The notes under the pieces were generated by a model, which saw only the letters and a list, made by a program, of their open reading frames with translations, did not search any database and had not been told where the DNA came from. Below are positions 1-61,774 of a DNA stretch of 61,774 bases, in pieces (positions within the stretch are counted from its first letter, which is position 1; the number at the start of each line of letters is the position of its first letter). The DNA is taken from assembly GCA_046537875.1 (NCBI GenBank), contig JBKHJZ010000003.1, positions 1 through 61,774 on the forward strand. The letters are read 5' to 3'. This DNA is from Acidimicrobiia bacterium. Its GTDB lineage: Bacteria; Actinomycetota; Acidimicrobiia; Acidimicrobiales; VFJN01. Made by a program: the position numbers and the translations under genes.

Positions 1-788
1 GCCCCGGCCCGCCCGGTGGCCGCGGCCAGCTCGCGCTCGGCCTCGCGGACCTCCTCCCCGGCGGCGCCGGCCCGTTCCGCCGCCTCCCGTGCCCGCCGAT
101 CTGCCGCATCGGCCTTCGTCTCGGCTCGCTCCAACGCCCGGCGGGCGGCGGCCACGGCTCGCGCCGGTGGGGCGGCCCGGTCGGGCGCTGCGATGGTGTC
201 CTCCTCGCGCCCGTGCCGCCCGCCCCGGGCGGCGGCGACCTCGGCACCGAACGCCAGGTCCAGGCCGCCGAGCCCGCCGGCGGCCGGGACGTCGACGAGG
301 CGACCGGAGCGGAGCTCGGACAGCGCGCCGGGATCGGAGGCGACCGCCCGCACGGCGAGCCCCACCTCCGAGCGGTCGACGCGCTGGTCGGCGGCCCGGG
401 CGGCCTCGACGGCCGCCTCCACCAGCGCGTCCTGCACCTCCCGCAGGCGCGTGGTCGTGGCCCGCATGTCGCCGCCGGTGGCCTGTGCGTCCGCGACCGC
501 ATCGGCGGCGCCGGCCAGGTCGTCGACCGCGGTGGGGTCCGCGAGCCGGGCCGCGTCGAGCGCCCACGCCAGCCGCTTGGGCTTGCGGAGCGACCTCACG
601 CTCGATGCGTCGTCGCGACGACCCTCGGACCGCAGCGTCCGGGCCAGCGAGTCCCGGCGCCGCACGAACGAGTCGAGCGGACCCCCGTAGAGCTCGGCGA
701 CCGCGGCGTCGATGTCACCGGGCGCGCCGCCGCCCCCGGCGTCGTTCGCACCGGAGCCACCTGCGGATCGTGCCTCCTTGCGGGCCAT
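1..788 (-). CDS. Hypothetical protein, 5' part only (runs off the left edge of the window)
   Basis: My own reverse-strand translation from the ATG at 788-786 gives MARKEARSAGGSGANDAGGGGAPGDIDAAVAELYGGPLDSFVRRRDSLARTLRSEGRRDDAS...LRKPKRLAWALDAARL.... The composition looks like real protein and continues to position 1 without a stop. It is absent from the ORF track because it has no stop in the window. The listed + ORFs at 16-880 are low-complexity shadow frames. Confidence 0.5.
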   Translation of the reverse strand, partial: MARKEARSAGGSGANDAGGGGAPGDIDAAVAELYGGPLDSFVRRRDSLARTLRSEGRRDDASSVRSLRKPKRLAWALDAARLADPTAVDDLAGAADAVADAQATGGDMRATTTRLREVQDALVEAAVEAARAADQRVDRSEVGLAVRAVASDPGALSELRSGRLVDVPAAGGLGGLDLAFGAEVAAARGGRHGREEDTIAAPDRAAPPARAVAAARRALERAETKADAADRRAREAAERAGAAGEEVREAERELAAATGRAG

Positions 789-891
789 CCGTGAGCATGT
801 TGTCGGACGACCCCGGCGGGCGCACGGCAGGGCGGCCGGGGCGGCGGCCGGCCCGGCGCCGCGTCCGGGGCGCGGCGTAGCGTGCGGGTTC

Positions 892-1716
892 ATGGAGGCG
901 ATGCACGCGACGACGCTGGAGGTCGGTGCCGAGGGGCCGCGGGGCTGGATCACCCTGGCGCGGCCCGAGAAGCTGAACCCGCTCGGTACCGCCACCCTCG
1001 GCGAGCTCGTGGACGCGGCCCGCTGGTGCGATGCGCGCCCCGATCTGAAGGTGGTGGTCGTGTCGGGGCAGGGGCGGGCGTTCTCGGCCGGTGCCGACCT
1101 GGCCGCCTTCGGCGGGACGGGGGACACGGCCGGCGCCGGAGGAGACGCGGCAGGCGCCGCGGGGCCGCCGGCCGACCCCCGGGAGGCGGCGGATGCCGGA
1201 CGCCGTGCGGCCGACGCCCTGGAGGCGATGCGGGCCGTGACCGTGGCCCGCATCCACGGCCACTGCGTGGGCGGCGCCGTGGTGCTCGCCGCGGCGTGCG
1301 ACCTGCGGGTTGCGGCCGCCTCGACCCGGTTCGCCATCCCCGAGGTGGACCTCGGGATCCCGCTCGCCTGGGGCGGGATCCCCCGGCTGGTGCGCGAGGT
1401 CGGGCCGGCGCTCACGAAGGAGCTGGTGATGACGTGCCGGCCGTTCGGGGCCGACGAGGCGAAGGCCGCCGGATTCCTCAACCGGGTGGTGCCGGACGGA
1501 GACCTCGACCGGGAGGTCGACGCCCTCGTGGCCCAGCTCGTCGGCAAGCCGGCCCTGGCGCTGGACGTCACCAAGCGCCACGTCGGAGCCGTGGCCGACG
1601 GCACGGTCGCCACCGCTCGCGCCTTCGGGGATGCCGACACGCTGGTCACCGCCCTGCACGACCCGGAGTCGAGGGCGGTGGCGGCCCGCTACCTCGAGGG
1701 TCGCCGGCGCCGCTGA
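892..1716 (+). CDS. Enoyl-CoA hydratase/isomerase (crotonase) family protein
   Basis: From the ATG at 892: MEAMHATTLEVGAEGPRGWITLARPEKLNPL...VVVVSGQGRAFSAGADL...IHGHCVGGAVVLAAACDLRV. These are crotonase-fold oxyanion-hole motifs. The track ORF start at 712 is probably too far upstream. Confidence 0.85.
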   Translation: MEAMHATTLEVGAEGPRGWITLARPEKLNPLGTATLGELVDAARWCDARPDLKVVVVSGQGRAFSAGADLAAFGGTGDTAGAGGDAAGAAGPPADPREAADAGRRAADALEAMRAVTVARIHGHCVGGAVVLAAACDLRVAAASTRFAIPEVDLGIPLAWGGIPRLVREVGPALTKELVMTCRPFGADEAKAAGFLNRVVPDGDLDREVDALVAQLVGKPALALDVTKRHVGAVADGTVATARAFGDADTLVTALHDPESRAVAARYLEGRRRR

Positions 1717-1817
1717 GGGCCCGCCCTCCGGGGCGGCGGCCGGCCCTCGTGTGGCGAAGTCGGTTCTCGGTTGCGGCGGTCAGCCGTCGGTGCAGCGGTC
1801 CGCGGTCGGCGGGGTCG

Positions 1818-2261
1818 TCAACCGTCGGTGCCGGCCGGCGCGAAGTCCTCGGGCGAGTACGGCCGCTTCTCCACGAGCACCAGCCAGTTCCCGGAGTTGT
1901 CGCGCGCCACCGCCTCGATGCCGTAGGGCCGGTCGGAGGGCTCCTGGAGGAACGTGACCCCCTTGGCCTCCAGCTCCTCGTAGGTCTTGTGGCAGTCGTC
2001 CACCTCCAGGCCGACCGCGTTGAGCGACCCCTTGTCGAGGAGCTGCCGCATGCTCTCTGCGGCCTCCGGGTCGAGCGGCGGCCCGGGCACCATCAGCGTG
2101 AGCTGGAGCTCGGGCTGGTTGGGGTGCGAGACGGTGACCCACCGGAAGTCACCCATCGTGATGTCGTCGTGTGGCTCGAAGCCGAGGGTGTTGACGTAGA
2201 AGTCCTTCGCCGCGTCCTGGTCGGACACGTAGATGGTCACGAGCGAGACGTTGGTGATCAT
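1818..2261 (-). CDS. VOC (glyoxalase/bleomycin-resistance/dioxygenase) family protein
   Basis: 147 aa. MITNVSLVTIYVSDQDAAKDFYVNTLGFEPHDD... and ...YEELEAKGVTFLQEPSDRPYGIEAVARDNSGNWLVLVE are typical paired beta-alpha-beta-beta-beta VOC modules. Confidence 0.8.
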   Translation of the reverse strand: MITNVSLVTIYVSDQDAAKDFYVNTLGFEPHDDITMGDFRWVTVSHPNQPELQLTLMVPGPPLDPEAAESMRQLLDKGSLNAVGLEVDDCHKTYEELEAKGVTFLQEPSDRPYGIEAVARDNSGNWLVLVEKRPYSPEDFAPAGTDG

Positions 2262-2301
2262 CGGGTCCTCGTGGTCGGGGCAGCCCGGCGGGCTGCGACG
2301 G

Positions 2302-2844
2302 TCAGGGCGCCGTCACCGTAGGGACGGCCGCCGGCCGGCGCTTCTCCGGAATTGCGGAGCCGGCCGGGGCGCCGGACACGTTCACGCCGTTCATGAACAG
2401 GAAGCAGCCGGGGATGCGGGGCCCGCCGTCGGCGGCCCAGCGGTCCCGGTACTGCGAGGGCGACTCGCCGACGAGCTCGCGGAACCGCGAGGAGAACGAG
2501 CCGAGGCTGGCGAAGCCGACGACCATGCACACCTCGGTCACGGTCAGGTTGGCCGCCCGCAGCAGGTCCTGGGCACGCTCGATGCGCCGGCGGGTCAGGT
2601 AGCGCATCGGGGTCTCGCCGTAGGTGGCGGCGAAGCACCGCACGAAGTGGTACTTCGACACGGCTGCGGCCTCGGCCAGCGCATCGAGGTCGAGTCGTTC
2701 CGGGTAGTGCCGGTCGGCCAGGTCGTGGGCCCGGCGGAGGTGGGGGACCAGCGCGGCGGGAACCACCGGGCGGCCGGAGATCCCGGTCGGCTCGTCGCCT
2801 CCGCGGGGCGTGAGCGGCCCGGTCTGGCTGGTTGTCCCTGTCAT
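2302..2844 (-). CDS. AraC-family HTH transcriptional regulator (short form)
   Basis: AraC double-HTH signature: LDLDALAEAAAVSKYHFVRCFAATYGETPMRYLTRRRIERAQDLLRAANLTVTEVCMVVGFASLGSFSSRFRELVGESPSQYR. The ATG at 2844-2842 overlaps the stop of the upstream gene by 4 nt. The longer track ORF (to 3405) is Arg-rich and looks spurious. Confidence 0.8.
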   Translation of the reverse strand: MTGTTSQTGPLTPRGGDEPTGISGRPVVPAALVPHLRRAHDLADRHYPERLDLDALAEAAAVSKYHFVRCFAATYGETPMRYLTRRRIERAQDLLRAANLTVTEVCMVVGFASLGSFSSRFRELVGESPSQYRDRWAADGGPRIPGCFLFMNGVNVSGAPAGSAIPEKRRPAAVPTVTAP

Positions 2845-3662
2845 GGCGTGTGCTCCACGGGGTCCAGTCTGGTGATCCGGTAGCGGAAGAACTCGCCCTC
2901 GTCCCAGCGGTCGGTGCCGTGGAACCATCCGACCCTGCCGGCGGCGGGGACGGCGAGGCCCCCGAACGTCCCGTAGCCGGTGACGTCGATGCCGAACGGG
3001 CGGAGCGACCAGGTGCCGGTCTCGTCGGGATCGCCCCAGCGCGGGAAGGTCACCGCCGTCAGGCGGCCGGTGCGGTCGATCGTGTAGCTGACGTCGAGGT
3101 CGACGCCGTCGACGTGGTAGCCGGCGGTCAGGTGCGTGTCGTCCTCGGCGGACCACCCGACACCGAAGCGGGGCAGCAGCGCGGTGGGAACCCAGATGCC
3201 CTCTGCGCCGCCCCGGGCCGCGGCGCTGCGGGCCACGTCGGTCCCCGACGACTGCATCACCGGCATCAGACCGAACAGCCGCCAGTCGAGCCCGCCCTCG
3301 CCGTCGACGTAGTGGTCGGATCCGCTGAGCACCCCGGCCACCCGGGCGGTCCACACGAAGCCGGCCAGGGGAGCGAGGACCTCGCGGGCCCGGAACGGCA
3401 GCCACCGCGACCCCAGCTTCAACCGGCCCCGCATGGTGATCCTCGCGGCCCGGGCGCGCGGCATGCCCGGGGCGATGGCGAGCCGGAGGTGGCGCCGGAC
3501 GGGCGCGGGCAGCCCGTCGAGGTCGGGCTCGTGGAACCTGCCCCGTGCCGGCGGCAGGGCGAGCCGCTCGCCGAGGGCGGCGATGTCGGGTGGGGCCGTC
3601 CGGCTCATCTCCGCCATGGTCGCTGGTGGACGCGTCCGCACCAGTAGACCGCGGCGGGTCAT
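2841..3662 (-). CDS. Conserved hypothetical protein (resembles the DUF6544 family)
   Basis: 273 aa with ordinary protein-like composition (LPAPVRRHLRLAI..., WTARVAGVLSGSDHYVDGEG..., FPRWGDPDETGTWSLRPFG). It is 4-nt coupled to the AraC gene downstream. The family name is from memory only. Confidence 0.6.
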   Translation of the reverse strand: MTRRGLLVRTRPPATMAEMSRTAPPDIAALGERLALPPARGRFHEPDLDGLPAPVRRHLRLAIAPGMPRARAARITMRGRLKLGSRWLPFRAREVLAPLAGFVWTARVAGVLSGSDHYVDGEGGLDWRLFGLMPVMQSSGTDVARSAAARGGAEGIWVPTALLPRFGVGWSAEDDTHLTAGYHVDGVDLDVSYTIDRTGRLTAVTFPRWGDPDETGTWSLRPFGIDVTGYGTFGGLAVPAAGRVGWFHGTDRWDEGEFFRYRITRLDPVEHTP

Positions 3663-3725
3663 CCCGGCGATGTCGCGCCCGGGCGGGTACCGAGCCGTGA
3701 TGCCGGCTCCGCAGCGCTCAGGACA

Positions 3726-4958
3726 TCAGGTTGCGTCGAACGACTCGACGATCGGCAGCAGGAGCTCGGTGTCGTCCCAGCCGTCCTCGGGCGGGGTGGT
3801 GCCCTTGCCGGCGACGAGGCCGTCCGAGGGGTACTTCCCGAACAGGTTGGGGTCGGCGACCGGCGGACCCGGATCCTTCACGTACGTGCCGTTGCGCACC
3901 ACGACCAGGTCGAGGCTGGGGATCACGTAGATGTACTGGCCGTCGTGGCCCCGGGCCGAGAACGTGTCGGGCAGCTCCTCGTCCTCGCCGAGCCACCACT
4001 GGTAGCCGTAGTTGCCCTCTGAGGCAGCCGCAGGCTCGAGCGACTCCTCGACCCACGCCTCGGGCACCACCTGCTCGTCGCCCCAGGTTCCCCGGCGCTC
4101 GTAGAGCAGGCCGAACCGGGCGAAGCCACGGCTGGTCGTGTCGAGGCAGCAGTAGGTGAGCGTGTGCCCGCGGGCGTCGCGCCACCAGTCGGCCTGGTCC
4201 ATGCCGAGCGGCTCGAAGATCTCCTGGCGGGCGTACTCGTGGACGGGCATCCCCGTCGACTGCTCGAGCACCCCCGACAGCAGCATCGTGTCGCCGCTGG
4301 AGTAGCTCCACTCCGATCCCGGCTCGTTCGCCGCGGGCCGGCCCGACGCGTACGCGAGCTGATCCGGCTGGAAGAGCACCATCTCGATGATGTCCGACTC
4401 GGCGACGGCCTCCGGGCTGTAGTTCTCCACCCAGTCGAGCCCCGACGACATCTGCAGCACGTCGCGCAGCGTGATCGCCTGGCGGTCGGTGCCCTCCCAC
4501 TCGGGGAACCAGGTGGTCATCGGCTCGTCGACGCCGGGGATCAGGCCGTCCTCGATGGCGATGCCCACCAGCGCGCTGGTGAAGCTCTTCGCCATCGACC
4601 AGCTCGCCGCCCACGAGCCCTCGTCGGCGCCCTCGTCGTACCACTCGGCGACGATCTCCCCGTCGTGCACGACCACCACGCCCTGTGTGTTCATGCCGTC
4701 GGCGAAGGCGTAGTCGCGGGCACCCTCGAGCGTCGCCGGGTCCATCCCGTGCTCCTCGGGCGACGCCACCTCCCACTCGTCGGCGGGCATCGGGGCCGGA
4801 TTCGTGTCCTGCCGGGCGGTGACCTGGCCGTCGCCCGCCTCGCCTTCGCTCGTCGCGCGGCCGGGCCCGTCGCCGCCGCCGTTGCTGCTGCAGGCCGTCG
4901 CCATCGTCAGGAGGGCCACGGCACAGGCCGGACGCCACCGTCGTCCCGGTCGTCTCAT
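3726..4958 (-). CDS. Serine hydrolase, beta-lactamase/transpeptidase-like fold, probable lipoprotein
   Basis: Signal peptide plus lipobox-like ALLTMATAC. SxxK motif in WSMAKSFTSALVGIAIEDG. HGMDPATLEGARDYA is typical of beta-lactamase-related N-termini. Confidence 0.8.
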   Translation of the reverse strand: MRRPGRRWRPACAVALLTMATACSSNGGGDGPGRATSEGEAGDGQVTARQDTNPAPMPADEWEVASPEEHGMDPATLEGARDYAFADGMNTQGVVVVHDGEIVAEWYDEGADEGSWAASWSMAKSFTSALVGIAIEDGLIPGVDEPMTTWFPEWEGTDRQAITLRDVLQMSSGLDWVENYSPEAVAESDIIEMVLFQPDQLAYASGRPAANEPGSEWSYSSGDTMLLSGVLEQSTGMPVHEYARQEIFEPLGMDQADWWRDARGHTLTYCCLDTTSRGFARFGLLYERRGTWGDEQVVPEAWVEESLEPAAASEGNYGYQWWLGEDEELPDTFSARGHDGQYIYVIPSLDLVVVRNGTYVKDPGPPVADPNLFGKYPSDGLVAGKGTTPPEDGWDDTELLLPIVESFDAT

Positions 4959-5035
4959 GCGCCCATCTCACCACATTCTGCGAAGTTCCAACCGTCGTTA
5001 CCGCACGTAGCGTCGTGGCCCGGCGTCGTTCCGAC

Positions 5036-5064
5036 TTGACAGGCGAACTGACGTTCGCTAGCAT
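5036..5064 (+). promoter_or_regulatory. Candidate sigma-70-type promoter: TTGACA-N17-TAGCAT
   Basis: TTGACA at 5036-5041, an exact 17-nt spacer, then TAGCAT (TANNNT) at 5059-5064. An in-frame ATG at 5072 lies about 7 nt after the -10, consistent with a leaderless mRNA for the HNH gene. Confidence 0.4.
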
Positions 5065-6844
5065 GACAGATATGCCGACGGACCAGCCGCTCCACTCCCA
5101 GGCCGTGCCGGTCGGCAACGCAGGGATCGGGCCCGGCGGCGTGACCGCCCGGCAGAGCGCCGCCGGTGCCTCCCCTCCCACCGATCACGCCCCCCTCCGG
5201 GCCGGCGCCGTGGTGAAGACGCGGGCCGACGAGGTGGAGTCGCAGCTCTGCGAGCTCGCGGCGCTCATCAACGCGGCGAACGCCGAGCTGATGGCGCTGC
5301 TGGCCGAGCTCGACCGTCTGGGGGGATGGCAGGGCACGGGCATCCGGTCCATCGGCCACTGGGCCGCCATCCACCTCGGCATCGACGCCCGCACCGCGGG
5401 CCGCCAGACCGTCGCCGGGCACCGGCTGTCCGAGCTGCCTGCCATCGCTGCCGCGTGCGCCGCGGGCGAGATCGGGTGGGCCAAGGTCCGGGTGCTCGCC
5501 GAGGTCGCCGAGCCCGCCACCGACGAGCGGTGGCTCGGCCTGGCCCGCGAGATGTCGGTCACCCAACTCACACGCTGTGCCCGCGCCTACCGCCGGGCGT
5601 GCGACACCGACGACCGAGAGCGCCTCGACCGCGCCCGCGAGCGGCGTGGCATCTGGCTCTTCGACGAACCCGACGGGCTCGTGCGCATCACCGGCCTGCT
5701 CGAGCCCGACGACGCCGCGGTCCTCCGGGCCGCCCTCGCGGCGCAGGAGGAGCTCCAGTGGCGTGACCGGGCCGCCGCCGAGGCGGCCGAGACCGACGCA
5801 TCCGATACCGCCGATACCACCGTCGCCGCCGCCGCCGACGAAGACACCGAGCGCACCGCCGCTGCGGCGACTCGCGGGACTGACGGCGACACTGAGTCCG
5901 TCGCCAGCGATGGCGGCGACACCGAGTCCGCCACCGAGTTCGCCGCGACCGAGTCGCCCGCCAGCGAGGCCAGCGACACCGAGACCGATGACCCGCCGGC
6001 GGATGACGGAGCGGCTGACCGAGACAGCGCCGACCGCCATGAGGCCGAACGGGCGCACCAGGCGGCTCGTGCCAGCGAGGTCGATCCCACCCTCGCCGCC
6101 CGCGACCCGGCCGCCACCCGCCGCGCCGACGCCCTGGTCGCCCTCGCCCGGGTCGGCCTCGCCGCCGAAGACGCGCCCGACGACGGCGACGACCTCACCC
6201 ACGTCGTCCTCCACGCCGACGTCAGCGTGTTCGAGCCCGGCAACCAGGTCGCCCGCAGCCACCTGGCCCACGGGCCGGCGGTCTCCACGCACACGGCCCA
6301 GCGTCTCGCCTGTGCTCCCGTCGTCCAGGCGCTCCTCGAGCGCAAGGGCGTCCCGCTCGCGATGGGTCGCTCCCAACGCCTCGTCAACCGCGCCCAGCGG
6401 CGCGCCCTCCGGGCGCGCGACGGCGGCTGCGCCTTCCCCGGCTGCGGCGCGACCCGGCATCTCCACGCGCATCACGTCGTCCACTGGACGCAGGGCGGTG
6501 CGACGGACGTGGAGAACCTGGTGCTCCTGTGCAGGCACCATCACCGCCTCCTCCACGAGGGCGGCTACGCGATCCGGCTCACCGGCGGGCGTCCCGTGTT
6601 CCACCGGCCCGATGGCACACCCATCCGCCCGCCCCGAGTCCGCGACCGGCGGTGCGACGGACACCCGCCGGTGCCCGCGCTCCGCCAGCGCACCCGCACC
6701 GCTGGCCACCGGGTCACCCAACACACCCCCCGGGCCCGCAGCGGCGGGGCTCCCCACTGGTCGCCCCAGCGTGCGATCGACGCGCTCACCAGCGGACCCG
6801 GGCCTCCACCCAGGCCGTCACGCGCTGGACGACCGACCAGGTGA
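5063..6844 (+). CDS. HNH endonuclease with N-terminal DUF222-like domain (actinobacterial 13E12-type)
   Basis: N-terminal ...LINAANAELMALLAELDRLGGWQGTGIRSIGHWAAIHLGID... and C-terminal HNH motif RDGGCAFPGCGATRHLHAHHVVHWTQGGATDVENLVLLCRHHHRLLHEGG. Candidate starts are ATG 5063 or ATG 5072 (leaderless option). The 3' end overlaps the convergent gene by about 59 nt. Confidence 0.85.
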   Translation: MTDMPTDQPLHSQAVPVGNAGIGPGGVTARQSAAGASPPTDHAPLRAGAVVKTRADEVESQLCELAALINAANAELMALLAELDRLGGWQGTGIRSIGHWAAIHLGIDARTAGRQTVAGHRLSELPAIAAACAAGEIGWAKVRVLAEVAEPATDERWLGLAREMSVTQLTRCARAYRRACDTDDRERLDRARERRGIWLFDEPDGLVRITGLLEPDDAAVLRAALAAQEELQWRDRAAAEAAETDASDTADTTVAAAADEDTERTAAAATRGTDGDTESVASDGGDTESATEFAATESPASEASDTETDDPPADDGAADRDSADRHEAERAHQAARASEVDPTLAARDPAATRRADALVALARVGLAAEDAPDDGDDLTHVVLHADVSVFEPGNQVARSHLAHGPAVSTHTAQRLACAPVVQALLERKGVPLAMGRSQRLVNRAQRRALRARDGGCAFPGCGATRHLHAHHVVHWTQGGATDVENLVLLCRHHHRLLHEGGYAIRLTGGRPVFHRPDGTPIRPPRVRDRRCDGHPPVPALRQRTRTAGHRVTQHTPRARSGGAPHWSPQRAIDALTSGPGPPPRPSRAGRPTR

Positions 6845-9338
6845 CGATCCCCGCAGCGAGGGCCACGGCGACCGCCGGCAGCGGCCCGTGGGCGAGCAGC
6901 AGCGGGTAGACGTCGGAGTGCGTCAGGTAGATGTAGAGCGACGCGCCGGCGACGACACCGAGCAGCCGGTTGACCGGCCGGACCAGGGCGACGGTCGGGA
7001 CCCAGGTGAGCGCCAGCAGTCCGGCCGCCACCAGCATGTTTCGTTCGGGCTGCTCGAAGTACCCGGGCACGGCGGCCACGACGAGCGCCGAGAGCAGCAC
7101 TCGCTGACGGGGGGTCGAGGCTCGTGCCGCCACCCAGCCGGCCGCGAAGAGCCAGAAGATCTCGTGGGGGCGGAAGATGGAGCGCTCGAGCTCCGGCAGC
7201 CCCAGGAGGTCGAAGCGCACGGCGAGCCCGGCGGCCAGCAGCGCCAGGGCGAACCCGTACGCATGGCGCCGCTCGGTGCGCCGAACGGCGGGCACCGCGA
7301 GGACGACCCCGAGCACCACCAGGATCTGCACGAGCGCCTCGACGAACCAGAAGCGCCACGGCGTTCCGGCACCGCCGAGCTGGCCGTTGACCAGCAGCGC
7401 GTGCACCAGCCCGAAGTCGTCGCGGGCGGCGGCGACGATCCCGATCACGCACATGCTCGGGATCGCGATGCGGGCGGTGCTCCGGGCGATGTGCCCGGCG
7501 CCCAGCTGGAACCGGGCGAAGTTGAAGCCGGCGATCCCGAGCAGCAGGTGCGCGCCGCCGGGCAGGTAGAAGAGCCCGGCGTGCGTGCCCACCACGAACA
7601 CGATCGCCAGGGCGCGCAGCACCACGTTGGTCTCGACGCGAGTGACGACACGCGACCGCGGGCGCCGGCGGGCAGCCAGGTCGCGCACCGGCGTCACGTG
7701 CCAGTCCGGTGGCAGGTGCCCGAGGGCCCGTTCGAGCCGGATCGACGTCTCCACGTACGACAGCGAGTCGCCGCCCAGGCTCACGAACGTGTCGTCGTCC
7801 TCGATGTCGGGACGGCCCAGCACCTCGGCGAGCACCGCGTGAACGGGGGAGCGGTCGGATACCGCCGTACCCGCCCGGACCCCGGCCTCGGCGCCCGCCT
7901 GCACGGCGCCGGCCTCCACGGCGCCGGCCTCCGCCTCGCGGGCCAGCTGAGCGACCACGACGTAGTCCGGCTTGCCGTTCGCCAGCCGCGGCAGCTCCGC
8001 CAGCTCGCAGACGCGCACCTGGGCCCGCGGCAGGCCGATGTGCTGCGCGATCAGTCGCCGCACGCGCTCGGTGCCGTGGCCGTGCTCGATGCCCACGATC
8101 AGCTCGCGGTCGTCGCCCGTGCACATGCTCGGCACGCCGTGCTCGTCGAGCAGGCGCTCCACCCGATCGAGGTCGATCCGCAGCCCGAACAGCTTCAGGA
8201 ACCGGCTGCGCCGGCCGACGATCTCGTAGAGGCCGTCACTCGTCCGCCGGGCGATGTCGCCGGTGCGGAGGGCGTCGATCGTGGCGCCGGCCGCCAGGTC
8301 GGACACCCGCTCGGCATAGCCGAGCATGACGTTGGGCCCCCGGTAGACCAGCTCGCCCTCCACCTGCCCGTCCCCGTTCCCGGCCGGGCCGTCGAGCGGC
8401 TCGATCGTGAACGATCCACCGGGGACCGGGATCCCGATGGCCCCCGGGTGCCGGCGCGCCAGCTCGGGTGGCAGGTACGCCATGCGGGCGGTGGCCTCCG
8501 TCTGGCCGTACATGACGTAGAAGCGCCAGCCATCGCGCTCGGCGAGCTGGGCGTAGCGCCGCACCCTGTCGGGGGCGAGCTTCCCACCGGCCTGGGTCAC
8601 GTAGCGGAGCCCGGGCAGGCGCATCTCGTCGAAGCCGATGCGGTCGAGGAGCTCGAACGTGTGGGTGACCCCGGCGAAGCTGGTGCCGCCGTGCGCGCGG
8701 AAGCTGTCCCAGAAGCACGGGTCGACCACCGAGTTGGAGGTCAGGATCAGGCCGGCACCCCGCAGCAGGTGGCTGTTGATCACCGACAGGCCGTAGCAGT
8801 AGGCCATCGGCAGCGACGTGACGGCCCGGTCGCTCTCCCGGATGTCGAGGTACTGGGCGATCGACTCGGCGTTCGCCTGCAGGTTCCGGTGCGAGAGCCG
8901 GACCAGCTTCGACGCACCGGTCGATCCCGAGGTGGTGAGCAGCAGAGCCAGGTCGGGGTGGAGCCGGTGGGGGGAGGCCGGCCGCCGGATCGAGAGCTCC
9001 CAGCCTGCGCCCGTGCCCGACAGCACGACGTCGGGGTCGTACGTCCGCACCAGCGACCGGAGGTGCGACCGGTTGCCGTCCGGGACGAGCAGCACCGGGT
9101 GCCTCGCGTGCAGGGCCGCCAGGTAGGTGACCACCGGCTCGGGGTCGTTCGCCGCGGCGATCAGCACCAGCTTCCGTCCGGTGCCCAGGCGGGCGGCCGT
9201 GTCCCGAACCCGCGCCGCCAGCTCCTCGTAGGAGATGTGCATCCCCCGGTGGATGATGGCGCGGCGGTCCCCGTGGGCATCCAGGTTGTCGGCGAACGAG
9301 GCGGCGGGCCGGTCCAGCAGGGGCGCGGTGGCAGACAT
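6786..9338 (-). CDS. Tri-domain protein: AMP-dependent adenylation domain + carrier (PCP/ACP-like) domain + C-terminal polytopic membrane acyltransferase-3-like domain
   Basis: Adenylation motifs: LLLTTSGSTGASKLV, YGQTEAT, GELVYRGPNVMLGY, RTGDIARR, GRRSRFLKLFGLRIDL, NGKPDY. Ppant site FVSLGGDSLSYVE (Ser at about aa 525, nt about 7764-7766). About 285 aa of hydrophobic helices follow, starting VETNVVLRALAIVFVVGTHAG, which is like AT3 TM1 with a conserved His. Confidence 0.85.
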   Translation of the reverse strand: MSATAPLLDRPAASFADNLDAHGDRRAIIHRGMHISYEELAARVRDTAARLGTGRKLVLIAAANDPEPVVTYLAALHARHPVLLVPDGNRSHLRSLVRTYDPDVVLSGTGAGWELSIRRPASPHRLHPDLALLLTTSGSTGASKLVRLSHRNLQANAESIAQYLDIRESDRAVTSLPMAYCYGLSVINSHLLRGAGLILTSNSVVDPCFWDSFRAHGGTSFAGVTHTFELLDRIGFDEMRLPGLRYVTQAGGKLAPDRVRRYAQLAERDGWRFYVMYGQTEATARMAYLPPELARRHPGAIGIPVPGGSFTIEPLDGPAGNGDGQVEGELVYRGPNVMLGYAERVSDLAAGATIDALRTGDIARRTSDGLYEIVGRRSRFLKLFGLRIDLDRVERLLDEHGVPSMCTGDDRELIVGIEHGHGTERVRRLIAQHIGLPRAQVRVCELAELPRLANGKPDYVVVAQLAREAEAGAVEAGAVQAGAEAGVRAGTAVSDRSPVHAVLAEVLGRPDIEDDDTFVSLGGDSLSYVETSIRLERALGHLPPDWHVTPVRDLAARRRPRSRVVTRVETNVVLRALAIVFVVGTHAGLFYLPGGAHLLLGIAGFNFARFQLGAGHIARSTARIAIPSMCVIGIVAAARDDFGLVHALLVNGQLGGAGTPWRFWFVEALVQILVVLGVVLAVPAVRRTERRHAYGFALALLAAGLAVRFDLLGLPELERSIFRPHEIFWLFAAGWVAARASTPRQRVLLSALVVAAVPGYFEQPERNMLVAAGLLALTWVPTVALVRPVNRLLGVVAGASLYIYLTHSDVYPLLLAHGPLPAVAVALAAGIVTWSVVQRVTAWVEARVRW

Positions 9339-9469
9339 CGGCCGGCACGTTATTAGGGTTGCCTAACAGCTGTCGAGAGGGTCAGCTTTCACTCGTCTCC
9401 TCGCACCGGGGTCGATGTGACGGGCGTCGCATGGCAGGGTTGGAGCCGCACTCAGGGGGGAGGTCCACG

Positions 9470-10741
9470 ATGACGGTTCGCCAGCGGGACGCCGAGGAGC
9501 TGGGGCTTCCGGCAGCGGATCCGGAGTCGGTGGGCATCGATCCGGTCCGGATCGCCCGCATCGACGACCACCTGCGCCGGCGCTACCTGGAGCCGGGCAA
9601 GATCGCCGGCTGCCAGGTGCTCGTGGCCCGCCACGGCCGGCTGGTGCACGCCTCGACCATGGGGGTGCGGGACCGGGAGCGTGGCGTGCCCGTCACCCCG
9701 GACACGATCTGGCGGCTCTACTCCATGACCAAGCCGATCACCGGCGTGGCCCTTCTCACCCTCTACGAGCGGGCCCTGTTCCGCCTCAGCGATCCAGTCG
9801 AGCGGTTCATCCCCGAGCTCGGCGGGCTGAAGGTGAGAGAGAGGCTCGACGACGGCACCCGCCGGCTGGTCGAACCCGAGCGGCCCATGTCGGTGCGCGA
9901 CGCCCTGATGCACATGACCGGCATCGGCCTCGGCCCGCCCGGTGCCCGTCTCGACCCGTCCACCATCGGCACGCGCCCGCCCGGGAGCCGGCTCGGCACG
10001 GGGGCGACCCTCCAGACGCTGGTCGAGCGCCTCGGCGAGGAGCCCCTCCGCTTCCATCCCGGCACCCGCTGGCTGTACTCGTGGTCGACAGACGTGTGCG
10101 CCCGCCTCGTCGAGGTGATCTCGGGTCGGCGTTTCGACGACTACCTGCGGGACACGATCTTCGAGCCGCTCGGCATGGTGGACACCGGCTTCCACGTGCC
10201 CGAGTCCGGCGCGGATCGCTTCGCCGCCCTCTACGGGCGCGACGCCCACAAGCGGCTGGCCCTGCTCGACGATCCGGCCACGAGCCGGCTGCTCCGCCCG
10301 GTGTCGTTCCTGTCCGGGGGCGGGGGGCTGGTGGGGACGGCCGCCGACTACCTGCGGTTCGCCCAGATGCTGCTCGGCGGCGGAGCGCTCGACGGCATCA
10401 GGATCCTCGCCCCGCGCACCGTGGAGCTGATGGCCAGCAACCACCTCCCCGGGGGTGGCGACCTGCGCAGCGTCGCCCTGCCCGGCGGCTACGGCGAGGT
10501 CGGCTTCGACGGGATGGGCTTCGGGCTCACCGTGGCCGTCAGCAAGGGCCCGGTGGCCACGGGGACGCTCGGCCCCGCCGGCCTGTTCCTGTGGGGCGGC
10601 GCCGCGTCCACCCTGTTCTGGGTCGACCCGGTCGAGGACCTCGTCGTGGTCTTCATGACCCAGCTCATCCCGTCGGGCACGTTCGACTTCCGGGGCCAGC
10701 TCACGTCGCTCGCCTACGCCGCCATCGTCGACCGCGCGTAG
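9470..10741 (+). CDS. Serine hydrolase, class C beta-lactamase/esterase-like
   Basis: The ATG at 9470 is preceded by GGGGGGAGG. SxxK motif in RLYSMTKPITGVALLTLYE. C-terminal ...GGAASTLFWVDPVEDLVVVFMTQL is typical of the family. Confidence 0.85.
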   Translation: MTVRQRDAEELGLPAADPESVGIDPVRIARIDDHLRRRYLEPGKIAGCQVLVARHGRLVHASTMGVRDRERGVPVTPDTIWRLYSMTKPITGVALLTLYERALFRLSDPVERFIPELGGLKVRERLDDGTRRLVEPERPMSVRDALMHMTGIGLGPPGARLDPSTIGTRPPGSRLGTGATLQTLVERLGEEPLRFHPGTRWLYSWSTDVCARLVEVISGRRFDDYLRDTIFEPLGMVDTGFHVPESGADRFAALYGRDAHKRLALLDDPATSRLLRPVSFLSGGGGLVGTAADYLRFAQMLLGGGALDGIRILAPRTVELMASNHLPGGGDLRSVALPGGYGEVGFDGMGFGLTVAVSKGPVATGTLGPAGLFLWGGAASTLFWVDPVEDLVVVFMTQLIPSGTFDFRGQLTSLAYAAIVDRA

Positions 10742-10810
10742 GATTGACCCGCAGGTCAGCCCACACATCAGCCCGACGGCCCCGCGCCGGCACACCGAGG
10801 GGGAGCATCC

Positions 10811-11959
10811 ATGGAGACCCGAGCCGCCATCCTCTGGGAGCCCAACACCGAGTGGAGCGTCGAGGACATCGAGCTCGACGCACCGAAGGCGGGCGAGGTC
10901 AAGGTCCAGCTCGCCGCCTCGGGCCTGTGCCACTCCGACGAGCACCTCCTCACCGGCGACATGGTGCTCGACCCCGAGATGGCCGCCATGCTGGGCGTGC
11001 AGCAGTTCCCGGTGATCGGCGGCCACGAGGGCGCGGGCACGGTCGTCGAGGCGGGACCGGGGGTCTCGACGCTGAAGGAGGGCGACCCGGTGTCGCTCGG
11101 CTTCATCCCCTCGTGCGGCCGGTGCCCGTCGTGCGCCCGCGGCTGGCAGCACCTGTGCGATCTGGGCGCGCTGCTCCTCGCCGGGCGCCAGGTGTCCGAC
11201 ATGACCGCCCGCCACCACGCCAAGGACGGGCGTGACCTCGGGCTCATGTGCTGCCTCGGCACGTTCTCGCCGGTCACGGTGGTGAACGAGGCGAGCTGCA
11301 TCAAGCTCGACGACGACATCCCGCTCGACCGGGCGGCGCTGGTCGGGTGCGGGGTGACCACCGGGTGGGGCGCGGCCACCAACGCGGCCGACGTGCAGCC
11401 CGGCGAGACGGTCGTGGTCATCGGCCTCGGCGGTGTGGGCATGAACGCGCTCCAGGGCGCGTCGATGGCCGGCGCCCGCTACGTCGTGGGCGTCGACCCG
11501 GTGGAGTGGAAGCGCGAGCAGGCGCCCACCTTCGGCGCCACGCACACCGCGCCCAGCATCGAGGAGGCGACCGCTCTCGTGGCCGACCTCACGTGGGGCG
11601 CGAACGCCGACAAGGCGATCCTCACCACCGGCGTCGCGGAGGGCAGCCTCATCGCCCCGATGCTGGGCCTCGTCGCCAAGGGTGGCCGGGCCGTGGTGAC
11701 GGCGGTCGCCCCCGTCAGCCAGATGGACGTGCAGCTCAACCTGTTCGAGCTGACGCTGCAGCGCAAGGAGCTGGTGGGCTGCATCTTCGGCAACGCCAAC
11801 CCGCGCCGCGACATCCCCCGGCTGCTGCGCCTCTACAAGGAGGGCAAGCTCAAGCTCGACGAGCTCGTCACCAGGAACTACTCGCTCGACGAGGTCAACC
11901 AGGGCTACCAGGACATGCGCGACGGCAGGAACATCCGTGGCGTGATCGACTACGCCTGA
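10811..11959 (+). CDS. Zinc-type alcohol dehydrogenase of the NDMA-dependent (nicotinoprotein) kind typically linked to mycofactocin
   Basis: METRAAILWEPNTEWSVEDIELDAPKAGEVKVQLAASGLCHSDEHLLTG... and structural-Zn cysteines CGRCPSCARGWQHLC. It lies directly upstream of mftA. Confidence 0.85.
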   Translation: METRAAILWEPNTEWSVEDIELDAPKAGEVKVQLAASGLCHSDEHLLTGDMVLDPEMAAMLGVQQFPVIGGHEGAGTVVEAGPGVSTLKEGDPVSLGFIPSCGRCPSCARGWQHLCDLGALLLAGRQVSDMTARHHAKDGRDLGLMCCLGTFSPVTVVNEASCIKLDDDIPLDRAALVGCGVTTGWGAATNAADVQPGETVVVIGLGGVGMNALQGASMAGARYVVGVDPVEWKREQAPTFGATHTAPSIEEATALVADLTWGANADKAILTTGVAEGSLIAPMLGLVAKGGRAVVTAVAPVSQMDVQLNLFELTLQRKELVGCIFGNANPRRDIPRLLRLYKEGKLKLDELVTRNYSLDEVNQGYQDMRDGRNIRGVIDYA

Positions 11960-11982
11960 TCGCTCGTCCGAAAGGCATCGCC

Positions 11983-12153
11983 GTGGCACTCACCAGCGAA
12001 CCGACGCACCAGCACGACACGCGGTCCGAGTCCGACGCGCCCGAGAGGCCCGAGGCGGCCGGGCTGCAGGAGTCGCACCACGAGGAGCCGCTCGCCGAGG
12101 ACGAGGTGCTCCTCGAGGAGATCTCGATCGACGGGATGTGCGGGGTCTACTGA
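11983..12153 (+). CDS. mftA: Mycofactocin precursor peptide MftA
   Basis: The reading frame ends ...AEDEVLLEEISIDGMCGVY*, the canonical MftA C-terminus (IDGMCGVY). It lies immediately upstream of mftB and mftC. The GTG at 11983 follows GAAAGG. The true start is uncertain, because no in-frame ATG exists except in the core. Confidence 0.85.
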   Translation: MALTSEPTHQHDTRSESDAPERPEAAGLQESHHEEPLAEDEVLLEEISIDGMCGVY

Positions 12154-12428
12154 GCCCGGTGCCCCTCGACGCCCCGGCCCCCCTCGAGCTGCACCCCGAC
12201 GTGGCGCTGCGCCCCGAGCCGTTCGGGGCGCTGGCGTACCACTACGGCACCCGCCGGCTGACGTTCCTGCGCTCGCCCGACCTGGTGCGGCTGGTCGAGG
12301 ATCTCGCCCGGCACCCCTCGGTCGACGACGCCCTGGCCGCGTCGCCGATCGAGGAGCGCCGCTGGCCGGCGTTCCGCACCGCCGTCGCCTCGCTGGCCGA
12401 GTCCGGCTTCCTTCGGGCCCGTGACTAG
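12138..12428 (+). CDS. mftB: Mycofactocin biosynthesis chaperone MftB (RRE-type peptide-binding protein)
   Basis: ...LHPDVALRPEPFGALAYHYGTRRLTFLRSPDLVRLVEDL... matches the MftB pattern, and it sits between mftA and mftC. Start is GTG 12138 (overlaps the mftA end) or GTG 12159. Confidence 0.85.
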   Translation: MRGLLSPVPLDAPAPLELHPDVALRPEPFGALAYHYGTRRLTFLRSPDLVRLVEDLARHPSVDDALAASPIEERRWPAFRTAVASLAESGFLRARD

Positions 12429-13551
12429 CCCGCTGGTCGACGAGCTGAAGCGGGGGCTCGACGCCCCCATCTGCCTGACGTGGGAGCTCACGTACGGGTG
12501 CAACCTGGCGTGCGTCCACTGCCTGTCGTCGTCGGGACGGCGCGATCCCCGTGAGCTGTCGACCGCCGAGGCCATGGCGGTGATCGACGAGCTCCACGCC
12601 ATGCAGGTCTTCTACGTCAACATCGGGGGCGGCGAGCCCACCATCCGGGGCGACTTCTACGACTTGGTCGACCACGCGGTGGCCCGGGGCGTGGGAGTGA
12701 AGTTCTCGACCAACGGCTCGACCATCGACGCGACCAGGGCGCAGCGGCTGGTGGGCAGCGACTACGTCGACGTCCAGGTGTCGATCGACGGGGCGACCGC
12801 GGCCACCAACGACCCGATCCGGGGTGAGGGCTCCTACGCGGCGGCGCGGCGGGCCATGGACCACCTGGCCGCGGCCGGGTTCGGCCGGTTCAAGATCAGC
12901 GTGGTGGTCACCCGCACCAACGTGGGCGAGCTCGACGCGTTCGAGGCGCTCGCCGCGCACTACGGGGCCCAGCTGCGCCTGACCCGCCTGCGCCCCTCCG
13001 GTCGCGGGGCCGACGTCTGGCACGACCTCCACCTGCTCCCCGACCAGCAGGTCCACCTCCACCGCTGGCTGGTCGACCGGCCGGACGTGCTCACCGGCGA
13101 CTCGTTCTTCCACCTCAACGCGTTGGGCGAGTCGCTGCCCGGCCTCAACCTGTGCGGCGCCGGGCGGGTGGTCTGCCTGATCGACCCGGTCGGCGACGTC
13201 TACGCCTGCCCGTTCGTGCTCCACCCCGAGTTCCGGGCCGGCAGCGTGCGGGATCCGGGCGGGTTCACCCACGTGTGGCGGAGCAGCGACCTGTTCCGCT
13301 CGCTGCGCGAGCCGCAGTCGGCCGGCGCCTGCGCGAGCTGCGGCAGCTACGACGCCTGCCAGGGCGGGTGCATGGCCGCCAAGTTCTTCACCGGGCTGCC
13401 GCTGGACGCCCCCGATCCCGAGTGCGTGCACGGCCACGGCGAGCGCGCGCTGGCCGGGGTCGCGGCCGGGTCCGCGGTGCCCCGGGGACCCGATCACGGC
13501 GCCCGCCGGGGGGCGGTTCCGGTGCGGCTCGGCCGCACCCGGCGCAATTGA
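12421..13551 (+). CDS. mftC: Mycofactocin radical SAM maturase MftC (SPASM domain)
   Basis: CLTWELTYGCNLACVHCLSS (CxxxCxxC), GGEPTIRGDF, and the C-terminal Cys-rich SPASM region CGAGRVVCLIDPVGDVYACPF...CASCGSYDACQGGC. Confidence 0.95.
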   Translation: MTSPLVDELKRGLDAPICLTWELTYGCNLACVHCLSSSGRRDPRELSTAEAMAVIDELHAMQVFYVNIGGGEPTIRGDFYDLVDHAVARGVGVKFSTNGSTIDATRAQRLVGSDYVDVQVSIDGATAATNDPIRGEGSYAAARRAMDHLAAAGFGRFKISVVVTRTNVGELDAFEALAAHYGAQLRLTRLRPSGRGADVWHDLHLLPDQQVHLHRWLVDRPDVLTGDSFFHLNALGESLPGLNLCGAGRVVCLIDPVGDVYACPFVLHPEFRAGSVRDPGGFTHVWRSSDLFRSLREPQSAGACASCGSYDACQGGCMAAKFFTGLPLDAPDPECVHGHGERALAGVAAGSAVPRGPDHGARRGAVPVRLGRTRRN

Positions 13552-13588
13552 CCGCGTCCCCCGCCGGACTGCGACACTCATCCACCTG

Positions 13589-15541
13589 ATGCGCCTGCTC
13601 GAGCCCCTCGCGTGGGGCCCGCTGACCGCCCGCAACCGCGTGGTGTTCGGCCCTCACGAGACCAACCTGGCTCGCCGGCGCGCGCTGTCGGACCGCCACG
13701 TGGCCTACTACCGGCGCCGGGCCTCGGGCGGCGCCGGGGTGATCGTGGTCGAGGAGGCCTCGGTGCACCCCAGCGACTGGCCCTACGAGCGCTGCCCGTT
13801 GGCCGCCGACTGCGCCGACGGCTGGTCGGCCATCGCCCGCGCCTGCCACGACGAGGGCGCGCTGGTGCTGGCGGCGCTGGGGCACGCCGGCGGCCAGGGG
13901 TCGAGCGCGTACAGCCAGGCGCCGCTGCTGGCGCCGTCGCGGGTGCCGGAGGTGACGACCCGAGAGGTCCCCAAGTGGATGGAGCCGGCGGACATCGCCG
14001 CGGTGGTCGACGGGTTCGCCGGGGCGGCCCGGGCCGCGGTCGCCGCGGGATGCGACGGGGTGGAGGTCAACGCCGGCCAGCACAGCCTGGTGCGCCAGTT
14101 TCTCTCGGGGCTCACCAACCACCGAGACGACGCCTGGGGGACCGACCGCCTGGCGTTCGCCCGCGAGCTGCTGGTCGCCGTGCGGGATGCGGTCGGCCCG
14201 GACGCGGTGGTGGGGTTGCGATTGTCGTGCGACGAGCTCGCGCCCTGGGCCGGGCTGACGCCCGAGGCGGCCACCGAGGTCGCGGCCGCGCTCGCCCCGC
14301 TGGTCGATCACGTCACGGTCGTGCGGGGATCGATCTACTCGACCGCGGCCACCCGCCCGGACGGCCACGTGGCGCCGGGCGTCAACCTCGACCTCGCCCG
14401 CCGGGTCAGGGGCGCGCTCCCCGCCGGCGTGGTGGTGGTGGTCCAGGGCTCGATCGTCGACGTCGGCATGGCCACCGAGGCGGTCGAGGGCGGCGCCTGC
14501 GACGCGGTCGAGATGACCCGCGCCCAGCTCGCGGACGCCCGGCTGGTCGCCAAGCTGGCCGCCGGCGAGGCCGACCGCATCCGCCCGTGCATCCTCTGCA
14601 ACCAGACCTGCCAGGTGCGGGACGTCCGGAACCCCGTCATCTCGTGCGTGGTCGACCCCCGCACGGGCCACGAGACCACCGATGCCGACGCCGACGACCC
14701 GGCCCCGGCACCGCACCCGGTCGATGTCCTCGTGGTCGGTGGCGGGCCGGCCGGGCTGGAGGCGGCCCGGGTGGCCGCGGGGCGGGGCCACCGGGTCACG
14801 CTCGCCGAGCGCGGCGACCGGCTGGGGGGCATGGTGCCGGTGGCCGCGGCCGGCGGGGGCCGGGAGCGGCTCGCCGCGGCGACCGACTGGCTGGCGGCCG
14901 AGTGCGAGCGGCTGGGGGTGAAGGTCGAGACCGGCCGGGAGATCACGGCGGCCGACCTCGCCGGTGTGGGAGAGACCGGCCGGGTGGTGCTCTGCACCGG
15001 CTCGCTGCCCGGGCGGCGCAGCTACGAGGTGGACGAGGGGGCCACGGCGGTCACGGCCGCCGAGGCGCTCACTCCCGGGTCGTCCCTCCCGTCCGACCCG
15101 TCCGGCGGGGCCGTGCTCGTCTGGGACCCGATCGGCGGACCGATCGGCATCTCGGTGGCCGAGCGCCTGCGCGCCGAGGGGCGCGACGTCGTCCTCGCCA
15201 CCCCCGACCTGGTCCCGGGCAACGAGCTGTCGCGCACCGGTGACCTGGCGCCCGCCAACGCCCGGATGCAGGCCGCGGGCGTGGTGCTCGCCCGCCGGAC
15301 GCTGCTGCGCACCGTGCGGGCTGGCGAGGTGGAGCTCGAGGACCGCTTCACCGGCGAGCGCCGCACGCTGGCCGTGGCGGCGGTGGTCGACGCCGGTCAC
15401 CGCCTGCCCGACGACCGGCTGTGGCGGGAGACCGGCGAGCGGCTGCCCGTCGCCGGTGACGCAGTGGCGCCCCGGACCATCCAGGAGGCGGTGCTGGAGG
15501 GCAGGCGCCGGGCCTTCGAGCTGGAGGCGGCCGCCCCGTGA
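13589..15541 (+). CDS. FadH/OYE-family flavin/iron-sulfur oxidoreductase (mycofactocin-system type 1)
   Basis: OYE-like N-terminus (LTARNRVVFGPHETNL...AYYRRRASGGAGVIVVEEASV). FadH-type 4Fe-4S motif IRPCILCNQTCQVRDVRNPVISC. Then a Rossmann motif VLVVGGGPAGLEAARVAAGRGHRVTLAER. Confidence 0.85.
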   Translation: MRLLEPLAWGPLTARNRVVFGPHETNLARRRALSDRHVAYYRRRASGGAGVIVVEEASVHPSDWPYERCPLAADCADGWSAIARACHDEGALVLAALGHAGGQGSSAYSQAPLLAPSRVPEVTTREVPKWMEPADIAAVVDGFAGAARAAVAAGCDGVEVNAGQHSLVRQFLSGLTNHRDDAWGTDRLAFARELLVAVRDAVGPDAVVGLRLSCDELAPWAGLTPEAATEVAAALAPLVDHVTVVRGSIYSTAATRPDGHVAPGVNLDLARRVRGALPAGVVVVVQGSIVDVGMATEAVEGGACDAVEMTRAQLADARLVAKLAAGEADRIRPCILCNQTCQVRDVRNPVISCVVDPRTGHETTDADADDPAPAPHPVDVLVVGGGPAGLEAARVAAGRGHRVTLAERGDRLGGMVPVAAAGGGRERLAAATDWLAAECERLGVKVETGREITAADLAGVGETGRVVLCTGSLPGRRSYEVDEGATAVTAAEALTPGSSLPSDPSGGAVLVWDPIGGPIGISVAERLRAEGRDVVLATPDLVPGNELSRTGDLAPANARMQAAGVVLARRTLLRTVRAGEVELEDRFTGERRTLAVAAVVDAGHRLPDDRLWRETGERLPVAGDAVAPRTIQEAVLEGRRRAFELEAAAP

Positions 15542-17538
15542 GGTCGACCCGCTACCGGCACCTGTTCACGCCGCTGCCGATCGGCCCGGTGGTGGTGCCG
15601 AACCGCATCGTGTTCTCGGCGCACCTCACCAACTACGCCGAGGACGGGCTGCCCACCGACCAGCACGCCGCCTACTACGCGGCGCGGGCCGCGGGCGGGG
15701 CGGGGCTGATCGTCACCGAGGAGCACTCGACCCACCCCACCGACTGGCCGTACGAGAAGCTGATCCACGGCTACCACCCCGAGGTGGTGCCCGCCTACCG
15801 CCGGATCACCGATGCCGTCCACCGGCACGGCACCCCGGTCTTCGCCCAGATCAACCACAACGGCGGGCAGGCCAGCTCGATGTACACGCGGCTGCCCGTG
15901 TGGGCGCCGTCGCCGGTGGCCGACCCCCTGTTCCGCGAGGTCGCCCACGGGGTCAGCCAGCGGGAGATCGCCGAGATCGTCGCCGGCTACGCGCTCGTGG
16001 CCGGGCACTGCAAGGCGGGGGGATTCGACGGGATCGAGCTCCAGTGCTCGCACAGCTCGATCGTGCGCGGGTTCCTCTCGCCGGCGGCGAACCACCGGAC
16101 CGACGGCTACGGCGGGTCGCTGGAGAACCGCGCCCGGCTGCTCCGCGAGATCGTCGAGGCCGTGCGGGAGGCGATCGGGCGCGACCTCGCCCTCGGGGTG
16201 CGGGTGTGCGGTGACGAGCTGATCGAGGGGGGCACGACCATCGACGAGGCCGTCGAGGTCGCCCGGATGGTCGAGGCCCAGGGCCTCACCGACTACGTGA
16301 ACACCTCGATCGGCGTGGCGACCGCCTCGCTGTTCATGATCGAGGCGTCGATGCAGGTGCCGCCCGGCTACGCGCTGTTCGTCCCGTCCGCGATCCGCAA
16401 GGCCGTCGACCTCCCGGTGGTGGGCGTGGGCCGGTTCAAGGACCCGCTCCAGGCCGACCGGGCACTGGAGGAGGGGCACTGCGACCTGGTCGGGGTGGTG
16501 CGGGGGCAGATCGCCGACGCCGACTTCGCCGCCAAGGCCCGCGCCGGGCGGGCCGAGGACATCCGGCTGTGCCTCTCGTGCAACCAGGAGTGCGTCGGCC
16601 GCATGGGCCTGAACCGCTGGCTCGGGTGCATCGAGAACCCGCTGACCGGGCGGGAGGCCGAGCGCGGGATCCCGGCGGGGCACCCGGACCGACCTCCTGC
16701 CGGTCGGGGCGATGCCGACCGGCCCCGGAGGGTGGTGGTGATCGGCGCCGGCCCCGCCGGGCTCGAAGCCGCCCGCGCCGCCGCCGAGCGCGGGCACCGG
16801 GTGACCGTGCTGGAGCGGGCCGCCGAGGCGGGGGGCCAGGTGCGGCTGGCCGCGAGCGTGGCGAGCCGAGCCGAGCTCGGCGACCTGGTGCGCAACCAGG
16901 TGCGGGCGGTCGGCCGGCTGGGGGTGGAGGTGCGCTACGGGGTGGAGGCGGACGCCGCGACCGTGCTGGCCGAGCGGCCCGACGTGGTGATCGTGGCGAC
17001 CGGCTCGTCGCCCGCCCGCCCCTGGTGGGCGCCGGGCGACGAGGCCCGCATCGTGGACGTCGTCGACGTGCTGGAGGGACGCGCCGAGCCGGCCGGTCGC
17101 GTGGTGGTGGTCGACGAGCTGGGCTTCCACCAGGCCACGTCGGTGGCCGAGCTGCTGGCCGACCGGGGCTGTGACGTCACGGTCGTGACGCCCGGGATGG
17201 TCGTGGGTCAGGACCTCGGGATCACGCTCGACATGGAGCACTGGCAGGTGCGGGCGGCGGCCAAGGGGATCGCCCAGGAGGTCGAGCTGGTGCCGATGGG
17301 CTGGGACGGCAACGGTGAGACCAACCGGCTGGTCGTGCAGCACCATCCGACCGGCGCCGAGCGCCGGTTCGACGCCGACTGGGTGGTGCTGGCGGTGCCC
17401 CCGTCGCCGGTGGACGGGCTGTACCACGAGTTGTCCGGCCGCGACGGTCTGGTCGTGCACCGGGCCGGGGACTGCGTCGCCCCCCGCCGCGCCCACGCGG
17501 CGGTGATCGAGGGCGAGCGGATCGGGGCGTCGCTGTGA
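15538..17538 (+). CDS. FadH/OYE-family flavin/iron-sulfur oxidoreductase (mycofactocin-system type 2)
   Basis: VPNRIVFSAHLTNY..., HRTDGYGGSLENRARLLREIVEAVREA, 4Fe-4S motif IRLCLSCNQECVGRMGLNRWLGC, and VVVIGAGPAGLEAARAAAERGHRVTVLER. GTGA overlap with the previous gene. Confidence 0.85.
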   Translation: MRSTRYRHLFTPLPIGPVVVPNRIVFSAHLTNYAEDGLPTDQHAAYYAARAAGGAGLIVTEEHSTHPTDWPYEKLIHGYHPEVVPAYRRITDAVHRHGTPVFAQINHNGGQASSMYTRLPVWAPSPVADPLFREVAHGVSQREIAEIVAGYALVAGHCKAGGFDGIELQCSHSSIVRGFLSPAANHRTDGYGGSLENRARLLREIVEAVREAIGRDLALGVRVCGDELIEGGTTIDEAVEVARMVEAQGLTDYVNTSIGVATASLFMIEASMQVPPGYALFVPSAIRKAVDLPVVGVGRFKDPLQADRALEEGHCDLVGVVRGQIADADFAAKARAGRAEDIRLCLSCNQECVGRMGLNRWLGCIENPLTGREAERGIPAGHPDRPPAGRGDADRPRRVVVIGAGPAGLEAARAAAERGHRVTVLERAAEAGGQVRLAASVASRAELGDLVRNQVRAVGRLGVEVRYGVEADAATVLAERPDVVIVATGSSPARPWWAPGDEARIVDVVDVLEGRAEPAGRVVVVDELGFHQATSVAELLADRGCDVTVVTPGMVVGQDLGITLDMEHWQVRAAAKGIAQEVELVPMGWDGNGETNRLVVQHHPTGAERRFDADWVVLAVPPSPVDGLYHELSGRDGLVVHRAGDCVAPRRAHAAVIEGERIGASL

Positions 17539-18500
17539 CCGCGATGGTGGCCGTGGTCGTGGTGCGAGACGGCGAGCTGCCCGCGGGTGGCGACGAGGCG
17601 GTCGCCGAGGCCGGTGGTCACGCCGTCCTGGCCGGCAGCGGCACCGAGCCGGCGGCCAAGGAGCTGCCCGGCGCCCGCCACGTCCGGTGCGCCGAGCTGG
17701 GCGACTTCGCGCCGGGCGGCTGGGCCCGGGCGCTGGCCCCGCTGGTCGCCGGGGCCGGGATCGTCGTGCTGCCCGGGAGTCCCGACGGGCGCGACCTCGC
17801 CCCCCGCCTGGCCCACGCCCTGGGGCGGCCGCTGCTGGCCGGTGCCACCGAGGTCACGCACGACCGGGTCGTGCTGGTGCGTTACGGCGGGCTCGTCTCG
17901 GAGACGCACGCGGTGACCGGTCCCGTGGTGGCCACGCTGGTGCCCGGGGTGCGCGGGGTCGAGCCCGCCGACAACGGCTCGCCCGCGGGGAACCGGACGG
18001 GCGCCCGGGTCGAGGTGGTGGACGTCCGGGTGCAAGACGACCGGCACGACGGCGTGGACGACGGCGTGCACGATGCGACGGTCGTCGAGGTGGTGCCGCC
18101 CGATCCCGGTACCGTCGACCTCGCCGACGCCCGGCGCATCGTCGCCGGCGGGGCCGGCCTCGGCGGGCCCGAGCCCTTCACGCTGCTCCCGCAGGTCGCC
18201 GCCGCTCTGGGTGCGGCGTCCGGGGCCACCCGGGTGGCGTCCGACCTCGGGTGGGCGCCCCACGACCGCTACATCGGCACCACCGGGGTGGCCGTCGATC
18301 CCGACCTCTACGTGGCGCTCGGCATCTCCGGGGCGGTGCAGCACGTGACCGGGCTCGGCAACCCGTCGCACGTCGTGGCGGTCAACACCGATCCGAGCGC
18401 CCCGATGATGGCGCTGGCCGACCTCGCGATCGTCACCGACGCCCGGGCGCTCCTCGACGCCCTCGCCGACCGGCTGGGGGTGGTCCGTGGCGGCGGATGA
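17535..18500 (+). CDS. etfA: Electron transfer flavoprotein alpha subunit (FixB-like)
   Basis: C-terminal FAD-binding signature: RIVAGGAGLGGPEPFTLLPQVAAALGAASGATRVASDLGW...IGTTGVAVDPDLYVALGISGAVQHVTGLGNPSHVVAVNTDPSAPMMALADLAIVTD. GTGA overlap with the upstream gene. Confidence 0.85.
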   Translation: MTAMVAVVVVRDGELPAGGDEAVAEAGGHAVLAGSGTEPAAKELPGARHVRCAELGDFAPGGWARALAPLVAGAGIVVLPGSPDGRDLAPRLAHALGRPLLAGATEVTHDRVVLVRYGGLVSETHAVTGPVVATLVPGVRGVEPADNGSPAGNRTGARVEVVDVRVQDDRHDGVDDGVHDATVVEVVPPDPGTVDLADARRIVAGGAGLGGPEPFTLLPQVAAALGAASGATRVASDLGWAPHDRYIGTTGVAVDPDLYVALGISGAVQHVTGLGNPSHVVAVNTDPSAPMMALADLAIVTDARALLDALADRLGVVRGGG

Positions 18501-19794
18501 GTGGGACGTGATCGTGGTGGGTGCCGGCCCGGCCGGCGCCAGCGCGGCGCTCGTGCTGGCACGCGCCGGCCGGCGGGTCGTGCTGGTCGAGCGCGGGCCC
18601 TTTCCCGGGTCGAAGAACATGTACGGCGGGGTGGTCTACGGGCGGGTGCTCGACGACCTGGTCCCCCGCTGGTGGGAGCACGTGCCGTTCCAGCGCTGGG
18701 TCACCCGGCGGCAGACCATGGCGCTCACCGGCACCCGGGCGCTGACCGTGGACTACCGGACCGACGCCTGGGGCCGCGAGCCCTACAACGGCTGCACCAC
18801 GTTCCGGGCCGACTTCGACGCCTGGTTGGCGGGGCTCGCCGAGGACGCCGGTGCCACGCTGCTGTGCGCCACCACGGTGACCGGGCTGGTGCGCGACGGC
18901 GGGTCCGGCCGGGTCACCGGGGTCACGACCGATCGGGGCGACCTGGCCGCGCCGCTCGTGATCGCCTGCGACGGCGCGAACTCGTTCCTGGCCAAGGAGG
19001 CCGGCCTGCACCCCCACGGCGACGACCCCGCCCACATGACGCTCGGCGTCAAGGAGGTGCTGGGATTCGACCGCCGCACGATCGACGAGCGCTTCGGCGT
19101 GCGGGGCGACGAGGGCGTGGACATCGAGATCCTCGGCTGCACCGGGGAGGTGCCGGGCGGGGGCTTCGTGTACACCAACGCCGAGTCGGTGAGCGTCGGT
19201 GTCGTGCTCCAGCTCTCCGCGCTGGGCGCCTCGGGAACCCGGCCCGAGGACTTCATCGCCGGCCTCGAGGCCCACCCCGCGGTGGCGCCGCTGGTCGAGG
19301 GCGGGGACGTGACCGAGTACTCCGCCCACCTGATCCCCGAGGGCGGCTACGACACCATGCCGGAGATCGTGGGCGACGGGCTGCTCGTCGCCGGCGACGC
19401 GGCCGGCCTCTGCCTGGCCGCGGGCATCTGGCTCGAGGGGGTGAACTTCGCGATCGGCTCCGGGGCCGCCGCCGGCGAGACGGCGCACGAGGCGCTGGCC
19501 GGCGCCGGCACCAGCGCCAGGGGGCTCGCCGGCTACCGGCGGCGGCTCGAGGCGAGCTTCGTGCTCCAGGACCACCGCAAGCTGCGCCGGGCGCCCGGCT
19601 TCGTGCTGTCCGACCGGGTGCAGCGCCACTACCCGCAGCTGGCGTGCGACCTGGTCGAGCAGCTGTTCACTGTGGAGAACCCCCGCCGCAAGAAGGGCGG
19701 GATGGCCGCGGCCCGCGCCGCGCTGCGCCGCAGCGACCTCCGGGTGCGCGACCTCGCCCGGGACGCCTGGACCGCCTGGAGGACGTTCGGGTGA
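18487..19794 (+). CDS. fixC: FixC-like FAD-dependent oxidoreductase (ETF:quinone oxidoreductase family)
   Basis: WDVIVVGAGPAGASAALVLARAGRRVVLVERGPFPGSKNMYGG... is the classic FixC/YdiS N-terminus, followed by ...EGVNFAIGSGAAAGE.... Confidence 0.85.
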   Translation: MAADEWDVIVVGAGPAGASAALVLARAGRRVVLVERGPFPGSKNMYGGVVYGRVLDDLVPRWWEHVPFQRWVTRRQTMALTGTRALTVDYRTDAWGREPYNGCTTFRADFDAWLAGLAEDAGATLLCATTVTGLVRDGGSGRVTGVTTDRGDLAAPLVIACDGANSFLAKEAGLHPHGDDPAHMTLGVKEVLGFDRRTIDERFGVRGDEGVDIEILGCTGEVPGGGFVYTNAESVSVGVVLQLSALGASGTRPEDFIAGLEAHPAVAPLVEGGDVTEYSAHLIPEGGYDTMPEIVGDGLLVAGDAAGLCLAAGIWLEGVNFAIGSGAAAGETAHEALAGAGTSARGLAGYRRRLEASFVLQDHRKLRRAPGFVLSDRVQRHYPQLACDLVEQLFTVENPRRKKGGMAAARAALRRSDLRVRDLARDAWTAWRTFG

Positions 19795-20108
19795 GCGGGC
19801 GAGCGAGCGGGCCGGGGCCCCGTGCGAGCGGGATCGACTTCCAGGACCGCATGGCCACCGTCGAGTTCCGGGTGGGGGAGCGCCCGCACATCACGGTCGA
19901 CGGCGACACGTGCCGGGGGTGCACCACCCGGGCGTGCGTCACCGCCTGCCCCGCCGACCTGTTCGTCCCCACCACGGACGGCGGCATCCTGTTCAACTAC
20001 GAGCAGTGCTTCGAGTGCGGCACCTGCTACATGGTCTGCAACCGCGAGGGCGCCATCACGTGGACCTACCCCGACGGCGGCCACGGCGTCGTGTTCCGGC
20101 GGTCGTGA
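19791..20108 (+). CDS. fixX: FixX-like ferredoxin-like protein
   Basis: ...ERPHITVDGDTCRGCTTRACVTACPADLFVPTTDGGILFNYEQCFECGTCYMVCNREGAITWTYPDGGHGVVFR. The GTG at 19791 overlaps the fixC stop. ATG 19851 is an alternative start. Confidence 0.8.
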   Translation: MSGRASGPGPRASGIDFQDRMATVEFRVGERPHITVDGDTCRGCTTRACVTACPADLFVPTTDGGILFNYEQCFECGTCYMVCNREGAITWTYPDGGHGVVFRRS

Positions 20109-20112
20109 GGCG

Positions 20113-20931
20113 ATGATCGGCGTCTGCCTGAAGTGGGTGGAGCGGCGGCCCGAGGTCGACCCGCTCACGGGCGAGGTGGCCACCGACCCGCGGACATCGG
20201 GCGCGAGCCCCGCCGACCAGGCGGCCCTCGAGTGGGCGTTGCGCCTGGCGGCCGCGTGGGACGACGAGGTGACGGCGCTGACCGCCGGACCGCCCGCGGC
20301 GGAGCCGGTGCTGCGGGAGGCGCTCGCCGCGGGTGCCGTCCGGGCCGTGCGCGTCGACCTGGCGGACGGCGCCTCCAGCGAGGCCACGGCGGCCGGGCTG
20401 GCCGCCGCGCTCGACGCCGCGGGGAGCGTGGCCGTCGTGTGCGGCGACTGGTCGCTCGACCGGGGGAGCGGTGCCGTGCCCGCCTACCTGGCCGCCCACC
20501 TGGGTGCCGCCCAGGCGCTCGGCCTGGTGGACCTCGACCCGGGTCCCCCCGGGCGCGTGCGGGCCGGGCGCCGGCTCGACGGCGGGCGCCGCGAGCGGCT
20601 GGCGGTGGCGGCGCCGATGGTGCTGTCGGTCGAGGGCCGGCTGCGCCTGCGGCGTGCCGGCCTGGACGGGATCCTGTCGGCCCGGGACGCGCCGATCGAG
20701 GTGCTCCCCGGGCCCCCGGCACATGCCCGGACGCCCCTCCGCACCGGCCCCTACCGACCCCGGGCGCGCGTCCTGCCGCCCCCGGGCGGGTCGTCGGCCC
20801 GCGAGCGCATCCTCGCCCTCACGGGTGCGCTGGCCGACCGGACGCCACCGGAGCAGGTCGTCCTCGACCCGGCACCGGCCGCCGACCGGCTCCTGGCCCA
20901 GCTGCGGGCCTGGGGCTACCTGGACGAGTGA
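20113..20931 (+). CDS. etfB: Electron transfer flavoprotein beta subunit (FixA-like)
   Basis: MIGVCLKWVERRPEVDPLTGEV...SPADQAALEWALRLAAAW...VTALTAGPPAAEPVLREALAAGA...VVCGDWSLDRGSGAVPAYLAAHLG follows the ETF-beta pattern. Confidence 0.8.
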   Translation: MIGVCLKWVERRPEVDPLTGEVATDPRTSGASPADQAALEWALRLAAAWDDEVTALTAGPPAAEPVLREALAAGAVRAVRVDLADGASSEATAAGLAAALDAAGSVAVVCGDWSLDRGSGAVPAYLAAHLGAAQALGLVDLDPGPPGRVRAGRRLDGGRRERLAVAAPMVLSVEGRLRLRRAGLDGILSARDAPIEVLPGPPAHARTPLRTGPYRPRARVLPPPGGSSARERILALTGALADRTPPEQVVLDPAPAADRLLAQLRAWGYLDE

Positions 20932-21617
20932 CCGCGAGCGACCCACCCGCCCGGCTGGCGGACGCCACCTGGACCGACGTCGCCGCGCGCCCACGCCTGC
21001 TGGCCGTGCCGCTGGGCTCGACCGAGCAGCACGGCCCCCACCTGCCGCTCGGAACCGACACGCTGGTGGCCTGCGCCCTGGCCGACCGGTTGGCCGCCGC
21101 CCGCCCCGACGTGGTGGTGGCGCCGGCCCTGCCGTACGGGTCGAGCGGCGAGCACGCGGGCTTTCCCGGGACGCTGTCGATCGGGCAGGAGGCCCTCGCC
21201 TCGGTGATCGTGGAGCTGGTCCGGTCGGCCGACGGGTTCCGGGGCGTGGTGCTGATCTCGGGTCACGGCGGCAACGCCGAGCCGCTGCGCCGCGCCGCCG
21301 CCACGCTGGCGTCCGAGGGGCGCCGGGTCCTGCCCTGGTCGCCGAGCGTCCCGGGTGGCGACGCGCACGCCGGGCGGACCGAGACGTCGCTGCTGCTCGC
21401 GCTCGCGCCCGCTCTGGTTCGCACGTCGGCCATCGAACCCGGGGACACCCGCCCGCTGCCGGAGCTCCTGCCGGAGCTGCGCGCGGGCGGTGTGGCCGCC
21501 GTGTCGGCCAACGGCGTCCTCGGCGACCCGCGCGGGGCGGACGCGGGCGAGGGTGAGCGCCTGCTGGATGCGCTCGCCGACGACCTGGTGCGGGCCGTGA
21601 CACGCTGGGTGTCGTGA
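20928..21617 (+). CDS. mftE: Mycofactocin biosynthesis peptidyl-dipeptidase MftE (creatininase fold)
   Basis: LLAVPLGSTEQHGPHLPLGTDT...APALPYGSSGEHAGFPGTLSI...LISGHGGN...HAGRTETS are creatinine-amidohydrolase-family metal motifs. GTGA overlap with etfB. Confidence 0.85.
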   Translation: MTASDPPARLADATWTDVAARPRLLAVPLGSTEQHGPHLPLGTDTLVACALADRLAAARPDVVVAPALPYGSSGEHAGFPGTLSIGQEALASVIVELVRSADGFRGVVLISGHGGNAEPLRRAAATLASEGRRVLPWSPSVPGGDAHAGRTETSLLLALAPALVRTSAIEPGDTRPLPELLPELRAGGVAAVSANGVLGDPRGADAGEGERLLDALADDLVRAVTRWVS

Positions 21618-22444
21618 CCACCGAGGCGACACCGCCCTCGCCCGACATCGCGACCGCACCGGTCGCGGTGATCACCGGCGCGGCGCGGGGCATCGGCGCC
21701 GCGGTCGCCCGGGGCCTGGCGGCCCAGGGGTGGCGGCTGGTGCTGGTCGATAAGTGCGCCGACGACCCGGCGCTGGGCTACCCGCTCGCCACGCGCGCCG
21801 ACCTGGCGGCCGTGGCGGCCGGGTGTGGCGGGCACGATGTCGCGGTCGACGTGGTGGCGGACGTGCGCGACCAGGCGGCGGTGACCGACGCGGTGGCGGT
21901 CGCCACCGAGCGCTTCGGGGGACTGGACGCCGCGGTCGCGGCCGCGGGCGGCCTCGCGGGCGGCGACCCGGCCTGGTCGACCGGCGACGACACCTGGGCG
22001 GCGATGATCGGCGTCAACCTGGAGGGAACGTGGCGGCTGGCCCGGGCCGCCGCGCCGGTGCTGCTCGCCCGCCCGGCGCCCCGGCACGGCCGGATCGTGG
22101 CCGTCGCGTCGGCCGGGGGCCTGGTGGGTCTGCCGTTGCTCTCCGCCTACAGCGCCGCCAAGCACGGGGTGGTCGGCCTCGTGCGGAGCCTGGCCGCCGA
22201 GCTGGGACCGCACGGCGTGACGGCCAACGCGGTGGCGCCCGGGTCGACGACCACCGACATGCTGCACGCGAGCGCCGGGGTGTACGACCTGGGGAGCCCG
22301 GCCGAGCTCCGGGTCCACCACCTGCTCGACCGCCTGCTCGAGCCGGACGAGGTGGCGGCGCTCGTCGTGTGGCTCTGCGGCCGGGCGAGCAGCGGGGTGA
22401 CCGGGGCCGTGCTCCCCGTCGACGCGGGCATGACCGCCCGGTGA
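21614..22444 (+). CDS. Short-chain dehydrogenase/reductase, mycofactocin-coupled type
   Basis: VAVITGAARGIGAAVARGLAAQGWRLVLVD (TGxxxGIG) and catalytic SAYSAAKHGVVGLVRSLA (YxxxK). Embedded between mftE and mftF with 4-nt overlaps on both sides. Confidence 0.85.
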   Translation: MTTEATPPSPDIATAPVAVITGAARGIGAAVARGLAAQGWRLVLVDKCADDPALGYPLATRADLAAVAAGCGGHDVAVDVVADVRDQAAVTDAVAVATERFGGLDAAVAAAGGLAGGDPAWSTGDDTWAAMIGVNLEGTWRLARAAAPVLLARPAPRHGRIVAVASAGGLVGLPLLSAYSAAKHGVVGLVRSLAAELGPHGVTANAVAPGSTTTDMLHASAGVYDLGSPAELRVHHLLDRLLEPDEVAALVVWLCGRASSGVTGAVLPVDAGMTAR

Positions 22445-23901
22445 GCGCCGCCTGTGCGCCGGCCGGATCGCCGGCGCGGCCCCTGCCGCCCGGCATGGCG
22501 CTGGCGCTCGACGCCGCGACCCGCCGCATCGACGGTGGGACGGTGCTGGTGGGCGGCGCCCCGCTGCGGCTGTTGCGGCTGAGCGCCGCGGGGGCGCGGC
22601 TGGTCGACCGGCTCGAGGCGGGGGAGCGGGTGCCCGACAGCGCGGCCGCTCAGCGCCTCGCCCGCCGGCTGCTCGACACTGGGATGGCCCATCCCCGGCC
22701 GGCCGGCACGGCGCGGCCGTACGGGCCGGGCGATGTCGCCGTGGTGGTCCCGACCCACGACCGGCCCGGGGGCCTGGCCCGCACGCTGGAGCGCCTGGGT
22801 TCGGTGGGCGAGGTGGTGGTGGTCGACGACGGCTCGGCCGATGCCGGGGCCACCGCGGCCGTCGCCGCCGCCGCGGGGGCACGCCTGGTGCGCCACGGCC
22901 GGTCGCGTGGCCCCGCCGCCGCCCGCAACGCAGGGTGGCGGGCCGCGGACGCGCCGGTGATCGCGTTCGTCGACGCCGATGTCGAGCCCTCCCGGGGCTG
23001 GTTGACGCCGCTCCTCGGGCACCTGGCCGACGAGGCCGTCGCCGCCGCCGCACCCCGCGTGGCCCCGCTGGTGCCGCCGGGAACCCCGGCCTGGCTCGCC
23101 GCGTACGAGCGGGTCCGGTCGCCGCTCGACCTGGGGCCGGTCGAGGCGCCGGTCCGCCCGGGCGGTCGCGTGCCCTACGTGCCGACGGCGACCCTGGTGG
23201 TCCGGCGGTCGGCGCTCGAGGACCTGGGCGGCTTCGACGAGGCGATGGCGTACGGCGAGGACGTCGACCTGGTGTGGCGGCTCGCGGCGCGCGGGGCGAC
23301 GGTGCGGTACGAGCCCGGGGCCGTGGTGCGGCACCCGGTGCGGCCGACGTTGGGTGCGTGGCTGCGCCAGCGCTACGACTACGGCTCGTCGGCGCCGCCG
23401 CTCGCGGCCCGCCACGCCGGGGCCGTGGCCCCGCTGACCGTCTCCGGGTGGAGCGCGGCCGCGTGGGCGCTGGTGCTGGCGGGCGCACCGGTCGGCGGGC
23501 TCGCGTTGGGCGCCGCCACCACCGCGGCGCTGGCCCCCAAGCTGCGGAGCCTGCGCCACCCGGTCCGGGAGGCGATCCGGCTGGCCGGGCTGGGCAACTT
23601 CGTCGCCGGGCGCCAGGTGGCCGACGCGCTCCGCCGGGCCTGGTTCCCCTTGGCGGTCGCGCTGGCTGGGAACCACCGGTCGCGGCCGGCGCTGGTGGCG
23701 GTGCTCGTCGTGCCGCCGCTGCTCGAGCGGGCCGAGCGGAGGCCGGCGCTCGCGCCGGGTCGCTGGGTGGCGCTGCGGCTCGCCGACGACCTGGCCTACG
23801 GCACCGGGGTGTGGGCCCGCTCGCTCGCGGATCGCACCACGGCGGCGCTCCGGCCGGCGTTCGCCGGCAGGTTCCCGCCGCCGGAGGGTGGTGCGTCGTG
23901 A
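22441..23901 (+). CDS. mftF: Mycofactocin glycosyltransferase MftF (GT2-like, with C-terminal membrane region)
   Basis: VAVVVPTHDRPGGLARTLERL...VVVVDDGSAD...ARNAGWRAADAPVIAFVDADV...YGEDVDLVWRL (GT2 DxD/ED motifs), followed by hydrophobic segments. The GTG at 22441 overlaps the SDR stop. Confidence 0.85.
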   Translation: MSAACAPAGSPARPLPPGMALALDAATRRIDGGTVLVGGAPLRLLRLSAAGARLVDRLEAGERVPDSAAAQRLARRLLDTGMAHPRPAGTARPYGPGDVAVVVPTHDRPGGLARTLERLGSVGEVVVVDDGSADAGATAAVAAAAGARLVRHGRSRGPAAARNAGWRAADAPVIAFVDADVEPSRGWLTPLLGHLADEAVAAAAPRVAPLVPPGTPAWLAAYERVRSPLDLGPVEAPVRPGGRVPYVPTATLVVRRSALEDLGGFDEAMAYGEDVDLVWRLAARGATVRYEPGAVVRHPVRPTLGAWLRQRYDYGSSAPPLAARHAGAVAPLTVSGWSAAAWALVLAGAPVGGLALGAATTAALAPKLRSLRHPVREAIRLAGLGNFVAGRQVADALRRAWFPLAVALAGNHRSRPALVAVLVVPPLLERAERRPALAPGRWVALRLADDLAYGTGVWARSLADRTTAALRPAFAGRFPPPEGGAS

Positions 23902-24950
23902 GCGAAACCTCCGCGGCCGCCGACCCCGCGGGATGGGCGCGCCGCCTCGGCGTGTCCCGTGAGGCCGTCGACCTGCTCCTGGCGTCGGACGCCATCGATC
24001 TCCACGTGGAGTCGTTCGTGTGGACCCGGGTCCTCCGCTACGACCTGCGGGGCTGGCACCGCCGCGCGCTCCCCGGGCACCGCTGGCTGGGTCAGGTCGA
24101 CATCCCCCGGGCCCGCGCCGCCGGCCTGGCGGGCGCGGTGATGAGCATCGCCACCAACCCGTTCCGGTCACGCGCGGGGCGGGTGGCCACGCTGGGGCGC
24201 AACCTGGCCCGCCTGCGGCGGGACCTGGGCGGCGACGGGGTCGCGGTGGTCGCCGACGCCGCCGGCTACGCCCGGGCGCGGGCGGCCGGCGACCTGGCGT
24301 GCTTCCTGGCGCTGCAGGGCGGCAACGCGCTCTCGGCCGACGACGTGGCCACCGCACCCCTCGACGACGTCTCGCGCATCACGCTGGTGCACCTCACCCG
24401 CTCCGCGCTGGGCGCCCCGAGCGCGCCCGGTGGCCGGGGTGGTGGGCTGACGCCGGAGGGGCGCCGTTTCGTCGCGGCGCTGCGGGACCGGTCGATCATC
24501 CTCGACCTGGCCCATGCGGCGCCGGCCACGTTCTGGCAGGCCCTCGACGTCCACGGCGACGGCCCGGCCATCGTCTCGCACACGGGCGTGCGGGCGTGCC
24601 GGCGGTCGTGGCGCAACCTCGACGACGACCAGATCCGGGCGATCGCGGCGCGGGGCGGCGTGGTCGGCGTCATGTTCCACCGCGGGTTCCTGGCCCGGCC
24701 GGCGCGACGGGCGACCGCGTCCGACGTGGTGCGCCACGTCGACCACGTGATCCGGGTGGGCGGGGAGGACGCGGCGGCGCTCGGTAGCGACTTCGACGGG
24801 ATGATCGTGCCACCCCGCGACCTGCCGACCGTGCTGGAGCTGCCCCGGGTCGTCCAGCGCATGCTCGACCGGGGCTACGCGCCCGAGCGGGTGCGCAAGG
24901 TGCTGGGCGGCAACTACCTGCGGGTGGTGGCCGCCGTCCGTCCCGGTTAG
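23898..24950 (+). CDS. Membrane-dipeptidase (peptidase M19 / renal dipeptidase) family protein, possibly with atypical metal ligands
   Basis: AIDLHVESF..., ITLVHLTRSAL, ILDLAHAA, PAIVSHTGVRACRRSWRNLDDDQIRAIAARGGVVGV, HVDHVIRVGGEDAAALGSDFDG and VLGGNYLRV follow the M19 motif order. The GTG at 23898 overlaps the mftF stop. Confidence 0.8.
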   Translation: MSETSAAADPAGWARRLGVSREAVDLLLASDAIDLHVESFVWTRVLRYDLRGWHRRALPGHRWLGQVDIPRARAAGLAGAVMSIATNPFRSRAGRVATLGRNLARLRRDLGGDGVAVVADAAGYARARAAGDLACFLALQGGNALSADDVATAPLDDVSRITLVHLTRSALGAPSAPGGRGGGLTPEGRRFVAALRDRSIILDLAHAAPATFWQALDVHGDGPAIVSHTGVRACRRSWRNLDDDQIRAIAARGGVVGVMFHRGFLARPARRATASDVVRHVDHVIRVGGEDAAALGSDFDGMIVPPRDLPTVLELPRVVQRMLDRGYAPERVRKVLGGNYLRVVAAVRPG

Positions 24951-24963
24951 GGCGTCCGCGGAG

Positions 24964-26082
24964 TCAGACGACCAGGGTCAGCCGCTCGGGCGCCGGCGGC
25001 TGCTCCCCGCCGTCGATCTCGCCGCGCTCGGCCCGGCGCATCATCCGGAGGATGTGGGGGCCCAGGACGTCGATCGGCGTGCTGGCGAACTGCTCCCCGC
25101 CGAACCTGCGGACGTTCTCGGTCTGCCGGCGCAGCACCCAGGCGTCCTGCCGCAGGATCTGGTCGGCGATCGGCACCGCCACCGCCCGCACCAGGGCCGC
25201 AGGTAGCCGCACCCGGAACGTGACGACGGCGTGGAGCACGGTCTCGGTGTCGCCGACCGGGGTGTAGGCCGACGTGATCACCAGGTGGCTGTCGCCCAGC
25301 CGGTACTCCACCTGGGCGATCGACGGCAGCAGGTAGCGGTCGACGTGCTCGACCACCCCGCCCTCCGGCGCCAGCACCCGGGCCGCGAGGCCGGGCGGGA
25401 GCGGCTCGCCCTCGTAGACGGCCTCGACCAGCCCGGGGCCGTGCCGGACCGTCACCTCGACGGGAACCGGGCGGCGCCGGCCCCGGAACAGGCCCCGGTG
25501 CAGGAACGCGGTGTGGGGGACGTCGAGCGCGTTCTCCACTGCGGCGTGGACCGTGGCCGCGAGGGGGCGGCTCCGCCACACCGACGAGTAGCCGGCCTCG
25601 CCGACGTGGGGCATCCGCAGCGGCTCGGCCTGCACGGGCCCCTCGGCGCTCGGGACCACCCACACGAGGCCGTCGCGCTCGACGGCGGGGAAGGACGGCA
25701 CCCGGCGGGCGACCCGGTCGGGGTTCTCCTCGCGCAGCCCCGGCACCTCGCGGCAGGCGCCGTCGCCGTCGAACCGCCACCCGTGATAGCGGCAGGCGAT
25801 CTGGCCGTCGGGCCGCCGCTCGCCGAGCGACAGCGGCACGTTGCGGTGCGGGCACCGGTCGAGCAGTGCGACCGGACGGCCGCGCGCATCCCGGAACAGC
25901 GCCAGCGGCACGCCGAGGACGGTCCGGCCGACCGGCCGCCGGCGCAGCTCGCGCGCCAGGCAGGCGACGTACCAGTAGCGGGGGAGCTGGACCGCCGACG
26001 AGCGGCCGGTCGGGGCGCCCGGCGCGGGACCCGTTGCGCCCGGCGGGCGACCGGGGGCGGCCGGCGAGGGATCGTCCGGCAT
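24964..26082 (-). CDS. Rieske [2Fe-2S] non-heme-iron oxygenase, alpha-subunit type (PaO/KshA-like single-component architecture)
   Basis: From the ATG at 26082: Rieske motif CPHRNVPLSLGERRPDGQIACRYHGWRF and mononuclear-Fe motif ENALDVPHTAFLH (D-x2-H-x4-H). The upstream part of the 676-aa track ORF is Arg/Pro-rich and rejected. Confidence 0.85.
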   Translation of the reverse strand: MPDDPSPAAPGRPPGATGPAPGAPTGRSSAVQLPRYWYVACLARELRRRPVGRTVLGVPLALFRDARGRPVALLDRCPHRNVPLSLGERRPDGQIACRYHGWRFDGDGACREVPGLREENPDRVARRVPSFPAVERDGLVWVVPSAEGPVQAEPLRMPHVGEAGYSSVWRSRPLAATVHAAVENALDVPHTAFLHRGLFRGRRRPVPVEVTVRHGPGLVEAVYEGEPLPPGLAARVLAPEGGVVEHVDRYLLPSIAQVEYRLGDSHLVITSAYTPVGDTETVLHAVVTFRVRLPAALVRAVAVPIADQILRQDAWVLRRQTENVRRFGGEQFASTPIDVLGPHILRMMRRAERGEIDGGEQPPAPERLTLVV

Positions 26083-26126
26083 CACGCCGACAACCGTAGC
26101 GGTGGCCGCGCCGTGCCCCCGGGCGT

Positions 26127-26942
26127 TCACGCGCTCGCGGCCGGGCCGTCGCAGAGCCAGGCCACGCCGATGACGCCGGGGCCGGTGTGGACCGCCATGG
26201 CCGCGCTGGGGTGCTCGACCGGTCCCGCGCCCACCATCCGGGCGAGACGGGCACCGGCGCCGTGATCGTGCGCCGTGAAGACGACGGCCCGTTCCCCCTG
26301 CGGGCCTCCCTCGGCGCGCCACAGGGCCGCCAGCTCGACGGCCGGGTCGGCGCCGGCGGGGGCGAGGTGCGCGACCTCGACGAGTCCGCCGCTCAGCCGG
26401 AACAGGGGCAGCCGGGTGGCGGCGGTGCCGAGCGCCTCGACGGTCGACGGGGGCAGGATGCCGCTCTCTCCGATGGGGCCGGGCGACCCGACCGTGGCGA
26501 CCAACCGCACGCGACGGGACGCGTCCTCGGCCGCCGCCACCACGTCGTCGAGGGTCCCTCCCTCCTCGGCGCACCGGCACGCAGCCGAGACCACGAGGGC
26601 CTGGCCGGCGGCGGCGGTGCGGCTGTCGACGACGGCGGCGGGGACATCGGTGAGGTAGACGGCGTTCGTGGCGTTCCGCCACATCGCGGTCAGCTCTGCG
26701 GCGGGCGTGATCACGACGGCGGCAGGTGCGTCGCCGTGCTCGAGGACCTCGACGTAGTCGACGACCGACGGGGCGCGGGTCTTGACCGGTTCGTGGCGGC
26801 GGAGGGCGGCCACGACCCGCTGTGGCGGCACCCGGTGGTCGGGCGCCTCCGTGTCCGGGAGCAGCACCGTGATCGGCACGACCCGGACACCGGGTGCCGG
26901 CTGCATGATCCCGCTCGAATCTGTCACGACGGCCGTGTGCAT
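26127..26942 (-). CDS. DegV-family (fatty-acid-binding, FakB-like) protein
   Basis: MHTAVVTDSSGIM...VVPITVLL...VKTRAPSVVDYVEVL..., ...SRTAAAGQALVV..., and C-terminal ...AMAVHTGPGVIGVAW follow the DegV pattern. Confidence 0.8.
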   Translation of the reverse strand: MHTAVVTDSSGIMQPAPGVRVVPITVLLPDTEAPDHRVPPQRVVAALRRHEPVKTRAPSVVDYVEVLEHGDAPAAVVITPAAELTAMWRNATNAVYLTDVPAAVVDSRTAAAGQALVVSAACRCAEEGGTLDDVVAAAEDASRRVRLVATVGSPGPIGESGILPPSTVEALGTAATRLPLFRLSGGLVEVAHLAPAGADPAVELAALWRAEGGPQGERAVVFTAHDHGAGARLARMVGAGPVEHPSAAMAVHTGPGVIGVAWLCDGPAASA

Positions 26943-26992
26943 GAGACCCTGTGTGTGTCGACGAGCCGATTCTTGCCGAGGCGACGACCAGC

Positions 26993-27784
26993 ATGGACGA
27001 TGGCCGCTACACGATCAGCGAGCTGGTGAGTCGCACGGGCGTTCCGGCGGCCACCATCCACCACTACCGGTCGCTCGATCTCCTGCCGCCGGCCGAGCCG
27101 GTGGCGCGCAATCGCTTCCTGTACGGCGAGCGTCATGTGCAGGCCGTCAAGCTGATCCGCCTGCTGAGGGACCGTCGCCGGCTCCCCCTCGGCGTGATCC
27201 GCGATGTGCTGCCGGAGCTTCTCGCCGGCGGCGACGAGGAGGCGTTTCGCCCGGAGACCTGGTCGCGTGCGCTCGCGGAGCACGACGCGCGCACCGGCTC
27301 GCGCGACGCCGTGGTGCACGCGGCGGCCGACCTGTTCGGCTCCCGGGGCTATGCGGAGGTGAGCATCGCGGACGTCGCCGAGGCAGCCGGCGTCGCGAAG
27401 GGCACCGTCTACCTCCACGTCGCCTCGAAGGAGGACCTCTTCTTCGCTGCGGTGGACGTCGCCGTCGCCGGTGTGCTGTCCCGCTTCACCGGGGCGGTCG
27501 TCGAGCGCGGCGGACGCGTCGGGGTCGGCGACGCGGCCAAGCTGGTCGGCGCGGCGATCCGGCCGGCCGTCCCGCTGCTGCTCGAGCTGGCGGCCCGGGC
27601 GGCCCAGAGCCATCCCGGCCACCCGGCGGCGGGTCGGCGGGTGCTCGACGCGCTGCTCACCGGTGTCGGCGAGCAGGTGGTGGGCAGCGCATCCGCGCGC
27701 GAGCGCGGCGCAGAAGCCCTGCAGGCCGTGATCGTCGACGCGTTCCGTGCCGCCGTGCCCCCCGGCGAGGATCTCCTGCGCTGA
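26993..27784 (+). CDS. Transcriptional regulator with two DNA-binding domains: N-terminal MerR-type HTH fused to a TetR-type HTH/ligand domain
   Basis: MerR HTH: YTISELVSRTGVPAATIHHYRSLDLLPPAEPVARNRFLYGERHVQAVKLIRLLR. TetR HTH: AVVHAAADLFGSRGYAEVSIADVAEAAGVAKGTVYLHVASKEDLFFAAV. ATG 26993 is preferred over the track start 26951. Confidence 0.8.
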   Translation: MDDGRYTISELVSRTGVPAATIHHYRSLDLLPPAEPVARNRFLYGERHVQAVKLIRLLRDRRRLPLGVIRDVLPELLAGGDEEAFRPETWSRALAEHDARTGSRDAVVHAAADLFGSRGYAEVSIADVAEAAGVAKGTVYLHVASKEDLFFAAVDVAVAGVLSRFTGAVVERGGRVGVGDAAKLVGAAIRPAVPLLLELAARAAQSHPGHPAAGRRVLDALLTGVGEQVVGSASARERGAEALQAVIVDAFRAAVPPGEDLLR

Positions 27785-27874
27785 CCCCGGCGCTGCCGTG
27801 GCTCGGCGGTCGAGCGACCGGGGCGGACAGGAACCGTTTGCCGGGGCCCCCTCACGCATATATAACTGAGCAGA

Positions 27875-27888
27875 ACTGACCAGTCAGT
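27875..27888. promoter_or_regulatory. Candidate operator: inverted repeat ACTGAC-ca-GTCAGT in an AT-richer island upstream of hpnC
   Basis: ACTGAC (27875-27880) and GTCAGT (27883-27888) are exact reverse complements. The preceding 10-mer AACTGAGCAG/AACTGACCAG is tandemly duplicated. TATATAA lies at about 27858-27864. AAGGAG (27911-27916) sits 9 nt before the hpnC TTG start. Confidence 0.35.
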
Positions 27889-27925
27889 CAGACCGTTTGT
27901 CAGTGAGGGGAAGGAGCCCGCCGGG

Positions 27926-28792
27926 TTGGCGTCACGTGTCCTCGCGCGCCCCAGCGACGTCGCCATCGCCGCGAGAGCCGGCGACGAGAACTTCCCGGTC
28001 GCCAGCCGTCTCCTGCCGGGCCGCCTCCGGAGCCACCTCCTCGCCGTCTACGGCTTCTGCCGCCTGGCCGACGAGCTCGGTGACACCTACGAGGGGGACC
28101 GCCTCGCCGCCCTCGACTGGCTCGAGGCCGAGCTCGACCGGGCCTACGCCGGCACCGCCCGGCACCCGACCCTGCGGCGGCTCTCGGCCACCCTGGCGGC
28201 GGTCGAGCTGCCGCGCCGGCCCTTCGCCGATCTCATCGAGGCCAACCGCATCGACCAGCGGGTGCACCGCTACGGCACGTTCGACGAGCTGGTCGGCTAC
28301 TGCCGGTTCTCCGCGAACCCCGTGGGGCGGCTGGTCCTCGACCTCTTCGGTGCGACGACGCCCGAGCGGGTCGCGTGGTCGGACCGCGTCTGCACCGGCC
28401 TGCAACTCGCCGAGCACTGGCAGGACGTCGGCGAGGATGTCGCCGCCGGGCGCGTCTACCTCCCCGAGGAGGACCTCGACCGCTTCGGGGTCACCGTGGA
28501 GCATCTCTGCGGCCCGAGTGCGACGCAGCCCCTGCGCGCGCTCCTGCGCTTCGAGGTGGCCCGCACCAGGTGGTGGTTGGCGGACGGGCGCCGACTGGTC
28601 GCCGACCTGAGGGGCCCGGCGCGGCTGGCGACCGCCGGGTTCGTGGCCGGAGGATCGGCTGCGCTCGACGCCATCCTCGCAGCCGACTGCGACGTGCTCG
28701 CCCGTCGCGCTCGCCCCCGCCCGGGCCGCCTCGCCCGCCACGCCGCGGCGCTGCTGCTGACGCGCGTCCGCCCGGCCGGGAGGCGCCCGTGA
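27926..28792 (+). CDS. hpnC: Hydroxysqualene synthase HpnC (squalene/phytoene synthase family)
   Basis: ...AGDENFPVASRLLP...LLAVYGFCRLADELGD... is an HpnC-type N-terminus. ...YCRFSANPVGRL... and LQLAEHWQDVGEDVAAGRVYLPEEDL also fit. TTG start with an AAGGAG RBS. Confidence 0.85.
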   Translation: MASRVLARPSDVAIAARAGDENFPVASRLLPGRLRSHLLAVYGFCRLADELGDTYEGDRLAALDWLEAELDRAYAGTARHPTLRRLSATLAAVELPRRPFADLIEANRIDQRVHRYGTFDELVGYCRFSANPVGRLVLDLFGATTPERVAWSDRVCTGLQLAEHWQDVGEDVAAGRVYLPEEDLDRFGVTVEHLCGPSATQPLRALLRFEVARTRWWLADGRRLVADLRGPARLATAGFVAGGSAALDAILAADCDVLARRARPRPGRLARHAAALLLTRVRPAGRRP

Positions 28793-29679
28793 CCCTCACC
28801 TCGACCCCGCCGGTCGGCCTCGACGCCGCCTATGACCGGTGCGCGGCCATCGTCGCCGCCGAGGCGAGGAACTTCGCCCACGGCATCCGCCTGCTGCGGC
28901 GTCCCGAGCGGCGGGCCCTGTCGGCGATCTACGCGCTCGCCCGCCGCATCGACGACATCGGCGACGGCGACCTCCCCGCCGACCGCAAGCGGGCCGAGCT
29001 CGCGGCCGTGCGGGCCGCGGTCGCCGCCGTGCGGGAGACGGGCCGCCCGCCCGACCCCACCGACCCGGTGCTGGTCGCACTGGCCGACGTGGTGCGCGCC
29101 CACCCGGTGCCGCTCGACGCCGTCGACGAGCTGATCGACGGGTGCGCGCGTGACGTCGAGGGCGCCCGGTACGCCACCTTCGGCGAGCTGGTCGAGTACT
29201 GCCGGCTGGTGGCCGGGTCGGTCGGCCGGTTGTCGCTCGGCGTGTTCGGCCGCGCCCGGCCGGCGCCGGCCGGTGAGGCCGAGCGGAGGGCGGACGCCCT
29301 CGGCATCGCCCTGCAGATCACCAACATCCTGCGCGACATCGTCGAGGACCGGGAGGAGCTGGGCCGGGTCTACCTGCCGGACGACGACATCGCCCGGTTC
29401 GGCTGTCGCCCCGACCTCACCGGACCCACCGACGCGGTGGCCGCGCTCGTGATCTTCGAGGCCGCCCGGGCCCGCGAGTGGTACGGCGTGGGTCTCGGCC
29501 TGCTGCCGCTGCTCGACCACCGGTCGCGGGCCTGCGTGGGCGCCATGGCGGGGATCTACCGCCGGCTCCTCGCCCGCATCGAGGCCGACCCGGCGGCGGT
29601 GCTCCGCACCCGCGTCTCGCTTCCCCCGTGGGAGAAGGCGGTCGTCGCCGGGCGTGCGGTGGTGGGGAGGGTGCCGTGA
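28789..29679 (+). CDS. hpnD: Presqualene diphosphate synthase HpnD
   Basis: YDRCAAIVAAEARNFAHGIRLL...LSAIYALARRIDDIGDG...YCRLVAGSVGRL...LQITNILRDIVEDREELGRVYLPDDD. GTGA overlap with hpnC. Confidence 0.85.
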   Translation: MTLTSTPPVGLDAAYDRCAAIVAAEARNFAHGIRLLRRPERRALSAIYALARRIDDIGDGDLPADRKRAELAAVRAAVAAVRETGRPPDPTDPVLVALADVVRAHPVPLDAVDELIDGCARDVEGARYATFGELVEYCRLVAGSVGRLSLGVFGRARPAPAGEAERRADALGIALQITNILRDIVEDREELGRVYLPDDDIARFGCRPDLTGPTDAVAALVIFEAARAREWYGVGLGLLPLLDHRSRACVGAMAGIYRRLLARIEADPAAVLRTRVSLPPWEKAVVAGRAVVGRVP

Positions 29680-31037
29680 GCGCGGCCGGGCCCACCGTCG
29701 CGGTGGTCGGTGGCGGCCTGGCCGGGATCACCGCCGCGCTCGATGCCGCCGACGCGGGGGCCCGCGTCGTGCTGCTCGAGCGTCGCCGCCGCCTCGGCGG
29801 CGCGACGTGGTCGTTCCGACGGAACGGCGCCTGGTTCGACAACGGGCAGCACGTCTTCCTGCGCTGCTGCACGGCCTACACGGCGCTGCTCCGGCGGCTG
29901 GGCGTCGACCACCTGGTGCACCTGCAGCCGCGCATGGACGTGCCGGTGCTCACCCCCGGCGGGCGCGCCGGGCGGCTCCGCCGCGACCCGTTGCCGGTTC
30001 CGTTCCACCTCGCACGGTCGTTGATCCGGTACCGGCACCTGTCGTGGACCGAGCGCCTGCGCCTGGCCGGGCCCGCGCTGGCGTTGCGGCGCATCGACCC
30101 GGGCGACCCGGCGCTCGACAGCCTGACCTTCGGCGAGTGGCTGACGGCGCGCGGGCAGTCGGGCCGGGCCGTCGAGACGCTGTGGGACCTCATCTGCCTG
30201 CCCACCGTGAACCTGCACGCCCGCCACGCGTCGATGGCGTTGGCCGCCAGGGTGTTCCGGACGGGCCTGCTCACCGACCCCGGCGGGGCCGACATCGGAT
30301 GGGCCCGCGTGCCGCTCGGACGCCTGCACGGGGACGCCGCGGGCGCGGCGATGGCCGCCGCGGGGGTCGAGGTCCGCACCGGCGCCCGGACGTCACGTGT
30401 CGAGGAGACCGGCGAGGGCTTCGTCGTGCGGGGCGACGCCGGCGGCCTGCGCGCCGACGCCGTGGTGCTCGCGGTCCCGCACGACGTCGCCGGGAGGCTC
30501 GCCCCGGCGACGTCCGGGCTCGACTGCGAGCGCCTGGCTGCTCTCGGCGCCTCGCCCATCGTCAACGTCCACCTCGTCTACGACCGCCCGGTCACCCGTC
30601 TCGCCCTCGCCGCCGCGGTGGGCAGCCCGGTGCAGTTCGTCTTCGACCGCACCGAGGCCGCCGGCCTCGACGCCGGCCAGGCCCTCGCGGTCTCGCTGTC
30701 GGCGGCGGACGACGTGATCGGCGAGCGACCGGAGCGCCTCGTCGAACGCCACCGGGCCGCGATGGGCGACCTGTTCCCCGCCGCCCGCCACGCCCGGCTG
30801 GCCGACGCGGTGGTGACGCGCGAGCGGGCGGCCACGTTCCGGGGCGTGCCCGGCACCGCCGCCGCCCGGCCCGGCCCCGCAACCGCCTGCCGGGGCCTCA
30901 CCGTCGCCGGGGCGTGGACCGACACCGGGTGGCCGGCGACCATGGAGGGCGCGGTGCGCAGCGGTCACGCAGCCGCGCGCCACGCCCTCCTCGCCGTCGG
31001 CCGCTCCCGACGCCTGCCCGAGGAGGTTCCTGCGTGA
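29676..31037 (+). CDS. hpnE: Hydroxysqualene dehydroxylase HpnE (FAD-dependent amine-oxidase/desaturase fold)
   Basis: VAVVGGGLAGITAALDAADAGARVVLLERRRRLGG... and C-terminal ...LTVAGAWTDTGWPATMEGAVRSG. GTGA overlap with hpnD. Confidence 0.85.
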   Translation: MSAAGPTVAVVGGGLAGITAALDAADAGARVVLLERRRRLGGATWSFRRNGAWFDNGQHVFLRCCTAYTALLRRLGVDHLVHLQPRMDVPVLTPGGRAGRLRRDPLPVPFHLARSLIRYRHLSWTERLRLAGPALALRRIDPGDPALDSLTFGEWLTARGQSGRAVETLWDLICLPTVNLHARHASMALAARVFRTGLLTDPGGADIGWARVPLGRLHGDAAGAAMAAAGVEVRTGARTSRVEETGEGFVVRGDAGGLRADAVVLAVPHDVAGRLAPATSGLDCERLAALGASPIVNVHLVYDRPVTRLALAAAVGSPVQFVFDRTEAAGLDAGQALAVSLSAADDVIGERPERLVERHRAAMGDLFPAARHARLADAVVTRERAATFRGVPGTAAARPGPATACRGLTVAGAWTDTGWPATMEGAVRSGHAAARHALLAVGRSRRLPEEVPA

Positions 31038-32047
31038 TCCCCACCCGGACCGTGCCCGAGGTGCTGGCCCGCACCCGCGACGCCGTCGAGCCCGCGCTGC
31101 GCACCGCGGTGGCGCGGTTGGGGCCCGAGCTGCGCCCACCGATCGCCTACCACCTCGGGTGGACCGACGCCGACGGCCGGCCCACCGCCGGGGGCGGGAA
31201 GGGGGTCCGCCCGGCGCTGGCACTGCTCTCCGCCGAGGCCTCTGGCGCCGTGGCCGAGGTGGCGGTGCCGGGCGGCGTCGCCGTCGAGCTGGTGCACAAC
31301 TACTCGCTGCTGCACGACGACGTCATCGACGGTGACACGGAGCGCCGACACCGCCCGACGGTGTGGGCGCTCTACGGCGTCGGTCAGGCGATCATCACCG
31401 GCGACGCCCTCCTCGCCCTCGCCGTGCAGCTCCTGCTCGAGCGCGGGCCCGCAGGTGGGGTGGCGGCGGCCGAGCTGGTCCGCGCCACCGCCAGCATGAT
31501 CGACGGTCAGGCCGACGACATGGCCTTCGAGTCCCGGCTCGATGTGAGCATCGACGACTGCCTCCGCATGGAGGGTCACAAGACCGGCGCGCTGCTGTCG
31601 TCGGCGTCGGCGATCGGGGCGATCCTGGCCGGTGCCCGGGCGGGCGTCGTCGACGCGCTGCGAGAGTTCGGCTTCCAGCTCGGCCTGGCGTTCCAGGCGG
31701 TCGACGACCTGCTCGGCATCTGGGGTGACCCGGAGCGCACCGGCAAGTCGCGCTCCAGCGACCTCGAGGGGGGCAAGAAGACGCTCCCGGTCGCCGCCGC
31801 CCTCGCCGGGCGGGGCCCGGCGGTGGACGAGCTGCGTTCGCTCGTCGCCGCCGGCGGGCTGAGGGAGGACGAGCGGCTCCGGGCCGCGGAGCTGATCGAA
31901 GCCGCCGGTGGCCGCCGCACGACCGAGCGCATCGCCCGCCGGTCGCTCGATCGTGCCGTCGCCGCCCTCGGGGCCGTCGAGCTCGTGCCGACCGCCGCAG
32001 CCGAGCTGCGCGAGCTCGCGTGCTTCGTCGTCGACCGGGAGTTCTGA
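31034..32047 (+). CDS. Polyprenyl diphosphate synthase (FPP/GGPP synthase family)
   Basis: First and second Asp-rich motifs LLHDDVIDGD and FQAVDDLLGIWGD. GKSRSSDLEGGKKTLP also fits. GTGA overlap with hpnE. Confidence 0.85.
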   Translation: MIPTRTVPEVLARTRDAVEPALRTAVARLGPELRPPIAYHLGWTDADGRPTAGGGKGVRPALALLSAEASGAVAEVAVPGGVAVELVHNYSLLHDDVIDGDTERRHRPTVWALYGVGQAIITGDALLALAVQLLLERGPAGGVAAAELVRATASMIDGQADDMAFESRLDVSIDDCLRMEGHKTGALLSSASAIGAILAGARAGVVDALREFGFQLGLAFQAVDDLLGIWGDPERTGKSRSSDLEGGKKTLPVAAALAGRGPAVDELRSLVAAGGLREDERLRAAELIEAAGGRRTTERIARRSLDRAVAALGAVELVPTAAAELRELACFVVDREF

Positions 32048-33969
32048 TGACCGTCACCACCAACGCCACCGGCACCCGTGCCGCCCCGGACGCCGCCCTC
32101 GATCGCGCGGTGCGCTGGCTGCTCGACAGGCAGTCGTCCGAGGGCTGGTGGAAGGGCGAGCTGGCGACGAACGTCACGATGGATGCCGAGGACCTGCTGC
32201 TCCGGCACGCGCTCGGGATCCTCACGCCCGACCTCGCCGAGGCGAGCGCCCGCTGGATCCGGTCGCAGCAGCGCGACGACGGCACCTGGGCCACGTTCCA
32301 CGGCGGGCCGGGCGACCTGTCGACGACCATCGAGGCGTACGCCGCCCTCCGCCTCGCCGGCGACGAACCGGAGGCCCCGCACCTGGCCGCAGCCCGTGCC
32401 TTCGTGCTGGCCGAGGGCGGCGTCGAAGCCAGCCGCGTGTTCACGCGCCTGTGGCTCGCGGTGGTCGGCGAGTGGTCGTGGGACGACCTGCCCGCACTGC
32501 CGCCGGAGGTGATGTTCCTACCGGCCTGGGCGCCGCTCAACATCTACGACTTCGCCTGCTGGGCCCGCCAGACGATCGTCCCCCTCACCGTGGTGGCTGC
32601 GCACCGGCCCCGGTTCCCGCTGCCCTTCAGGCTCGGCGAGCTGCGCACCGGAGCACCGGTCGCGCCCACGCCCCCGTCGCTCGCCACCGCCGCCGGGTGG
32701 CTCACGCGGCTCGACCGGTTGCTGCACCTCTACGAGCGGCTGCCGCGATGGCTGCCGCCGAAGTCGGTGCTCCGGGCCCGGGCGCTGCGGGATGCGGAGC
32801 AGTGGATCGTCACACGTCAGGAGGCCGACGGGTCGTGGGGCGGCATCCAGCCGCCGTGGGTCTACTCGCTGCTGGCACTGCGCCTCCGGGGCTACGCCCT
32901 GGACCATCCGGTGATGCGGGCAGGGCTCGAGGGCCTCGACCGGTTCACGATCACCGAGGGCGGGATGCGCCGTCTCGAGGCCTGCCAGTCGCCCGTGTGG
33001 GACACCGCCCTGGCGGTGGTGGCCCTCGCGGACGCCGGCCTGGCGCCCGAGCACCCGGCCCTCCAGCGGGCGGCGTCGTGGCTGACGGCAGAGGAGGTGC
33101 GGGTTGCCGGTGACTGGGCGGTGCGGCGGCCGCACCTGCCCCCGGGCGGGTGGGCGTTCGAGTTCGCCAACGACAACTACCCCGACACCGACGACACGGC
33201 CGAGGTGGTGCTGGCCCTGCGGCGCACGGGCGGCGAGGCCGGCGCGGGCGGCACCCGGAACGACCGGGCGGGGGCCATCGAGCGCGCGGTGCGCTGGGTC
33301 ACCGGCATGCAGTGCCGCGACGGCGGGTGGGGGGCGTTCGACGTCGACAACGACAGCCGGGTGTGCGGCGAGCTTCCGTTCTGCGACTTCGGCGAGGTGA
33401 CCGACCCGCCGAGCGCGGATGTCACGGCCCACGTGGTGGAGATGCTGGCGGGTGAGCCCGGCGCCGACCGGGCGGCGCTGGCCCGCGGTGTCGCCTGGTT
33501 GCGCAGCCGGCAGGAGCCCGACGGCTCGTGGTTCGGGCGCTGGGGCGCCAACCACGTCTACGGCACCGGTGCCGTGGTGCCCGCGCTCGTGGCCGCCGGC
33601 GTGCCCGCCGACGACCCCGCCATCGATCGGGCGGTGGCGTGGCTCGAGCGGCACCAGAGCCCGGAGGGTGGCTGGGGCGAGGACATGCGGTCCTACGACG
33701 ACCCCGCCTGGGTCGGGCGGGGCGAGCCGACGGCCTCGCAGACCGCCTGGGCGCTCCTGGCCCTGCTGGCCGCCGGGCGCCGGGAGACCGACGCCGTGCG
33801 GCGGGGCGTGCGGTGGCTGGTGGACACCCAGACCGCCGAGGGCACCTGGGACGAGCCGTGGTTCACCGGCACCGGCTTCCCGGGGGACTTCTTCATCAAC
33901 TACCACCTGTACCGGCACATCTTCCCGGTGACGGCCCTGGGCCGCTACCTGCGGGAGGGCGGACCATGA
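32047..33969 (+). CDS. shc: Squalene-hopene cyclase
   Basis: Catalytic DxDD motif in NYPDTDDTAEVVLAL. Repeated QW-type motifs: LLDRQSSEGWWKGE, QQRDDGTWATF, RQEADGSWGG, MQCRDGGWGAF, RQEPDGSWFGRWG, HQSPEGGWGE, TQTAEGTWDE. Confidence 0.95.
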   Translation: MTVTTNATGTRAAPDAALDRAVRWLLDRQSSEGWWKGELATNVTMDAEDLLLRHALGILTPDLAEASARWIRSQQRDDGTWATFHGGPGDLSTTIEAYAALRLAGDEPEAPHLAAARAFVLAEGGVEASRVFTRLWLAVVGEWSWDDLPALPPEVMFLPAWAPLNIYDFACWARQTIVPLTVVAAHRPRFPLPFRLGELRTGAPVAPTPPSLATAAGWLTRLDRLLHLYERLPRWLPPKSVLRARALRDAEQWIVTRQEADGSWGGIQPPWVYSLLALRLRGYALDHPVMRAGLEGLDRFTITEGGMRRLEACQSPVWDTALAVVALADAGLAPEHPALQRAASWLTAEEVRVAGDWAVRRPHLPPGGWAFEFANDNYPDTDDTAEVVLALRRTGGEAGAGGTRNDRAGAIERAVRWVTGMQCRDGGWGAFDVDNDSRVCGELPFCDFGEVTDPPSADVTAHVVEMLAGEPGADRAALARGVAWLRSRQEPDGSWFGRWGANHVYGTGAVVPALVAAGVPADDPAIDRAVAWLERHQSPEGGWGEDMRSYDDPAWVGRGEPTASQTAWALLALLAAGRRETDAVRRGVRWLVDTQTAEGTWDEPWFTGTGFPGDFFINYHLYRHIFPVTALGRYLREGGP

Positions 33970-35465
33970 CCCGCCAACTGGTCGCCCTCACGCCGCTGCG
34001 GGTCGAGGCGGACGCGGTGCAGCGCGGCGCCCCCGCGGCCGAGGTGCTCACCACCGGCATGGGCCCGGAGCGGGCACGCCGGGCGGCGTTCAACCTCGCC
34101 GCCCGCTGCGCCGGCGCACCGGCGGTGGCCGTGGCCGGCTTCTGCGGCGGGGCCGACGCGCGGGTGTCCCCCGGCGACGTGGTGGTGGCCAGCGAGGTCC
34201 GGGGGCCGCTCGGCCCGGTGCCCCTCGCCGGGTCCGGCCTGCTGGCCGCAGCGCTACGCCGGGCCGGGCTGCAGGTGCGCGAGGGCCCGCTCGTGTCGAC
34301 CGACCAGATCGTGCGGGGCCCCCGTCGCCGCGACCTGGCGGCCGACGGCGCCGTCGCCGTCGACATGGAATCGGCGTGGCTCGTCGAGGCCGCGCCGTCG
34401 CGGCCCCGGGCGGTGGTCCGGGTGGTGGTCGACACGCCGGCCCGCGAGCTGCCGTCGTGGTCGACGCTGCCCGACGGGGTGCGCGCCTACCGGGCGCTGC
34501 GCCGCGCCGCCGGCGTGCTCGAGCTGTGGTCCCGGGCCACGTCCCCGCGTGACGTGCTGCTGGCCGGCCCGCGGTCGTTCTGCGCCGGCGTCGACCGGGC
34601 CATCGACATCGTCGACCGGGCGCTCGACCGCTTCGGCGCACCCGTCCACGTCCGCAGGCAGATCGTCCACAACCGGCACGTGGTCGACGACCTGGCGGCG
34701 CGCGGTGCGGTGTTCGTCGACGAGCTCGACGAGGTGCCGGACGGTGCGACCGTGGTGTTCTCGGCCCACGGCGTGTCGCCGGGTGTGCGGGCCGAGGCCG
34801 ACCGCCGCGGCCTCCACGTGATCGACGCCACCTGCCCGCTCGTGGCCAAGGTCCACGCCGAGGTCCGGCGCTTCGCCCGCCAGGGCCGCAGCCTGGTGCT
34901 CATCGGGCACCCGGGCCACGACGAGACCGAGGGCACGCTGGGCGAGGCCGACGGCATCCGGGTGGTGACCACGGCCGACGACGTCGACCGCATCGAGGTG
35001 GACGACCCGTCCAAGGTCGCGTACATCACGCAGACCACGCTTGCCGTGGACGAGGTGGCCGGGATCGTGGAGCGGCTCGAGCGTCGGTTCCCCGACCTGG
35101 TCGGGCCCGCGGCCGACGACATCTGCTACGCCTCGCAGAACCGCCAGGACGCCGTGCGGGCCATCGCCCGCGACTGCGACCTGCTGCTCGTCGTCGGATC
35201 GTCCAACTCGTCCAACTCGAACCGCCTCGTCGAGGTGGCGCAGGGCGAGGGGTGCGCCGCCGAGCTCGTCGAGGACGCGTCCGGCATCCAGCTCGAGTGG
35301 TTGGTGGGCGCCCGGACGGTGGGCGTCACCGCCGGTGCCTCGGCACCCGAGCATCTCGTGCAGGGCGTCGTCGATGCGCTGGCCGCGCTCGGTCCCGTCT
35401 CGGTGACCGAGCGCCCGGTCACCAGCGAGGCGACGCACTTCGCCCTTCCCGTGGAGGTGCGCTGA
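33966..35465 (+). CDS. Apparent fusion: HpnG-like nucleosidase (PNP/UDP phosphorylase fold) + IspH/LytB 4-hydroxy-3-methylbut-2-enyl diphosphate reductase
   Basis: N-terminal about 185 aa: ...VAVAGFCGGADARVSPGDVVVASEV...AVDMESAWL. It continues in frame with no stop into IspH: VLLAGPRSFCAGVDRAIDIV...FSAHGVSP...IDATCPLVAKVH...GHPGHDETEGT...ICYASQNRQ...SSNSSNSNRL. ATGA overlap with shc. Confidence 0.8.
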   Translation: MTRQLVALTPLRVEADAVQRGAPAAEVLTTGMGPERARRAAFNLAARCAGAPAVAVAGFCGGADARVSPGDVVVASEVRGPLGPVPLAGSGLLAAALRRAGLQVREGPLVSTDQIVRGPRRRDLAADGAVAVDMESAWLVEAAPSRPRAVVRVVVDTPARELPSWSTLPDGVRAYRALRRAAGVLELWSRATSPRDVLLAGPRSFCAGVDRAIDIVDRALDRFGAPVHVRRQIVHNRHVVDDLAARGAVFVDELDEVPDGATVVFSAHGVSPGVRAEADRRGLHVIDATCPLVAKVHAEVRRFARQGRSLVLIGHPGHDETEGTLGEADGIRVVTTADDVDRIEVDDPSKVAYITQTTLAVDEVAGIVERLERRFPDLVGPAADDICYASQNRQDAVRAIARDCDLLLVVGSSNSSNSNRLVEVAQGEGCAAELVEDASGIQLEWLVGARTVGVTAGASAPEHLVQGVVDALAALGPVSVTERPVTSEATHFALPVEVR

Positions 35466-36473
35466 ATGTCGATCCCGTTGCGCCAGAACCTGAGGATGGC
35501 GGCGTACCTCGCCCGCCAGAAGCTCGCCCGCCGCGACAAGTTCCCGCTGATCGTCGAGCTCGAGCCGCTGTTCGCCTGCAACCTCGCCTGCGCGGGCTGC
35601 GGCAAGATCCAGCACCCCACCGAGGTGCTGCGCAAGCGGGTGGGCGTCGAGGAGGCGGTCGCAGCGATGGAGGAGTGCGGGGCTCCCATGGTGTCGATCG
35701 CCGGCGGTGAGCCGCTGCTGCACCCCGAGATCGACCGCATGGTGGCGGAGCTGACCGCCCGGAAGACGTTCGTCTACCTCTGCACCAACGGCGTGCTCAT
35801 GCGCCGCAAGCTCGACCGCTTCACGCCGTCGCCGTACTTCTCCTGGGCGGTCCACGTCGACGGGCTGCGCGAGCGCCACGACGCCTCGGTGTGCCGCGAC
35901 GGGGTGTTCGACGAGGCCGTGGCGGCCATCCGGGAGGCCAAGGAACGGGGGTTCCGGGTCACGACCAACACCACGTTCTTCACCACCGACTCGCCCCGCA
36001 CGGTGCGGGAGGTCCTCGACTTCCTCAACGACGACCTGGATGTCGACGCCATGATGATCTCGCCCGCCTACGCCTACGAGAAGGCGCCCGACCAGGACCA
36101 CTTCCTGGGGGTGCGGCAGACGCGTGACCTCTTCCGCGCGGCCTTCGCCGGCGGGCGGCGGCGTCGGTGGCGCCTCAACCACACGCCGCTGTTCCTCGAC
36201 TTCCTCGAGGGCAAGGTCGACTTCCGCTGCACCGCCTGGGGCATCCCCAGCTACTCGGTCTTCGGCTGGCAGCGGCCCTGCTACCTCATGGCGGACGGGT
36301 ACGCCGCCAGCTACCGGGAGCTGATCGAGACCACCGACTGGGACCGCTACGGCCGGGGGCGTGATCCCCGCTGCGCCAACTGCATGGCGCACTGCGGCTA
36401 CGAGCCCACCGCGGTGATCGCCACCACCCGTTCGCTCAGGGAGTCGCTGCGCGCCGCCGTCGGCACGCACTGA
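35466..36473 (+). CDS. hpnH: Adenosylhopane synthase HpnH (radical SAM)
   Basis: MSIPLRQNLRMAAYLARQKLARRDKFPLIVELEPLFACNLACAGCGKIQHP... is the characteristic HpnH N-terminus with CxxxCxxC. It starts 1 nt after the previous stop. Confidence 0.9.
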   Translation: MSIPLRQNLRMAAYLARQKLARRDKFPLIVELEPLFACNLACAGCGKIQHPTEVLRKRVGVEEAVAAMEECGAPMVSIAGGEPLLHPEIDRMVAELTARKTFVYLCTNGVLMRRKLDRFTPSPYFSWAVHVDGLRERHDASVCRDGVFDEAVAAIREAKERGFRVTTNTTFFTTDSPRTVREVLDFLNDDLDVDAMMISPAYAYEKAPDQDHFLGVRQTRDLFRAAFAGGRRRRWRLNHTPLFLDFLEGKVDFRCTAWGIPSYSVFGWQRPCYLMADGYAASYRELIETTDWDRYGRGRDPRCANCMAHCGYEPTAVIATTRSLRESLRAAVGTH

Positions 36474-36505
36474 GCCCGGGCGCGCTGGACGAGAGAGGTG
36501 CCGAC

Positions 36506-38260
36506 ATGCTGCTCGAGCGGATCCACGACCCCGCAGATCTCCGTGCCCTCGGTCCCGCCGAGCTCGAGGGCCTAGCCGCCGAGATCCGGGAGGTCCTCGT
36601 CGCCGCCACCGCCGCCAACGGCGGCCACCTCGGGTCCAACCTCGGCGCCGTCGAGCTCACCCTCGCGCTGCACCGGGTCTTCGACTCCCCGGCCGACGCG
36701 ATCATCTGGGACACGGGTCACCAGTCGTACACCCACAAGCTGGTCACCGGCCGACGTGCGGGGTTCGACCGGCTGCGCCAGCGGGGCGGCTTGTCGGGGT
36801 ACCCCAGCCGCGCGGAGTCGCCCCACGACTGGGTGGAGAACAGCCACGCCTCCGCTGCGCTGGCCCATGCCACCGGCCTCCGGGCCGCCCGCGGCCTGAC
36901 CGGGGACGCCGGGCACGTCGTCGCGGTCGTGGGCGACGGGTCGCTCACCGGCGGCATGGCGTGGGAGGCGCTGAACAACATCGGGTACCGGTCGCTGCCC
37001 GTGGTGATCGTGCTCAACGACAACGGACGCTCCTACGCCCCCACGATCAGCCGGCTGACCGAGAGCCTGAGCCGGCTGCGGCTCAACCCCCTCACCAACG
37101 GGGGCGACACGGATCCCCCGGCCTTCTTCGCCGCGCTCGGCATCGGCTACCTCGGGCCCGTGGACGGCCACGATGTCGTGGCGGTCGAGGACGCGCTCCG
37201 GGTGGCGGTCGACGACGGTGGGCCGGTCGTCGTGCACGCGCTGACCCGGAAGGGTCGCGGGTACCCGCCCGCCGAGGACGACGACGAGAAGTGCCTCCAC
37301 GACGTGGGAACCTTCGACCGCACGGTCGGGCCGAGGCCCAGGTCGTCGGCCAAGTACACCGACGTGTTCGGCGACGCGCTGGTCGCCGCGGCACGGCGTG
37401 ATCCGCGGGTGGTGGCGATCACCGCCGCCATGCCCGGCTCCACGGGCCTGCTCCCGTTCGCCGCCGAGTTCCCGGACCGCTTCTTCGACGTGGGCATCGC
37501 CGAGCAGCACGCCGTCGCCTCGTCCGCGGGCCTCGCCCGTGGGGGGATGCGACCGGTGGTGGCGATCTACTCCACCTTCCTCACCCGTGCCCTGGACCAG
37601 ATCAACCTCGATGTCTCGCTCCACCGGCTGCCGGTGGTCTTCTGCATCGACCGGGCGGGCATCACGGGTCCCGACGGGCCCTCGCACCACGGCGTGCTCG
37701 ACCTCGCCCTGCTCACCAAGGTGCCGGGCATGACGGTGCTGGCACCCTCGTCGGCCGAGGATCTCGCGAGCATGCTCACCGAGGCGTTGGCGCGTGACGA
37801 CGGCCCGACCGCCATCCGCTGGCCGAGCGCCGCCCCCCGGTCGGCGCCCGCCGGATCGGGGCGCGCGGCCCGTCTCGTCCGGTCGGGCGCGGACGCGTGC
37901 ATCCTGGCGGTCGGCCGGACGGTGGCCGCGGCCGAGGCGGCGGCGGACCGGCTGGAGCAGACCGGCTGCTGCGCCACGGTGTGGGACGTGCGCTGCGTCG
38001 CACCGCTCGACCCGGAGATGCTCGTCGACGCCGCCCGCCACGAGCTCGTGGTGACCGTGGAGGACGGGGTGCGGGAGGGTGGCGCCGGCGCCCGGATCGC
38101 GGCGGAGCTCGCCGGACTCGGCTCCGCCAGGGTCGTCGTCCTCGGGACCCCGGTGGAGCACCTGCCGCACGGTCCGCCGGGGGATCTGCTGGCCGAGATC
38201 GGCCTCGACGCCGACGGCATCTCGGCTGCCGTGACGGCGAACCTGCCCTCGATCCGATGA
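36506..38260 (+). CDS. dxs: 1-deoxy-D-xylulose-5-phosphate synthase (cluster-associated copy)
   Basis: GGHLGSNLGAVELTLALHRVF...IIWDTGHQSYTHKLVTGRR, GDGSLTGGMAWEALNN, NDNGRSY, GPVDGHD, FDVGIAEQHAV, and DRAGITGPDGPSHHGVLDL. Confidence 0.9.
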   Translation: MLLERIHDPADLRALGPAELEGLAAEIREVLVAATAANGGHLGSNLGAVELTLALHRVFDSPADAIIWDTGHQSYTHKLVTGRRAGFDRLRQRGGLSGYPSRAESPHDWVENSHASAALAHATGLRAARGLTGDAGHVVAVVGDGSLTGGMAWEALNNIGYRSLPVVIVLNDNGRSYAPTISRLTESLSRLRLNPLTNGGDTDPPAFFAALGIGYLGPVDGHDVVAVEDALRVAVDDGGPVVVHALTRKGRGYPPAEDDDEKCLHDVGTFDRTVGPRPRSSAKYTDVFGDALVAAARRDPRVVAITAAMPGSTGLLPFAAEFPDRFFDVGIAEQHAVASSAGLARGGMRPVVAIYSTFLTRALDQINLDVSLHRLPVVFCIDRAGITGPDGPSHHGVLDLALLTKVPGMTVLAPSSAEDLASMLTEALARDDGPTAIRWPSAAPRSAPAGSGRAARLVRSGADACILAVGRTVAAAEAAADRLEQTGCCATVWDVRCVAPLDPEMLVDAARHELVVTVEDGVREGGAGARIAAELAGLGSARVVVLGTPVEHLPHGPPGDLLAEIGLDADGISAAVTANLPSIR

Positions 38261-38293
38261 TCGCCTGACGCGGCGCCGCGGGTGGCCCGAACG

Positions 38294-39112
38294 TCACTCG
38301 CCCTCGGGTGGCGGTACCGAGGTCGTGGTCGTGGTGGTGGTGGTGCTCTGCTCCTCGGTGGTCGTGGGGATGTCGCCCTCTCCGGTGCTGGGTGCGGTCG
38401 TGGTGGGTGCCGGTGCGCCGGGCGGGATCCCCCGCTCGGACGTGGTTGTGGGGCCCGCCGTGGTGCCCGTCGTCGTGGTGCTGGTGCCCCCCGGCCCGCC
38501 GTCGTCGTCTCCGCCGTCGAACAGGGAGTCGATGGAGGTCCTCCCGGACGGGTCGCCCCCGGTGATGCCCGACATCGGCTCCCGGGCGACCAGCTCGACG
38601 ACGGTGATGACCGCGAGGGAGAAGACCAGCACGATCACCAGCGCCAGGGCGACGCCGATGCGGCGCCGGGACAGCCATGCCCACCAGCGCCTGGGCGAGG
38701 TGCCGGGATGGTGCTCGGCGGTGGCCGGAGGTGCCGGAGCGCCTCCTTCGACGCCGGGGATGGTCGCCCGACCGGTCTGGTCGAGGTCCCGGACGGTGCG
38801 GTCGCCGGCCGCGTCCGGGTGGCCGGTGCCCCGGCGCGGCCGGAGGATGATCGGCCTGGCCTGCTGCAGCCGGATCTGCGTCCGACCGATCCAGTACCGG
38901 TAGACGGCGCTGCCCAGCGTCCAGACGATCCCGACCACCGCAGCGCCGATCACGGTGCCCGCCACGCCGAAGAACGAGGTCACCACCGCGGCGGTGAGCG
39001 AGGCGAGCCCGCTGGCGAGCACCTGCGTGCCGCTCAGCTCGAGGCGGGGTTGGGGTGCCGGCTCCCGGGGCACGTCGCGCGGGTGGTCGGGATGGGCCGG
39101 GGTGGAGGTCAT
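38294..39112 (-). CDS. Hypothetical membrane protein with Thr/Pro/Gly-rich C-terminal tail
   Basis: From the ATG at 39112 (MTSTPAHPDHP...). Two clear hydrophobic helices (LASLTAAVVTSFFGVAGTVIGAAVVGIVW; IGVALALVIVLVFSLAVITVVELV), then a low-complexity tail ...TSTTTTGTTAGPTTT...STTTTTTTTSVPPPEGE. No family recognised. Confidence 0.5.
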   Translation of the reverse strand: MTSTPAHPDHPRDVPREPAPQPRLELSGTQVLASGLASLTAAVVTSFFGVAGTVIGAAVVGIVWTLGSAVYRYWIGRTQIRLQQARPIILRPRRGTGHPDAAGDRTVRDLDQTGRATIPGVEGGAPAPPATAEHHPGTSPRRWWAWLSRRRIGVALALVIVLVFSLAVITVVELVAREPMSGITGGDPSGRTSIDSLFDGGDDDGGPGGTSTTTTGTTAGPTTTSERGIPPGAPAPTTTAPSTGEGDIPTTTEEQSTTTTTTTTSVPPPEGE

Positions 39113-39384
39113 GGTGGCCGCGCTGTCGGGGAGGTGAACGGTCGGTCCAGCAGCCGGGTGCCCTGGGGATCGAGCGCGGTGGTCGCCGCGCTCGGCACGG
39201 ATCGGCGTCGCGCCATGGTGACACGCCGGTACCGACAGGCGGCGCCGGGCGTTGCGCCCCCGGGCCGAGCCGGCCGGACGGCCGGGTGCACCCACGGGGT
39301 GTCAACCCGGTGTAGGGGCACCGCAACGCCACGTGCGGCGAGACTACGGTGGGCTGGCGTGTTCCGACCGCCACCCGGTGCCTG

Positions 39385-41961
39385 ATGCTGCGGCTGGCGT
39401 TCAGGGGAGCGTGGGCCGGCCGGGCGGTCGTGGCCTCGGCGTTCGTCGCCGTGCTGCTCGGGGTGGGCTTCATCAGCGCGGTGCTCGTGCTGGCCGACAC
39501 CTTCGGGGCGCAGGCGCGCCGGATGGCCGAGTCGGCCTACGCCGGGTCCGACCTGGTGGTGCAGGCGGGCGAGCCGGCGGAGCCGACGGGGGCACCGGAG
39601 GACCGGACGCTGGACCAATCCCTGGTCGGGGCGCTCGGGACGCTCCCCGGCGTGGTGGAGACGGCCGGGTTCACCGAGGTGTCCGCCGCCCTGCTGGGCG
39701 AGCGGGGCGAGCCGGTCGCGGCGTCGCGGCACCTGCCCCGGCCGCTGGCCGGCTCGTGGATCGGGTCCGACCTGCTGAACCCGTTCGAGATCGCCGAGGG
39801 TGCCCCGCCCGCCGCGCCCGACGAGGTCGTGGTGGACAGGCGGAGCGCGGAGCGCGCCGGCATCGGCCCCGGTGACCGGGTGCCCGTGCGGCTTCCGGAC
39901 GGGGCCGTCGAGATGACGGTCTCGGGGGTCGCCACGTTCGGGTCGGCCGGGTCGCCCGGCGGGATCGGGGTCGTCCTGTTCGCGCCGGGGCGGGCGCGGG
40001 AGCTGTCGGGAGCACCCGGCCGGGTCGACCAGATCCACGTGGCCCTCGAGGCCGGCGCCCCCGCGGGCGAGGTGCGGTCGCGCATCGAGCGCCTGGCCGA
40101 GGGCTCCGGGAGCGCGGTGGTCGTCCGTGGGCGCGAGGAGATGGTCGAGGACCGGTTGCTGGAGCTGGGCATCGAGCGCACCGAGGCCGACGTCGTGGCG
40201 ATCGCGGGTCGCGGGGATGTGGCGATGGCGGTGGTTGTGGGCGGCTTCGTGGTCTCGACCAGCCTGACGTTCCTCGTGGCGCGCCGGCGCCGGGAGATCG
40301 CCCTGCTGCGGGCGGTGGGGGCGAGCCGGGCGCAGGCGGCGTGGCTGGTCGTGCTGCAGGCGGCCGCCGTCGGCACGGTGGCCTCGGCCGGCGGGTGGGC
40401 CGTCGGGGTCGTGACCGCCTGGGCGACCGCGCGCCTGCTCGATGCCCGTGACGTGGTCCCGTTCGAGGGCGGTCTGGTGCTGCTCCCGGGCTCGGCGGCG
40501 CTGGCCGTCGCGCTGGGGGTGGCCCTGACGGTGGGCAGCTCGCTGGTGCCCGCGATCCGCGCCTTCCGGTTGCCGCCGGTCGCGGCGCTGGCGGACGCCC
40601 TGCCCCGCCCGCGGGTGCGGGTCGGGTGGCGCTGTGCGATCGCCACCGCATCGATGGTCGCCGCGGGTCTGCTGATCGCGCTGCGCCGCCCCGACCACGT
40701 CTTCGAGCGGGAGTGGCACGCGCTGGTGCTCGTGCTCGGCCTGGCGGGGCTGCTCGCGCTGCTGCCCGCCCTGGTCCGGGGCGTGGCGGCCGTCGCGGCG
40801 AGCCGCAGGCGCGACGGGTGGCGTCGCCCGGTGCGCCGGCTGGCCACCCTCGGTCTGGCGGGTGCCTCCGGGCGGGCGGCGAACAGCGTGGCCCCCGTGG
40901 TGGTCGGCGTGGCCGTCGTCGTGTTCGACCTGATCGGGTCGTCGTCGATCCGGGCAGATCTCCAGCGGGACACCGCTGAGGCCTACGCGTCGATCGACGC
41001 GGACTACGTCGTGCGGGTCGGGTCGCCGCTGCCCGATGGGGTGGTGGATCGCCTCGACGCGCTCCCGGAGACCGTCGCAGCGGCCGGCACCCGGGGCGGC
41101 TCCGTCCTGCTCGACGGCGACGAGGTCTCCATGGTGGGCACCCGCCCGGCGCCCGCCCAGGAGATCTTCGACATCGAGGTGTTCGAGGGCGATCTCGCCG
41201 GACTCAAACCCACCGACGTCGCCGTGCACCACCAACTGGCCGAGCGAATGGGCCTCGGCCTCGGCGACGCCGTGACCGTCGAGTTCTTCCACGGCGGCAC
41301 GACCACGCTCGAGGTCGCTGCCGTCTACGAGCAGGGCGGTCTCTGGTGGGCGTCGGGCCTGCTGGTCGTGCCGGAGGTCATCAGCGAGCACCTCCCGGGC
41401 TATCTCGGCCACACCGAGGCCTGGATCGCCCTTGCCGACGGTGTGAGCCCGGCCGCGGCCGAGGCCGCGTTCGAGACGGTCCTCCGGCGCCACCCCGACT
41501 CCGAGGCCGTCCCTGTCGCCGAGACGGTCCGGCACGTCGGAGCCTGGGCCTCTCGGCGCAGCGAGATGGAGATCGCCCTCCTAGCGCTCACCGTGCTGGT
41601 CGCGGTCACCGGTGCCGCCAACGGCACCCTGCTCGGCGCCCTCGACCGCCGCCGGGAGCACGCGCTGCTGCGCGCCGTCGGCGCCTCGCGCAGGCAGCTG
41701 GGTGCCAGCCTCTGCGGGGAGATGGTCCTCGCCGGCGCGATCGCCGTCGGCGCCGCCGCGGGGCTCGCCGCCGTCGCCGCGCACACGCTGCTCGCCGCGG
41801 ACCCGGAGATCGGTGTCCACCGGACCCCGGTCGCCGGCACGGCGGCTGCGGTGGTCGTGGCCCTGGTGATCGTGGTGCTGTCGTCGCTCTGGCCGGCCCG
41901 GTGGGCGGCCCGCCGCCCGGTCGTCGACGGGCTGACCGACGAGGGAGCCGCTCTCGGCTGA
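39385..41961 (+). CDS. ABC-transporter permease with duplicated FtsX-like domains (MacB/YbbP-like)
   Basis: MLRLAFRGAWAGRAVVASAFVAVLLGVGFISAVLVL... is followed by a large extracytoplasmic loop and then ...FLVARRRREIALLRAVGASRAQAAWLV.... A second copy reads ...RREHALLRAVGASRRQLGASLCGEM.... ATG 39385 is preferred over GTG 39349. Confidence 0.8.
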   Translation: MLRLAFRGAWAGRAVVASAFVAVLLGVGFISAVLVLADTFGAQARRMAESAYAGSDLVVQAGEPAEPTGAPEDRTLDQSLVGALGTLPGVVETAGFTEVSAALLGERGEPVAASRHLPRPLAGSWIGSDLLNPFEIAEGAPPAAPDEVVVDRRSAERAGIGPGDRVPVRLPDGAVEMTVSGVATFGSAGSPGGIGVVLFAPGRARELSGAPGRVDQIHVALEAGAPAGEVRSRIERLAEGSGSAVVVRGREEMVEDRLLELGIERTEADVVAIAGRGDVAMAVVVGGFVVSTSLTFLVARRRREIALLRAVGASRAQAAWLVVLQAAAVGTVASAGGWAVGVVTAWATARLLDARDVVPFEGGLVLLPGSAALAVALGVALTVGSSLVPAIRAFRLPPVAALADALPRPRVRVGWRCAIATASMVAAGLLIALRRPDHVFEREWHALVLVLGLAGLLALLPALVRGVAAVAASRRRDGWRRPVRRLATLGLAGASGRAANSVAPVVVGVAVVVFDLIGSSSIRADLQRDTAEAYASIDADYVVRVGSPLPDGVVDRLDALPETVAAAGTRGGSVLLDGDEVSMVGTRPAPAQEIFDIEVFEGDLAGLKPTDVAVHHQLAERMGLGLGDAVTVEFFHGGTTTLEVAAVYEQGGLWWASGLLVVPEVISEHLPGYLGHTEAWIALADGVSPAAAEAAFETVLRRHPDSEAVPVAETVRHVGAWASRRSEMEIALLALTVLVAVTGAANGTLLGALDRRREHALLRAVGASRRQLGASLCGEMVLAGAIAVGAAAGLAAVAAHTLLAADPEIGVHRTPVAGTAAAVVVALVIVVLSSLWPARWAARRPVVDGLTDEGAALG

Positions 41962-42006
41962 TCGGAAGCCGGCCCGGCCCGTGCCGGCCCGGCCAACGAC
42001 TGGCCG

Positions 42007-43764
42007 CTACCCGCCGTCGAGCACCTCGCGCTCGTAGTCCACGACGGCCTCGATCTCCTCGGGCTCCAGCTGGTCCTCCCAGGGGGGCATCTCGCCGCGG
42101 CCCTCGCGGACGATCGCCACGTGCTCGTCGCGGTCGAGGCGGTCGGTCACGCCCTCCAGCGAGGGCCCGCTCGCGCCCTCGCCCGAGCCACCGTGGCAGA
42201 CCGCGCACGTCTGCGCGTAGACCTTCTCGCCGTCGGCCGGCTCGTCGCCGTCGCCCGCCGCGGTCTCGTCGGATCCACCGTCCGCGCCGGCGGCGCCTTC
42301 GCCGTCGAGGCGGAAGGCCACCAGTCCGCCTTTCGGATCCTCGGGGGCGCCGGCCAGCCACCAGCCGTAACCGGCGTAGACGGTGCCGTCGACCACCGCC
42401 ACGCCACCGGCGGCCGGGGCCTCGACCTCGTGCGACCAGAGCCGCTCGCCGTCCTCGGCTGCGTGCGCCCCGATCCGCCCGTCGTCGTCCGCGAAGTAGA
42501 TCACCCCGTTCGCCCACGTGAGCGGCCCGGTGACGTGCGCCTCCACGTCGACGCGCCACAGCTCGTCGCCGGTGTCTGCGTCGAGGGCGACGAGATCGGC
42601 GTCCCGGTTGGCCCGGTTCGAGGCCACGAAGATGCGGCCGCCCTCGACCGCCGCCGACGCCATCACGCCGCCCTGGAGCCCGCCCTCGGTCAGCCGGTGC
42701 TCCCACAGCACCTCGCCGGTCTCACGGTCGAGCGCCCGGTAGACGCCGTCCTTGTCGCCCACCCCGACGGCGTCGACGCCGTCGACCCGGAAGAGGTTGG
42801 GCGACGCGCCCACATCGGCGTCGAGGCCGGTCGGCTGGGCCAGGGTCCAGGCGTCGCCCTCGGTGAACTGGCGGTGCCACACCTCCTCCCCGGTGCGCAG
42901 GTCGAGCGCCACCACGGCGTCGCTGCGGGGCGGCGCCGGCGGGGCGTAGGCCTGACCGGTGCCGATGTAGAGGTGGCCGCGCTCGAGGTCGATCGCCGGG
43001 GACGACCACACCGACACCCCGGGGCCCTCGGTCTCGTCGCCCCTGGTGACGAAGAAGTTCCACTCCTCCTCGCCGGTCTCGGCGTCGAGGGCCATGATGT
43101 GGCCCCGGAACGAGGGGTCCTCGCCGCCGGCGAACACCTCGAAGCTCCCGACGCCCACCACCACCAGGCCCTCCACCGCCACCGGCGAGCCGAAGACCAC
43201 GGACTGGGGATGCTCGTCGAGATCGGCCTCCCAGTCCTGCTCGCCGGTCCCGCGGTCGAGCGCCACGATCCGGCCGTCGAAGGTGCCGACGAAGACCCGG
43301 TCGTCGGTCACCGCCACCGACCCGCCCACGTAGTAGGCGTCGAGGTCGTGCGACCAGATCTCCTCGCCGTTCGCCGCGTCGAGGGCGCGGACGTGGCTGG
43401 TCCAGTCGCCCACGTAGACGGTCCCGTCGGCGACGATCGGCGTGCCGCTGACGCCGTCCACGTCGCCGGTGCTCCACACCGGGCGGAGCCGGTCGACGTT
43501 GTCGGGGCCGAGCGTCGTCTCGTCGGGAGCCGTCCGCGTGTTGGCCAGGTCGTTGCCGTGGTGTGCCCAGGCCGCAGGCGTGCCGCCGGCGGGCGCATCC
43601 GCCTGCCCGGCAGCCTCGCCCTCGTCGGAGCCGCTGCAGGCGGCGGCGACCAGCAGGCCGGCGCCCAGGGCGATCACGAGCCGGTTCGGCCGCCGGCCAC
43701 CTCTCGAACCCGGATGGGTCGCGGACATCTCGCGCATCGTCCCCCCACACGTCTCCGACCCCAC
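42007..43764 (-). CDS. Lipoprotein: PQQ-like/BamB-like beta-propeller fused to a C-terminal c-type cytochrome domain
   Basis: Lipobox LLVAAACSG. Propeller repeats: TPIVADGTVYVGDWTSHVRALDAANGEEIW, VFVGTFDGRIVALDRGTGEQDW, ALDAETGEEEW, VALDLRTGEEVW, ALDRETGEVLW, ALDADTGDELW, GAHAAEDGERLW. C-terminal heme motif YAQTCAVCHGGSGEG...GEMPPW. Confidence 0.8.
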   Translation of the reverse strand: MGSETCGGTMREMSATHPGSRGGRRPNRLVIALGAGLLVAAACSGSDEGEAAGQADAPAGGTPAAWAHHGNDLANTRTAPDETTLGPDNVDRLRPVWSTGDVDGVSGTPIVADGTVYVGDWTSHVRALDAANGEEIWSHDLDAYYVGGSVAVTDDRVFVGTFDGRIVALDRGTGEQDWEADLDEHPQSVVFGSPVAVEGLVVVGVGSFEVFAGGEDPSFRGHIMALDAETGEEEWNFFVTRGDETEGPGVSVWSSPAIDLERGHLYIGTGQAYAPPAPPRSDAVVALDLRTGEEVWHRQFTEGDAWTLAQPTGLDADVGASPNLFRVDGVDAVGVGDKDGVYRALDRETGEVLWEHRLTEGGLQGGVMASAAVEGGRIFVASNRANRDADLVALDADTGDELWRVDVEAHVTGPLTWANGVIYFADDDGRIGAHAAEDGERLWSHEVEAPAAGGVAVVDGTVYAGYGWWLAGAPEDPKGGLVAFRLDGEGAAGADGGSDETAAGDGDEPADGEKVYAQTCAVCHGGSGEGASGPSLEGVTDRLDRDEHVAIVREGRGEMPPWEDQLEPEEIEAVVDYEREVLDGG

Positions 43765-43881
43765 CTGAGCCGGTGACCGCGAAAGTTACCAGCGGTTGGC
43801 AGGGGCATCGGTGCGGAGCCCGGCATCGGCGGACGGCGAGTCCGCGGTCCCCGATCGTCCAGATCCCGACTTACGCTGCGG

Positions 43882-46518
43882 GTGCCGATGCGTGACGGTG
43901 GGAAGGTTCGGGAGGGGGCGAGGCCCTCGGGCCCGCGCGGCGGCTCGCCGCCGCGCAGCGCCGGTGATCTTCGCATCCCGACCCCCCACGCGTCGTCGGT
44001 CGACGACGTTCTCGGGACGCTGGCGGTGGATCCGGACCGGGGGCTGTCCGCGCGAGAGGCCGAGCGACGTCGGCGTCTCGTCGGTCGGAACAGCCTTCGG
44101 GATCGCCGCCCGATGCCGTGGCCTCGTGTCCTGGTGGATCAGCTGCGCAGCGCCGTCGTGCTGCTCCTGCTCGCCGCAGTGGTCGGGGGGTTGGCGATCG
44201 GCGAGGTGGTCGAGGCGGCGGCGGTCGGGGTGGTGCTGGTCGTGAACACCACCGTGGGGTTCGTGACCGAGCTGCGGGCGACCCGTGCGATGGAGTCGCT
44301 CAGCACCCTGGCCACGAGGGTGACCGAGGTCGAGCGCGACGACCGGCGTGACGAGGTCGACGCATCGGAGCTCGTGCCGGGCGACGTGGTCGGGCTGGAG
44401 GCGGGTGACCGGGTGCCCGCGGACCTGCGGTTGATCGAAAGCTCCGACCTGGCGGTGGACGAGTCGACGTTGACCGGCGAGAGCGCCGCGGTCGACAAGG
44501 ACATCGATGCCGTCGCAGCGGACACGCCGTTGGCGGAGCGCCGCAACATGCTCTACATGGGCACCACGGTGGTCGCCGGTCGGGCGCGCGGGGTGGTTGT
44601 GGCCACGGGCCGGGCCACCGAGGTCGGTCGGGTCGCCGAGCTGGTCGAGACCGCCGAGGCCCAGCAGGCGCCGCTGCAGGCGGGACTCGAGCAGCTCGCG
44701 CGCACGCTCTCGCTGGTGGTGATCGGGCTCGGCGTCGCGCTCGCGTTGCTGGGACTGGTGCGGGGACTCGAGCTGCGCGAGATCCTCGAGGTCTCGATCG
44801 CGTTGGCGGTCGCGGTCGTTCCTGAGGGTCTGCCGGCGGTGGCGACGTTGACCCTGACCGTGGGGATGCGCCGGATGGCCCGGCGGAACGCGCTGGTGCG
44901 GCAGCTGCCCGTGGTGGAGACGTTGGGGTCGACCACGGTGATCGCATCCGACAAGACCGGCACGCTGACCGCGAACCGCATGTCGGTGGTCGACGTGGCG
45001 GTGGCAGACGGGGTCGAGGAGGACGATCTGTGGCCCTCGGCGACGCTGTGCAACGACGCCGACATCGATCCCGACGGTGACCCGGTGGGGGATCCGACCG
45101 AGGTGGCCCTCCTCGACGCCGCAGCCGAGCACGGGCTCGACTGGCGGTCCCTGCGCGAGCGCGAGCCCCGGGACGCGGAGGTGCCGTTCGACCCGGCGGC
45201 GAAGCGCATGGCGACGGTCCATGGCGAGGTCGTGCACGTCAAGGGCGCCCCGGAGGTGCTCGTCGATCGCGAACGGCATCCGAAGCTGGGCGCAGCGGTG
45301 GACGACATGGCACATCGGGCGCTGCGGACCCTGGCCATCGCCCGCAACCGGGTGCCCGATGGCTGGGCCACCGGTGACCGCGACGACGCTCTCTTCGAAG
45401 ATGTCGAGCTCCTGGGGATCGTCGGGATCGAGGATCCGCCCCGGCGCGAGGCCATCGAGGCGGTGCACGTCCTCCACGGCGCCGGGATCCGGGTGGTGAT
45501 GGTGACCGGTGACCTTCCGCGCACCGCCGTGGCGGTCGCTCGGGAGCTGGGCATCGAGGCCGACGATGTCGTGACCGGCGCCGATCTCGCCCGGGGAGAC
45601 GCCGAGGACCTCGCCGCACATGCGTCCACCGTCGACGTGTTCGCGCGCGTGGCCCCCGAGGACAAGCTCCAGATCGTCCGGGCCCTGCAGGCGGCCGACG
45701 AGGTCGTGGCGGTCACCGGCGACGGCGTCAACGATGCGCCGGCGCTGCGCCAGGCCGATGTCGGCGTGGCGATGGGCCGGGTGGGCACCGACGTGGCCCG
45801 CGAGGCCGCCGACATCGTCCTGCTCGACGACGACATCGGCACCCTGCAGCACGCGGTCGAAGAGGGGCGGCGGATCTTCGCCAACGTCCGCCGGTTCGCG
45901 CAGTTCCTGTTCTCGTGGCACCTCTCTGTCGTCCTGGTCGTGGCGGCCGGCATCGCGCTGGGGGTGGACCCGCCGCTGGCCGGGCTGATGATCCTGTGGA
46001 ACAACCTGGTGATCGACGTGATCCCGTCGTTCGCCCTGGCGCTGGAGCCGAGCGGCGAGGACGCCATGCGCGAGCGGCCGAGGCCCAAGGGAGAGCCCGT
46101 CCTCGGCGCCGGGACGGGCCGTCGCATCCTGTCCCAGGGCATGCTCGTGGGCTCGGTCGGTCTCGTGGCGTTCGGCCTTGGGCGCACGGTGCTCGACCTC
46201 CCCGTCGCCGGGCAGCAGACGCTGACGTTCGTCACGTTGACCGGTGCCCAGCTCCTCGGCGTCTTCAGCGCGCGCACCGACAGGGCCAACGGCTTCGCGG
46301 GCGCCGGTCGCAACCCCTTCCTCTGGGGTGCTCTCCTCCTGACCCTCGCACTCGAAGGGCTCGCGCTCGGCGTGCCGGCACTGCGCGACCTGCTCGGTCT
46401 GGCCACCGTGGACGGCGACGCCTGGCTCGTGGCCGCAGCGCTCGTGCCCGTGCCGCTGGTGCTCACCGTCGCCAGCCGGCTCGCCCGCCGCCCGGCCGCG
46501 ACGGTGTCGCCGTCCTGA
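43882..46518 (+). CDS. Cation-translocating P-type ATPase (type II, Ca2+/Mg2+-like)
   Basis: N-terminal cation-ATPase domain (VDDVLGTLAVDPDRGLSAREAERRRRLVGRNSL), TGESAAV, VPEGLPAV, phosphorylation site ASDKTGTLTANRM, MVTGD, and VTGDGVNDAPALRQADVGVAMG. Confidence 0.9.
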   Translation: MPMRDGGKVREGARPSGPRGGSPPRSAGDLRIPTPHASSVDDVLGTLAVDPDRGLSAREAERRRRLVGRNSLRDRRPMPWPRVLVDQLRSAVVLLLLAAVVGGLAIGEVVEAAAVGVVLVVNTTVGFVTELRATRAMESLSTLATRVTEVERDDRRDEVDASELVPGDVVGLEAGDRVPADLRLIESSDLAVDESTLTGESAAVDKDIDAVAADTPLAERRNMLYMGTTVVAGRARGVVVATGRATEVGRVAELVETAEAQQAPLQAGLEQLARTLSLVVIGLGVALALLGLVRGLELREILEVSIALAVAVVPEGLPAVATLTLTVGMRRMARRNALVRQLPVVETLGSTTVIASDKTGTLTANRMSVVDVAVADGVEEDDLWPSATLCNDADIDPDGDPVGDPTEVALLDAAAEHGLDWRSLREREPRDAEVPFDPAAKRMATVHGEVVHVKGAPEVLVDRERHPKLGAAVDDMAHRALRTLAIARNRVPDGWATGDRDDALFEDVELLGIVGIEDPPRREAIEAVHVLHGAGIRVVMVTGDLPRTAVAVARELGIEADDVVTGADLARGDAEDLAAHASTVDVFARVAPEDKLQIVRALQAADEVVAVTGDGVNDAPALRQADVGVAMGRVGTDVAREAADIVLLDDDIGTLQHAVEEGRRIFANVRRFAQFLFSWHLSVVLVVAAGIALGVDPPLAGLMILWNNLVIDVIPSFALALEPSGEDAMRERPRPKGEPVLGAGTGRRILSQGMLVGSVGLVAFGLGRTVLDLPVAGQQTLTFVTLTGAQLLGVFSARTDRANGFAGAGRNPFLWGALLLTLALEGLALGVPALRDLLGLATVDGDAWLVAAALVPVPLVLTVASRLARRPAATVSPS

Positions 46519-46560
46519 TCGTCGCGAAACGGCCGGCTCGGCGCAGCGTGCCTTCAGCGG

Positions 46561-46935
46561 TCACGCCGGCTGGTTCCCGGAGCTCGGTCGACCTCCGCGG
46601 TCGGCCTGCCACGGCCAGCGAGACGTGATCTCCACCTCGAGCGTGAACGACAGGAACGTCCGGATCGCGACGATCACCGCGAGCACCCCGACCGACTCGA
46701 AGGTCGGGTCGACGGCGACGGTGCGGATGATGTCGCCCGCGACCAGGAGCTCCAGGCCGAGCAGGATCGAGCGGCCGATCGATCGCCGGACATCGCCGTA
46801 TCCCTCCGACGGGGCCGGACCGACCGCGCCCCATGCGTACCGGGCCAGGGTTGCGAGGACGCCCAACACGATGACGGCGACGCCGAAGCCCTCGATGGCC
46901 TTGCCCACCACATCGACCACCTCGTCGAAGTCCAT
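46561..46935 (-). CDS. Small membrane protein (resembles DUF1622)
   Basis: 124 aa. ...VIVLGVLATLARY...RRSIGRSILLGLELLVAGDIIRTVAVDPTFESVGVLAVIVAIRTFLSFTLEVE matches my recollection of the DUF1622 pattern. Confidence 0.7.
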   Translation of the reverse strand: MDFDEVVDVVGKAIEGFGVAVIVLGVLATLARYAWGAVGPAPSEGYGDVRRSIGRSILLGLELLVAGDIIRTVAVDPTFESVGVLAVIVAIRTFLSFTLEVEITSRWPWQADRGGRPSSGNQPA

Positions 46936-47051
46936 GTCTGCCCCTACCCGGGGAACCGGGCCGGCAGGCGTGCGCTCGGGTCATCGCCGGGCCCTGCTGC
47001 GGGTACACGAGCAGCTGACAACCCCGAAAGACCGCGAGGAGGGCAGCCCGC

Positions 47052-47558
47052 TTGCCACGGCCGCGCCACAACGCCCGCCCCGACTTCGACCTCACCGGCG
47101 ATCCCGGCGACGTCGAGGCGAGCGCCGTCAGCCCACGCTCGCCGGCGCAGGACGAGGCGCCCTCCCCCCGGCCCCACGAGCACCTCCATCCCGGGCGGGA
47201 CCGGCGCTCGGCGCGGGAGGTGATCGAGCGCCACCTCTGGCAGGGTCGTCACGGGTCCGTCGACGACGACCTGGCCGAGAACTACGACCCGGACGTGGTC
47301 GTCCTCACGCGCTGGGGCATCCGCCGGGGCCCCGACGGCATGCGCGAGCTCGCCGCGAAGCTGCGCGACGAGCTCCCCGACGCGCAGTTCTCGTACGACG
47401 AGATCCTGGTCGAGAGCGATGTCGGGTTCCTGGAGTGGACGGGCACCGGATCCGACGGATCGAGGGTGTGCGACGGCGCCGACTCCTACGTCGTGCGCGA
47501 CGGGTTGATCGTCGCCCAGACCATCCACTACATCGTCCACCCACCGCCCGACGGGTAG
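47052..47558 (+). CDS. SnoaL-like / NTF2-fold protein (start uncertain)
   Basis: The C-terminal about 115 aa look like an NTF2-like fold: REVIERHLWQ...LAENYDPDVVVLTRWG...FSYDEILVESDVGFLEWTGTGSDGSRVCDGADSYVVRDGLIVAQTIHY. The N-terminal about 55 aa from TTG 47052 are low complexity, so the real start may be later. Confidence 0.5.
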   Translation: MPRPRHNARPDFDLTGDPGDVEASAVSPRSPAQDEAPSPRPHEHLHPGRDRRSAREVIERHLWQGRHGSVDDDLAENYDPDVVVLTRWGIRRGPDGMRELAAKLRDELPDAQFSYDEILVESDVGFLEWTGTGSDGSRVCDGADSYVVRDGLIVAQTIHYIVHPPPDG

Positions 47559-47632
47559 ACGCCGTCCCGAGCCGGACGTTCGGCCGGTGAGGGTCGCTCC
47601 CGCGAGCCTTCTCGTCCCATGGTGCCCCGGCG

Positions 47633-49051
47633 CTACTGCTCGGTCACGACGGGCTCGCCCTTTCGTCCGTCTGCGGCTGGCGCTGCCCGATCGGGTGTGA
47701 TGTGGGCGGCCCGGTCGCGCACCCAGTCGGCGTCGGGGGTCGGGCGCTGGGCCCGGACACGGTCCACGACGAGGTCGGCGTGCCGGCGGAGGCGTTCGGC
47801 CCGCGCGGGTTTGCCGGCGTCGATGGCAGCGTCGACGAGGTCGTCGATGACCGCCAGGATCGTCCGGGCGGTCAGCGGGTCGGTTCCCGCGTCGCGGAGG
47901 TCCTCGAACGCCTCGTCGACCATGCCGACGTGGTCGGGACCGGTCTGGCGGACGAGCCAGCGGCCGGCGTCGTCCCGTCGCGCCCGCTGGATGCCGTCGC
48001 GGGTCACCAGGGGTCGGAGCAGCGCCCCGAGGTGGACCACCGCCTCGCGTGCGGTCGTGCGGTCGTTGCCCCCGGACCCGAGGCCGCTGAGCGCGACGTC
48101 GACGAGGTTGCGGACCGCGAACGAGAGGTCGTGCTCGGTCGACCTGGTCTCCCCGAGCTCGAACGCCGCCTCGATGTCCGCGGCCGCCGGCGAGGAGCCG
48201 TCGGGTGCGGACACCGAGCACACGCGGGTGGCCGGGGTGACGAACTGGCCCACGCTGACGTGCAGCTCGCAGACGCTTCCCGGTGGCAGCGCACCCAGCA
48301 GGGTGTCCTCGTCGATCCGTTGGATCCAGCCCGTGGTCGACGACCGGAGGGGGACGGTCGCCTCGGCATCGGGTGGCGCGGGCCCCGGCGGGTTCGACTC
48401 CGGATAGGCGGCCTCGATCACCCGGAGGCCGCTGTCGAGGATGCTGCGGAGGAGCCGGTGCTCGTTGAGCGACCGCAGGCCGGTGTCGATGGACTGGACG
48501 ATGGCCAGGAGGGCGACGACCGTCAGCGTGGTGATCAGCGCCACCGAGATGAACGGCGTCGACGCGCCGCCCCCGCTCGCCGCCCGGGAGTCGGGGAGCG
48601 TGAGCAGCACGACCGCAGCGGCGACGAACACCCCGATCGTGAGCCCCATGAGCCGTTGCTGGTAACGGTCCTCCAGGTAGCCCTCGAGAACCCGGGTCGG
48701 GAACCGGCTGGAGCGGTGCCCGACGAGCAGCCCCCGGATCCAGAAGACGACGACCGTGGCCGTGACCATCGTGCCGGCCACCGCGGCGAGGAACGAGCGC
48801 ACCGAGGCGAGCGGCAGCGACTCGTCCCAGGGCAACGACACCGCCCGGTCGAGCCAGACGGACCCGGCTGTGAGAGTCGCGGTCGCGAGGATCAGCGCCA
48901 GCGCCTGGCCCACTGCGAGGCGCCACGACCGGGGCCGCTGACGGGCCGTCTCCAGCATGCGCCGACCCGGCCGTCGGGCCGACCTCTCCCCGCTCACGGC
49001 CCCTGCCGAAGCGGCCCGGCGGCGCCCGGGCAAGTCCGCCGCCGGGCTCAC
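47633..49051 (-). CDS. Membrane protein (resembles DUF2254)
   Basis: Four N-terminal TM helices are followed by a soluble domain: ...GWIQRIDEDTLLGALPPGSVCELHVSVGQFVTPATRVC...RSTEHDLSFAVRNLVDVALSGL.... The GTG start overlaps the stop of the upstream small gene (GTGA). Confidence 0.7.
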   Translation of the reverse strand: MSPAADLPGRRRAASAGAVSGERSARRPGRRMLETARQRPRSWRLAVGQALALILATATLTAGSVWLDRAVSLPWDESLPLASVRSFLAAVAGTMVTATVVVFWIRGLLVGHRSSRFPTRVLEGYLEDRYQQRLMGLTIGVFVAAAVVLLTLPDSRAASGGGASTPFISVALITTLTVVALLAIVQSIDTGLRSLNEHRLLRSILDSGLRVIEAAYPESNPPGPAPPDAEATVPLRSSTTGWIQRIDEDTLLGALPPGSVCELHVSVGQFVTPATRVCSVSAPDGSSPAAADIEAAFELGETRSTEHDLSFAVRNLVDVALSGLGSGGNDRTTAREAVVHLGALLRPLVTRDGIQRARRDDAGRWLVRQTGPDHVGMVDEAFEDLRDAGTDPLTARTILAVIDDLVDAAIDAGKPARAERLRRHADLVVDRVRAQRPTPDADWVRDRAAHITPDRAAPAADGRKGEPVVTEQ

Positions 49052-49329
49052 CCCCGCTCGACGAGCTTGTTGAACGTGCTGTCGCCCCCGGCGGCCTTGC
49101 GCTCCTGGTAGAGGAGCGCGAGCCCCGAGTCGTCGAACTTCGCGAACCAGTCCTGCCAGGAGACCTCGTCGAGGTCGTCCTCGCCGGCACCGCCCGGGAA
49201 GTCGATCCGGAGCACGCCGACGTCGTCACCCGACCCGGTCCCCCTCACCCGGGCGGGATGGCCGCCGTGCTCCTCGACCCACCGGCGGATCTCCTCGTGA
49301 TCGGTGGTGGTTCTCGTGTCTGTGGCCAT
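49048..49329 (-). CDS. Small conserved hypothetical protein
   Basis: 93 aa, protein-like: MATDTRTTTDHEEIRRWVEEHGGHPARVRGTGSGDDVGVLRIDFPGG...LDEVSWQDWFAKFDDSGLALLYQERKAAGGDSTFNKLVER. I recall widespread bacterial homologues of unknown function. Confidence 0.6.
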   Translation of the reverse strand: MATDTRTTTDHEEIRRWVEEHGGHPARVRGTGSGDDVGVLRIDFPGGAGEDDLDEVSWQDWFAKFDDSGLALLYQERKAAGGDSTFNKLVERG

Positions 49330-49384
49330 GGATCGCGGCTACCCGCACAGCGACTGCGAAAACGGAGTGGCCGCCGTGCCGGCG

Positions 49385-49535
49385 CCATCGGGCGCGCAGG
49401 ATCAGGGGCCCTACCCGCCGACAACCGGGTCAGACGACCCCGGCCATCGCGCTGTCAAATGTGCCCTCATCGGCTGCAGGCGGGGTGACGGCGTCTGCCG
49501 GAACCGAGCTCCTCGTGACCAAGCGGGCGGATCGC
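49385..49535 (+). ncRNA. Possible ydaO/kimA-type (c-di-AMP) riboswitch-like leader of kup. Low confidence.
   Basis: Lies in the 229-nt leader. CGCAGGAUCAGGGGCCCUA (about 49395-49413) resembles CGCUUAAUC...GGGGACCCA. GGGGUGA, a CGGC-gucu-GCCG hairpin, then GAACCGAGCUCCUCGUGACCAAGCG (about 49481-49525) resembles GGGGUGAAUC...CCGAACCCG.CAGCUAACCUCGUAAGCG. The comparison is from memory of the motif only. Confidence 0.3.
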
Positions 49536-49558
49536 GGGCGGATACCGTTCCCGTCGCT

Positions 49559-51526
49559 ATGACGTCGGCAGCGAACGGTGGCACCGGCGCGGACGACACC
49601 GAGCCGGTCGACGCGGGCGCGCGCGGGGGTCCGGACATGCCTGCCGCCGGTGGTCCGGCCGCCGCCCTGGCGCTCGCCGCCCTGGGCGTGGTCTACGGCG
49701 ACATCGGGACCAGCCCGCTGTACGCGTTCCGGGAGTCGTTCACCGGGCACGGGCACGAGCTGGCGGTCAGCGACGCCAACGTGCTCGGCGTGCTGTCGCT
49801 GATCTTCTGGTCGCTCATCGTGATCATCAGCGTGAAGTACCTGGCCTTCGTCATGCGGGCCGACAACGACGGCGAGGGCGGCATCCTCGCCCTGACATCG
49901 CTGGTCACGCCGGAGGGCGTCACGGCGGGTCGGCGGCGCTGGCTGCTGGTGCTCATCGGCATCTTCGGCACGGCGCTGCTCTACGGCGACGGGATGATCA
50001 CCCCCGCCATCTCGGTGCTCTCGGCCGTGGAGGGCACGGAGGTGGCGACCGAGGCGTTCGAGCGCTGGGTGCTGCCGCTGGCGGTGGTGATCCTCGTCGG
50101 GCTCTTCGTGATCCAGCGGCGGGGCACGGCGTCGATCGGGCGGCTGTTCGGCCCGGTCATGGTGGTCTGGTTCGGCACGCTCGCCGTGCTGGGTCTGGTG
50201 CAGATCGTCGACCACCCCGGGATCTTCCGGGCCCTCGACCCGCTGCGCGGCGCCGAGTTCTTCGCCCACAACGGGTTCACGGGGTTCCTCGCCCTCGGGT
50301 CGGTGTTCCTGGTGGTCACGGGCGGCGAGGCCCTCTACGCCGACATGGGCCACTTCGGGCGCCGCCCGATCGCGCTCGGCTGGTTCTCGTTCGTGCTGCC
50401 CGCCCTCCTGCTCAACTACTTCGGGCAGGGCGCCATGCTGCTCGGCGACCCGGGCGCGGTCGAGAACCCGTTCTATCGCCTGGCCCCGGCCTGGGGCGTG
50501 CTGCCGCTGGTGGTCCTCGCCACGGCGGCGACCGTGATCGCCTCGCAGGCGCTCATCTCGGGGGCGTTCTCGCTGACCATGCAGGCGGTGCAGCTCGGCT
50601 ACTCGCCGCGGGTCGAGATCCGGCACACTTCGCCCACCGCGTTCGGGCAGATCTACGTGCCGGCCGTGAACTGGGGCCTGATGCTGGCGTGCATCGCGCT
50701 GGTCGTCGGCTTCGGCTCGTCCACGAACCTGGCGGCCGCCTACGGCGTGGCGGTCACGACCACGATGGTCGTGACCACCCTGCTCTTCTACGTGATCCTG
50801 CGCGAGCGGTTCGGCTGGAGCACGGGCGCCGCGGGTGCGCTGTGCGCCGGGTTCCTGACCGCCGAGCTCGGCTACTTCGGCGCCAACCTGTTCAAGGTGC
50901 CCGCCGGTGGCTGGTTCCCGCTCGTGGTGGGTGCCGTGGTGTTCGCGCTGCTCACCACGTGGCGCACGGGCCGGCGGCTGCTGGGGGAGCGCATCCGGGG
51001 CGGTGGCCAGCCGCTGGAGTCCTTCCTCGCCGACCTGTTCGCCGAGCGTCGGGGCGCCGAGCCGGTGTCGCGGGTGCCGGGGACCGCCGCCTTCCTGTCG
51101 TCGACCCCGGCGCTGGTCCCGCCGGCACTTGCCGCCAACGTGCGGTACAACCGCGTGCTGCATGCCACGGTGCTGACCGTCTCGGTCGTCACCGACGAGG
51201 TCCCCCGGGTGCCTCCCGCCGACCGCGCCGAGGTCCGCGACCTCGGCCACGGGGTCCACCAGGTGGTGCTCCACTACGGCTTCATGGAGGATCCCGACGT
51301 CCCCACCGGGCTGACCGAGGGCGCGGCCCGCCCCCTGCGCGTCCGGGCTGACGCGACCACCTACTTCCTCGGCGCCGAGTCGCTGCTCGTCACCAGGCGA
51401 CCCGGGATGGTCCGCTGGCGGGAGCACCTGTTCGCGCTGATGAGTCGCAACGCCACCAACGCGGCCGACTACTTCTCGCTGCCCCCCGAGGCCACGGTCA
51501 CGGTGGGGATGCGCATCGAGCTGTAG
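49559..51526 (+). CDS. kup: KUP/HAK/KT potassium uptake transporter
   Basis: LALAALGVVYGDIGTSPLYAFRESF... is the hallmark Kup N-terminus, followed by about 12 TM segments and a C-terminal cytoplasmic domain (...VPGTAAFLSSTP...VPPALAANVRYNRVLH...). ATG 49559 is preferred over track start 49304. Confidence 0.9.
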   Translation: MTSAANGGTGADDTEPVDAGARGGPDMPAAGGPAAALALAALGVVYGDIGTSPLYAFRESFTGHGHELAVSDANVLGVLSLIFWSLIVIISVKYLAFVMRADNDGEGGILALTSLVTPEGVTAGRRRWLLVLIGIFGTALLYGDGMITPAISVLSAVEGTEVATEAFERWVLPLAVVILVGLFVIQRRGTASIGRLFGPVMVVWFGTLAVLGLVQIVDHPGIFRALDPLRGAEFFAHNGFTGFLALGSVFLVVTGGEALYADMGHFGRRPIALGWFSFVLPALLLNYFGQGAMLLGDPGAVENPFYRLAPAWGVLPLVVLATAATVIASQALISGAFSLTMQAVQLGYSPRVEIRHTSPTAFGQIYVPAVNWGLMLACIALVVGFGSSTNLAAAYGVAVTTTMVVTTLLFYVILRERFGWSTGAAGALCAGFLTAELGYFGANLFKVPAGGWFPLVVGAVVFALLTTWRTGRRLLGERIRGGGQPLESFLADLFAERRGAEPVSRVPGTAAFLSSTPALVPPALAANVRYNRVLHATVLTVSVVTDEVPRVPPADRAEVRDLGHGVHQVVLHYGFMEDPDVPTGLTEGAARPLRVRADATTYFLGAESLLVTRRPGMVRWREHLFALMSRNATNAADYFSLPPEATVTVGMRIEL

Positions 51527-51581
51527 CCGGGGCGACGGGGCTGTCGCGGCCGGCGCATCCGGGCGGACCGGTCCGTGCGGG

Positions 51582-52586
51582 TCAGCCCCGCTTCCGCTCG
51601 TAGCGGTTGCGGAGCAGGATCGCGGTGGCGTTGGCGACCAGGACCATCGCCAGCAGCACGACGATGGCGGCCGCGGTGTTCGCCCGGAAGCCGGCGTCCG
51701 GCATGCCCGACCAGGCGGTGATGACCATCGGCATGGCCGTGAACCGGTCCTGGAGCGACCCGATGTCGAGGACGCCGGGGTCGGAGCCGAGCCGGTTCTG
51801 CACGGCCCCGACCAGGATCAGCGGCGCGGCCTCGCCGAGGGCCCGGGCGAGCGACAGGACGGTGCCGGTGAGGATGCCGGGCGCGGCGTAGGGGAGGACG
51901 TGGTCCCGGGTGACCTCCCAGCTCGTGGCTCCCACACCGAAGGCGGCCTCCCTGATCTCGGTGGGCACGGCCCTGATGGCCTCGGCCGAGGTGATGATCA
52001 CGATCGGGAGCACGAGCACCGCGAGGGTGACCCCCGCGGCGACCACCGTGCGGCCACCGGTGAGGCCGCCCAGCGCCTTCACGAAGATGGCGAACCCCAG
52101 GATCCCGTAGACGATCGACGGGACGCCGGCCAGGTTCCGGATGTTCACGTCGACCACGCGGGTCAGGCGGCTCGGCGGCGCGTACTCCTCGAGGTAGATG
52201 GCCGCGGCCACGCCGAGCGGGAACGCGAGGAGCACGACGAACACGCCGATCCAGAAGGTGCCCCGGAGCCCCTGGGAGATGCCGGCCTCGTCCGGGAGCG
52301 AGCGCAGGGTGCCTGACAGGAACCCGGGCAGGCGGGTGGTCAGCACGTCGGACCCGCCCGTGACGACGTCGACCACGAGGACGCCGAGGACGGCGAGGCT
52401 GAACGCCAGCCCGCCGAGGAGCGCGACCCGGAAGGCGGCGCCCGAGACGTCGGCCCGCCTCCCCGTCAGCTGACGGCGGACGGCGGCCGCACCGGTCTCG
52501 GCGGAGCGGGCGGGAGTGGACAGCACCGGGGGGCCTCCTGGAGGGCTAGTACCGCTGCCGGACCCGCCGCACGAACCGGTCGGCAA
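51582..52586 (-). CDS. pstA: Phosphate ABC transporter permease PstA
   Basis: ...GISQGLRGTFWIGVFVVLLAFPLGVAAAIYLEEYAP... and the EAA-like region ...AEAIRAVPTEIREAAFGVGATSWEVTR.... The start could instead be the GTG near 52526, which would avoid overlap with pstC. Confidence 0.85.
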   Translation of the reverse strand: MPTGSCGGSGSGTSPPGGPPVLSTPARSAETGAAAVRRQLTGRRADVSGAAFRVALLGGLAFSLAVLGVLVVDVVTGGSDVLTTRLPGFLSGTLRSLPDEAGISQGLRGTFWIGVFVVLLAFPLGVAAAIYLEEYAPPSRLTRVVDVNIRNLAGVPSIVYGILGFAIFVKALGGLTGGRTVVAAGVTLAVLVLPIVIITSAEAIRAVPTEIREAAFGVGATSWEVTRDHVLPYAAPGILTGTVLSLARALGEAAPLILVGAVQNRLGSDPGVLDIGSLQDRFTAMPMVITAWSGMPDAGFRANTAAAIVVLLAMVLVANATAILLRNRYERKRG

Positions 52587-53499
52587 CGAGGTTGAGCGTC
52601 AGCGTGATGGCGAACAGGACGATGCCGACGAAGAACAGGCTCTGGAACGTGAGCCCGGCGCCGACCACGCTGTCGGTGCCGGCGGCGAGCGACGCCATGC
52701 CCGCGGTCATGGTGAGGCCGGGTTGGAAGGGGTCGGTCTCGAACAGCGCCCCGCCGCTGCGCCCTGCGGCGATGTAGACCACCATCGTCTCGCCGATCGC
52801 CCGGGCGAACGCGATGAGCAGCGCGGCGACGAGCCCGGAGACGGCGGCCGGGATGACCACCCGGACGGTCGTCGTGACCTTCTTGGCGCCGAGCCCGTAC
52901 GACGCCTCGCGCAACGACCGTGGCACCGCCCGCATCGCGTCCTCGGATATCGATGCCACCAACGGGATGATCAGCACCCCGACGCCGAGGCCGGCGGCCA
53001 TCATCGTCTGCTGGGGAGCGGTGTCCCGGATGCGCTGCACGACCTCCGGACCGATCCAGGTGAGGGCGAAGAAGCCCACCACCACGCTGGGGATGCCGGC
53101 GAGGATCTCGAGGATCGGCTTCAGCCAGCGCCTGACACGCGGGCTCGCGTACTCGGACAGGTAGACCGCAGCGCCCAGGCCGACCGGCACGGCGATGATC
53201 ATCGCCACGACCGTGACCAGAAGGCTGCCCACGATCAGCGTGCGGATGTCGTACAGGCCACGCCGCGGGAACCAGCCGTCGGTCCACACGGTCGCCCACT
53301 CGACCTGGGAGACGAACGTCCAGGCCTCGCGCAGCAGCGAGAACACGATCAGCGCGCTGATGACGACCGACATCGTGGCGGCCGCCAGGAAGACCCGGCG
53401 CACGGCGCGGTCGCGCCGACGGCGGCGGCCATCACCCCGCAGGCTGTCGAGGGTGATCGGTGCAGCGACGGTGGCGTGGCTCACGGATGCGCCTCCCAT
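52546..53499 (-). CDS. pstC: Phosphate ABC transporter permease PstC
   Basis: ...LIVGSLLVTVVAMIIAVPVGLGAAVYLSEYASPRVRRWLKPILEILAGIPSVVVGFFAL... and SEDAMRAVPRSLREASYGLGAKKVTT. Confidence 0.9.
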   Translation of the reverse strand: MGGASVSHATVAAPITLDSLRGDGRRRRRDRAVRRVFLAAATMSVVISALIVFSLLREAWTFVSQVEWATVWTDGWFPRRGLYDIRTLIVGSLLVTVVAMIIAVPVGLGAAVYLSEYASPRVRRWLKPILEILAGIPSVVVGFFALTWIGPEVVQRIRDTAPQQTMMAAGLGVGVLIIPLVASISEDAMRAVPRSLREASYGLGAKKVTTTVRVVIPAAVSGLVAALLIAFARAIGETMVVYIAAGRSGGALFETDPFQPGLTMTAGMASLAAGTDSVVGAGLTFQSLFFVGIVLFAITLTLNLVADRFVRRVRQRY

Positions 53500-53581
53500 G
53501 ACGTGGTCCGGGTTCGCGGGCGACCTGCTGGCGCGACGTGGCCGGGGGCCGGTTCGGCCGGCCCCCGGCCGGAGGTCACGG

Positions 53582-54640
53582 TCAGCCGCCGTCGCGGGTA
53601 CCGGTCTCCCGGGCCTCCCACACCTCGCGGGTCTCCGCGATCGACTCGCCGTCGAGGTCGATGTACCCCACGTCGCCCACCGCGGCGAGGCCCTCGTCGC
53701 TGAGGTAGAAGTCGATGAGCTGGACCAGGGCCGGGTTCTCCTCGAGCTTCTCGACGTTCGGGTAGATGTACAGGTCCCGGGCGATCGGGTACGACCCGTC
53801 GGCCACGGTCTCCTCCGTCGGGGCGATGCACTCGCCCCCCGGCTCCTCGCTCACCGCCAGTTGCTTCACGGCGTCACCGGCTTCGATGGCGTACGCGTAG
53901 CCGACCCACCCGAACGAGCTGTCGCTGCCCTCGATGCCCTGGATGATCACGTTGTCGTCCGCCGACGACTGGTAGTCGGGCCGCGACTCCGGTTCCTGGC
54001 TGCGCTCCTCGGCGATCCCCTCGATGACGATCTCCACGAAGCTGTCATAGGTTCCCGACTCCTCGCCGGGCGCCGTGATGTCGAGCGGCGCATCGGGGAG
54101 CTCGGTGTCCGAACCGAGCTCGGCGGCGAGGTCGCCGGCGTCGGCCCAGGTGGAGAAGCCCTGTGACTCGGGCCCCACGAGGGCGTACATGTCGGCGAAG
54201 CTCAGGCACTCGATGTCGTTCGCCGGGTTGGTGAGCACGCTGAGGCCGTCGATGGCGATCTTGAGCTCGATGTACCTGATGCCGTTCGCCTCGCAGGTCT
54301 CCACCTCCTCGGCGGAGATCGGCCGGGAGGCGTCGGAGATGTCGGTCTCGCCCTCGCAGAAGAGCGCGAAGCCGTCGCCGGTGCCGGGGCCGTCGACGTT
54401 GACCCGGGCGTCCGGAGCCACCTCCTCGAACAGCTCGGCGACGCGGGTGGTGACCGGGGCGACGGTGGAGGACCCGGACACGTCGACCGTGCCGGACATC
54501 TCGTCACCGTCCGAGGCGGCCCCCGAGCCGCCGCCGTCGCTGCCGGTGGCTGCGTCGTCGTCACCGCACGCGGCGGCGATCAGCGCGAGGGCGAGCGGGA
54601 GGGCGAGCAGACGCATCGAGCGTCGCTGTGCGAGTCGCAC
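53582..54640 (-). CDS. pstS: Phosphate ABC transporter substrate-binding lipoprotein, PstS family
   Basis: Lipobox ALIAAACG, then VDVSGSSTVAPVT...VDGPGTGDGFALFCEGETDISDASRPI.... The GTG at 54640 is preceded by AAGGAGA at good spacing and is preferred over track start 54694. Confidence 0.85.
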   Translation of the reverse strand: MRLAQRRSMRLLALPLALALIAAACGDDDAATGSDGGGSGAASDGDEMSGTVDVSGSSTVAPVTTRVAELFEEVAPDARVNVDGPGTGDGFALFCEGETDISDASRPISAEEVETCEANGIRYIELKIAIDGLSVLTNPANDIECLSFADMYALVGPESQGFSTWADAGDLAAELGSDTELPDAPLDITAPGEESGTYDSFVEIVIEGIAEERSQEPESRPDYQSSADDNVIIQGIEGSDSSFGWVGYAYAIEAGDAVKQLAVSEEPGGECIAPTEETVADGSYPIARDLYIYPNVEKLEENPALVQLIDFYLSDEGLAAVGDVGYIDLDGESIAETREVWEARETGTRDGG

Positions 54641-54709
54641 GGATGTCTCCTTGTTCGTCGTGGTGATGCCACGCGGAACGTACGGGTGCGACATGGCCGC
54701 CCAGCGGGG

Positions 54710-54731
54710 AGGCGGTGACGGGCCGGTGAAT
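54710..54731 (-). promoter_or_regulatory. Candidate PHO box (two 11-nt direct repeats) upstream of pstS
   Basis: On the minus strand: ATTCACCGGCC CGTCACCGCCT. These are two adjacent 11-nt units with a (G/T)TCACC core, about 70-90 nt upstream of the pstS GTG. They resemble actinobacterial PhoP direct-repeat units (G[GT]TCAYYYR[GC]G). Confidence 0.35.
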
Positions 54732-54831
54732 GCCCGGCGAAATGTGGGTCCCAGCGTTCGGGATCGCGGCGGTGCGCCGGCGGTCGCAGGGGCCGCCGGG
54801 TCTCGGCGGCGGCGGGTCGTCCGCTAGTCGC

Positions 54832-55278
54832 TCACGCCCTGCGCATCTCGCCGCCGTGCGCGGTGAGGGCCCAGATCACGAACCCGTCGATGGCGATGAT
54901 GGTGAGGGCCCACACGGGATACGCGGGCATGTAGAGGAAGTGGGCGACGAGGCTCACGCCGGCGATGACCACCGCGACGGCTCGGGCGAGGACGTTGCCG
55001 CTCAGCACCCCGATGCCCGCCAGGAGCACGGCGGCGCCGACCCCGAGGTGCACCCAGCCCCAGGTCGTGAGGTCGAGGTAGAGGTCACCCCGGTTCGTGA
55101 ACACCACCCACTCGTCGTTCACGATGGCCACGAGGCCGTGGAGGACGTTCAGCGTCCCGGCGATGATCATCATCACCGAGGCGAAGTAGATCCACCCGAC
55201 CCAGCCCGTCCGCGACGGGTAGGTGTCGGCCGCCGCGGTCGTCCTCGCGGCCGGCTCGTGAGAGACATCACTGGCCAT
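54832..55278 (-). CDS. Conserved 4-TM membrane protein of unknown function
   Basis: 148 aa. ...TGWVGWIYFASVMMIIAGTLNVLHGLVAIVNDEWVVF...LTTWGWVHLGVGAAVLLAGIGVL...AVVIAGVSLVAHFLYMPAYPVWALTIIAIDGFVIWAL. I recall actinobacterial homologues but cannot name the family confidently. Confidence 0.6.
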   Translation of the reverse strand: MASDVSHEPAARTTAAADTYPSRTGWVGWIYFASVMMIIAGTLNVLHGLVAIVNDEWVVFTNRGDLYLDLTTWGWVHLGVGAAVLLAGIGVLSGNVLARAVAVVIAGVSLVAHFLYMPAYPVWALTIIAIDGFVIWALTAHGGEMRRA

Positions 55279-55437
55279 GGTCCTTCTCCCTTCGGTGGTG
55301 CCATGCCTGTCCGGCGTCCCGCACCGGGCGCGGGGCTTCTACCCCGAGCGCTCGCCCCGCCGTCACGGGAGTTCGCGGTTGCCAGGATTCGTCACCCGCG
55401 GGCGTCAGGGACTCATCACCCGCGGGCCTAGCCTGTC

Positions 55438-57135
55438 GTGGTGACATCCGGCGGACAGGCCGAAGCGGCGGTACCGCTGCTGGAGGCCGCAGAGCAGGCG
55501 ATCGCCGGTGGAGACTACGACCGTGCGCTCGCCTCCGCCCGGGCCGCCGTCGACGCCGGTGGACGGGGCCCCGCCCACTACCTGCTGGCCGGGGCGCTCT
55601 ACGTCGACGACCGGTTCACCGACGCCCGCCAGCACTGGGAGGCGGCCTTCCGGCTGCTCCGCGAGGACGGCGACCTCCGCACCGCGGCGCGCGCCGCCAT
55701 GTGGATCGCCGAGCTGCACGCGAGCGAGCTGGGTCATCCCTCGGCCGCGCAGGGCTGGCTCGAACGGGCCCGGATGCTGCTCGACCGGGCCGGGCCGTGC
55801 GTCGAGTGGGGCTACCTCGAGCTGGCCGTGCTCGCGTGCGACCGGCCCGACACCGCCGACCTGCTCGCCAGTGCCGAGCGGGCGCTCACGATCGCCCACC
55901 GGTTCGCCGACCCGGGTCTCGAGGCGCAGGCACTCGCCGACGCCGGGCTCGCCCTGGTGTCGCAGGGTCGCACGAAGGAGGGCTTCGTCCGCCTCGATGC
56001 GGCGATGGCCGCGGTCGCCGCCGGCGAAGCCGGCCCCGAGACCGCCGGCATCTGCCTGTGCTCGATGCTCACCGCCTGCGACCGCACCGGGGACGTCGCC
56101 CGAGCCGAGGAGTGGACGCAGCTCATCCGGTCGGCCGTGCTCGACCCGGCGGGGCGTCCCAAGGTGCTGGGGACCCACTGCCGGGTGGCGTACGGCTCGG
56201 TGCTGTGCGCCGCCGGACGCTGGACCGAGGCCGAGGCCCTGATGCTGGAGGCCCGCGGCCCCGCCGACGCCCCGAACCCCGGCCACGCGGCGCTCACCGC
56301 CGCACACCTTGCAAACCTCCGCATCGAGCAGGGCCGGATCGACGAGGCCGCGGAGCTGCTCGCCCCCTACGAGGACCACGTCACGAGCTGCGGTCCGCTC
56401 GCCCGCGTCCATGTGCACCGGGGTGAGCTCGACCTGGCGGGAGCCGTGCTGCGCCGGGGCGTGCGCGAGCTGGTCGGCGACGTCCTCCGGGGCGGGCCGC
56501 TGCTCGCACTGCTCGTGGAGGTGGAGCTGCGGCGCGGCGGGGTGGACTCCGCCGCGTCGGCTGCGGATGAGTTGACCGCGATGGCGGCCGACGTGGACGT
56601 CCCGGCGGTGCACGCCGAGGCCGCCGTCGCCCGGGCGCGGGTCCGTCGTGCCACCGGCGACGCCGCCGGGGCCGTCGCGTCGCTGCGCGAGGCGGTGGCA
56701 CACCTCGCTGGCACCGAGCGCCCGCTCGCTCTCGGCACGGTCCGCCTGGAGCTGGCCGAGGTGCTCGCGGGTGCCGGTGACGTCCCCGCCGCCATCGTCG
56801 AGGGCCGCGCCGCCCTGGCGTGCTTCGAGCGCCTGGGGGCCACCGGCGCACGCGACCGGGCGTCCGCCCTGCTGCGCGACCTCGGCGACACGGGGCGCGC
56901 CCGGCCGCGGACGCAGGGGGAGCTCGCCGGTGCCCTCACCCGGCGGGAGCGCGAGGTGCTCGCCCTCGTCAGCCAGGGCCTGAGCAACGCAGCGATCGCC
57001 GAACGGCTGTACATCTCGCCGAAGACCGCCGAGCACCACGTCGGCCGCATCCTCGCCAAGCTGGGGGTGCGCAGCCGGGCGGAGGCCGCCGCGCTCGCGG
57101 TGCGCCTCTCGGCCGGCACGGCCCCGGGCCGGTAG
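55438..57135 (+). CDS. LuxR-family transcriptional regulator with TPR-like helical N-terminal region (no NTPase domain seen)
   Basis: C-terminal LuxR HTH: LTRREREVLALVSQGLSNAAIAERLYISPKTAEHHVGRILAKLGVRSRAEAA. The upstream about 480 aa are Ala/Leu-rich helical repeats. No Walker A motif was noticed. Confidence 0.8.
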   Translation: MVTSGGQAEAAVPLLEAAEQAIAGGDYDRALASARAAVDAGGRGPAHYLLAGALYVDDRFTDARQHWEAAFRLLREDGDLRTAARAAMWIAELHASELGHPSAAQGWLERARMLLDRAGPCVEWGYLELAVLACDRPDTADLLASAERALTIAHRFADPGLEAQALADAGLALVSQGRTKEGFVRLDAAMAAVAAGEAGPETAGICLCSMLTACDRTGDVARAEEWTQLIRSAVLDPAGRPKVLGTHCRVAYGSVLCAAGRWTEAEALMLEARGPADAPNPGHAALTAAHLANLRIEQGRIDEAAELLAPYEDHVTSCGPLARVHVHRGELDLAGAVLRRGVRELVGDVLRGGPLLALLVEVELRRGGVDSAASAADELTAMAADVDVPAVHAEAAVARARVRRATGDAAGAVASLREAVAHLAGTERPLALGTVRLELAEVLAGAGDVPAAIVEGRAALACFERLGATGARDRASALLRDLGDTGRARPRTQGELAGALTRREREVLALVSQGLSNAAIAERLYISPKTAEHHVGRILAKLGVRSRAEAAALAVRLSAGTAPGR

Positions 57136-57289
57136 ACCCCGGGGCCCGCCCGCAGCGCGCCGGCCGCATCCGTCACGGAAATGGGGGTGGGCATCGGGGT
57201 TCCGCCCGATGACGGTCGGGGCCGGACAGGCGACGCTGCCCTCGACGACCGCGGCACCCCCGCCGCAGCGATTCCCAGGAGGAGCCACC

Positions 57290-58057
57290 GTGCACACCAA
57301 GGTCGACGAGATCGCCCCCGACGTGTTCCGCCTCTCGACACTCGTGCAGGACGCCGCCCCCGGCGGGTTCACGTTCAACCAGTTCCTCGTGCGGGACGAG
57401 CAGCCGTTCCTGTTCCACACGGGGATGCGCCAGCTCTACCCGCTCGTGTCCGAGGCCATCGCCCGGATCGTGCCGCTGGCGGATCTGCGGTGGATCTCGT
57501 TCGCCCACGTCGAGGCCGACGAGTCGGGGGCGATGAACCTGCTGCTCGCCGACGCACCCGAGGCACGCGTCGTGCACGGGCCCCTCGCGTGCGCGGTGTC
57601 GCTGAACGACCTGGCGGACCGGCCGCCCGTCGCGATCGGCGACGACCCCCTGGAGCTCGGACGGCACCGGCTGCGCTTCATCGCCACGCCGCACGTCCCC
57701 CACGGCTGGGAGAGCGGGCTCTGGTTCGACGAGTCGACCCGCACCCTGTTCAGCGGCGACCTGTTCTCCCAGGTGGGCGACGGACCGGCCATCACCGAGG
57801 ACGACATCGTCGAACCGGCACTGGCCGCCGAGCAGGTGTTCCACTCGACCGCGCTCACCCCGACGCTCGGCACGACGCTGGAGCAGCTCGCCGGGCTCTC
57901 ACCGACGACGCTCGCCGTCATGCACGGGTCGTCGTTCCGCGGCGACGGCGCCACGCAGCTCCGTGCGCTCGCCGCGGGCTACGCCGCCATGGCGGCCGAG
58001 GCCGCACCCGGCGCGGGTTCCGGCGTGGCCGTGGATGCGTCCGGATCGCCGGCTTGA
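57290..58057 (+). CDS. Metallo-beta-lactamase-fold protein, di-iron (flavodiiron/ODP)-like subtype
   Basis: The GTG at 57290 is preceded by AGGAGGAG. ...FRLSTLV...GFTFNQFLVRDEQPFLFHTG...ISFAHVEADESGAMN (H-x-E-x-D-E in place of the hydrolase HxHxDH)...FIATPHVPHGWESGLWFDE...LFSGDLF. Confidence 0.7.
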   Translation: MHTKVDEIAPDVFRLSTLVQDAAPGGFTFNQFLVRDEQPFLFHTGMRQLYPLVSEAIARIVPLADLRWISFAHVEADESGAMNLLLADAPEARVVHGPLACAVSLNDLADRPPVAIGDDPLELGRHRLRFIATPHVPHGWESGLWFDESTRTLFSGDLFSQVGDGPAITEDDIVEPALAAEQVFHSTALTPTLGTTLEQLAGLSPTTLAVMHGSSFRGDGATQLRALAAGYAAMAAEAAPGAGSGVAVDASGSPA

Positions 58058-58226
58058 CCGGCGTGCGGAGGGGGAGGACCTTCTCCCCGTCGGTCCGCAG
58101 GGACTGCTCCCGATCGGGCCCCACCTGCTGGACGGTGACCCTGTCGTAGCCGGCGTCGTCGAACATGCGGATGGACCGTACGTGCTCCTCGGTGGCCGTG
58201 GTGGGCGGGCGGCCGGCGGGACGCGG

Positions 58227-58514
58227 CTACCGCCGGTCCTCGTCATCGATCGGGATCTCCTGGGACTGCTCCCAGACGTCGGCCTCGTCGGCCTCGCGCC
58301 AGGAGCGGTCCACGACGGGTCGCTCTCCCGGTTCGACCTCGGTTGCCTGGTCCAGGGCGTCGGGCTCGGGGGCCTCCGGGTCCGAGGTCTCCGGGCCGCG
58401 GGTGGGCTCGGGAACGACGGGTCGTCGTTGCTCGAGCTCGTCCCCTTCGGGCACCTCGTCGGGGCTCGAGGACGGGTCCGGTGTGTTCGATGCAGGCGGC
58501 ACGTCACCCATCAT
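58227..58514 (-). CDS. Small, highly acidic, probably disordered protein (hypothetical)
   Basis: 95 aa, rich in Pro/Glu/Asp: ...PDEVPEGDELEQRRPVVPEP...READEADVWEQSQEIPIDDEDRR. Its composition differs from the Arg-rich shadow ORFs, and similar acidic small proteins occur in actinobacteria. No motif recognised. Confidence 0.45.
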   Translation of the reverse strand: MMGDVPPASNTPDPSSSPDEVPEGDELEQRRPVVPEPTRGPETSDPEAPEPDALDQATEVEPGERPVVDRSWREADEADVWEQSQEIPIDDEDRR

Positions 58515-58613
58515 CGTCGCTGGAAGGCTGGAGGCGCGGTCGCCGGCGAGATCTGGCCGCCGTTCGCTCGGGCACCGGACACGACCGGGCCCCAGGCTGC
58601 GATGCGGACGGTC

Positions 58614-59765
<1,152 letters not shown>

Positions 59766-59766
59766 G

Positions 59767-60174
59767 TCACTCGGTGACGGTGGGCGGGGCGGTCAGGAAG
59801 GGTCGAACCTCCAGCCATTCGTGGATCGGTTCGCCGCCGGCCCCGGGCGCTGCCGACAGCTCACCGGCGAGCTCGATGGCTCGCTCGTAGCTGTCGACGT
59901 CGATCACCATCCACCCGGCGATCAGGTCCTTGGTCTCGGCGAACGGGCCGTCGGTCACCGGCGGGCGCCCCTCGCCGTCGTAGCGGACCCACACACCGTC
60001 GGGCGACAGGGCCTGTCCGTCGACGAACTCGCCGGTCCGCTCGAGCCGGGCGGCGAAGTCGCTCATGAACCGGATGTGTGCGTCGACCTCGTCGGGCGCC
60101 CACTGGTCCATCGGGACATCGTTGACGGACGCGGGCGCCCCTCGGTAGTGCTTGAGCAACAGGTACTTGGCCAT
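59767..60174 (-). CDS. YCII-related (DGPF-type) domain protein
   Basis: From the ATG at 60174 (RBS GAGGAGG): MAKYLLLKHYRGAP...DAHIRFMSDFAARLERTGEFVDGQAL...VTDGPFAETKDLIAGWMVIDVDSYERAIELA. It sits directly upstream of, and 1 nt from, the ECF sigma gene. Confidence 0.85.
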   Translation of the reverse strand: MAKYLLLKHYRGAPASVNDVPMDQWAPDEVDAHIRFMSDFAARLERTGEFVDGQALSPDGVWVRYDGEGRPPVTDGPFAETKDLIAGWMVIDVDSYERAIELAGELSAAPGAGGEPIHEWLEVRPFLTAPPTVTE

Positions 60175-60264
60175 GGTGTCCTCCTCGTGTGACGGCGGCC
60201 GGCAGGCCGCGTTCACCCTCAGACGGAGCAGAGTCCGCGTTCTCGACACCGGCGGTCCAGATCC

Positions 60265-61395
60265 TCACACCGAGGCTCGACCGGCGGAGGGTGCACCGGC
60301 GGAGGCTGCGGCGGTGAGGAGCCTGTCGTACTGGGGCGCGACCGCCGGCCATGCGAATCGTTCGATGTAGGTCCGGGCCCGGCGGGCGGCGAGCGTGCGC
60401 TCGTCGTGGCGCGTGAGCGCCCAGCACAGGCGCTCCACGAGCTGGCCACCGGTTCCGTAGAGGTACGGGGCCGGGCCGGGCACCAGCTCGGGGTAGGAGA
60501 GGCGGGCCGGCAGGAGCGGCAGTGCGCCGGCGGCGATCGCCTCGGCGACCGCCAGGCCGAAGAAGTCGTGCCGGGCGGTGCTGACGACGACATCGGCCTG
60601 CGCGAGCAGGCCGGGGTACTCGTCGTCGGTGGCGGTGCCGAAGTGGACGACCCGCTCGCCGAGGGCCCGGCGGCCGGCGGCGAACACGTCCGGGACCGTC
60701 TGGAACGACTCGCCCGCGATGATCGCCCGGAAGGCGATGCCCCGGGCGGCCACCTCGGCGAGGGCGGCGAAGAACGCCTCCGGGTCCTTGTCGTACTCCC
60801 AGCGGTGGTTCCAGAGCACGACGGGGGGCTCGTGGCGGCGGCGGTCGAGCGAGAACCGGTCGACGCAGAGGCCGACCGGCAGCACGCAGGAGACCGCCTG
60901 CACTCGTTCGACGTGGTCGAGGTGGCGGTGGTCGGGGAAGCGCCGGAGCAGCCCCGGGAGTGCGGCGAACACGTCGGCTCGGTGATGCTCGGAGTTGAAG
61001 ACCACGCGGTCGGCGACCGCCATGCTGAGCCAGTTCGTCATGGCATAGGTGTGGTCGGGCGGAGCGTCGTCGCGGGCGGGGTACGTGAGCTGGTTCTCGT
61101 GCATGTACAGCACCACCGGGACGCCGGCCAGGGCGGTGCGAGCGAAGCCCAGGAGGCCGGGCAGGTGCACCATGTCGCTCACGAGCACCACGTCGGGCCG
61201 CCCCCGGCGCGCCACGAGCCGGCCGACGTCGTCGGCCAGGGTGAGCGCAGCACCCTGCATGCGCCACTTCCAGAATCCGCCGGTGTGGGTGACGAGCGCG
61301 ACGTCGTGGGCGCTGTGGCGGGCCAGTCCCTCCGCCCAGGAGCGGTGTGAGCCGGTGAAGTACGGCTCGCACAGCAGGATCCGCAGCGGACTCAT
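60265..61395 (-). CDS. Glycosyltransferase, DUF3524 + GT1/GT4 C-terminal domain (homologue of vertebrate GTDC1/QTMAN)
   Basis: ILLCEPYFTGSHRSWAEGL, VVLYMHENQLTYP, VADRVVFNSEHH, FPDHR, VVLWNHRWEYDKDPEAFF, IAGESFQTVPDVF, DVVVSTARHDFFGLAVAEAIAAGALPLLPARLSYPELVP. These track, block by block, my recollection of human GTDC1. Confidence 0.8.
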   Translation of the reverse strand: MSPLRILLCEPYFTGSHRSWAEGLARHSAHDVALVTHTGGFWKWRMQGAALTLADDVGRLVARRGRPDVVLVSDMVHLPGLLGFARTALAGVPVVLYMHENQLTYPARDDAPPDHTYAMTNWLSMAVADRVVFNSEHHRADVFAALPGLLRRFPDHRHLDHVERVQAVSCVLPVGLCVDRFSLDRRRHEPPVVLWNHRWEYDKDPEAFFAALAEVAARGIAFRAIIAGESFQTVPDVFAAGRRALGERVVHFGTATDDEYPGLLAQADVVVSTARHDFFGLAVAEAIAAGALPLLPARLSYPELVPGPAPYLYGTGGQLVERLCWALTRHDERTLAARRARTYIERFAWPAVAPQYDRLLTAAASAGAPSAGRASV

Positions 61396-61458
61396 CGTCG
61401 ACCCACGCTACGGCCACACGACCTGGCCCCGACATGGCATGCGGCCGACGCGATCGGC

Positions 61459-61734
61459 TCACGGTTCCCAGAGATCGATGGTCACCGCCGCGATCTCGCC
61501 GTCCACGGTGACGAACAGGTCGACCGTCCACCACGCGAGGCAGCTGTCGATGCTGTCCGGCCGGGGCTGGACGCTGATGTGCCGCAGGTCCGCCACCTCG
61601 GTGGGAACAGGTTGTGGCGGCGATGCACAGTGCGGATGGTCGCCGACCGAGACGACCGTGTCACCGGCGTCGGCGGCGAGCTCCAGGGCGGAGGCGCGGC
61701 CGACACGGGCCCGGAACAGGTCGAGATCGAGCAC
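61459..61734 (-). CDS. Hypothetical protein (start may lie further upstream or outside the window)
   Basis: 91-aa ORF with non-shadow-like composition (...DHPHCASPPQPVPTEVADLRHISVQPRPDSIDSCLAWWTVDLFVTVDGEIAAVTIDLWEP). The frame stays open toward the window edge. No family recognised. Confidence 0.35.
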   Translation of the reverse strand: MLDLDLFRARVGRASALELAADAGDTVVSVGDHPHCASPPQPVPTEVADLRHISVQPRPDSIDSCLAWWTVDLFVTVDGEIAAVTIDLWEP

Positions 61735-61774
61735 CCACGCATCCGGGTCGGCCAGCTCGGACTGGTTCCTGACC

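What the first reader, a model, noticed from the sequence alone, without database searches (positions are those of the whole stretch)
6786..9338. Single-polypeptide adenylation + carrier + membrane acyltransferase (A-T-AT3): a self-contained envelope acylation or aminoacylation machine?
Seen in sequence: one uninterrupted 850-aa ORF contains a complete ANL adenylation domain, with motifs TSGSTGASK, YGQTE, TGD, GRxxxxxKxxGxRI and NGKxD. A short EAGAV-repeat linker follows, then a phosphopantetheine attachment site (LGGDSL). The last part is about 285 aa of polytopic membrane domain whose first helix (LRALAIVFVVGTHAG) resembles the catalytic His region of acyltransferase-3 (OafA/NolL-type) proteins. 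Established knowledge: AT3 proteins O-acylate extracytoplasmic glycans. The Dlt system uses separate proteins (adenylating DltA, carrier DltC, membrane acyltransferase DltB) to D-alanylate teichoic acids. Inference: this fusion could be a one-protein analogue that activates an amino or fatty acid, tethers it, and hands it across the membrane to a cell-envelope acceptor. I do not know of a characterised example. Two beta-lactamase-fold serine hydrolases sit nearby (3726-4958, and 9470-10741 divergent). This is the fold used by D-Ala-specific peptidases and esterases, but the linkage is only positional.
Basis: partly seen in the sequence, partly recalled or inferred. Interest (0 to 1): 0.65.

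Follow-up and report, generated by a model that had tools for sequence, protein, structure and literature searches.

The report
Iron-regulated adenylation–carrier–AT3 membrane acyltransferase fusion
One gene encodes an enzyme that activates an acid, holds it on a built-in carrier arm and is fused to a membrane acyltransferase; it belongs to a large, unstudied actinobacterial family that appears to be switched on by iron starvation and usually sits beside a ferric-iron importer.

Summary
It has a complete ANL adenylation domain, a PCP-type carrier domain (Ser525) and a compact ~10-helix AT3 domain with the invariant R575-x10-H586 hallmark.

It is not an assembly artefact. An independent unitig spans all the junctions. 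At least ~600 hits in species-representative genomes of Actinomycetota encode full-length relatives, and this AT3 subtype is almost always fused to A-T.

The Dlt/D-alanine reading is not supported. The residue that binds the amino group (GrsA D235) is an invariant Cys, DltA is not among the nearest relatives, and neither beta-lactamase-fold neighbour recurs next to relatives. The divergent one more likely belongs to an adjacent mycofactocin block.

New findings:
- 42 of 74 related loci carry an FbpABC-type ferric-iron importer next to the gene, in varying orientations.
- 44 of 74 have a 19-bp IdeR/DtxR iron box abutting a leaderless-type promoter, about 160-fold denser than elsewhere in the loci.
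- The window copy keeps only the proximal 14 bp (TTAGG-N4-CCTAA, 9353-9366), as do all 8 closest relatives.

Best reading: a carrier-dependent AT3 acyl translocase induced by low iron. Substrate and acceptor are unknown. No paper describing it was found.

The parts
6786..9338 (-). Whole ORF: 850 aa A-T-AT3 protein (ATG at 9338, stop at 6786-6788)
   Evidence: Full-length homologues at 53-72% identity.
7929..9293 (-). ANL/NRPS-type adenylation domain (residues ~16-470) with motifs A3 TSGSTGASK (8907-8933), A5 YGQTE, A7 TGD, A8, and A10 Lys456 (7971-7973). Deduced 10-residue code: C181 Y182 S185 A222 T248 A250 M276 A284 R285 K456.
   Evidence: Pfam 1e-43. NCBIfam AA-adenyl-dom aligns 1-401 of 409 positions but below cut-off. 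PDB alignments. All code residues are invariant in alignment A1.
7863..7937 (-). Low-complexity Ala/Gly/Glu-rich linker (residues ~468-492)
   Evidence: Sequence. pLDDT below 50 for residues 474-495 in the full-length model. Length-variable in homologues.
7671..7850 (-). Carrier (PCP-type thiolation) domain, residues ~497-556. The phosphopantetheine attachment site Ser525 lies in GGDSL (7764-7766).
   Evidence: PF00550 at 34.4 bits, above the 20.8 cut-off. G523 D524 S525 L526 are invariant.
6789..7643 (-). AT3-type polytopic membrane domain (residues 566-850, ~10 TM helices). Carries R575 (7614-7616) and H586 (7581-7583) in TM1, GFNFARF in TM2, R623/P627, W664/E667, and S800-Y804-H807.
   Evidence: PF01757 spans profile 6-322 of 326. 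22 of 25 homologues match, best E 1.3e-13. Hydropathy. AF2 model pLDDT 92.8, pTM 0.89. Invariant residues.
9353..9366 (-). 14-bp palindromic operator TTAGGCAACCCTAA. It equals the promoter-proximal 14 bp of the 19-bp IdeR/DtxR iron box found at the same place in relatives.
   Evidence: Unique in the 61.8-kb window. Best-scoring place in the window for an iron-box matrix, though weak: 7 bits against 26-37 for the sites the matrix was built from. The same motif lies upstream in all 8 closest relatives: at -26/-28 in five and further upstream of the called start in three. In the other loci it occurs only upstream of this gene or its fbp operon.
9347..9352 (-). Candidate -10 hexamer TAACGT (TANNNT), 8 nt before the ATG, implying a leaderless or near-leaderless mRNA
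   Evidence: Read. The same arrangement (box, then TANNNT, then 6-8 nt to the start codon) occurs in 17 of 20 relatives examined. The strict sigma-70 consensus scan found nothing.

Best explanation
The gene encodes a self-loading, carrier-protein-dependent AT3 membrane acyltransferase that belongs to the iron-starvation response.

Proposed steps:
1. The cytoplasmic adenylation domain activates a carboxylic acid with ATP. The acid is very probably not an alpha-amino acid. It may carry an anionic or oxygen-rich group that meets the invariant Arg285.
2. The acyl group is thioesterified to the phosphopantetheine arm on Ser525 of the built-in carrier domain.
3. The carrier domain ends only ~10 residues before TM1. 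It presents the acyl-pantetheine arm to the cytoplasmic mouth of the AT3 domain, in place of the acyl-CoA that ordinary AT3 enzymes use.
4. The TM1 pair R575/H586 and other invariant residues pass the acyl group through the membrane. It goes to an extracytoplasmic acceptor: an envelope glycan or lipid, a small molecule, or water.
5. Transcription starts at a leaderless-type promoter overlapped by an IdeR/DtxR-type operator, so the gene is repressed when iron is plentiful.
6. In most relatives the gene sits beside, or in an operon with, an FbpABC ferric-iron ABC importer. The acylation therefore most likely serves siderophore-independent Fe(III) capture or uptake at the cell surface.

Shown here: domain content, motifs, conservation, gene linkage, and the presence and position of the operator.
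Inferred: the direction of acyl flow, the regulator, and the link to iron uptake.
Unknown: the acid and the acceptor.

The window's own copy lacks the Fbp neighbour and keeps only a 14-bp version of the operator.
For: Architecture and catalytic residues.

This AT3 subtype is almost always fused to A-T or T:
- A C-terminal-domain-only search of 1.84 billion representatives found 294 clusters at E<=1e-30.
- The best hits are mostly ~850 aa with the domain at the C terminus.
- Six of the eight shorter or unusual hits scanned still carry PP-binding.

Not amino-acid type:
- HMMER alignments to LgrA and VinN place Cys181 at GrsA D235 and Arg285 at VinN R331.
- The review PMC11253843 gives the roles of D235, K330 and R331.

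Gene linkage:
- An FbpA-like lipoprotein (PDB 7w3w, E 6e-71), a fused FbpB-type permease and an ATPase lie within 4 genes in 42, 27 and 12 of 74 loci.
- They occur in divergent, co-directional and flanking arrangements across several actinobacterial groups.

Regulation:
- The iron-box consensus is taken from PMC1382209.
- With <=5 mismatches there are 59 sites in 36 kb around the gene or operon starts, against 15 in 1.46 Mb elsewhere. That is 1.64 against 0.010 per kb.
- 44 of 74 loci have at least one site, including loci with no Fbp neighbour.
- The box abuts TANNNT and a start codon 6-8 nt downstream in 17 of 20 loci.
- Window and closest relatives carry TTAGG-N4-C[CT]TAA in the same place.

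The positive-rich segment RRRPRSR before TM1 fits a cytoplasmic N-side.
Against: - There is no experimental datum of any kind.
- The Pfam AT3 score of the window protein itself is below the gathering threshold.
- The AT3 RXXR motif is not conserved. Only R623 is conserved, and the window has RxxxR.
- No solved AT3 structure was found for a fold test. There was only one unnamed BFVD hit.
- AlphaFold gives no confident A/T/AT3 arrangement (pTM 0.53).
- The window copy and its 8 nearest relatives have no Fbp neighbour. Their 14-bp site scores far below full iron boxes. It could bind a different regulator or only one repressor dimer.
- 30 of 74 loci had no box at <=5 mismatches. Several of these have weaker boxes on inspection or boxes upstream of the operon.
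- Fbp adjacency could partly reflect shared ancestry, although the orientation varies.
- The inference from Arg285 rests on alignment, not structure.
Confidence: 0.55

Rival explanations
1. Dlt-like one-protein machine. The A domain activates D-alanine or another amino acid, and the AT3 domain esterifies it onto teichoic-acid-like wall polymers to change surface charge. A nearby beta-lactamase-fold esterase would act as partner.
For: The same logic as DltA/DltC/DltB: adenylation, carrier and a polytopic membrane acyltransferase with a catalytic His. Beta-lactamase-fold ORFs are present on both sides.
Against: - The D235-equivalent residue is an invariant Cys.
- DltA is absent from the 55 best sequence matches and 50 best fold matches in the PDB.
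- The neighbouring hydrolases are not conserved in any related locus.
- No wall-polymer genes are linked.
- The family-wide iron box and Fbp linkage are unexplained by this model.
Confidence: 0.06
2. Fatty-acyl remodelling. The A domain is a fatty-acyl-AMP/ACP ligase and the AT3 domain acylates a membrane glycolipid or lipoglycan. This would be an actinobacterial analogue of Aas, or of the IdeR-regulated MbtM/MbtL/MbtK lipidation of mycobactin, changing the envelope under iron stress.
For: NCBIfam hits include long-chain fatty-acid-CoA ligases and the Aas-type acyl-ACP-phospholipid acyltransferase, all far below cut-off. FadD10 is among the fold neighbours. D235 is absent. Iron regulation is compatible.
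Against: - The best matches are to small-acid ligases (oxalate, malonate, o-succinylbenzoate) and type II NRPS A domains, not FAALs.
- The carrier has the PCP-type GGDSL motif.
- An invariant Arg285 in the pocket is not expected for an aliphatic chain.
- The Fbp importer handles unchelated Fe(III), not lipophilic siderophores.
Confidence: 0.13
3. Acylation or export of a small molecule. The enzyme O-acylates a secreted or periplasm-side metabolite (a siderophore or its precursor, or an antibiotic sugar, as AT3 enzymes of Streptomyces do). Alternatively it releases the activated acid outside by hydrolysis, so acting as an ATP-driven exporter of an iron-chelating acid.
For: AT3 enzymes of Actinobacteria acylate macrolides and antitumour drugs (review). 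Iron regulation. The A domain resembles oxalate/malonate ligases and carries an invariant Arg.
Against: No biosynthetic gene cluster is linked in any of 74 loci. The family is spread over lineages with very different secondary metabolism. No precedent for AT3-mediated hydrolytic export was found here.
Confidence: 0.16
4. The membrane domain is only an anchor or a transporter. The AT3-like part would be catalytically irrelevant or act in uptake, as has been suggested from general knowledge for the AT3 part of VanT. The A-T didomain would then work with an unlinked partner.
For: The Pfam score is below threshold and RXXR is not conserved. The review notes an AT3-racemase fusion, VanT. No confident T-AT3 docking was predicted.
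Against: - R575, H586 and about 20 further membrane-domain residues are invariant across 43 sequences at only 43-72% identity. This is far more than an anchor needs.
- No condensation, thioesterase or reductase domain or partner gene exists to unload the carrier.
- This AT3 subtype is hardly ever found without the carrier.
Confidence: 0.07

Closest known systems
DltABCD D-alanylation system of Firmicutes (from general knowledge; papers listed)
   Same: Adenylation enzyme, then phosphopantetheinyl carrier, then a polytopic membrane acyltransferase with a catalytic His that moves the acyl group to the outer face.
   Different: Dlt uses separate proteins. Its membrane component is an MBOAT (DltB), not an AT3. 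The DltA substrate is D-Ala and the Asp that binds its amino group is present. DltD and DltX finish the transfer. Here there is one polypeptide, an AT3 domain, no Asp, no partner hydrolase and an iron-type operator.
AT3 (Acyl_transf_3, PF01757) O-acyltransferases: Oac, OafA/OafB, OatA, WecH, TmaT, SucT, macrolide acyltransferases
   Same: A ~10-helix domain, R/K-x10-H in TM1, N-terminus in the cytoplasm, and predicted trans-membrane acyl transfer.
   Different: Known members are stand-alone or fused C-terminally to SGNH (or a racemase in VanT) and take acyl-CoA (review PMC9558356). Here the domain is fused N-terminally to its own adenylation and carrier domains, the RXXR motif proposed to bind CoA is not conserved, and the gene is iron-regulated.
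AlmEFG glycine modification of Vibrio cholerae lipid A (AlmE is mentioned in PMC11253843; the rest from general knowledge)
   Same: A DltA-like adenylase plus a carrier protein feeding a membrane-associated acyltransferase that decorates an envelope lipid.
   Different: Three proteins. The transferase belongs to the lysophospholipid-acyltransferase superfamily and acts on the cytoplasmic side. The substrate is glycine.
Aas / acyl-[ACP]-phospholipid O-acyltransferase fusions (NCBIfam NF006386, NF005291, NF005959)
   Same: A membrane protein that fuses an AMP-forming ligase with an acyltransferase so that activation and transfer are coupled (weak hits).
   Different: Aas uses a PlsC-type acyltransferase and free ACP, and it repairs lysophospholipids on the inner leaflet. 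The similarity found here is confined to the AMP-binding domain.
FbpABC/HitABC/SfuABC ferric-iron importers and the IdeR/DtxR/DmdR regulon
   Same: The relatives' neighbours are bona fide FbpA-type binding proteins. The upstream 19-mers match the DtxR consensus.
   Different: No acyltransferase has been described as part of an Fbp system as far as I know. The S. coelicolor DmdR1 regulon paper consulted does not mention such a gene.

Membership tests
Acyltransferase-3 (AT3, PF01757/IPR002656) | Significant match to the family profile over its whole length | tested here: met
   The window protein matches at E 5.4e-5 over profile positions 6-322 of 326, but at 22.8 bits against a gathering score of 31. 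22 of 25 homologues match, best E 1.3e-13. Most of the 120 best homologues carry a precomputed PF01757 hit.
Acyltransferase-3 (AT3, PF01757/IPR002656) | R/K-x10-H motif in the first transmembrane helix | tested here: met
   R575-ALAIVFVVGT-H586. Both residues are invariant in 25 and in 43 sequences. The motif definition is from PMC9558356.
Acyltransferase-3 (AT3, PF01757/IPR002656) | RXXR motif in the first cytoplasmic loop | tested here: not met
   The window has R619-STA-R623 (RxxxR). In the family only R623 and P627 are conserved.
Acyltransferase-3 (AT3, PF01757/IPR002656) | About ten transmembrane helices, N-terminus inside | tested here: met
   Hydropathy segments. The AF2 model has ~10 long helices at pLDDT 92.8. 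An Arg-rich segment precedes TM1, and the cytoplasmic A-T domains lie N-terminal.
Acyltransferase-3 (AT3, PF01757/IPR002656) | Fold shared with a structurally characterised AT3 | tested here: inconclusive
   Foldseek against the PDB gave a best E of 0.4 and TM below 0.2. BFVD gave one unnamed 637-aa hit at E 1.9e-4, TMq 0.56. hhalign against phage Sf6 Oac as a single sequence found nothing.
Acyltransferase-3 (AT3, PF01757/IPR002656) | Acyl-CoA as donor and a sugar hydroxyl as acceptor | not testable with these tools
   This needs biochemistry. The fusion to A-T argues for an acyl-S-pantetheinyl carrier donor instead.
ANL superfamily / NRPS-type adenylation domain | Core motifs A3 (P-loop), A5, A7, A8 and the A10 lysine | tested here: met
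   TSGSTGASK, YGQTE, TGD, GRxxxxxKxxGxRI and NGKPD are all invariant. PF00501 matches at 1e-43.
ANL superfamily / NRPS-type adenylation domain | Asp at GrsA position 235, which binds the substrate amino group (amino-acid-activating members) | tested here: not met
   Cys181 aligns to the FD Asp of LgrA and to D230 of VinN. It is invariant. The role of D235 is given in PMC11253843.
Phosphopantetheine-binding carrier domain (PF00550) | Profile match above threshold and a GG(D/H)S(L/I) serine | tested here: met
   34.4 bits against a cut-off of 20.8. G523 D524 S525 L526 are invariant.
Dlt D-alanylation system | DltA-type D-Ala-specific ligase, MBOAT DltB, and DltD/DltX partners | tested here: not met
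   There is no D235. DltA is not among the PDB sequence matches at E<=1e-10 or the top 50 fold matches. The membrane domain is AT3, not MBOAT. No conserved partner hydrolase was found.
IdeR/DtxR/DmdR iron regulon | A 19-bp box TTAGGTTAG(G/C)CTAACCTAA in the promoter region | tested here: inconclusive
   Relatives meet it: 44 of 74 loci at <=5 mismatches, ~160-fold enriched at the start. The window has only the proximal 14 bp, with 6 mismatches to the 19-mer and 7 bits against 26-37. Binding by the regulator was not tested.

The most novel reading that the evidence does not exclude
The family may be a previously unrecognised component of siderophore-independent iron acquisition in Actinomycetota.

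In this reading it is an ATP-driven acyl translocase. Under iron starvation it carries an iron-binding carboxylate across the membrane on a pantetheine arm. It then either esterifies the acid onto the cell envelope or releases it outside. This would create a surface-bound or local chelator pool that hands Fe(III) to the FbpA lipoprotein.

It would also be the first AT3 enzyme shown to take its acyl group from a carrier protein rather than from acyl-CoA.
Probability: 0.2. Interest if true: 0.85.

Novelty: new variant of a known kind. Interest (0 to 1): 0.68.

Why it matters
AT3 proteins are thought to draw on acyl-CoA, and how the acyl group enters and crosses the membrane domain is an open question. 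A natural fusion that tethers the donor to the AT3 domain gives a defined, stoichiometric system for studying it by structure, crosslinking and mutagenesis.

The family is large: about 600 or more hits in species-representative genomes of Actinomycetota, and 294 clusters at 50% identity with E<=1e-30. NCBI annotates it only as 'AMP-binding protein'.

Its tight association with iron boxes and FbpABC importers gives a concrete, cheap hypothesis to test in Streptomyces, Arthrobacter or Rhodococcus. It may explain how Gram-positive actinobacteria feed an Fbp-type 'free ferric iron' transporter without an outer-membrane receptor.

Tried and rejected
- **Plus-strand reading of the given interval.** It gives a meaningless Arg/Gly/Pro-rich translation, so the minus strand was used.
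- **Profile comparison with phage Sf6 Oac.** hhalign against a single sequence found no relevant alignment. This is uninformative, not negative.
- **Full-length AlphaFold model.** The domains are confident but pTM is 0.53, so nothing can be said about carrier docking. The fold search on it returned only generic ANL enzymes.
- **Beta-lactamase-fold neighbours as partners.** Rejected, because they are singletons in the neighbourhood clustering and absent next to the closest relatives.
- **Other recurrent neighbours.** PLP enzyme, racemase, oxidoreductases, MetH and others occur only as within-genus synteny.
- **Substrate identity.**
  - The 10-residue code C-Y-S-A-T-A-M-A-R-K matches no known code.
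  - A resemblance to the DhbE code (Y236, S240, recalled from general knowledge) was rejected. The aryl-acid form of the A5 motif is absent and DhbE/EntE are not close.
- **Strict sigma-70 promoter and terminator scan.** It found nothing.
- **Literature.** Six searches for the fusion and a reading of the S. coelicolor DmdR1 regulon paper found no description of it.
- **The ABC importer in the window.** No tblastn hit in the window for the representatives of clusters 1-3 (binding protein, permease, ATPase) used as queries.

Full report
**1. What is in the sequence**

- The interval 6786-9338 holds one uninterrupted ORF of 850 codons, on the minus strand (ATG at 9338). The plus-strand translation is meaningless.
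- Third-position GC is 0.95, as in the other real genes of this ~75% GC window.
- Pfam finds three domains:
  - AMP-binding, residues 16-341, E 1e-43.
  - PP-binding, 499-540, 34.4 bits, above its cut-off.
  - Acyl_transf_3, 573-836. This match is weak (22.8 bits against a gathering score of 31, E 5.4e-5) but spans profile positions 6-322 of 326.
So are the catalytic A10 lysine (K456) and the pantetheine serine (S525).
- Hydropathy analysis and a confident AlphaFold model of residues 560-850 (pLDDT 92.8, pTM 0.89) show about ten membrane helices.
- An Arg-rich stretch (RRRPRSR) precedes TM1. This fits a cytoplasmic A-T part and the usual N-in topology of AT3 domains.

**2. The fusion is real and widespread**

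- In an independent metagenome run, one unitig covers 7110-8971 (residues ~122-743) without a single difference, at even depth. This crosses both domain junctions. The window comes from microbial-mat or hypersaline-lake samples.
- The 120 best database relatives are all 820-980 aa, 52-72% identical over 94-100% of the query. Most have all three Pfam domains. They come from Streptomyces, Micromonospora, Arthrobacter, Kocuria and Acidimicrobiales MAGs, some on complete chromosomes.
All 80 kept loci are Actinomycetota.
- Searching 1.84 billion representatives with the membrane domain alone gave 1309 clusters at E<=1e-3 and 294 at E<=1e-30. The best are mostly ~850 aa with the domain at the C terminus.
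- Six of the eight shorter or unusual hits scanned still begin with a carrier domain. This AT3 subtype is therefore essentially always joined to A-T.
- In an alignment of 25 relatives, 22 match PF01757, best E 1.3e-13.
- Sources name these proteins only 'AMP-binding protein', 'acyl-CoA synthetase' or similar. No NCBIfam model reaches its cut-off.

**3. Is the third domain an AT3 acyltransferase?**

- The AT3 review (PMC9558356) gives R/K-x10-H in TM1 and RXXR in the first cytoplasmic loop as the essential motifs. Both are proposed to bind acyl-CoA. The review states that no structure was known.
- Here R575 and H586 are exactly eleven positions apart in TM1 and are invariant in 43 sequences.
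- About twenty further membrane residues are also invariant, although identity is only 43-72%. They include N606, F610, W664, R687, W729, F731, W735, S800, Y804 and H807.
- RXXR is not kept. The window has RxxxR and only R623 and P627 are conserved. That would make sense if the donor is a pantetheine arm without the nucleotide part of CoA, but this is my inference.
- A fold test was not possible. Foldseek found nothing in the PDB and one unnamed 637-aa viral protein in BFVD (E 1.9e-4). hhalign against the single sequence of phage Sf6 Oac gave nothing.
- I file the domain as AT3 on the sequence profile, the topology and the TM1 motif. One defining motif is not met.

**4. The adenylation domain is not DltA-like**

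- The best PDB sequence matches are oxalate-CoA ligase (2e-24), the beta-amino-acid enzyme VinN, LgrA, PltF, malonyl-CoA ligase and MenE. DltA is not among the 55 matches at E<=1e-10, nor among the 50 best fold matches of the full-length model.
- In the HMMER alignments the Asp that holds the substrate amino group (GrsA D235, VinN D230) corresponds to Cys181, within an invariant YCYGLSV. Non-amino-acid A domains typically lose this Asp (PMC11253843).
- The rest of the deduced code is Y182, S185, A222, T248, A250, M276, A284, R285 and K456. All are invariant, so the whole family probably uses one substrate.
- R285 aligns with VinN R331, a key residue of the loop that shapes VinN's pocket for 3-methylaspartate. 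This hints at an anionic or polar group on the substrate, but it rests on alignment only.
- The aryl-acid form of the A5 motif is absent. I cannot name the acid.

**5. Surroundings in the window**

- The divergent 'beta-lactamase' (9431-10741) is closest to the methyl acetate hydrolase AcmB (below cut-off).
- It is followed by an NDMA-dependent alcohol dehydrogenase, mftA (C terminus IDGMCGVY), mftB, mftC, two mycofactocin-system OYE oxidoreductases, a mycofactocin-associated EtfA, a FixC-like protein and a mycofactocin-coupled SDR. It more likely belongs to that block.
- On the other side a DUF222-HNH ORF converges on the gene and overlaps its 3' end by 59 nt. A second PF00144 protein follows.
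- Neither hydrolase recurs next to any relative.

**6. What recurs next to relatives**

- I called genes in 80 loci by GC3 and clustered them with blastp.
- The only recurrent neighbours are three ABC-importer genes:
  - A lipoprotein binding protein, in 42 of 74 loci within four genes.
  - A fused double permease, in 27 loci.
  - An ATPase, in 12 loci.
- The binding protein is a clear FbpA/HitA/SfuA ferric-iron binding protein (PDB 7w3w, E 6e-71). The permease and ATPase are of the FbpB/PhnU2 and FbpC/PotA types.
- The arrangement varies:
  - Divergent in most Streptomyces and Micromonospora loci.
  - Co-directional fbpA-fbpB-(fbpC)-gene in Phytoactinopolyspora, Arthrobacter agilis, Actinophytocola, Marmoricola, Lentzea and Saccharothrix.
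  - Downstream in Spirilliplanes, Nocardioides and Frankiaceae.
  - Flanked by two copies of the gene in one Micromonospora.
- Adjacency kept through such rearrangements argues for a functional link.
- The window (no tblastn hit for the importer representatives used) and its nearest relatives lack this neighbour.

**7. An iron-box operator**

- I scanned the same loci (1.74 Mb) for the DtxR/IdeR consensus TTAGGTTAG(G/C)CTAACCTAA (consensus confirmed in PMC1382209).
- At <=4 mismatches there were 46 hits. Nearly all lie 26-33 nt or 108-172 nt upstream of this gene's start, or upstream of the fbp-gene operon.
- At <=5 mismatches there are 59 sites in the 36 kb around the starts and 15 in the remaining 1.46 Mb. 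That is 1.64 against 0.010 per kb. 44 of 74 loci have at least one site.
- Loci without an Fbp neighbour (for example Arthrobacter and Pseudarthrobacter) have the box too, so it serves this gene.
- Several loci counted as negative show weaker boxes by eye.
- In 17 of 20 loci the proximal box is directly followed or overlapped by a TANNNT hexamer, with a start codon 6-8 nt further on. This indicates a leaderless-type promoter that a bound repressor would occlude.
- In the window the best-scoring place for an iron-box matrix in all 61.8 kb is just upstream of the ATG, but it is weak: 7 bits against 26-37.
- The window site is TTAGGCAACCCTAA at 9366-9353, followed by TAACGT and 8 nt.
- This 14-mer is unique in the window. 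It equals the proximal 14 bp of the 19-mer.
- It recurs as TTAGG-N4-C[CT]TAA in all eight closest relatives. In five it lies at -26/-28. In L083 an in-frame ATG would place it there too.
- In all fetched loci it occurs only upstream of this gene or its operon.
- The family therefore carries a conserved operator of the iron-regulator type. Whether the short form in the window's subclade still binds IdeR is open.

**8. Mechanism proposed**

- Shown here: three domains in the order that allows activation, tethering and trans-membrane transfer; intact catalytic residues; no other unloading domain or partner; a conserved operator over a leaderless-type promoter; linkage to FbpABC.
- Inferred:
  - The acyl-pantetheine arm replaces acyl-CoA in the AT3 cavity. 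The carrier ends ~10 residues before TM1.
  - The acyl group goes to an extracytoplasmic acceptor.
  - Expression rises at low iron.
  - The product helps Fe(III) capture or delivery to FbpA.
- Unknown: the acid and the acceptor.
- AlphaFold does not fix the domain arrangement (pTM 0.53).

**9. Comparison with known systems and novelty**

- It works like DltA/C/B or AlmE/F/G in logic, and like Aas in fusing ligase to acyltransferase.
- It is not a member of those systems. The membrane domain belongs to a different family, the specificity residue differs, and the partners are absent.
- It is an AT3 protein of a new architecture and probably a new donor type. Six literature searches found no description. 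The AT3 review lists only acyl-CoA donors and SGNH or racemase fusions. The S. coelicolor DmdR1 regulon study does not mention such a gene.
- I rate it a new variant of a known kind. The gene in this window is an ordinary member of a large uncharacterised family. The family-level link to iron is the new and testable point.

Noticed in passing
window 10811-22444 (+): A mycofactocin locus lies right next to the target. It comprises an NDMA-dependent alcohol dehydrogenase (10811-11959), mftA (~12060-12153, ending IDGMCGVY), mftB (12138-12428), mftC (12421-13551), mycofactocin-system OYE_1 and OYE_2 oxidoreductases (13589-15541, 15538-17538), an mft-associated EtfA (17535-18500), a FixC-like protein (18487-19794) and a mycofactocin-coupled SDR (21614-22444).
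   Followed up: partly
window 9431-10741 (+): The divergent 'beta-lactamase' is closest to the methyl acetate hydrolase AcmB (167.6 bits, below the 550 cut-off). It abuts the mycofactocin and alcohol-dehydrogenase block, so it is more likely an esterase of that metabolism than a partner of the A-T-AT3 gene.
   Followed up: partly
window 5015-6844 (+): A DUF222 + HNH endonuclease ORF, a type I recall as often repeated or mobile in actinobacterial genomes, converges on the target and overlaps its 3' end by 59 nt.
   Followed up: no
window 9358: In a second metagenome run (X2) the only difference inside the 14-bp operator is G>A at 9358. This falls in the N4 spacer and leaves both TTAGG/CCTAA arms intact.
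   Followed up: no
P0133 (1121 aa, metagenomic protein): A relative in which carrier and AT3 domains are followed by a C-terminal PhoD-like phosphatase domain. This could be an extracytoplasmic partner domain analogous to SGNH in AT3-SGNH proteins, or a gene-calling artefact.
   Followed up: no
L043 (Micromonospora sp.), about 3650-12427: Two copies of the A-T-AT3 gene flank an fbpA-fbpB-fbpC operon, each preceded by an iron box.
   Followed up: partly
L081 7911-7950: A relative at 58% identity has two tandem 16-bp palindromes, ATTAGGTATGCCTAAT and ATTAGGCATACCTAAT, 26 bp apart upstream of the gene. It sits next to an Eco57I/MmeI-type restriction-modification gene pair.
   Followed up: no
window 1818-2261 (-), 2841-3662 (-), 712-1716 (+): A glyoxalase/bleomycin-resistance-family protein, a DUF6544/DUF6920 protein and an enoyl-CoA hydratase lie upstream of the second PF00144 protein. 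None recurs near relatives.
   Followed up: no

What the first reader, a model, noticed from the sequence alone, without database searches (positions are those of the whole stretch)
10811..24950. Fourteen-gene mycofactocin operon lacking mftD, mftG and a classical mftR in cis
Seen in sequence: a precursor ending ...EEISIDGMCGVY (11983-12153) is followed by MftB, the radical-SAM/SPASM enzyme MftC, creatininase-fold MftE and glycosyltransferase MftF. An NDMA-type ADH lies upstream and an SDR lies inside the cluster. Nearly every junction is a 4-14 nt start/stop overlap (12421, 15538, 17535, 18487, 19791, 20928, 21614, 22441, 23898), so this is one translationally coupled unit. Established knowledge: in the characterised pathway, MftE releases the AHDP dipeptide lactam. 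MftD (an FMN alpha-hydroxy-acid-oxidase-like enzyme) then oxidatively deaminates it to premycofactocin. MftF glycosylates the product, MftG (a GMC flavoenzyme) re-oxidises the cofactor, and MftR (TetR) regulates the cluster. None of the ORFs in this 62-kb window resembles an FMN alpha-hydroxy-acid oxidase or a GMC oxidoreductase. The only TetR-like domain is in the MerR-TetR fusion 2 kb downstream. Inference: either mftD and mftG are encoded elsewhere, or this lineage completes maturation and recycling with the non-canonical genes inserted here (see the next two findings).
Basis: partly seen in the sequence, partly recalled or inferred. Interest (0 to 1): 0.7.

Follow-up and report, generated by a model that had tools for sequence, protein, structure and literature searches.

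The report
ETF-type mycofactocin operon, mftD unlinked
This is an intact 14-gene operon for the peptide-derived redox cofactor mycofactocin, of an already catalogued variant that carries two iron-sulfur flavoenzymes and an electron-transfer-flavoprotein chain. The "missing" mftD is most likely encoded elsewhere in the genome, as it is in relatives, while the flavoprotein chain is a testable candidate for the job MftG does in mycobacteria.

Summary
Window 10811-24950 (+) holds 14 tightly packed genes: NDMA-ADH, MftA, MftB, MftC, FadH/OYE-1, FadH/OYE-2, EtfA, FixC-like, FixX-like, EtfB, MftE, SDR, MftF and an M19 dipeptidase. Nine junctions overlap by 4-14 nt. The 62-kb window has no MftD, MftG or MftR.

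The architecture is not new. All four "non-canonical" families have curated NCBIfam mycofactocin models, and RefSeq annotates identical clusters. BGCFlow (2024) reported mftD-less Saccharopolyspora clusters carrying the OYE gene. Haft (2011) noted that MftD is not universal.

I found the same gene order in 83 loci: Acidimicrobiia, Pseudonocardiaceae and Streptomyces plasmids. A haloarchaeal plasmid carries the module too. None has MftD or MftG in cis.

Absence in cis is not absence from the genome. Isolates of Amycolatopsis sacchari and Saccharopolyspora flava, both with this cluster type, carry an unlinked mftD-like gene. An Acidimicrobiia isolate has a solitary mftR-mftD pair. MftG, by contrast, is absent from complete genomes of these genera.

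Best reading: a split system, in which the OYE-ETF-FixCX module probably links mycofactocin to the quinone pool. That function is inferred, not shown. The window's own genome could not be tested.

The parts
10811..11959 (+). NDMA-dependent (nicotinoprotein) Zn alcohol dehydrogenase, a presumed mycofactocin-coupled client enzyme
   Evidence: TIGR03989, 590.9 bits vs cut-off 440. Found in 16 of 83 related loci.
11983..12153 (+). MftA precursor peptide, C-terminus IDGMCGVY
   Evidence: TIGR03969, 42.3 bits vs cut-off 25. Translation.
12138..12428 (+). MftB chaperone (RRE)
   Evidence: TIGR03967, 103.4 bits vs 33. The start codon is uncertain (12138 or 12159).
12421..13551 (+). MftC radical SAM/SPASM maturase
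   Evidence: TIGR03962, 613.4 bits vs 265.
13589..15541 (+). Mycofactocin-system FadH/OYE family oxidoreductase 1: FMN TIM barrel, CxxCxxxCx11C motif and one GxGxxG motif. This is the less conserved paralogue.
   Evidence: TIGR03996, 769 bits vs 627.9. Nearest solved structures are FadH 1ps9, 6l6j, NCR 6qkg and histamine dehydrogenase. Motifs.
15538..17538 (+). Mycofactocin-system FadH/OYE family oxidoreductase 2. It is highly conserved. It has the 4Fe-4S motif and the first dinucleotide fold, but no second GxGxxG, so no recognisable NAD(P)H site.
   Evidence: TIGR03997, 965.5 bits vs 793. Solved-structure hits and alignments. Conservation.
17535..18500 (+). Mycofactocin-associated ETF alpha subunit
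   Evidence: NF038209, 381 bits vs 240. Homologues are named this way by NCBI in Acidimicrobiales MAGs.
18487..19794 (+). FixC-like FAD-dependent oxidoreductase, a presumed ETF:quinone oxidoreductase
   Evidence: NF007450 319 bits and NF007542 (FixC) 292 bits, both below the curated cut-offs. Found in 77 of 83 related loci.
19791..20108 (+). FixX-like 4Fe-4S ferredoxin
   Evidence: NF011993, 54 bits, below the cut-off of 166. Found in 71 of 83 related loci.
20113..20931 (+). Mycofactocin-associated ETF beta subunit
   Evidence: TIGR04503, 276.6 bits vs 200.
20928..21617 (+). MftE creatininase-fold peptidase
   Evidence: TIGR03964, 296.5 bits vs 172.
21614..22444 (+). Mycofactocin-coupled SDR (subfamily 2)
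   Evidence: TIGR04504, 339 bits vs 250.
22441..23901 (+). MftF glycosyltransferase
   Evidence: TIGR03965, 449.6 bits vs 280.
23898..24950 (+). M19 (renal-type) dipeptidase, translationally coupled to mftF. This is a lineage-specific addition.
   Evidence: PF01244, 197.8 bits. No NCBIfam hit. No counterpart in about 170 other mft loci.
26951..27784 (+). MerR-TetR fusion regulator. It is not MftR and is not conserved next to other clusters, so it is probably not part of the system.
   Evidence: PF13411 + PF00440. MftR model 39.7 bits vs cut-off 224.9. No orthologue in related loci.

Best explanation
The window carries a complete, intact "ETF-type" mycofactocin operon, the form typical of Acidimicrobiia.

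Shown: MftA, B, C, E and F, two client dehydrogenases (ADH, SDR) and a six-gene redox module (OYE1, OYE2, EtfA, FixC-like, FixX-like, EtfB) form one tightly packed, overlapping unit. The module sits exactly where mftD sits in canonical clusters.

Inferred by analogy with relatives: mftD, probably with a divergent mftR, lies elsewhere in the genome, so AHDP is still deaminated by MftD. On this reading the system is a split cluster, not a new maturation route. mftG is genuinely absent.

Inferred from module composition and distribution: the OYE1/OYE2 iron-sulfur flavoproteins have no recognisable NAD(P)H site. They would exchange electrons with the dedicated EtfAB, and FixC/FixX would pass them to menaquinone. 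This would give the mycofactocin pool, reduced by the ADH and SDR, an outlet to respiration, which is the role MftG plays in mycobacteria.
For: Identity of every gene by curated models; overlaps.

Conservation. Among 83 ETF-centred loci (1.29 Mb), all 21 that contain mftC, etfA and mftE have the order mftC < etfA < mftE on one strand. None of the 83 has MftD or MftG. PGAP-annotated twins exist on Streptomyces plasmids. A haloarchaeal plasmid carries the same module order.

mftD unlinked in relatives.
- A. sacchari isolates: the cluster is on a 25.2-kb contig. An mftD-like gene, 83% nt identical over 598 nt to a TIGR03966-verified MftD, is on a different 38.2-kb contig.
- S. flava isolate: 82% identity over 719 nt, on a separate 6.6-kb contig.
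- A. methanolica: MftD is solitary.
- Acidiferrimicrobium sp. IK (Acidimicrobiia): a solitary mftR-mftD pair scoring 261 and 731 bits.
- S. erythraea, whose genus's mft clusters lack mftD, makes MMFT-2 and MMFT-3 (PMC9679996; PMC11162802).

mftG absent genome-wide in complete genomes of the ETF-type genera (eLife supplement). That paper states that what replaces MftG in about 25% of mftC genomes is an open question.

In 80 MftD-centred metagenome loci, ETF and FixC never occur.

OYE2 lacks a second GxGxxG motif in all lineages examined.
Against: - The window's own genome could not be searched. The MftD-like contig in its source metagenome most likely belongs to a second organism with a canonical mftC-mftD pair.
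- The OYE pair co-occurs with both MftD and MftG, and without ETF, in L100 and L103. The OYE enzymes are therefore not simple stand-ins for either.
- The haloarchaeal cluster has OYE+ETF and no MftD within the 26 kb inspected. This fits a biosynthetic role equally well.
- No biochemical data exist for any module protein.
- The direction of electron flow, and whether the ETF is of the bifurcating type, were not determined.
- FixC and FixX score below the curated FixC/FixX cut-offs.
Confidence: 0.55

Rival explanations
1. This lineage truly lacks MftD. One of the FadH/OYE iron-sulfur flavoproteins performs an oxygen-independent oxidative deamination of AHDP to premycofactocin, handing electrons to EtfAB and FixCX. 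This parallels other ETF-linked amine dehydrogenases of the same superfamily, such as trimethylamine and histamine dehydrogenase.
For: - The module occupies the mftD slot between mftC and mftE in 21 of 21 complete loci.
- MftD is never in cis: 0 of 83 loci.
- The six OYE/ETF-type Streptomyces plasmids have no bona fide MftD on the replicon; the two haloarchaeal plasmids carry an OYE-like gene and no MftD with >=60% identity. The four MftD plasmids have no OYE2 gene of that type (>=60% identity).
- TMADH and histamine dehydrogenases are among the nearest solved relatives.
- From established knowledge: MftD is an O2-using FMN enzyme, and TMADH donates electrons to ETF.
Against: - ETF-type isolates A. 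sacchari and S. flava do carry an mftD-like gene.
- L100 has MftD plus both OYEs in one operon.
- An Acidimicrobiia isolate has MftD.
- OYE2 has Leu where histamine dehydrogenase has the flavin-linking Cys.
- A six-gene electron chain seems oversized for a low-flux biosynthetic step (inference).
Confidence: 0.2
2. The OYE-ETF-FixCX module is neither maturase nor recycler. It could be a mycofactocin-linked catabolic or reductive enzyme system acting on an unknown substrate. Or it could run in reverse or bifurcating mode to reduce mycofactocin from NADH or quinol.
For: - OYE1/2 coexist with MftD and MftG in L100/L103, so they must add a function beyond those two.
- The nearest solved relatives include the substrate reductases FadH and 2-naphthoyl-CoA reductase.
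- The FixABCX systems of diazotrophs are bifurcating (established knowledge).
Against: - OYE2 has Ser where the ene-reductases YqjM and FadH have the proton-donor Tyr.
- These four families are defined by their mycofactocin context (NCBIfam equivalog models).
- No substrate-specific gene such as a CoA ligase or transporter is conserved with them.
Confidence: 0.2
3. The cluster is a decaying or non-functional remnant that lost mftD, mftG and mftR.
For: Only the absence of three canonical genes from the 62-kb window.
Against: - All 14 reading frames are intact with strong codon bias and coupled junctions.
- Every protein scores above its curated cut-off.
- The layout is conserved across classes and domains.
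- Closely related copies (95-99% identical) of the cluster occur in sediment RNA-seq libraries, with contigs bridging gene junctions (weak evidence).
- S. erythraea, from a genus with mftD-less mft clusters, makes the cofactor.
Confidence: 0.03

Closest known systems
Canonical mycofactocin cluster mftR/mftABCDEF(+mftG) of Mycobacterium, Tsukamurella and some Streptomyces
   Same: MftA (IDGMCGVY), MftB, MftC, MftE and MftF orthologues, plus NDMA-type ADH and SDR clients.
   Different: The window has no mftD, mftG or mftR in cis. Six redox genes are inserted between mftC and mftE.
ETF/OYE-type mycofactocin clusters already in databases. Examples: Streptomyces sp. NBC_00564 plasmid NZ_CP107787, Streptomyces sp. 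SAT1 plasmid, the Saccharopolyspora BGCs of BGCFlow (PMC11162802), and Haloterrigena turkmenica pHTUR01.
   Same: Same families and same order: mftABC-OYE1-OYE2-etfA-fixC-fixX-etfB-mftE. No mftD or mftG in cis.
   Different: The window adds an M19 dipeptidase after mftF and an ADH at the head, and has no adjacent MftR. The Pseudonocardiaceae and Streptomyces versions have MftR. The haloarchaeal version has a single OYE.
MftG (GMC flavoenzyme, mycofactocinol dehydrogenase feeding respiration; eLife 2025, PMC11778925)
   Same: Proposed role only: draining electrons from reduced mycofactocin into the respiratory chain. ETF genes and MftG never co-occur in the 163 loci examined.
   Different: No sequence relationship. 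The function of the module is untested. The OYE pair can coexist with MftG.
FixABCX / EtfAB plus ETF:quinone oxidoreductase systems
   Same: The four-gene set of ETF alpha, ETF beta, a FixC-type flavoprotein and a FixX-type ferredoxin.
   Different: FixC and FixX score below the curated cut-offs. The gene order is etfA-fixC-fixX-etfB. Whether the ETF is bifurcating was not determined.
FadH / 2-naphthoyl-CoA reductase / trimethylamine and histamine dehydrogenase superfamily
   Same: An FMN TIM barrel, a CxxCxxxCx11C 4Fe-4S motif and an FAD/ADP-binding fold, across the full length.
   Different: There is no second glycine-rich NAD(P)H motif. Ser replaces the proton-donor Tyr of the ene-reductases. 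Leu or Glu replaces the Cys that binds flavin covalently in histamine dehydrogenase.

Membership tests
Mycofactocin biosynthesis system (Haft 2011; NCBIfam equivalogs) | MftA precursor ending GVY, with MftB and the MftC radical SAM/SPASM enzyme adjacent | tested here: met
   TIGR03969 42.3/25, TIGR03967 103/33, TIGR03962 613/265.
Mycofactocin biosynthesis system (Haft 2011; NCBIfam equivalogs) | MftE peptidase and MftF glycosyltransferase | tested here: met
   TIGR03964 297/172 and TIGR03965 450/280.
Mycofactocin biosynthesis system (Haft 2011; NCBIfam equivalogs) | MftD (TIGR03966) FMN-dependent AHDP deaminase | tested here: not met
   Absent from the 62-kb window by Pfam and tblastn, with a working positive control. 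The rest of the genome is not testable here. Haft 2011 already lists MftD as non-universal.
Mycofactocin biosynthesis system (Haft 2011; NCBIfam equivalogs) | MftR (TIGR03968) and MftG (TIGR03970), the accessory members | tested here: not met
   The best TetR scores 39.7 bits vs cut-off 224.9. There is no GMC domain in the window.
ETF/OYE-type mycofactocin cluster (NCBIfam TIGR03996, TIGR03997, NF038209, TIGR04503) | All four family models above their curated cut-offs | tested here: met
   769/628, 966/793, 381/240 and 277/200.
ETF/OYE-type mycofactocin cluster (NCBIfam TIGR03996, TIGR03997, NF038209, TIGR04503) | Module located between mftC and mftE, in the order OYE1-OYE2-etfA-fixC-fixX-etfB | tested here: met
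   The window matches 21 of 21 complete related loci and the PGAP-annotated plasmids.
FixABCX | FixC and FixX equivalog scores | tested here: not met
   NF007542 292 vs 610 and NF011993 54 vs 166. This is a family-level resemblance only.
FixABCX | Bifurcating ETF (second FAD, NADH site) | not tested
   No reliable sequence test was run.
Trimethylamine/histamine dehydrogenase (ETF-linked amine dehydrogenases) | Cys forming 6-S-cysteinyl-FMN in the N-terminal PHC motif | tested here: not met
   OYE2 has AHL where histamine dehydrogenase 6de6 has PHC. OYE1 has PHE.
Trimethylamine/histamine dehydrogenase (ETF-linked amine dehydrogenases) | Electron transfer to ETF | not testable with these tools
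   Suggested only by the adjacent dedicated etfAB genes and the missing NAD(P)H motif.
FadH / OYE ene-reductases | Proton-donor Tyr after the active-site His, and an NAD(P)H-binding GxGxxG in the C-terminal domain | tested here: not met
   Ser aligns with the Tyr of YqjM and FadH. The FadH alignment stops at its NADPH-domain motif, and the OYE1/2 sequences lack GxGxxG there.

The most novel reading that the evidence does not exclude
The OYE1/OYE2-EtfAB-FixCX module is the long-sought MftG-independent route that re-oxidises mycofactocinol and feeds its electrons into the quinone pool, in the roughly 25% of mycofactocin organisms that lack MftG. It might additionally serve as an oxygen-independent AHDP deaminase where MftD is absent, as may be the case in archaea (anaerobes were not examined here).
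Probability: 0.4. Interest if true: 0.7.

Novelty: new member of a known kind. Interest (0 to 1): 0.4.

Why it matters
Mycofactocin is a recently characterised redox cofactor needed for alcohol metabolism in mycobacteria. The field has stated openly that it does not know how organisms without MftG regenerate it (PMC11778925). No paper in the searched library links mycofactocin with an electron transfer flavoprotein.

This window adds an Acidimicrobiia example of the widespread ETF-type cluster. The survey done here sharpens the question in three ways:
- mftD is usually just unlinked.
- mftG is truly missing.
- ETF/FixCX never co-occurs with MftG in the loci examined.

That turns an annotation curiosity into a concrete hypothesis that can be tested by genetics and biochemistry. 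It also explains why genome-mining rules that require mftD misclassify these clusters.

Tried and rejected
1. Exact-protein look-ups of the window's MftC and ADH found nothing on record.

2. I tried to test mftD in the window's own genome through public runs.
- The source run X1 and runs X2-X5 turned out to be communities, not isolates.
- X1 has an MftD-like 450-bp contig at the same depth as the window contigs (32.7 vs about 30-35).
- In X2 and X5 its close relative sits next to a canonical mftC on 11.2-kb (X2) and 3.0-kb (X5) contigs. That contig has depth 36, against 11 for the window-like strain.
- X1 also holds a second mftC at depth about 34.
- I therefore rejected the depth match as coincidence.

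I could not ask whether Acidiferrimicrobium sp. IK has the ETF-type cluster.

4. I tested whether OYE enzymes in ETF-less clusters keep an NAD(P)H motif while ETF-linked ones lose it. This is not supported: the motif is absent in both.

5. A reconstructed 37-residue peptide of the X1 MftD-like gene matched no fetched locus closely.

6. E. coli-type promoter and terminator scans found nothing. That is uninformative at 75% G+C.

7. tblastn of EtfA against plasmids returned no match although annotated homologues exist there, probably because of low-complexity masking.

8. The sediment "RNA" runs cover the cluster and its flanks evenly at low depth. They give only weak support for transcription.

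Full report
What is there

The window is about 75% G+C. Codon-position G+C shows an unbroken run of + strand genes from 10811 to 24950. Translation and curated family models identify fourteen genes, in this order:
- an NDMA-type nicotinoprotein alcohol dehydrogenase
- MftA (…EEISIDGMCGVY)
- MftB
- MftC
- "mycofactocin system FadH/OYE family oxidoreductase 1" and "…2"
- "mycofactocin-associated ETF alpha subunit"
- a FixC-like flavoprotein
- a FixX-like ferredoxin
- "mycofactocin-associated ETF beta subunit"
- MftE
- a mycofactocin-coupled SDR
- MftF
- a Peptidase_M19 dipeptidase

Seven junctions are GTGA overlaps, one overlap is 8 nt and one is 14 nt. The widest gap inside the unit is 37 nt.

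What is absent

Pfam scans of the other called window genes found no FMN-dependent alpha-hydroxy-acid dehydrogenase domain and no GMC domain. Two genes, 26127-26942 and 27897-28610, were scanned with NCBIfam only.

I wrote out E. coli LldD and BetA from memory as probes. Pfam validated them, at 426 bits on FMN_dh and with both GMC domains. I also took a true MftD from a Mycolicibacterium plasmid as a probe. tblastn of the whole window with these probes gave nothing at E<=0.01. The LldD probe found the control MftD at 1.7e-52.

The only TetR domain is in a MerR-TetR fusion at 26951-27784. It scores 39.7 bits on the MftR model, against a cut-off of 224.9. This fusion is not found beside other clusters.

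Is the layout new?

No, for four reasons.
- The four "inserted" families each have a curated NCBIfam model named for its mycofactocin context.
- RefSeq annotates the same operon on Streptomyces plasmids. In NBC_00564 the order is mftR, mftA, B, C, OYE1, OYE2, etfA, FAD oxidoreductase, 4Fe-4S protein, etfB, mftE. SAT1 is similar.
- BGCFlow (PMC11162802) reported 17 Saccharopolyspora clusters that lack mftD but carry TIGR03997. It also noted that S. erythraea nevertheless makes methylmycofactocins, as shown in PMC9679996.

No paper in the library mentions mycofactocin together with an electron transfer flavoprotein. The function of the module is unaddressed.

How widespread and how constant is it?

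An alignment of EtfA homologues retrieved 80 genome loci. Most are Acidimicrobiia MAGs. The closest EtfA homologue found is 86% identical and comes from an Acidimicrobiales MAG, so the window is from that class. The set also includes Amycolatopsis sacchari, Amycolatopsis sp. GM8, Prauserella cavernicola, Saccharopolyspora flava and Qaidamihabitans albus.

With three further loci this makes 83 ETF-centred loci, 1.29 Mb in total.
- All 21 that contain mftC, etfA and mftE have the module between mftC and mftE on one strand.
- None of the 83 has MftD or MftG.
- Eight, mainly Pseudonocardiaceae-type plus a Streptomyces plasmid, have MftR.
- In 25 loci there is no mftC within 9-10 kb upstream. The system is therefore often split in Ilumatobacteraceae-like genomes.

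Haloterrigena turkmenica pHTUR01 carries one OYE gene followed by EtfA, FixC, FixX and EtfB, next to mftF-C-B2-A and mftE. The module's association with mycofactocin thus crosses domains.

Among twelve MftC-bearing plasmids:
- six Streptomyces plasmids are OYE/ETF-type without MftD;
- two haloarchaeal plasmids have an OYE-like gene and no MftD;
- four are canonical, with MftD and no OYE2 gene of that type (>=60% identity).

One genus shows both forms. Streptomyces sp. NBC_00080 has mftR, mftG and mftABCDEF.

The reverse sample

An MftD alignment retrieved 80 metagenome loci.
- None carries ETF or FixC genes.
- Seven carry MftG.
- Two (L100, L103) carry mftM-R-B-C-D-OYE1-SDR-OYE2-E-F-G. NCBIfam scores there are 1170 (OYE_1), 1001 (OYE_2) and 775 (MftG).

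The OYE pair can therefore coexist with both MftD and MftG. It cannot be a simple replacement for either. ETF/FixCX, by contrast, never appears together with MftG.

Seven loci have a solitary MftD, with more than 3 kb on each side and no mftC. Three that I scored are bona fide (673-723 bits, cut-off 471). One of them belongs to a Pseudonocardia (99% identity). The MftD of Amycolatopsis methanolica is likewise solitary in its complete genome.

Is mftD really missing from ETF-type organisms?

Here absence in cis and absence from the genome part company.

Amycolatopsis sacchari. Three isolate-sized runs hold its ETF-type locus: two hold 99-100% of its words, and the third (X24) holds 60%. I laid their contigs on the verified Pseudonocardia MftD gene.
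- Each run has one contig with three collinear pieces covering 598 nt at 83% identity. In X21 this contig is 38.2 kb.
- The ETF-type cluster lies on a different 25.2-kb contig bounded by repeats.

Saccharopolyspora flava. The isolate run has a 6.6-kb contig aligning over 719 nt at 82% identity, spanning positions 3323-4390 of a gene that runs 3311-4495. No MftD lies within the 20.9-kb cluster locus.

Other FMN_dh paralogues share only 34-39% amino-acid identity with MftD. They could not align at this nucleotide identity. These are therefore mftD orthologues, although I could not retrieve their sequences to score them.

Acidimicrobiia. A second protein search surfaced an MftD from Acidiferrimicrobium sp. 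IK, an isolate of that class. Its context is a solitary, divergently transcribed mftR-mftD pair beside dnaE. The scores are 261 bits (cut-off 225) and 731 bits (cut-off 471). I could not determine whether that strain also has the ETF-type cluster.

The window's own genome

The runs that hold the window are communities.
- The source run has an MftD-like fragment at the same depth as the window contigs.
- In four other runs the close relative of that fragment has about three times the depth of the window-like strain; where its contig is long enough (X2, X5) it is adjacent to a canonical mftC.
- The source run also holds a second mftC at that depth.

I conclude that the fragment belongs to another organism. 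The window's genome remains untested.

MftG

The eLife 2025 study reports that about 25% of mftC genomes lack MftG. It calls the replacement an open question (PMC11778925). Its supplementary table lists the following as MftC-positive and MftG-negative:
- Aquihabitans (two strains)
- Iamia
- Ilumatobacter coccineus
- five Saccharopolyspora
- several Amycolatopsis
- Prauserella marina

These are complete genomes of the genera in which I find the ETF-type cluster. I did not confirm the cluster type in each of those strains.

What the module proteins look like

OYE1 and OYE2 are full-length members of the FadH / 2-naphthoyl-CoA reductase / histamine and trimethylamine dehydrogenase superfamily.

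OYE2 is nearly invariant across lineages.
- It keeps the CxxCxxxCx11C motif and the first GxGxxG motif.
- It has DELGFHQATSVAELLADRG where an NAD(P)H-binding glycine motif would be.
- It has Ser where YqjM and FadH have the proton-donor Tyr.
- It has Leu where histamine dehydrogenase has the flavin-linking Cys.

OYE1 is more variable. In Pseudonocardiaceae it has lost the second cluster cysteine. This suggests a catalytic OYE2 with a partly degenerate partner, but that is inference.

The lack of an NAD(P)H motif is the same in the ETF-less L100 cluster. The motif does not track ETF presence.

Mechanism

Shown:
- the gene identities, their coupling and their conservation;
- in-cis absence of MftD and MftG;
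- unlinked mftD in two ETF-type isolates;
- absence of MftG from related complete genomes.

Inferred:
- MftC and MftE make AHDP as usual.
- An unlinked MftD converts AHDP to premycofactocin.
- MftF glycosylates it.
- The ADH and SDR reduce the cofactor.
- OYE1/2 re-oxidise it and pass electrons through EtfAB to FixC/FixX and on to menaquinone.

The design of a soluble dehydrogenase, a dedicated ETF and an ETF:quinone oxidoreductase is an established one. A dedicated six-gene chain fits a high-flux recycling role better than a trace biosynthetic step.

The main rival is that an OYE enzyme deaminates AHDP without oxygen. It keeps some weight because the module sits in the mftD slot, and because the archaeal cluster shows no MftD nearby.

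Verdict

For mftD, a split arrangement is the most likely explanation. The worthwhile residue is the hypothesis that the ETF chain stands in for MftG. Novelty: a new member of a known kind. The only feature peculiar to this window is the M19 dipeptidase coupled to mftF, which has no counterpart in about 170 other loci.

Noticed in passing
window 23898-24950: An M19 (renal-type) dipeptidase is GTGA-coupled to the end of mftF. It has no counterpart at E<=1e-5 in any of about 170 mycofactocin loci fetched. Its role is unknown; leader-peptide recycling or lactam hydrolysis are possibilities.
   Followed up: partly
window 27926-38260: A hopanoid/isoprenoid gene cluster on the + strand. It has two squalene/phytoene synthase-family genes, an amine-oxidase-type flavoprotein, a polyprenyl synthase, squalene-hopene cyclase, a PNP_UDP+LytB fusion, a radical SAM protein with DUF3463, and DXP synthase.
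   Followed up: no
window 42007-43677 (-): A PQQ-dependent dehydrogenase with a C-terminal cytochrome c domain. This is a second, mycofactocin-independent alcohol/sugar oxidation system in the same window.
   Followed up: no
window 6786-9338 (-) and 5072-6844 (+): An AMP-binding + carrier-protein + acyltransferase_3 fusion protein, and a DUF222/HNH endonuclease of the kind often mobile in actinobacteria.
   Followed up: no
L100:6686-20171 and L103: Metagenome contigs with mftM-mftR-mftB-C-D-OYE1-SDR-OYE2-mftE-F-G. The FadH/OYE pair occurs together with MftD and MftG, but without ETF/FixCX.
   Followed up: yes
L023, L052, L060, L079 (OYE1 genes): In Pseudonocardiaceae the OYE1 paralogue has lost the second cysteine of the CxxCxxxC iron-sulfur motif (CVLSNQKC, CTLTNQRC), while OYE2 is invariant. 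OYE1 may be a degenerate partner subunit.
   Followed up: partly
L170:9178-11173 (Acidiferrimicrobium sp. IK, GCA_025499425.1): A solitary, divergently transcribed mftR-mftD pair next to dnaE in an Acidimicrobiia isolate, with no other mft gene within 10 kb.
   Followed up: partly
L172 (Haloterrigena turkmenica pHTUR01, 85.5-96.1 kb): An archaeal mycofactocin cluster with one OYE gene followed by EtfA-FixC-FixX-EtfB in the same order as the bacterial module, plus four mycofactocin-coupled SDR genes.
   Followed up: partly
L010, L013-L017, L020 and 18 other ETF-centred loci: 25 of 83 loci have more than 9 kb upstream of etfA without mftC. In many Ilumatobacteraceae-like genomes, mftABC is separated from OYE2-ETF-mftE-mftF.
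   Followed up: partly
window 9000-27000 in runs X8, X9, X10 and X12: Sediment libraries labelled RNA-seq contain 95-99% identical copies of the whole cluster at low, even depth. Some contigs bridge gene junctions, for example 20707-21747. The flanks are covered too, so DNA carry-over cannot be excluded.
   Followed up: partly
runs X1-X5: The samples that hold the window also hold a second, more abundant organism with a canonical mftC-mftD pair (an 11.2-kb contig in X2). Both cluster types therefore coexist in one community.
   Followed up: yes

What the first reader, a model, noticed from the sequence alone, without database searches (positions are those of the whole stretch)
13589..20931. 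FadH/OYE pair plus a split etfA-fixC-fixX-etfB module between mftC and mftE: a candidate mycofactocin-to-quinone electron conduit, or an O2-independent MftD substitute
Seen in sequence: two paralogous proteins of about 650 aa each carry an OYE-type FMN barrel and a FadH-type Cys motif (CILCNQTC...SC and CLSCNQEC...GC). Each also has a GxGxxG Rossmann domain (VVGGGPAGLEAA / VIGAGPAGLEAA). They are immediately followed by ETF-alpha, FixC (ETF:quinone-oxidoreductase-like), the ferredoxin-like FixX and ETF-beta. The order alpha-C-X-beta is unusual: canonical fix/etf operons read beta-alpha(-C-X). Established knowledge: this three-domain architecture is shared by 2,4-dienoyl-CoA reductase FadH and by trimethylamine, dimethylamine and histamine dehydrogenases. 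Trimethylamine dehydrogenase passes its electrons to a dedicated ETF. FixABCX-type complexes connect ETF to the quinone pool, and some of them bifurcate electrons. Curated protein families named as mycofactocin-system FadH/OYE oxidoreductases and mycofactocin-associated ETF subunits exist, but I know of no biochemical characterisation. Inference, hypothesis (a): the module is the respiratory exit route for electrons collected on mycofactocinol by the flanking ADH and SDR, replacing MftG. Hypothesis (b): one FadH/OYE enzyme acts like an amine dehydrogenase on AHDP, performing the MftD step with ETF rather than O2 as acceptor. Neither paralogue has the Cys used for covalent 6-S-cysteinyl-FMN in trimethylamine dehydrogenase (the positions read GPHETN and SAHLTN), so they look more like FadH.
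Basis: partly seen in the sequence, partly recalled or inferred. Interest (0 to 1): 0.8.

Follow-up and report, generated by a model that had tools for sequence, protein, structure and literature searches.

The report
Mycofactocin cluster with ETF module
This is a database-named but never characterised variant of the mycofactocin cofactor gene cluster: two iron-sulfur flavoenzymes, a dedicated electron-transfer flavoprotein and a quinone reductase are present, while the usual flavoenzymes MftD and MftG are missing from the cluster, so it is the leading candidate for how many microbes that lack MftG re-oxidise (and perhaps mature) the cofactor.

Summary
Window 13589-20931 encodes OYE1, OYE2, EtfA, a FixC-like protein, a FixX-like protein and EtfB, in one translationally coupled operon between mftC and mftE. 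Four of the six score above the curated cut-offs of NCBIfam's mycofactocin-specific families, so the parts are known by name but not by function.

Comparative genomics adds three points:
- The order etfA-fixC-fixX-etfB next to mft genes recurs in 338 species-level genomes, six Streptomyces plasmids and two haloarchaeal plasmids.
- No ETF-type cluster examined contains mftD or mftG. None of 80 MftD-centred loci contains ETF or FixCX genes. Four of four cross-referenced genomes carrying the ETF/FixCX module (three confirmed here, one taken as such from a single gene match) lack MftG genome-wide.
- The OYE pair is not itself the substitute. Rhodococcus clusters carry mftD-OYE1-SDR-OYE2-mftE-mftF-mftG and no ETF.

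The element that replaces MftD and MftG is therefore the ETF/FixCX wiring. Best reading: a trimethylamine-dehydrogenase-like chain, OYE2 FMN to [4Fe-4S] to ETF to FixCX to menaquinone, re-oxidises mycofactocinol and possibly makes premycofactocin from AHDP. The ETF lacks the bifurcating signatures. The function remains untested.

The parts
10811..11959 (+). NDMA-dependent (mycofactocin-dependent) Zn alcohol dehydrogenase. It is a presumed electron donor to the mycofactocin pool.
   Evidence: TIGR03989 591 bits against a cut-off of 440.
11983..12153 (+). mftA precursor peptide, ending ...EEISIDGMCGVY*.
   Evidence: Translation. The C-terminal IDGMCGVY matches the invariant mycofactocin core described in PMC3023750.
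12138..12428 (+). mftB chaperone.
   Evidence: TIGR03967 103 bits against a cut-off of 33.
12421..13551 (+). mftC radical SAM maturase.
   Evidence: TIGR03962 613 bits against a cut-off of 265.
13589..15541 (+). OYE1, the divergent FadH/OYE-type Fe-S flavoprotein paralogue. It is probably a partner subunit.
   Evidence: TIGR03996 769 bits against 628. It has the 4-Cys motif and the first GxGxxG. The family lacks the GVGR arginine that I take, from general knowledge of OYE/TMADH enzymes, to bind the FMN phosphate, and the GGS of RxDxYGGS. Five of 34 orthologues have lost three of the four cluster Cys.
15538..17538 (+). OYE2, the highly conserved FadH/OYE-type Fe-S flavoprotein and the likely catalytic subunit.
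   Evidence: TIGR03997 965 bits against 793. The active-site motifs and the CLSCNQEC...C cluster motif are invariant in 49 of 49 orthologues. Closest structures are NCR 6QKG, FadH 1PS9, histamine DH and TMADH. The single OYE of the haloarchaeal clusters is of the OYE2 type.
17535..18500 (+). EtfA, the large ETF subunit that carries the electron-transferring FAD.
   Evidence: NF038209 381 bits against 240. PF00766 99 bits. The FAD-domain motifs are at least 90% conserved in 64 orthologues.
18487..19794 (+). FixC-like protein of the ETF:quinone oxidoreductase type (FAD).
   Evidence: 240 bits, E 4.5e-70, to T. maritima EtfABCX FixC 7KOE_C. 319 bits to NF007450, below its cut-off.
19791..20108 (+). 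FixX-like ferredoxin with two [4Fe-4S] motifs. An alternative start lies at 19851.
   Evidence: FixX NF011993 54 bits, below its cut-off of 166. The motifs CxxCx4Cx3CP and CxxCxxCx3C are conserved in 80 orthologues.
20113..20931 (+). EtfB, the small ETF subunit.
   Evidence: TIGR04503 277 bits against 200. The bifurcating motif RXGV reads T-D-P-R. The Leu at the recognition-loop anchor position is conserved.
20928..21617 (+). mftE peptidase.
   Evidence: TIGR03964 297 bits against a cut-off of 172.
21614..22444 (+). Mycofactocin-coupled SDR, a nicotinoprotein-type dehydrogenase.
   Evidence: TIGR04504 339 bits against a cut-off of 250.
22441..23901 (+). mftF glycosyltransferase.
   Evidence: TIGR03965 450 bits against a cut-off of 280.

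Best explanation
The window holds the 'ETF-type' mycofactocin (MFT) cluster. OYE1 and OYE2 form an Fe-S flavoenzyme: OYE2 is catalytic and OYE1 is a degenerate partner. Both have FMN barrel, [4Fe-4S] and FAD/ADP-domain motifs and lack an NAD(P)H-type second glycine motif.

In this cluster type the enzyme is wired, as trimethylamine dehydrogenase is, to a dedicated non-bifurcating ETF, and on through FixC (FAD) and FixX (two [4Fe-4S]) to menaquinone.

The chain takes the place of the two flavoenzymes that canonical clusters use to remove electrons from the pyrrolidinone core. It re-oxidises mycofactocinol, which is the MftG function. It probably also oxidises the 3-amino precursor AHDP to premycofactocin, which is the MftD function.

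What is shown and what is inferred:
- Shown: gene identities, operon structure, conservation of the architecture, and mutual exclusion with mftD and mftG.
- Inferred: the substrates, the heteromer, the direction of electron flow and the quinone end-point.
For: - Family membership and cofactor motifs.
- One operon with 4-base overlaps running from mftB to mftF.
- etfA-fixC-fixX-etfB lies next to mft genes in 74 of 80 species-level loci, and mftE directly follows etfB in 67 of 75. The same holds on six Streptomyces plasmids, in Thermopolyspora and in Saccharopolyspora. Two haloarchaea have a version with one OYE2-type enzyme.
- No MftD or MftG homologue is found in the 61.8-kb window, in the 80 loci, or in the one Streptomyces plasmid locus fetched.
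- Plasmid 2x2 table: 8 with the module and no MftD, 4 with MftD and no module, none in the other two cells.
- None of 80 MftD-centred metagenome loci holds ETF or FixCX genes.
- Streptomyces sp. SAT1, S. yangpuensis, Haloterrigena and Halolamina are MftG-negative genome-wide in the published table, where 76 of 311 mftC genomes lack MftG. The authors call the substitute an open question.
- Both OYEs lack the glycine motif that I recall FadH having in its NADPH domain (not shown by any tool output), and OYE2 shares the GVGRF and SH172S motifs with histamine DH.
- EtfB keeps a Leu where canonical ETFs have the recognition-loop anchor Leu (a role I state from knowledge of TMADH-ETF and MCAD-ETF structures), and EtfA keeps the ET-FAD site.
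- PMFT/PMFTH2 at -255 mV against menaquinone at -74 mV makes the flow exergonic.
Against: - Rhodococcus clusters carry OYE1 and OYE2 together with mftD and mftG and no ETF. The OYE pair therefore has some other primary role, and its active site need not bind the MFT core.
- Characterised amine dehydrogenases of this architecture use a covalent Cys-FMN. That Cys is absent here.
- Genome-wide absence of mftD in ETF-type genomes was not testable.
- Thermomicrobium roseum lacks MftG and the module, so loss of MftG is not always compensated in this way.
- Seven loci have ETF/FixCX-mftE-mftF with no OYE adjacent.
- There are no biochemical data for any member.
Confidence: 0.45

Rival explanations
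1. MftG replacement only. The OYE/ETF/FixCX chain is a mycofactocinol:menaquinone oxidoreductase. AHDP deamination in these organisms is done by an unlinked oxidase, for example another FMN-dependent alpha-hydroxy-acid-oxidase paralogue.
For: - Same exclusion data for mftG.
- MftD and MftG are separable: T. roseum has MftD and no MftG.
- The OYE pair coexists with MftD in Rhodococcus.
- Catalytic recycling justifies a six-gene electron chain better than a one-off biosynthetic step does (inference).
Against: - mftD is missing from every ETF-type cluster and replicon examined, whereas it is adjacent to mftC in canonical clusters.
- No candidate oxidase is seen in the 61.8-kb window.
Confidence: 0.2
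2. Client catabolic pathway. The OYE pair and the SDR act on an unknown organic substrate, as an enone/ene-reductase or desaturase pair like BaiA/BaiCD/BaiH or the Rhodococcus 'carvone reductase'. ETF/FixCX is simply their electron acceptor, as it is for acyl-CoA dehydrogenases. The link to MFT runs only through the SDR.
For: - BaiCD is the next-best NCBIfam hit of OYE2, at 383 bits.
- OYE1-SDR-OYE2 is a conserved trio in Rhodococcus.
- Carvone reductase of R. erythropolis (EC 1.3.99.25) has an unidentified acceptor and follows the carveol dehydrogenase step, an SDR nicotinoprotein studied in the mycofactocin literature.
Against: - This does not explain why ETF/FixCX excludes both mftD and mftG, nor why the module sits inside the biosynthetic operon between mftC and mftE in bacteria and next to mftF in archaea.
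- Both OYEs have Ser in place of the Tyr (FadH Tyr166) that I recall to be the proton donor of ene-reduction; the alignment gives the position, not the role.
Confidence: 0.15
3. One reading: the module is purely biosynthetic. It is an AHDP dehydrogenase (an MftD substitute) that uses ETF in place of O2, and it has no role in recycling the cofactor.
For: - The module occupies the mftD slot.
- Exclusion with mftD is perfect in the plasmid table.
- The chemistry is of the TMADH/histamine-DH type: amine oxidation, then Fe-S, then ETF.
Against: - A six-gene respiratory-type chain for a stoichiometric step is uneconomical (inference).
- mftG is missing as well.
- There is no covalent-flavin Cys.
- The OYE pair coexists with MftD in Rhodococcus.
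- The carriers are mostly aerobes, so there is no evident need to avoid O2 (own knowledge of these taxa, not tested).
Confidence: 0.1
4. FixABCX-like electron bifurcation. The ETF/FixCX set generates low-potential electrons, for example to reduce the radical-SAM clusters of MftC or a ferredoxin. NADH or mycofactocinol would be the donor and quinone the high-potential acceptor.
For: - FixC is closest to the bifurcating T. maritima EtfABCX subunit.
- EtfB's best PDB hit is the bifurcating Acidaminococcus ETF.
- FixX has two clusters.
Against: - The small-subunit group-2 motifs RXGV and GXXSPTXV are absent. The site reads T-D-x-R, with the Thr found in human non-bifurcating ETF.
- The large-subunit motif RPXFGG is reduced to R-x-G-G.
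- Profile scores to bifurcating and non-bifurcating ETFs are similar.
- This reading does not explain the loss of mftD and mftG.
Confidence: 0.05

Closest known systems
NCBIfam/TIGRFAMs 'mycofactocin system FadH/OYE family oxidoreductase 1 and 2' (TIGR03996, TIGR03997) and 'mycofactocin-associated ETF alpha/beta' (NF038209, TIGR04503)
   Same: The window proteins score above all four curated cut-offs. RefSeq annotates the identical gene order on Streptomyces plasmids.
   Different: These families carry names only. No function is assigned and no paper in the library links mycofactocin with ETF. FixC and FixX have no mycofactocin-specific model.
Trimethylamine dehydrogenase with its dedicated ETF (Methylophilus W3A1; PDB 1O94), and histamine dehydrogenase
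   Same: A three-domain FMN/[4Fe-4S]/ADP-type architecture, no NAD(P)H motif, a GVGR(F/Y) motif and a conserved His172-equivalent, and a co-encoded ETF whose beta subunit keeps a Leu at the recognition-loop anchor position.
   Different: There is no 6-S-cysteinyl-FMN Cys: the positions are Leu and Glu. There are two paralogous subunits rather than a homodimer. The ETF is followed by its own FixCX quinone reductase. The substrate is unknown.
EtfABCX/FixABCX (T. maritima 7KOE; Azotobacter Fix)
   Same: FixC is 240 bits to 7KOE_C. FixX has two [4Fe-4S] clusters. The subunit set is four proteins.
   Different: The gene order is alpha-C-X-beta rather than beta-alpha-C-X. The bifurcating-FAD motifs are absent or truncated. 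An OYE-type dehydrogenase is attached.
MftG (GMC mycofactocin dehydrogenase) and MftD (premycofactocin synthase)
   Same: The proposed function is the same: removal of two electrons from C3 of the pyrrolidinone core and delivery to the respiratory chain. The distribution is mutually exclusive.
   Different: There is no homology. The chain uses an Fe-S flavoprotein, ETF and FixCX instead of single flavoenzymes.
Rhodococcus-type mft cluster (mftABC-D-OYE1-SDR-OYE2-E-F-G)
   Same: Orthologous OYE1 and OYE2 lie inside the mft operon. The OYE1 peculiarities are the same and the second Rossmann motif is missing in the same way.
   Different: It has mftD and mftG and no ETF/FixCX. In a neighbour-joining tree its OYE2 forms a sister clade to the ETF-linked OYE2 (87 and 96 of 100 bootstraps).
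FadH (2,4-dienoyl-CoA reductase, 1PS9) and 2-naphthoyl-CoA reductase (6QKG)
   Same: These are the best structural relatives, at 245-272 bits. They share the 4-Cys motif and the FAD-type GxGxxG.
   Different: FadH Tyr166, which I recall to be the proton donor, aligns with Ser in both paralogues. The NADPH-domain GxGxxG is absent.

Membership tests
Mycofactocin system FadH/OYE oxidoreductases 1 and 2 (TIGR03996, TIGR03997) | HMM score above the curated cut-off | tested here: met
   769 bits against 627.9 and 965.5 bits against 793.15.
Mycofactocin system FadH/OYE oxidoreductases 1 and 2 (TIGR03996, TIGR03997) | Location inside or next to an mft biosynthetic cluster | tested here: met
   The genes lie between mftC and mftE. 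The same is true in related loci.
Mycofactocin-associated ETF alpha/beta (NF038209, TIGR04503) | HMM score above the curated cut-off | tested here: met
   381 bits against 240 and 277 bits against 200.
Bifurcating (group 2) ETF / EtfABCX | Small-subunit motifs RXGV and GXXSPTXV around the bifurcating FAD (PMC10734219) | tested here: not met
   The RXGV site reads T-D-P-R (family consensus T-D-x-R). The C-terminal region does not align and has no SPT motif.
Bifurcating (group 2) ETF / EtfABCX | Large-subunit motif RPXFGG with the essential Arg | tested here: inconclusive
   The window reads VRYGG and the family consensus is R-x-G-G. The Arg and the GG are at least 90% conserved, but P-x is missing and the alignment is ambiguous.
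Bifurcating (group 2) ETF / EtfABCX | FixC and FixX partner subunits | tested here: met
   FixC is 240 bits to 7KOE_C. FixX has eight conserved Cys.
Trimethylamine/histamine dehydrogenase family | 6-S-cysteinyl-FMN Cys after the N-terminal His | tested here: not met
   The histamine DH sequence V-P-H-C aligns with S-A-H-L of OYE2. OYE1 has H-E.
Trimethylamine/histamine dehydrogenase family | [4Fe-4S] CxxCxxxCx11C motif and ETF as redox partner | tested here: met
   The motif is invariant in 49 OYE2 orthologues. ETF genes are adjacent. Actual electron transfer was not tested.
Trimethylamine/histamine dehydrogenase family | ADP rather than FAD in the middle domain | not testable with these tools
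   GxGxxG is present. The identity of the ligand needs biochemistry.
FadH (2,4-dienoyl-CoA reductase) | Tyr166 proton donor (role stated from memory of the FadH literature) | tested here: not met
   The position is Ser in both paralogues, and in 49 of 49 and 33 of 34 orthologues.
FadH (2,4-dienoyl-CoA reductase) | NADPH-binding GxGxxG in the third domain | tested here: not met
   OYE2 reads V-D-E-L-G-F-H-Q and OYE1 reads W-D-P-I-G-G-P-I. The FadH motif itself is recalled from memory, because the printed alignment stops just before it.
MftD (TIGR03966) and MftG (TIGR03970, TIGR04542, NF038210) | Sequence homology to the FMN_dh or GMC families | tested here: not met
   tblastn finds no hit at E<=1e-4 anywhere in the window. 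The module proteins belong to unrelated families.

The most novel reading that the evidence does not exclude
In ETF-type mycofactocin organisms a single trimethylamine-dehydrogenase-like Fe-S flavoenzyme (OYE2, with OYE1 as partner) performs two reactions. One is the one-off maturation step, AHDP to premycofactocin. The other is the catalytic re-oxidation of mycofactocinol. Both send electrons through a cofactor-dedicated ETF and FixCX into menaquinone. This would be a complete, previously unrecognised respiratory entry module specific to a peptide-derived cofactor. It would be shared by Actinomycetota and haloarchaea and would be ancestral to the OYE2 lineage.
Probability: 0.3. Interest if true: 0.8.

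Novelty: new member of a known kind. Interest (0 to 1): 0.6.

Why it matters
- The authors who established MftG as the link between mycofactocin and respiration state that about 25% of mftC genomes lack MftG. They leave open whether another enzyme substitutes for it.
- Haft already noted in 2011 that MftD is not universal.
- This cluster type gives a concrete, widespread and genetically tractable candidate for both gaps. It occurs in 338 species-level genomes and in Streptomyces, Saccharopolyspora, Thermopolyspora, Acidimicrobiia and haloarchaea.
- The exclusion pattern found here says which part to test first: the ETF/FixCX wiring, not the OYE pair alone.
- It would also be one of few dedicated dehydrogenase-ETF pairs of the trimethylamine-dehydrogenase kind known to me, and an ETF/FixCX set that appears not to bifurcate.

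Tried and rejected
- **An OYE2 active-site signature that tells cluster types apart.** I looked for His172/Asp226 in ETF-linked enzymes against Gln172/Tyr226 in R. erythropolis. Rejected: R. opacus-type enzymes sit next to mftD and mftG and have His172/Glu226.
- **Inferring the Saccharopolyspora erythraea cluster type from consecutive WP accession numbers.** Rejected: in S. kobensis the accessions advance irregularly per gene.
- **Classifying the ETF in the five-group scheme of Garcia Costas et al. 2017.** That paper is not held, and neither are the Ayikpoe reviews. I used the motifs quoted in PMC10734219 instead.
- **Looking for a conserved unknown neighbour that could be a hidden MftD or MftG.** The largest clusters of unassigned ORFs in the 80 loci are ABC transporters, an acyl-CoA ligase, thiolase-like proteins and a sortase. 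None occurs in more than 13 loci.
- **Checking the upstream genes of the loci without OYE** (L037, L021, L061). They are unrelated genes, so these are split clusters and not a third dehydrogenase type.
- **Named hits from a third homologue search.** They gave no further species overlap with the published MftG table.
- No structure prediction was run. It would not settle cofactor or substrate identity.

Full report
**1. What is in the window**

The window has about 75% G+C, and GC3 frame statistics give an unambiguous gene map. All of the following genes lie on the + strand:

| Gene | Coordinates | Evidence |
|---|---|---|
| NDMA-dependent alcohol dehydrogenase | 10811-11959 | TIGR03989, 591 bits |
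| mftA | 11983-12153 | ends IDGMCGVY |
| mftB | 12138-12428 | |
| mftC | 12421-13551 | |
| OYE1 | 13589-15541 | |
| OYE2 | 15538-17538 | |
| EtfA | 17535-18500 | |
| FixC-like | 18487-19794 | |
| FixX-like | 19791-20108 | |
| EtfB | 20113-20931 | |
| mftE | 20928-21617 | |
| mycofactocin-coupled SDR | 21614-22444 | |
| mftF | 22441-23901 | |

Ten of the twelve junctions from mftA to the gene after mftF are overlaps of 4-16 bases, so this is one translationally coupled operon.

**2. Family assignment**

- OYE1, OYE2, EtfA and EtfB exceed the curated cut-offs of TIGR03996, TIGR03997, NF038209 and TIGR04503. These are the models named for mycofactocin-system FadH/OYE oxidoreductases and mycofactocin-associated ETF subunits.
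- FixC and FixX fall below the cut-offs of the E. coli-type models. FixC is nevertheless 240 bits (E 4.5e-70) to the FixC subunit of T. maritima EtfABCX. FixX keeps eight Cys in two [4Fe-4S] motifs.
- RefSeq annotates the same 11-gene order on a Streptomyces plasmid.
- The object is therefore known by name. No paper in the searchable library contains both 'mycofactocin' and 'electron transfer flavoprotein', and the 2011 paper that defined the system does not discuss these genes.

**3. Distribution**

- A profile of EtfB relatives found relatives in 338 of about 186,000 species-representative genomes. The best 80 loci are mostly Acidimicrobiales and other Actinomycetota metagenome-assembled genomes.
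- 74 of the 80 loci contain a core mft gene.
- mftE directly follows etfB in 67 of 75 loci with enough flank.
- 24 of 47 loci with enough upstream sequence show the full run mftC-OYE1-OYE2-etfA-fixC-fixX-etfB. The remainder includes versions with OYE2 only and split clusters.
- The same architecture occurs in Thermopolyspora flexuosa and Saccharopolyspora kobensis, and module proteins (FixC, EtfB or OYE2) were found in at least six further Saccharopolyspora species.
- On the plasmids of Haloterrigena turkmenica and Halolamina, a single OYE2-type enzyme is followed by etfA-fixC-fixX-(SDR)-etfB next to mftF.
- The split alpha-C-X-beta order is thus a hallmark conserved across two domains of life.

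**4. Relation to MftD and MftG**

Reference MftD and MftG sequences came from annotated canonical clusters: Tsukamurella, M. chubuense, T. roseum and Streptomyces sp. NBC_00080.

- tblastn found no MftD or MftG homologue in the 61.8-kb window, in any of the 80 loci, or in the Streptomyces module locus.
- Among the 12 plasmids that carry mftC, eight have the module and no MftD. Four have MftD and no module. No plasmid has both or neither. Fisher's exact p is 1/495.
- Within one genus, Streptomyces sp. NBC_00080 is canonical, with mftG and mftD. Six other Streptomyces plasmids are ETF-type.
- A reciprocal metagenome scan centred on MftD gave 80 loci. 34 of them include mftC and none includes ETF or FixCX genes.
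- At genome level, the published MftC/MftG co-occurrence table lists Streptomyces sp. SAT1, S. yangpuensis, Haloterrigena turkmenica and Halolamina sp. CBA1230 as MftG-negative. The background is 76 of 311. On the SAT1 plasmid only an OYE2 match next to an annotated mycofactocin-associated EtfA was seen, so that genome counts as module-bearing on this evidence alone. The four Acidimicrobiia isolates in that table are also MftG-negative.
- The authors state that what replaces MftG in about 25% of genomes is an open question.

**5. The counter-example that reshapes the interpretation**

- Two MftD-centred loci contain OYE genes. L099 is 98% identical to Rhodococcus qingshengii. It reads mftB-mftC-mftD-OYE1-SDR-OYE2-x-mftE-mftF-mftG. 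TIGR03996 scores 1190 bits, TIGR03997 1006 bits, and MftD and MftG score far above their cut-offs. It has no ETF.
- R. opacus has the same layout.
- The OYE pair therefore coexists with MftD and MftG. The part that excludes them is ETF/FixCX.
- In a neighbour-joining tree, Rhodococcus OYE2 and ETF-linked bacterial OYE2 are sister clades (87 and 96 of 100 bootstraps). The ETF-linked archaeal enzymes branch outside both. This is weak evidence that the ETF linkage is the older state.

**6. Properties of the proteins**

OYE2:
- It is extremely conserved. The active-site and cluster motifs are invariant in 49 of 49 orthologues.
- It has Ser in place of FadH Tyr166.
- It keeps a His that aligns with the conserved His of the 'GAH' motif of histamine dehydrogenase.
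- It shares the GVGRF motif with histamine dehydrogenase.
- It lacks the covalent-flavin Cys and the NADPH-domain glycine motif.

OYE1:
- It lacks the FMN-phosphate Arg and the GGS of the RxDxYGGS motif in all 34 orthologues.
- It has lost three of the four cluster Cys in five of the 34.
- Together with the OYE2-only variants, this points to OYE2 as the catalytic subunit and OYE1 as a degenerate partner. This is an inference.

ETF:
- EtfA keeps a strongly conserved ET-FAD domain.
- EtfB keeps a conserved Leu at the recognition-loop anchor position (R-R-A-S-L aligned with human R-Y-A-T-L); that canonical ETFs use this Leu to dock on partner dehydrogenases is from my own knowledge.
- Of the three group-2 (bifurcating) motifs quoted in PMC10734219, RXGV reads T-D-x-R, sharing the Thr of human non-bifurcating ETF. 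GXXSPTXV is absent. RPXFGG is shortened to R-x-G-G.
- A family profile scores bifurcating and non-bifurcating ETFs about equally.
- The ETF is most likely a simple, non-bifurcating carrier.

**7. Mechanism proposed**

- Electrons leave C3 of the mycofactocin pyrrolidinone at the OYE2 FMN. They pass through the [4Fe-4S] cluster to the ETF flavin, then to FixC/FixX and menaquinone.
- The flow is exergonic: -255 mV for PMFT/PMFTH2 against -74 mV for menaquinone.
- This supplies the MftG function.
- AHDP differs from mycofactocinol only by NH2 in place of OH at C3. The architecture is that of amine dehydrogenases that use ETF. The same enzyme may therefore also supply the MftD function. This second point is the weaker inference, because of the Rhodococcus clusters and the missing covalent flavin.
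- In Rhodococcus, the pair may instead couple mycofactocinol to an enone substrate. The 'carvone reductase' of R. erythropolis is listed with an unidentified electron acceptor. This is a lead only.

**8. Verdict**

Hypothesis (a) is favoured. Hypothesis (b) is possible, but not as originally framed.
- The locus is a new member of a curated but uncharacterised kind.
- Its interest lies in making an explicitly open question directly testable.

Noticed in passing
window 23898-24950 (+): A peptidase-M19 (membrane dipeptidase) gene (198 bits) follows mftF. If it starts at the GTG at 23898 it overlaps mftF by 4 bases, which would extend the coupled operon. It has no counterpart in the 80 related loci.
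   Followed up: partly
window 42007-43785 (-): A PQQ-dependent alcohol dehydrogenase with a C-terminal cytochrome c domain (quinohaemoprotein type). The organism therefore appears to have a second, mycofactocin-independent route for alcohol oxidation.
   Followed up: no
window 27926-38260 (+): A hopanoid and isoprenoid cluster: hpnC, hpnD, hpnE, a polyprenyl synthase, squalene-hopene cyclase, hpnH and dxs. In the ORF 33972-35465, an HpnG-like N-terminal part (77 bits, below its cut-off) and a full IspH lie in one frame with no stop between them. This may be a fusion.
   Followed up: no
window 5015-6844 (+): A DUF222 plus HNH endonuclease protein. I recall this type as a repeated, possibly mobile, gene of actinobacteria. 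A DUF222 protein also lies near the module in L021.
   Followed up: no
L037, L041, L046, L048, L053, L061, L062 (about 7400-13000 in each): Split clusters: etfA-fixC-fixX-etfB-(x)-mftE-mftF with unrelated genes upstream and no OYE or mftC within 10 kb. ETF/FixCX stays with mftE and mftF even when the OYE genes lie elsewhere.
   Followed up: partly
OYE1 orthologues in the 80 loci (alignment): Five of 34 OYE1 orthologues have Ser or Ala at three of the four [4Fe-4S] Cys positions. All 49 OYE2 orthologues keep them.
   Followed up: partly
L167 (Kitasatospora gansuensis) 6400-15400: The ETF-type cluster looks decayed. No mftB or mftC gene is called, OYE1 is split into two ORFs, and a 656-aa product combines ETF-alpha and FixC-type domains.
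   Followed up: no
P0133: A 1031-aa protein 60% identical to OYE2 over the full query length. It may be a fusion of OYE2 with a neighbouring module gene.
   Followed up: no
L053 and L054 record titles: Two metagenome bins that carry the module are titled 'Ferrithrix thermotolerans DSM 19514' and 'Bifidobacterium breve'. The latter is very unlikely for this gene set and is probably a mislabelled bin.
   Followed up: no
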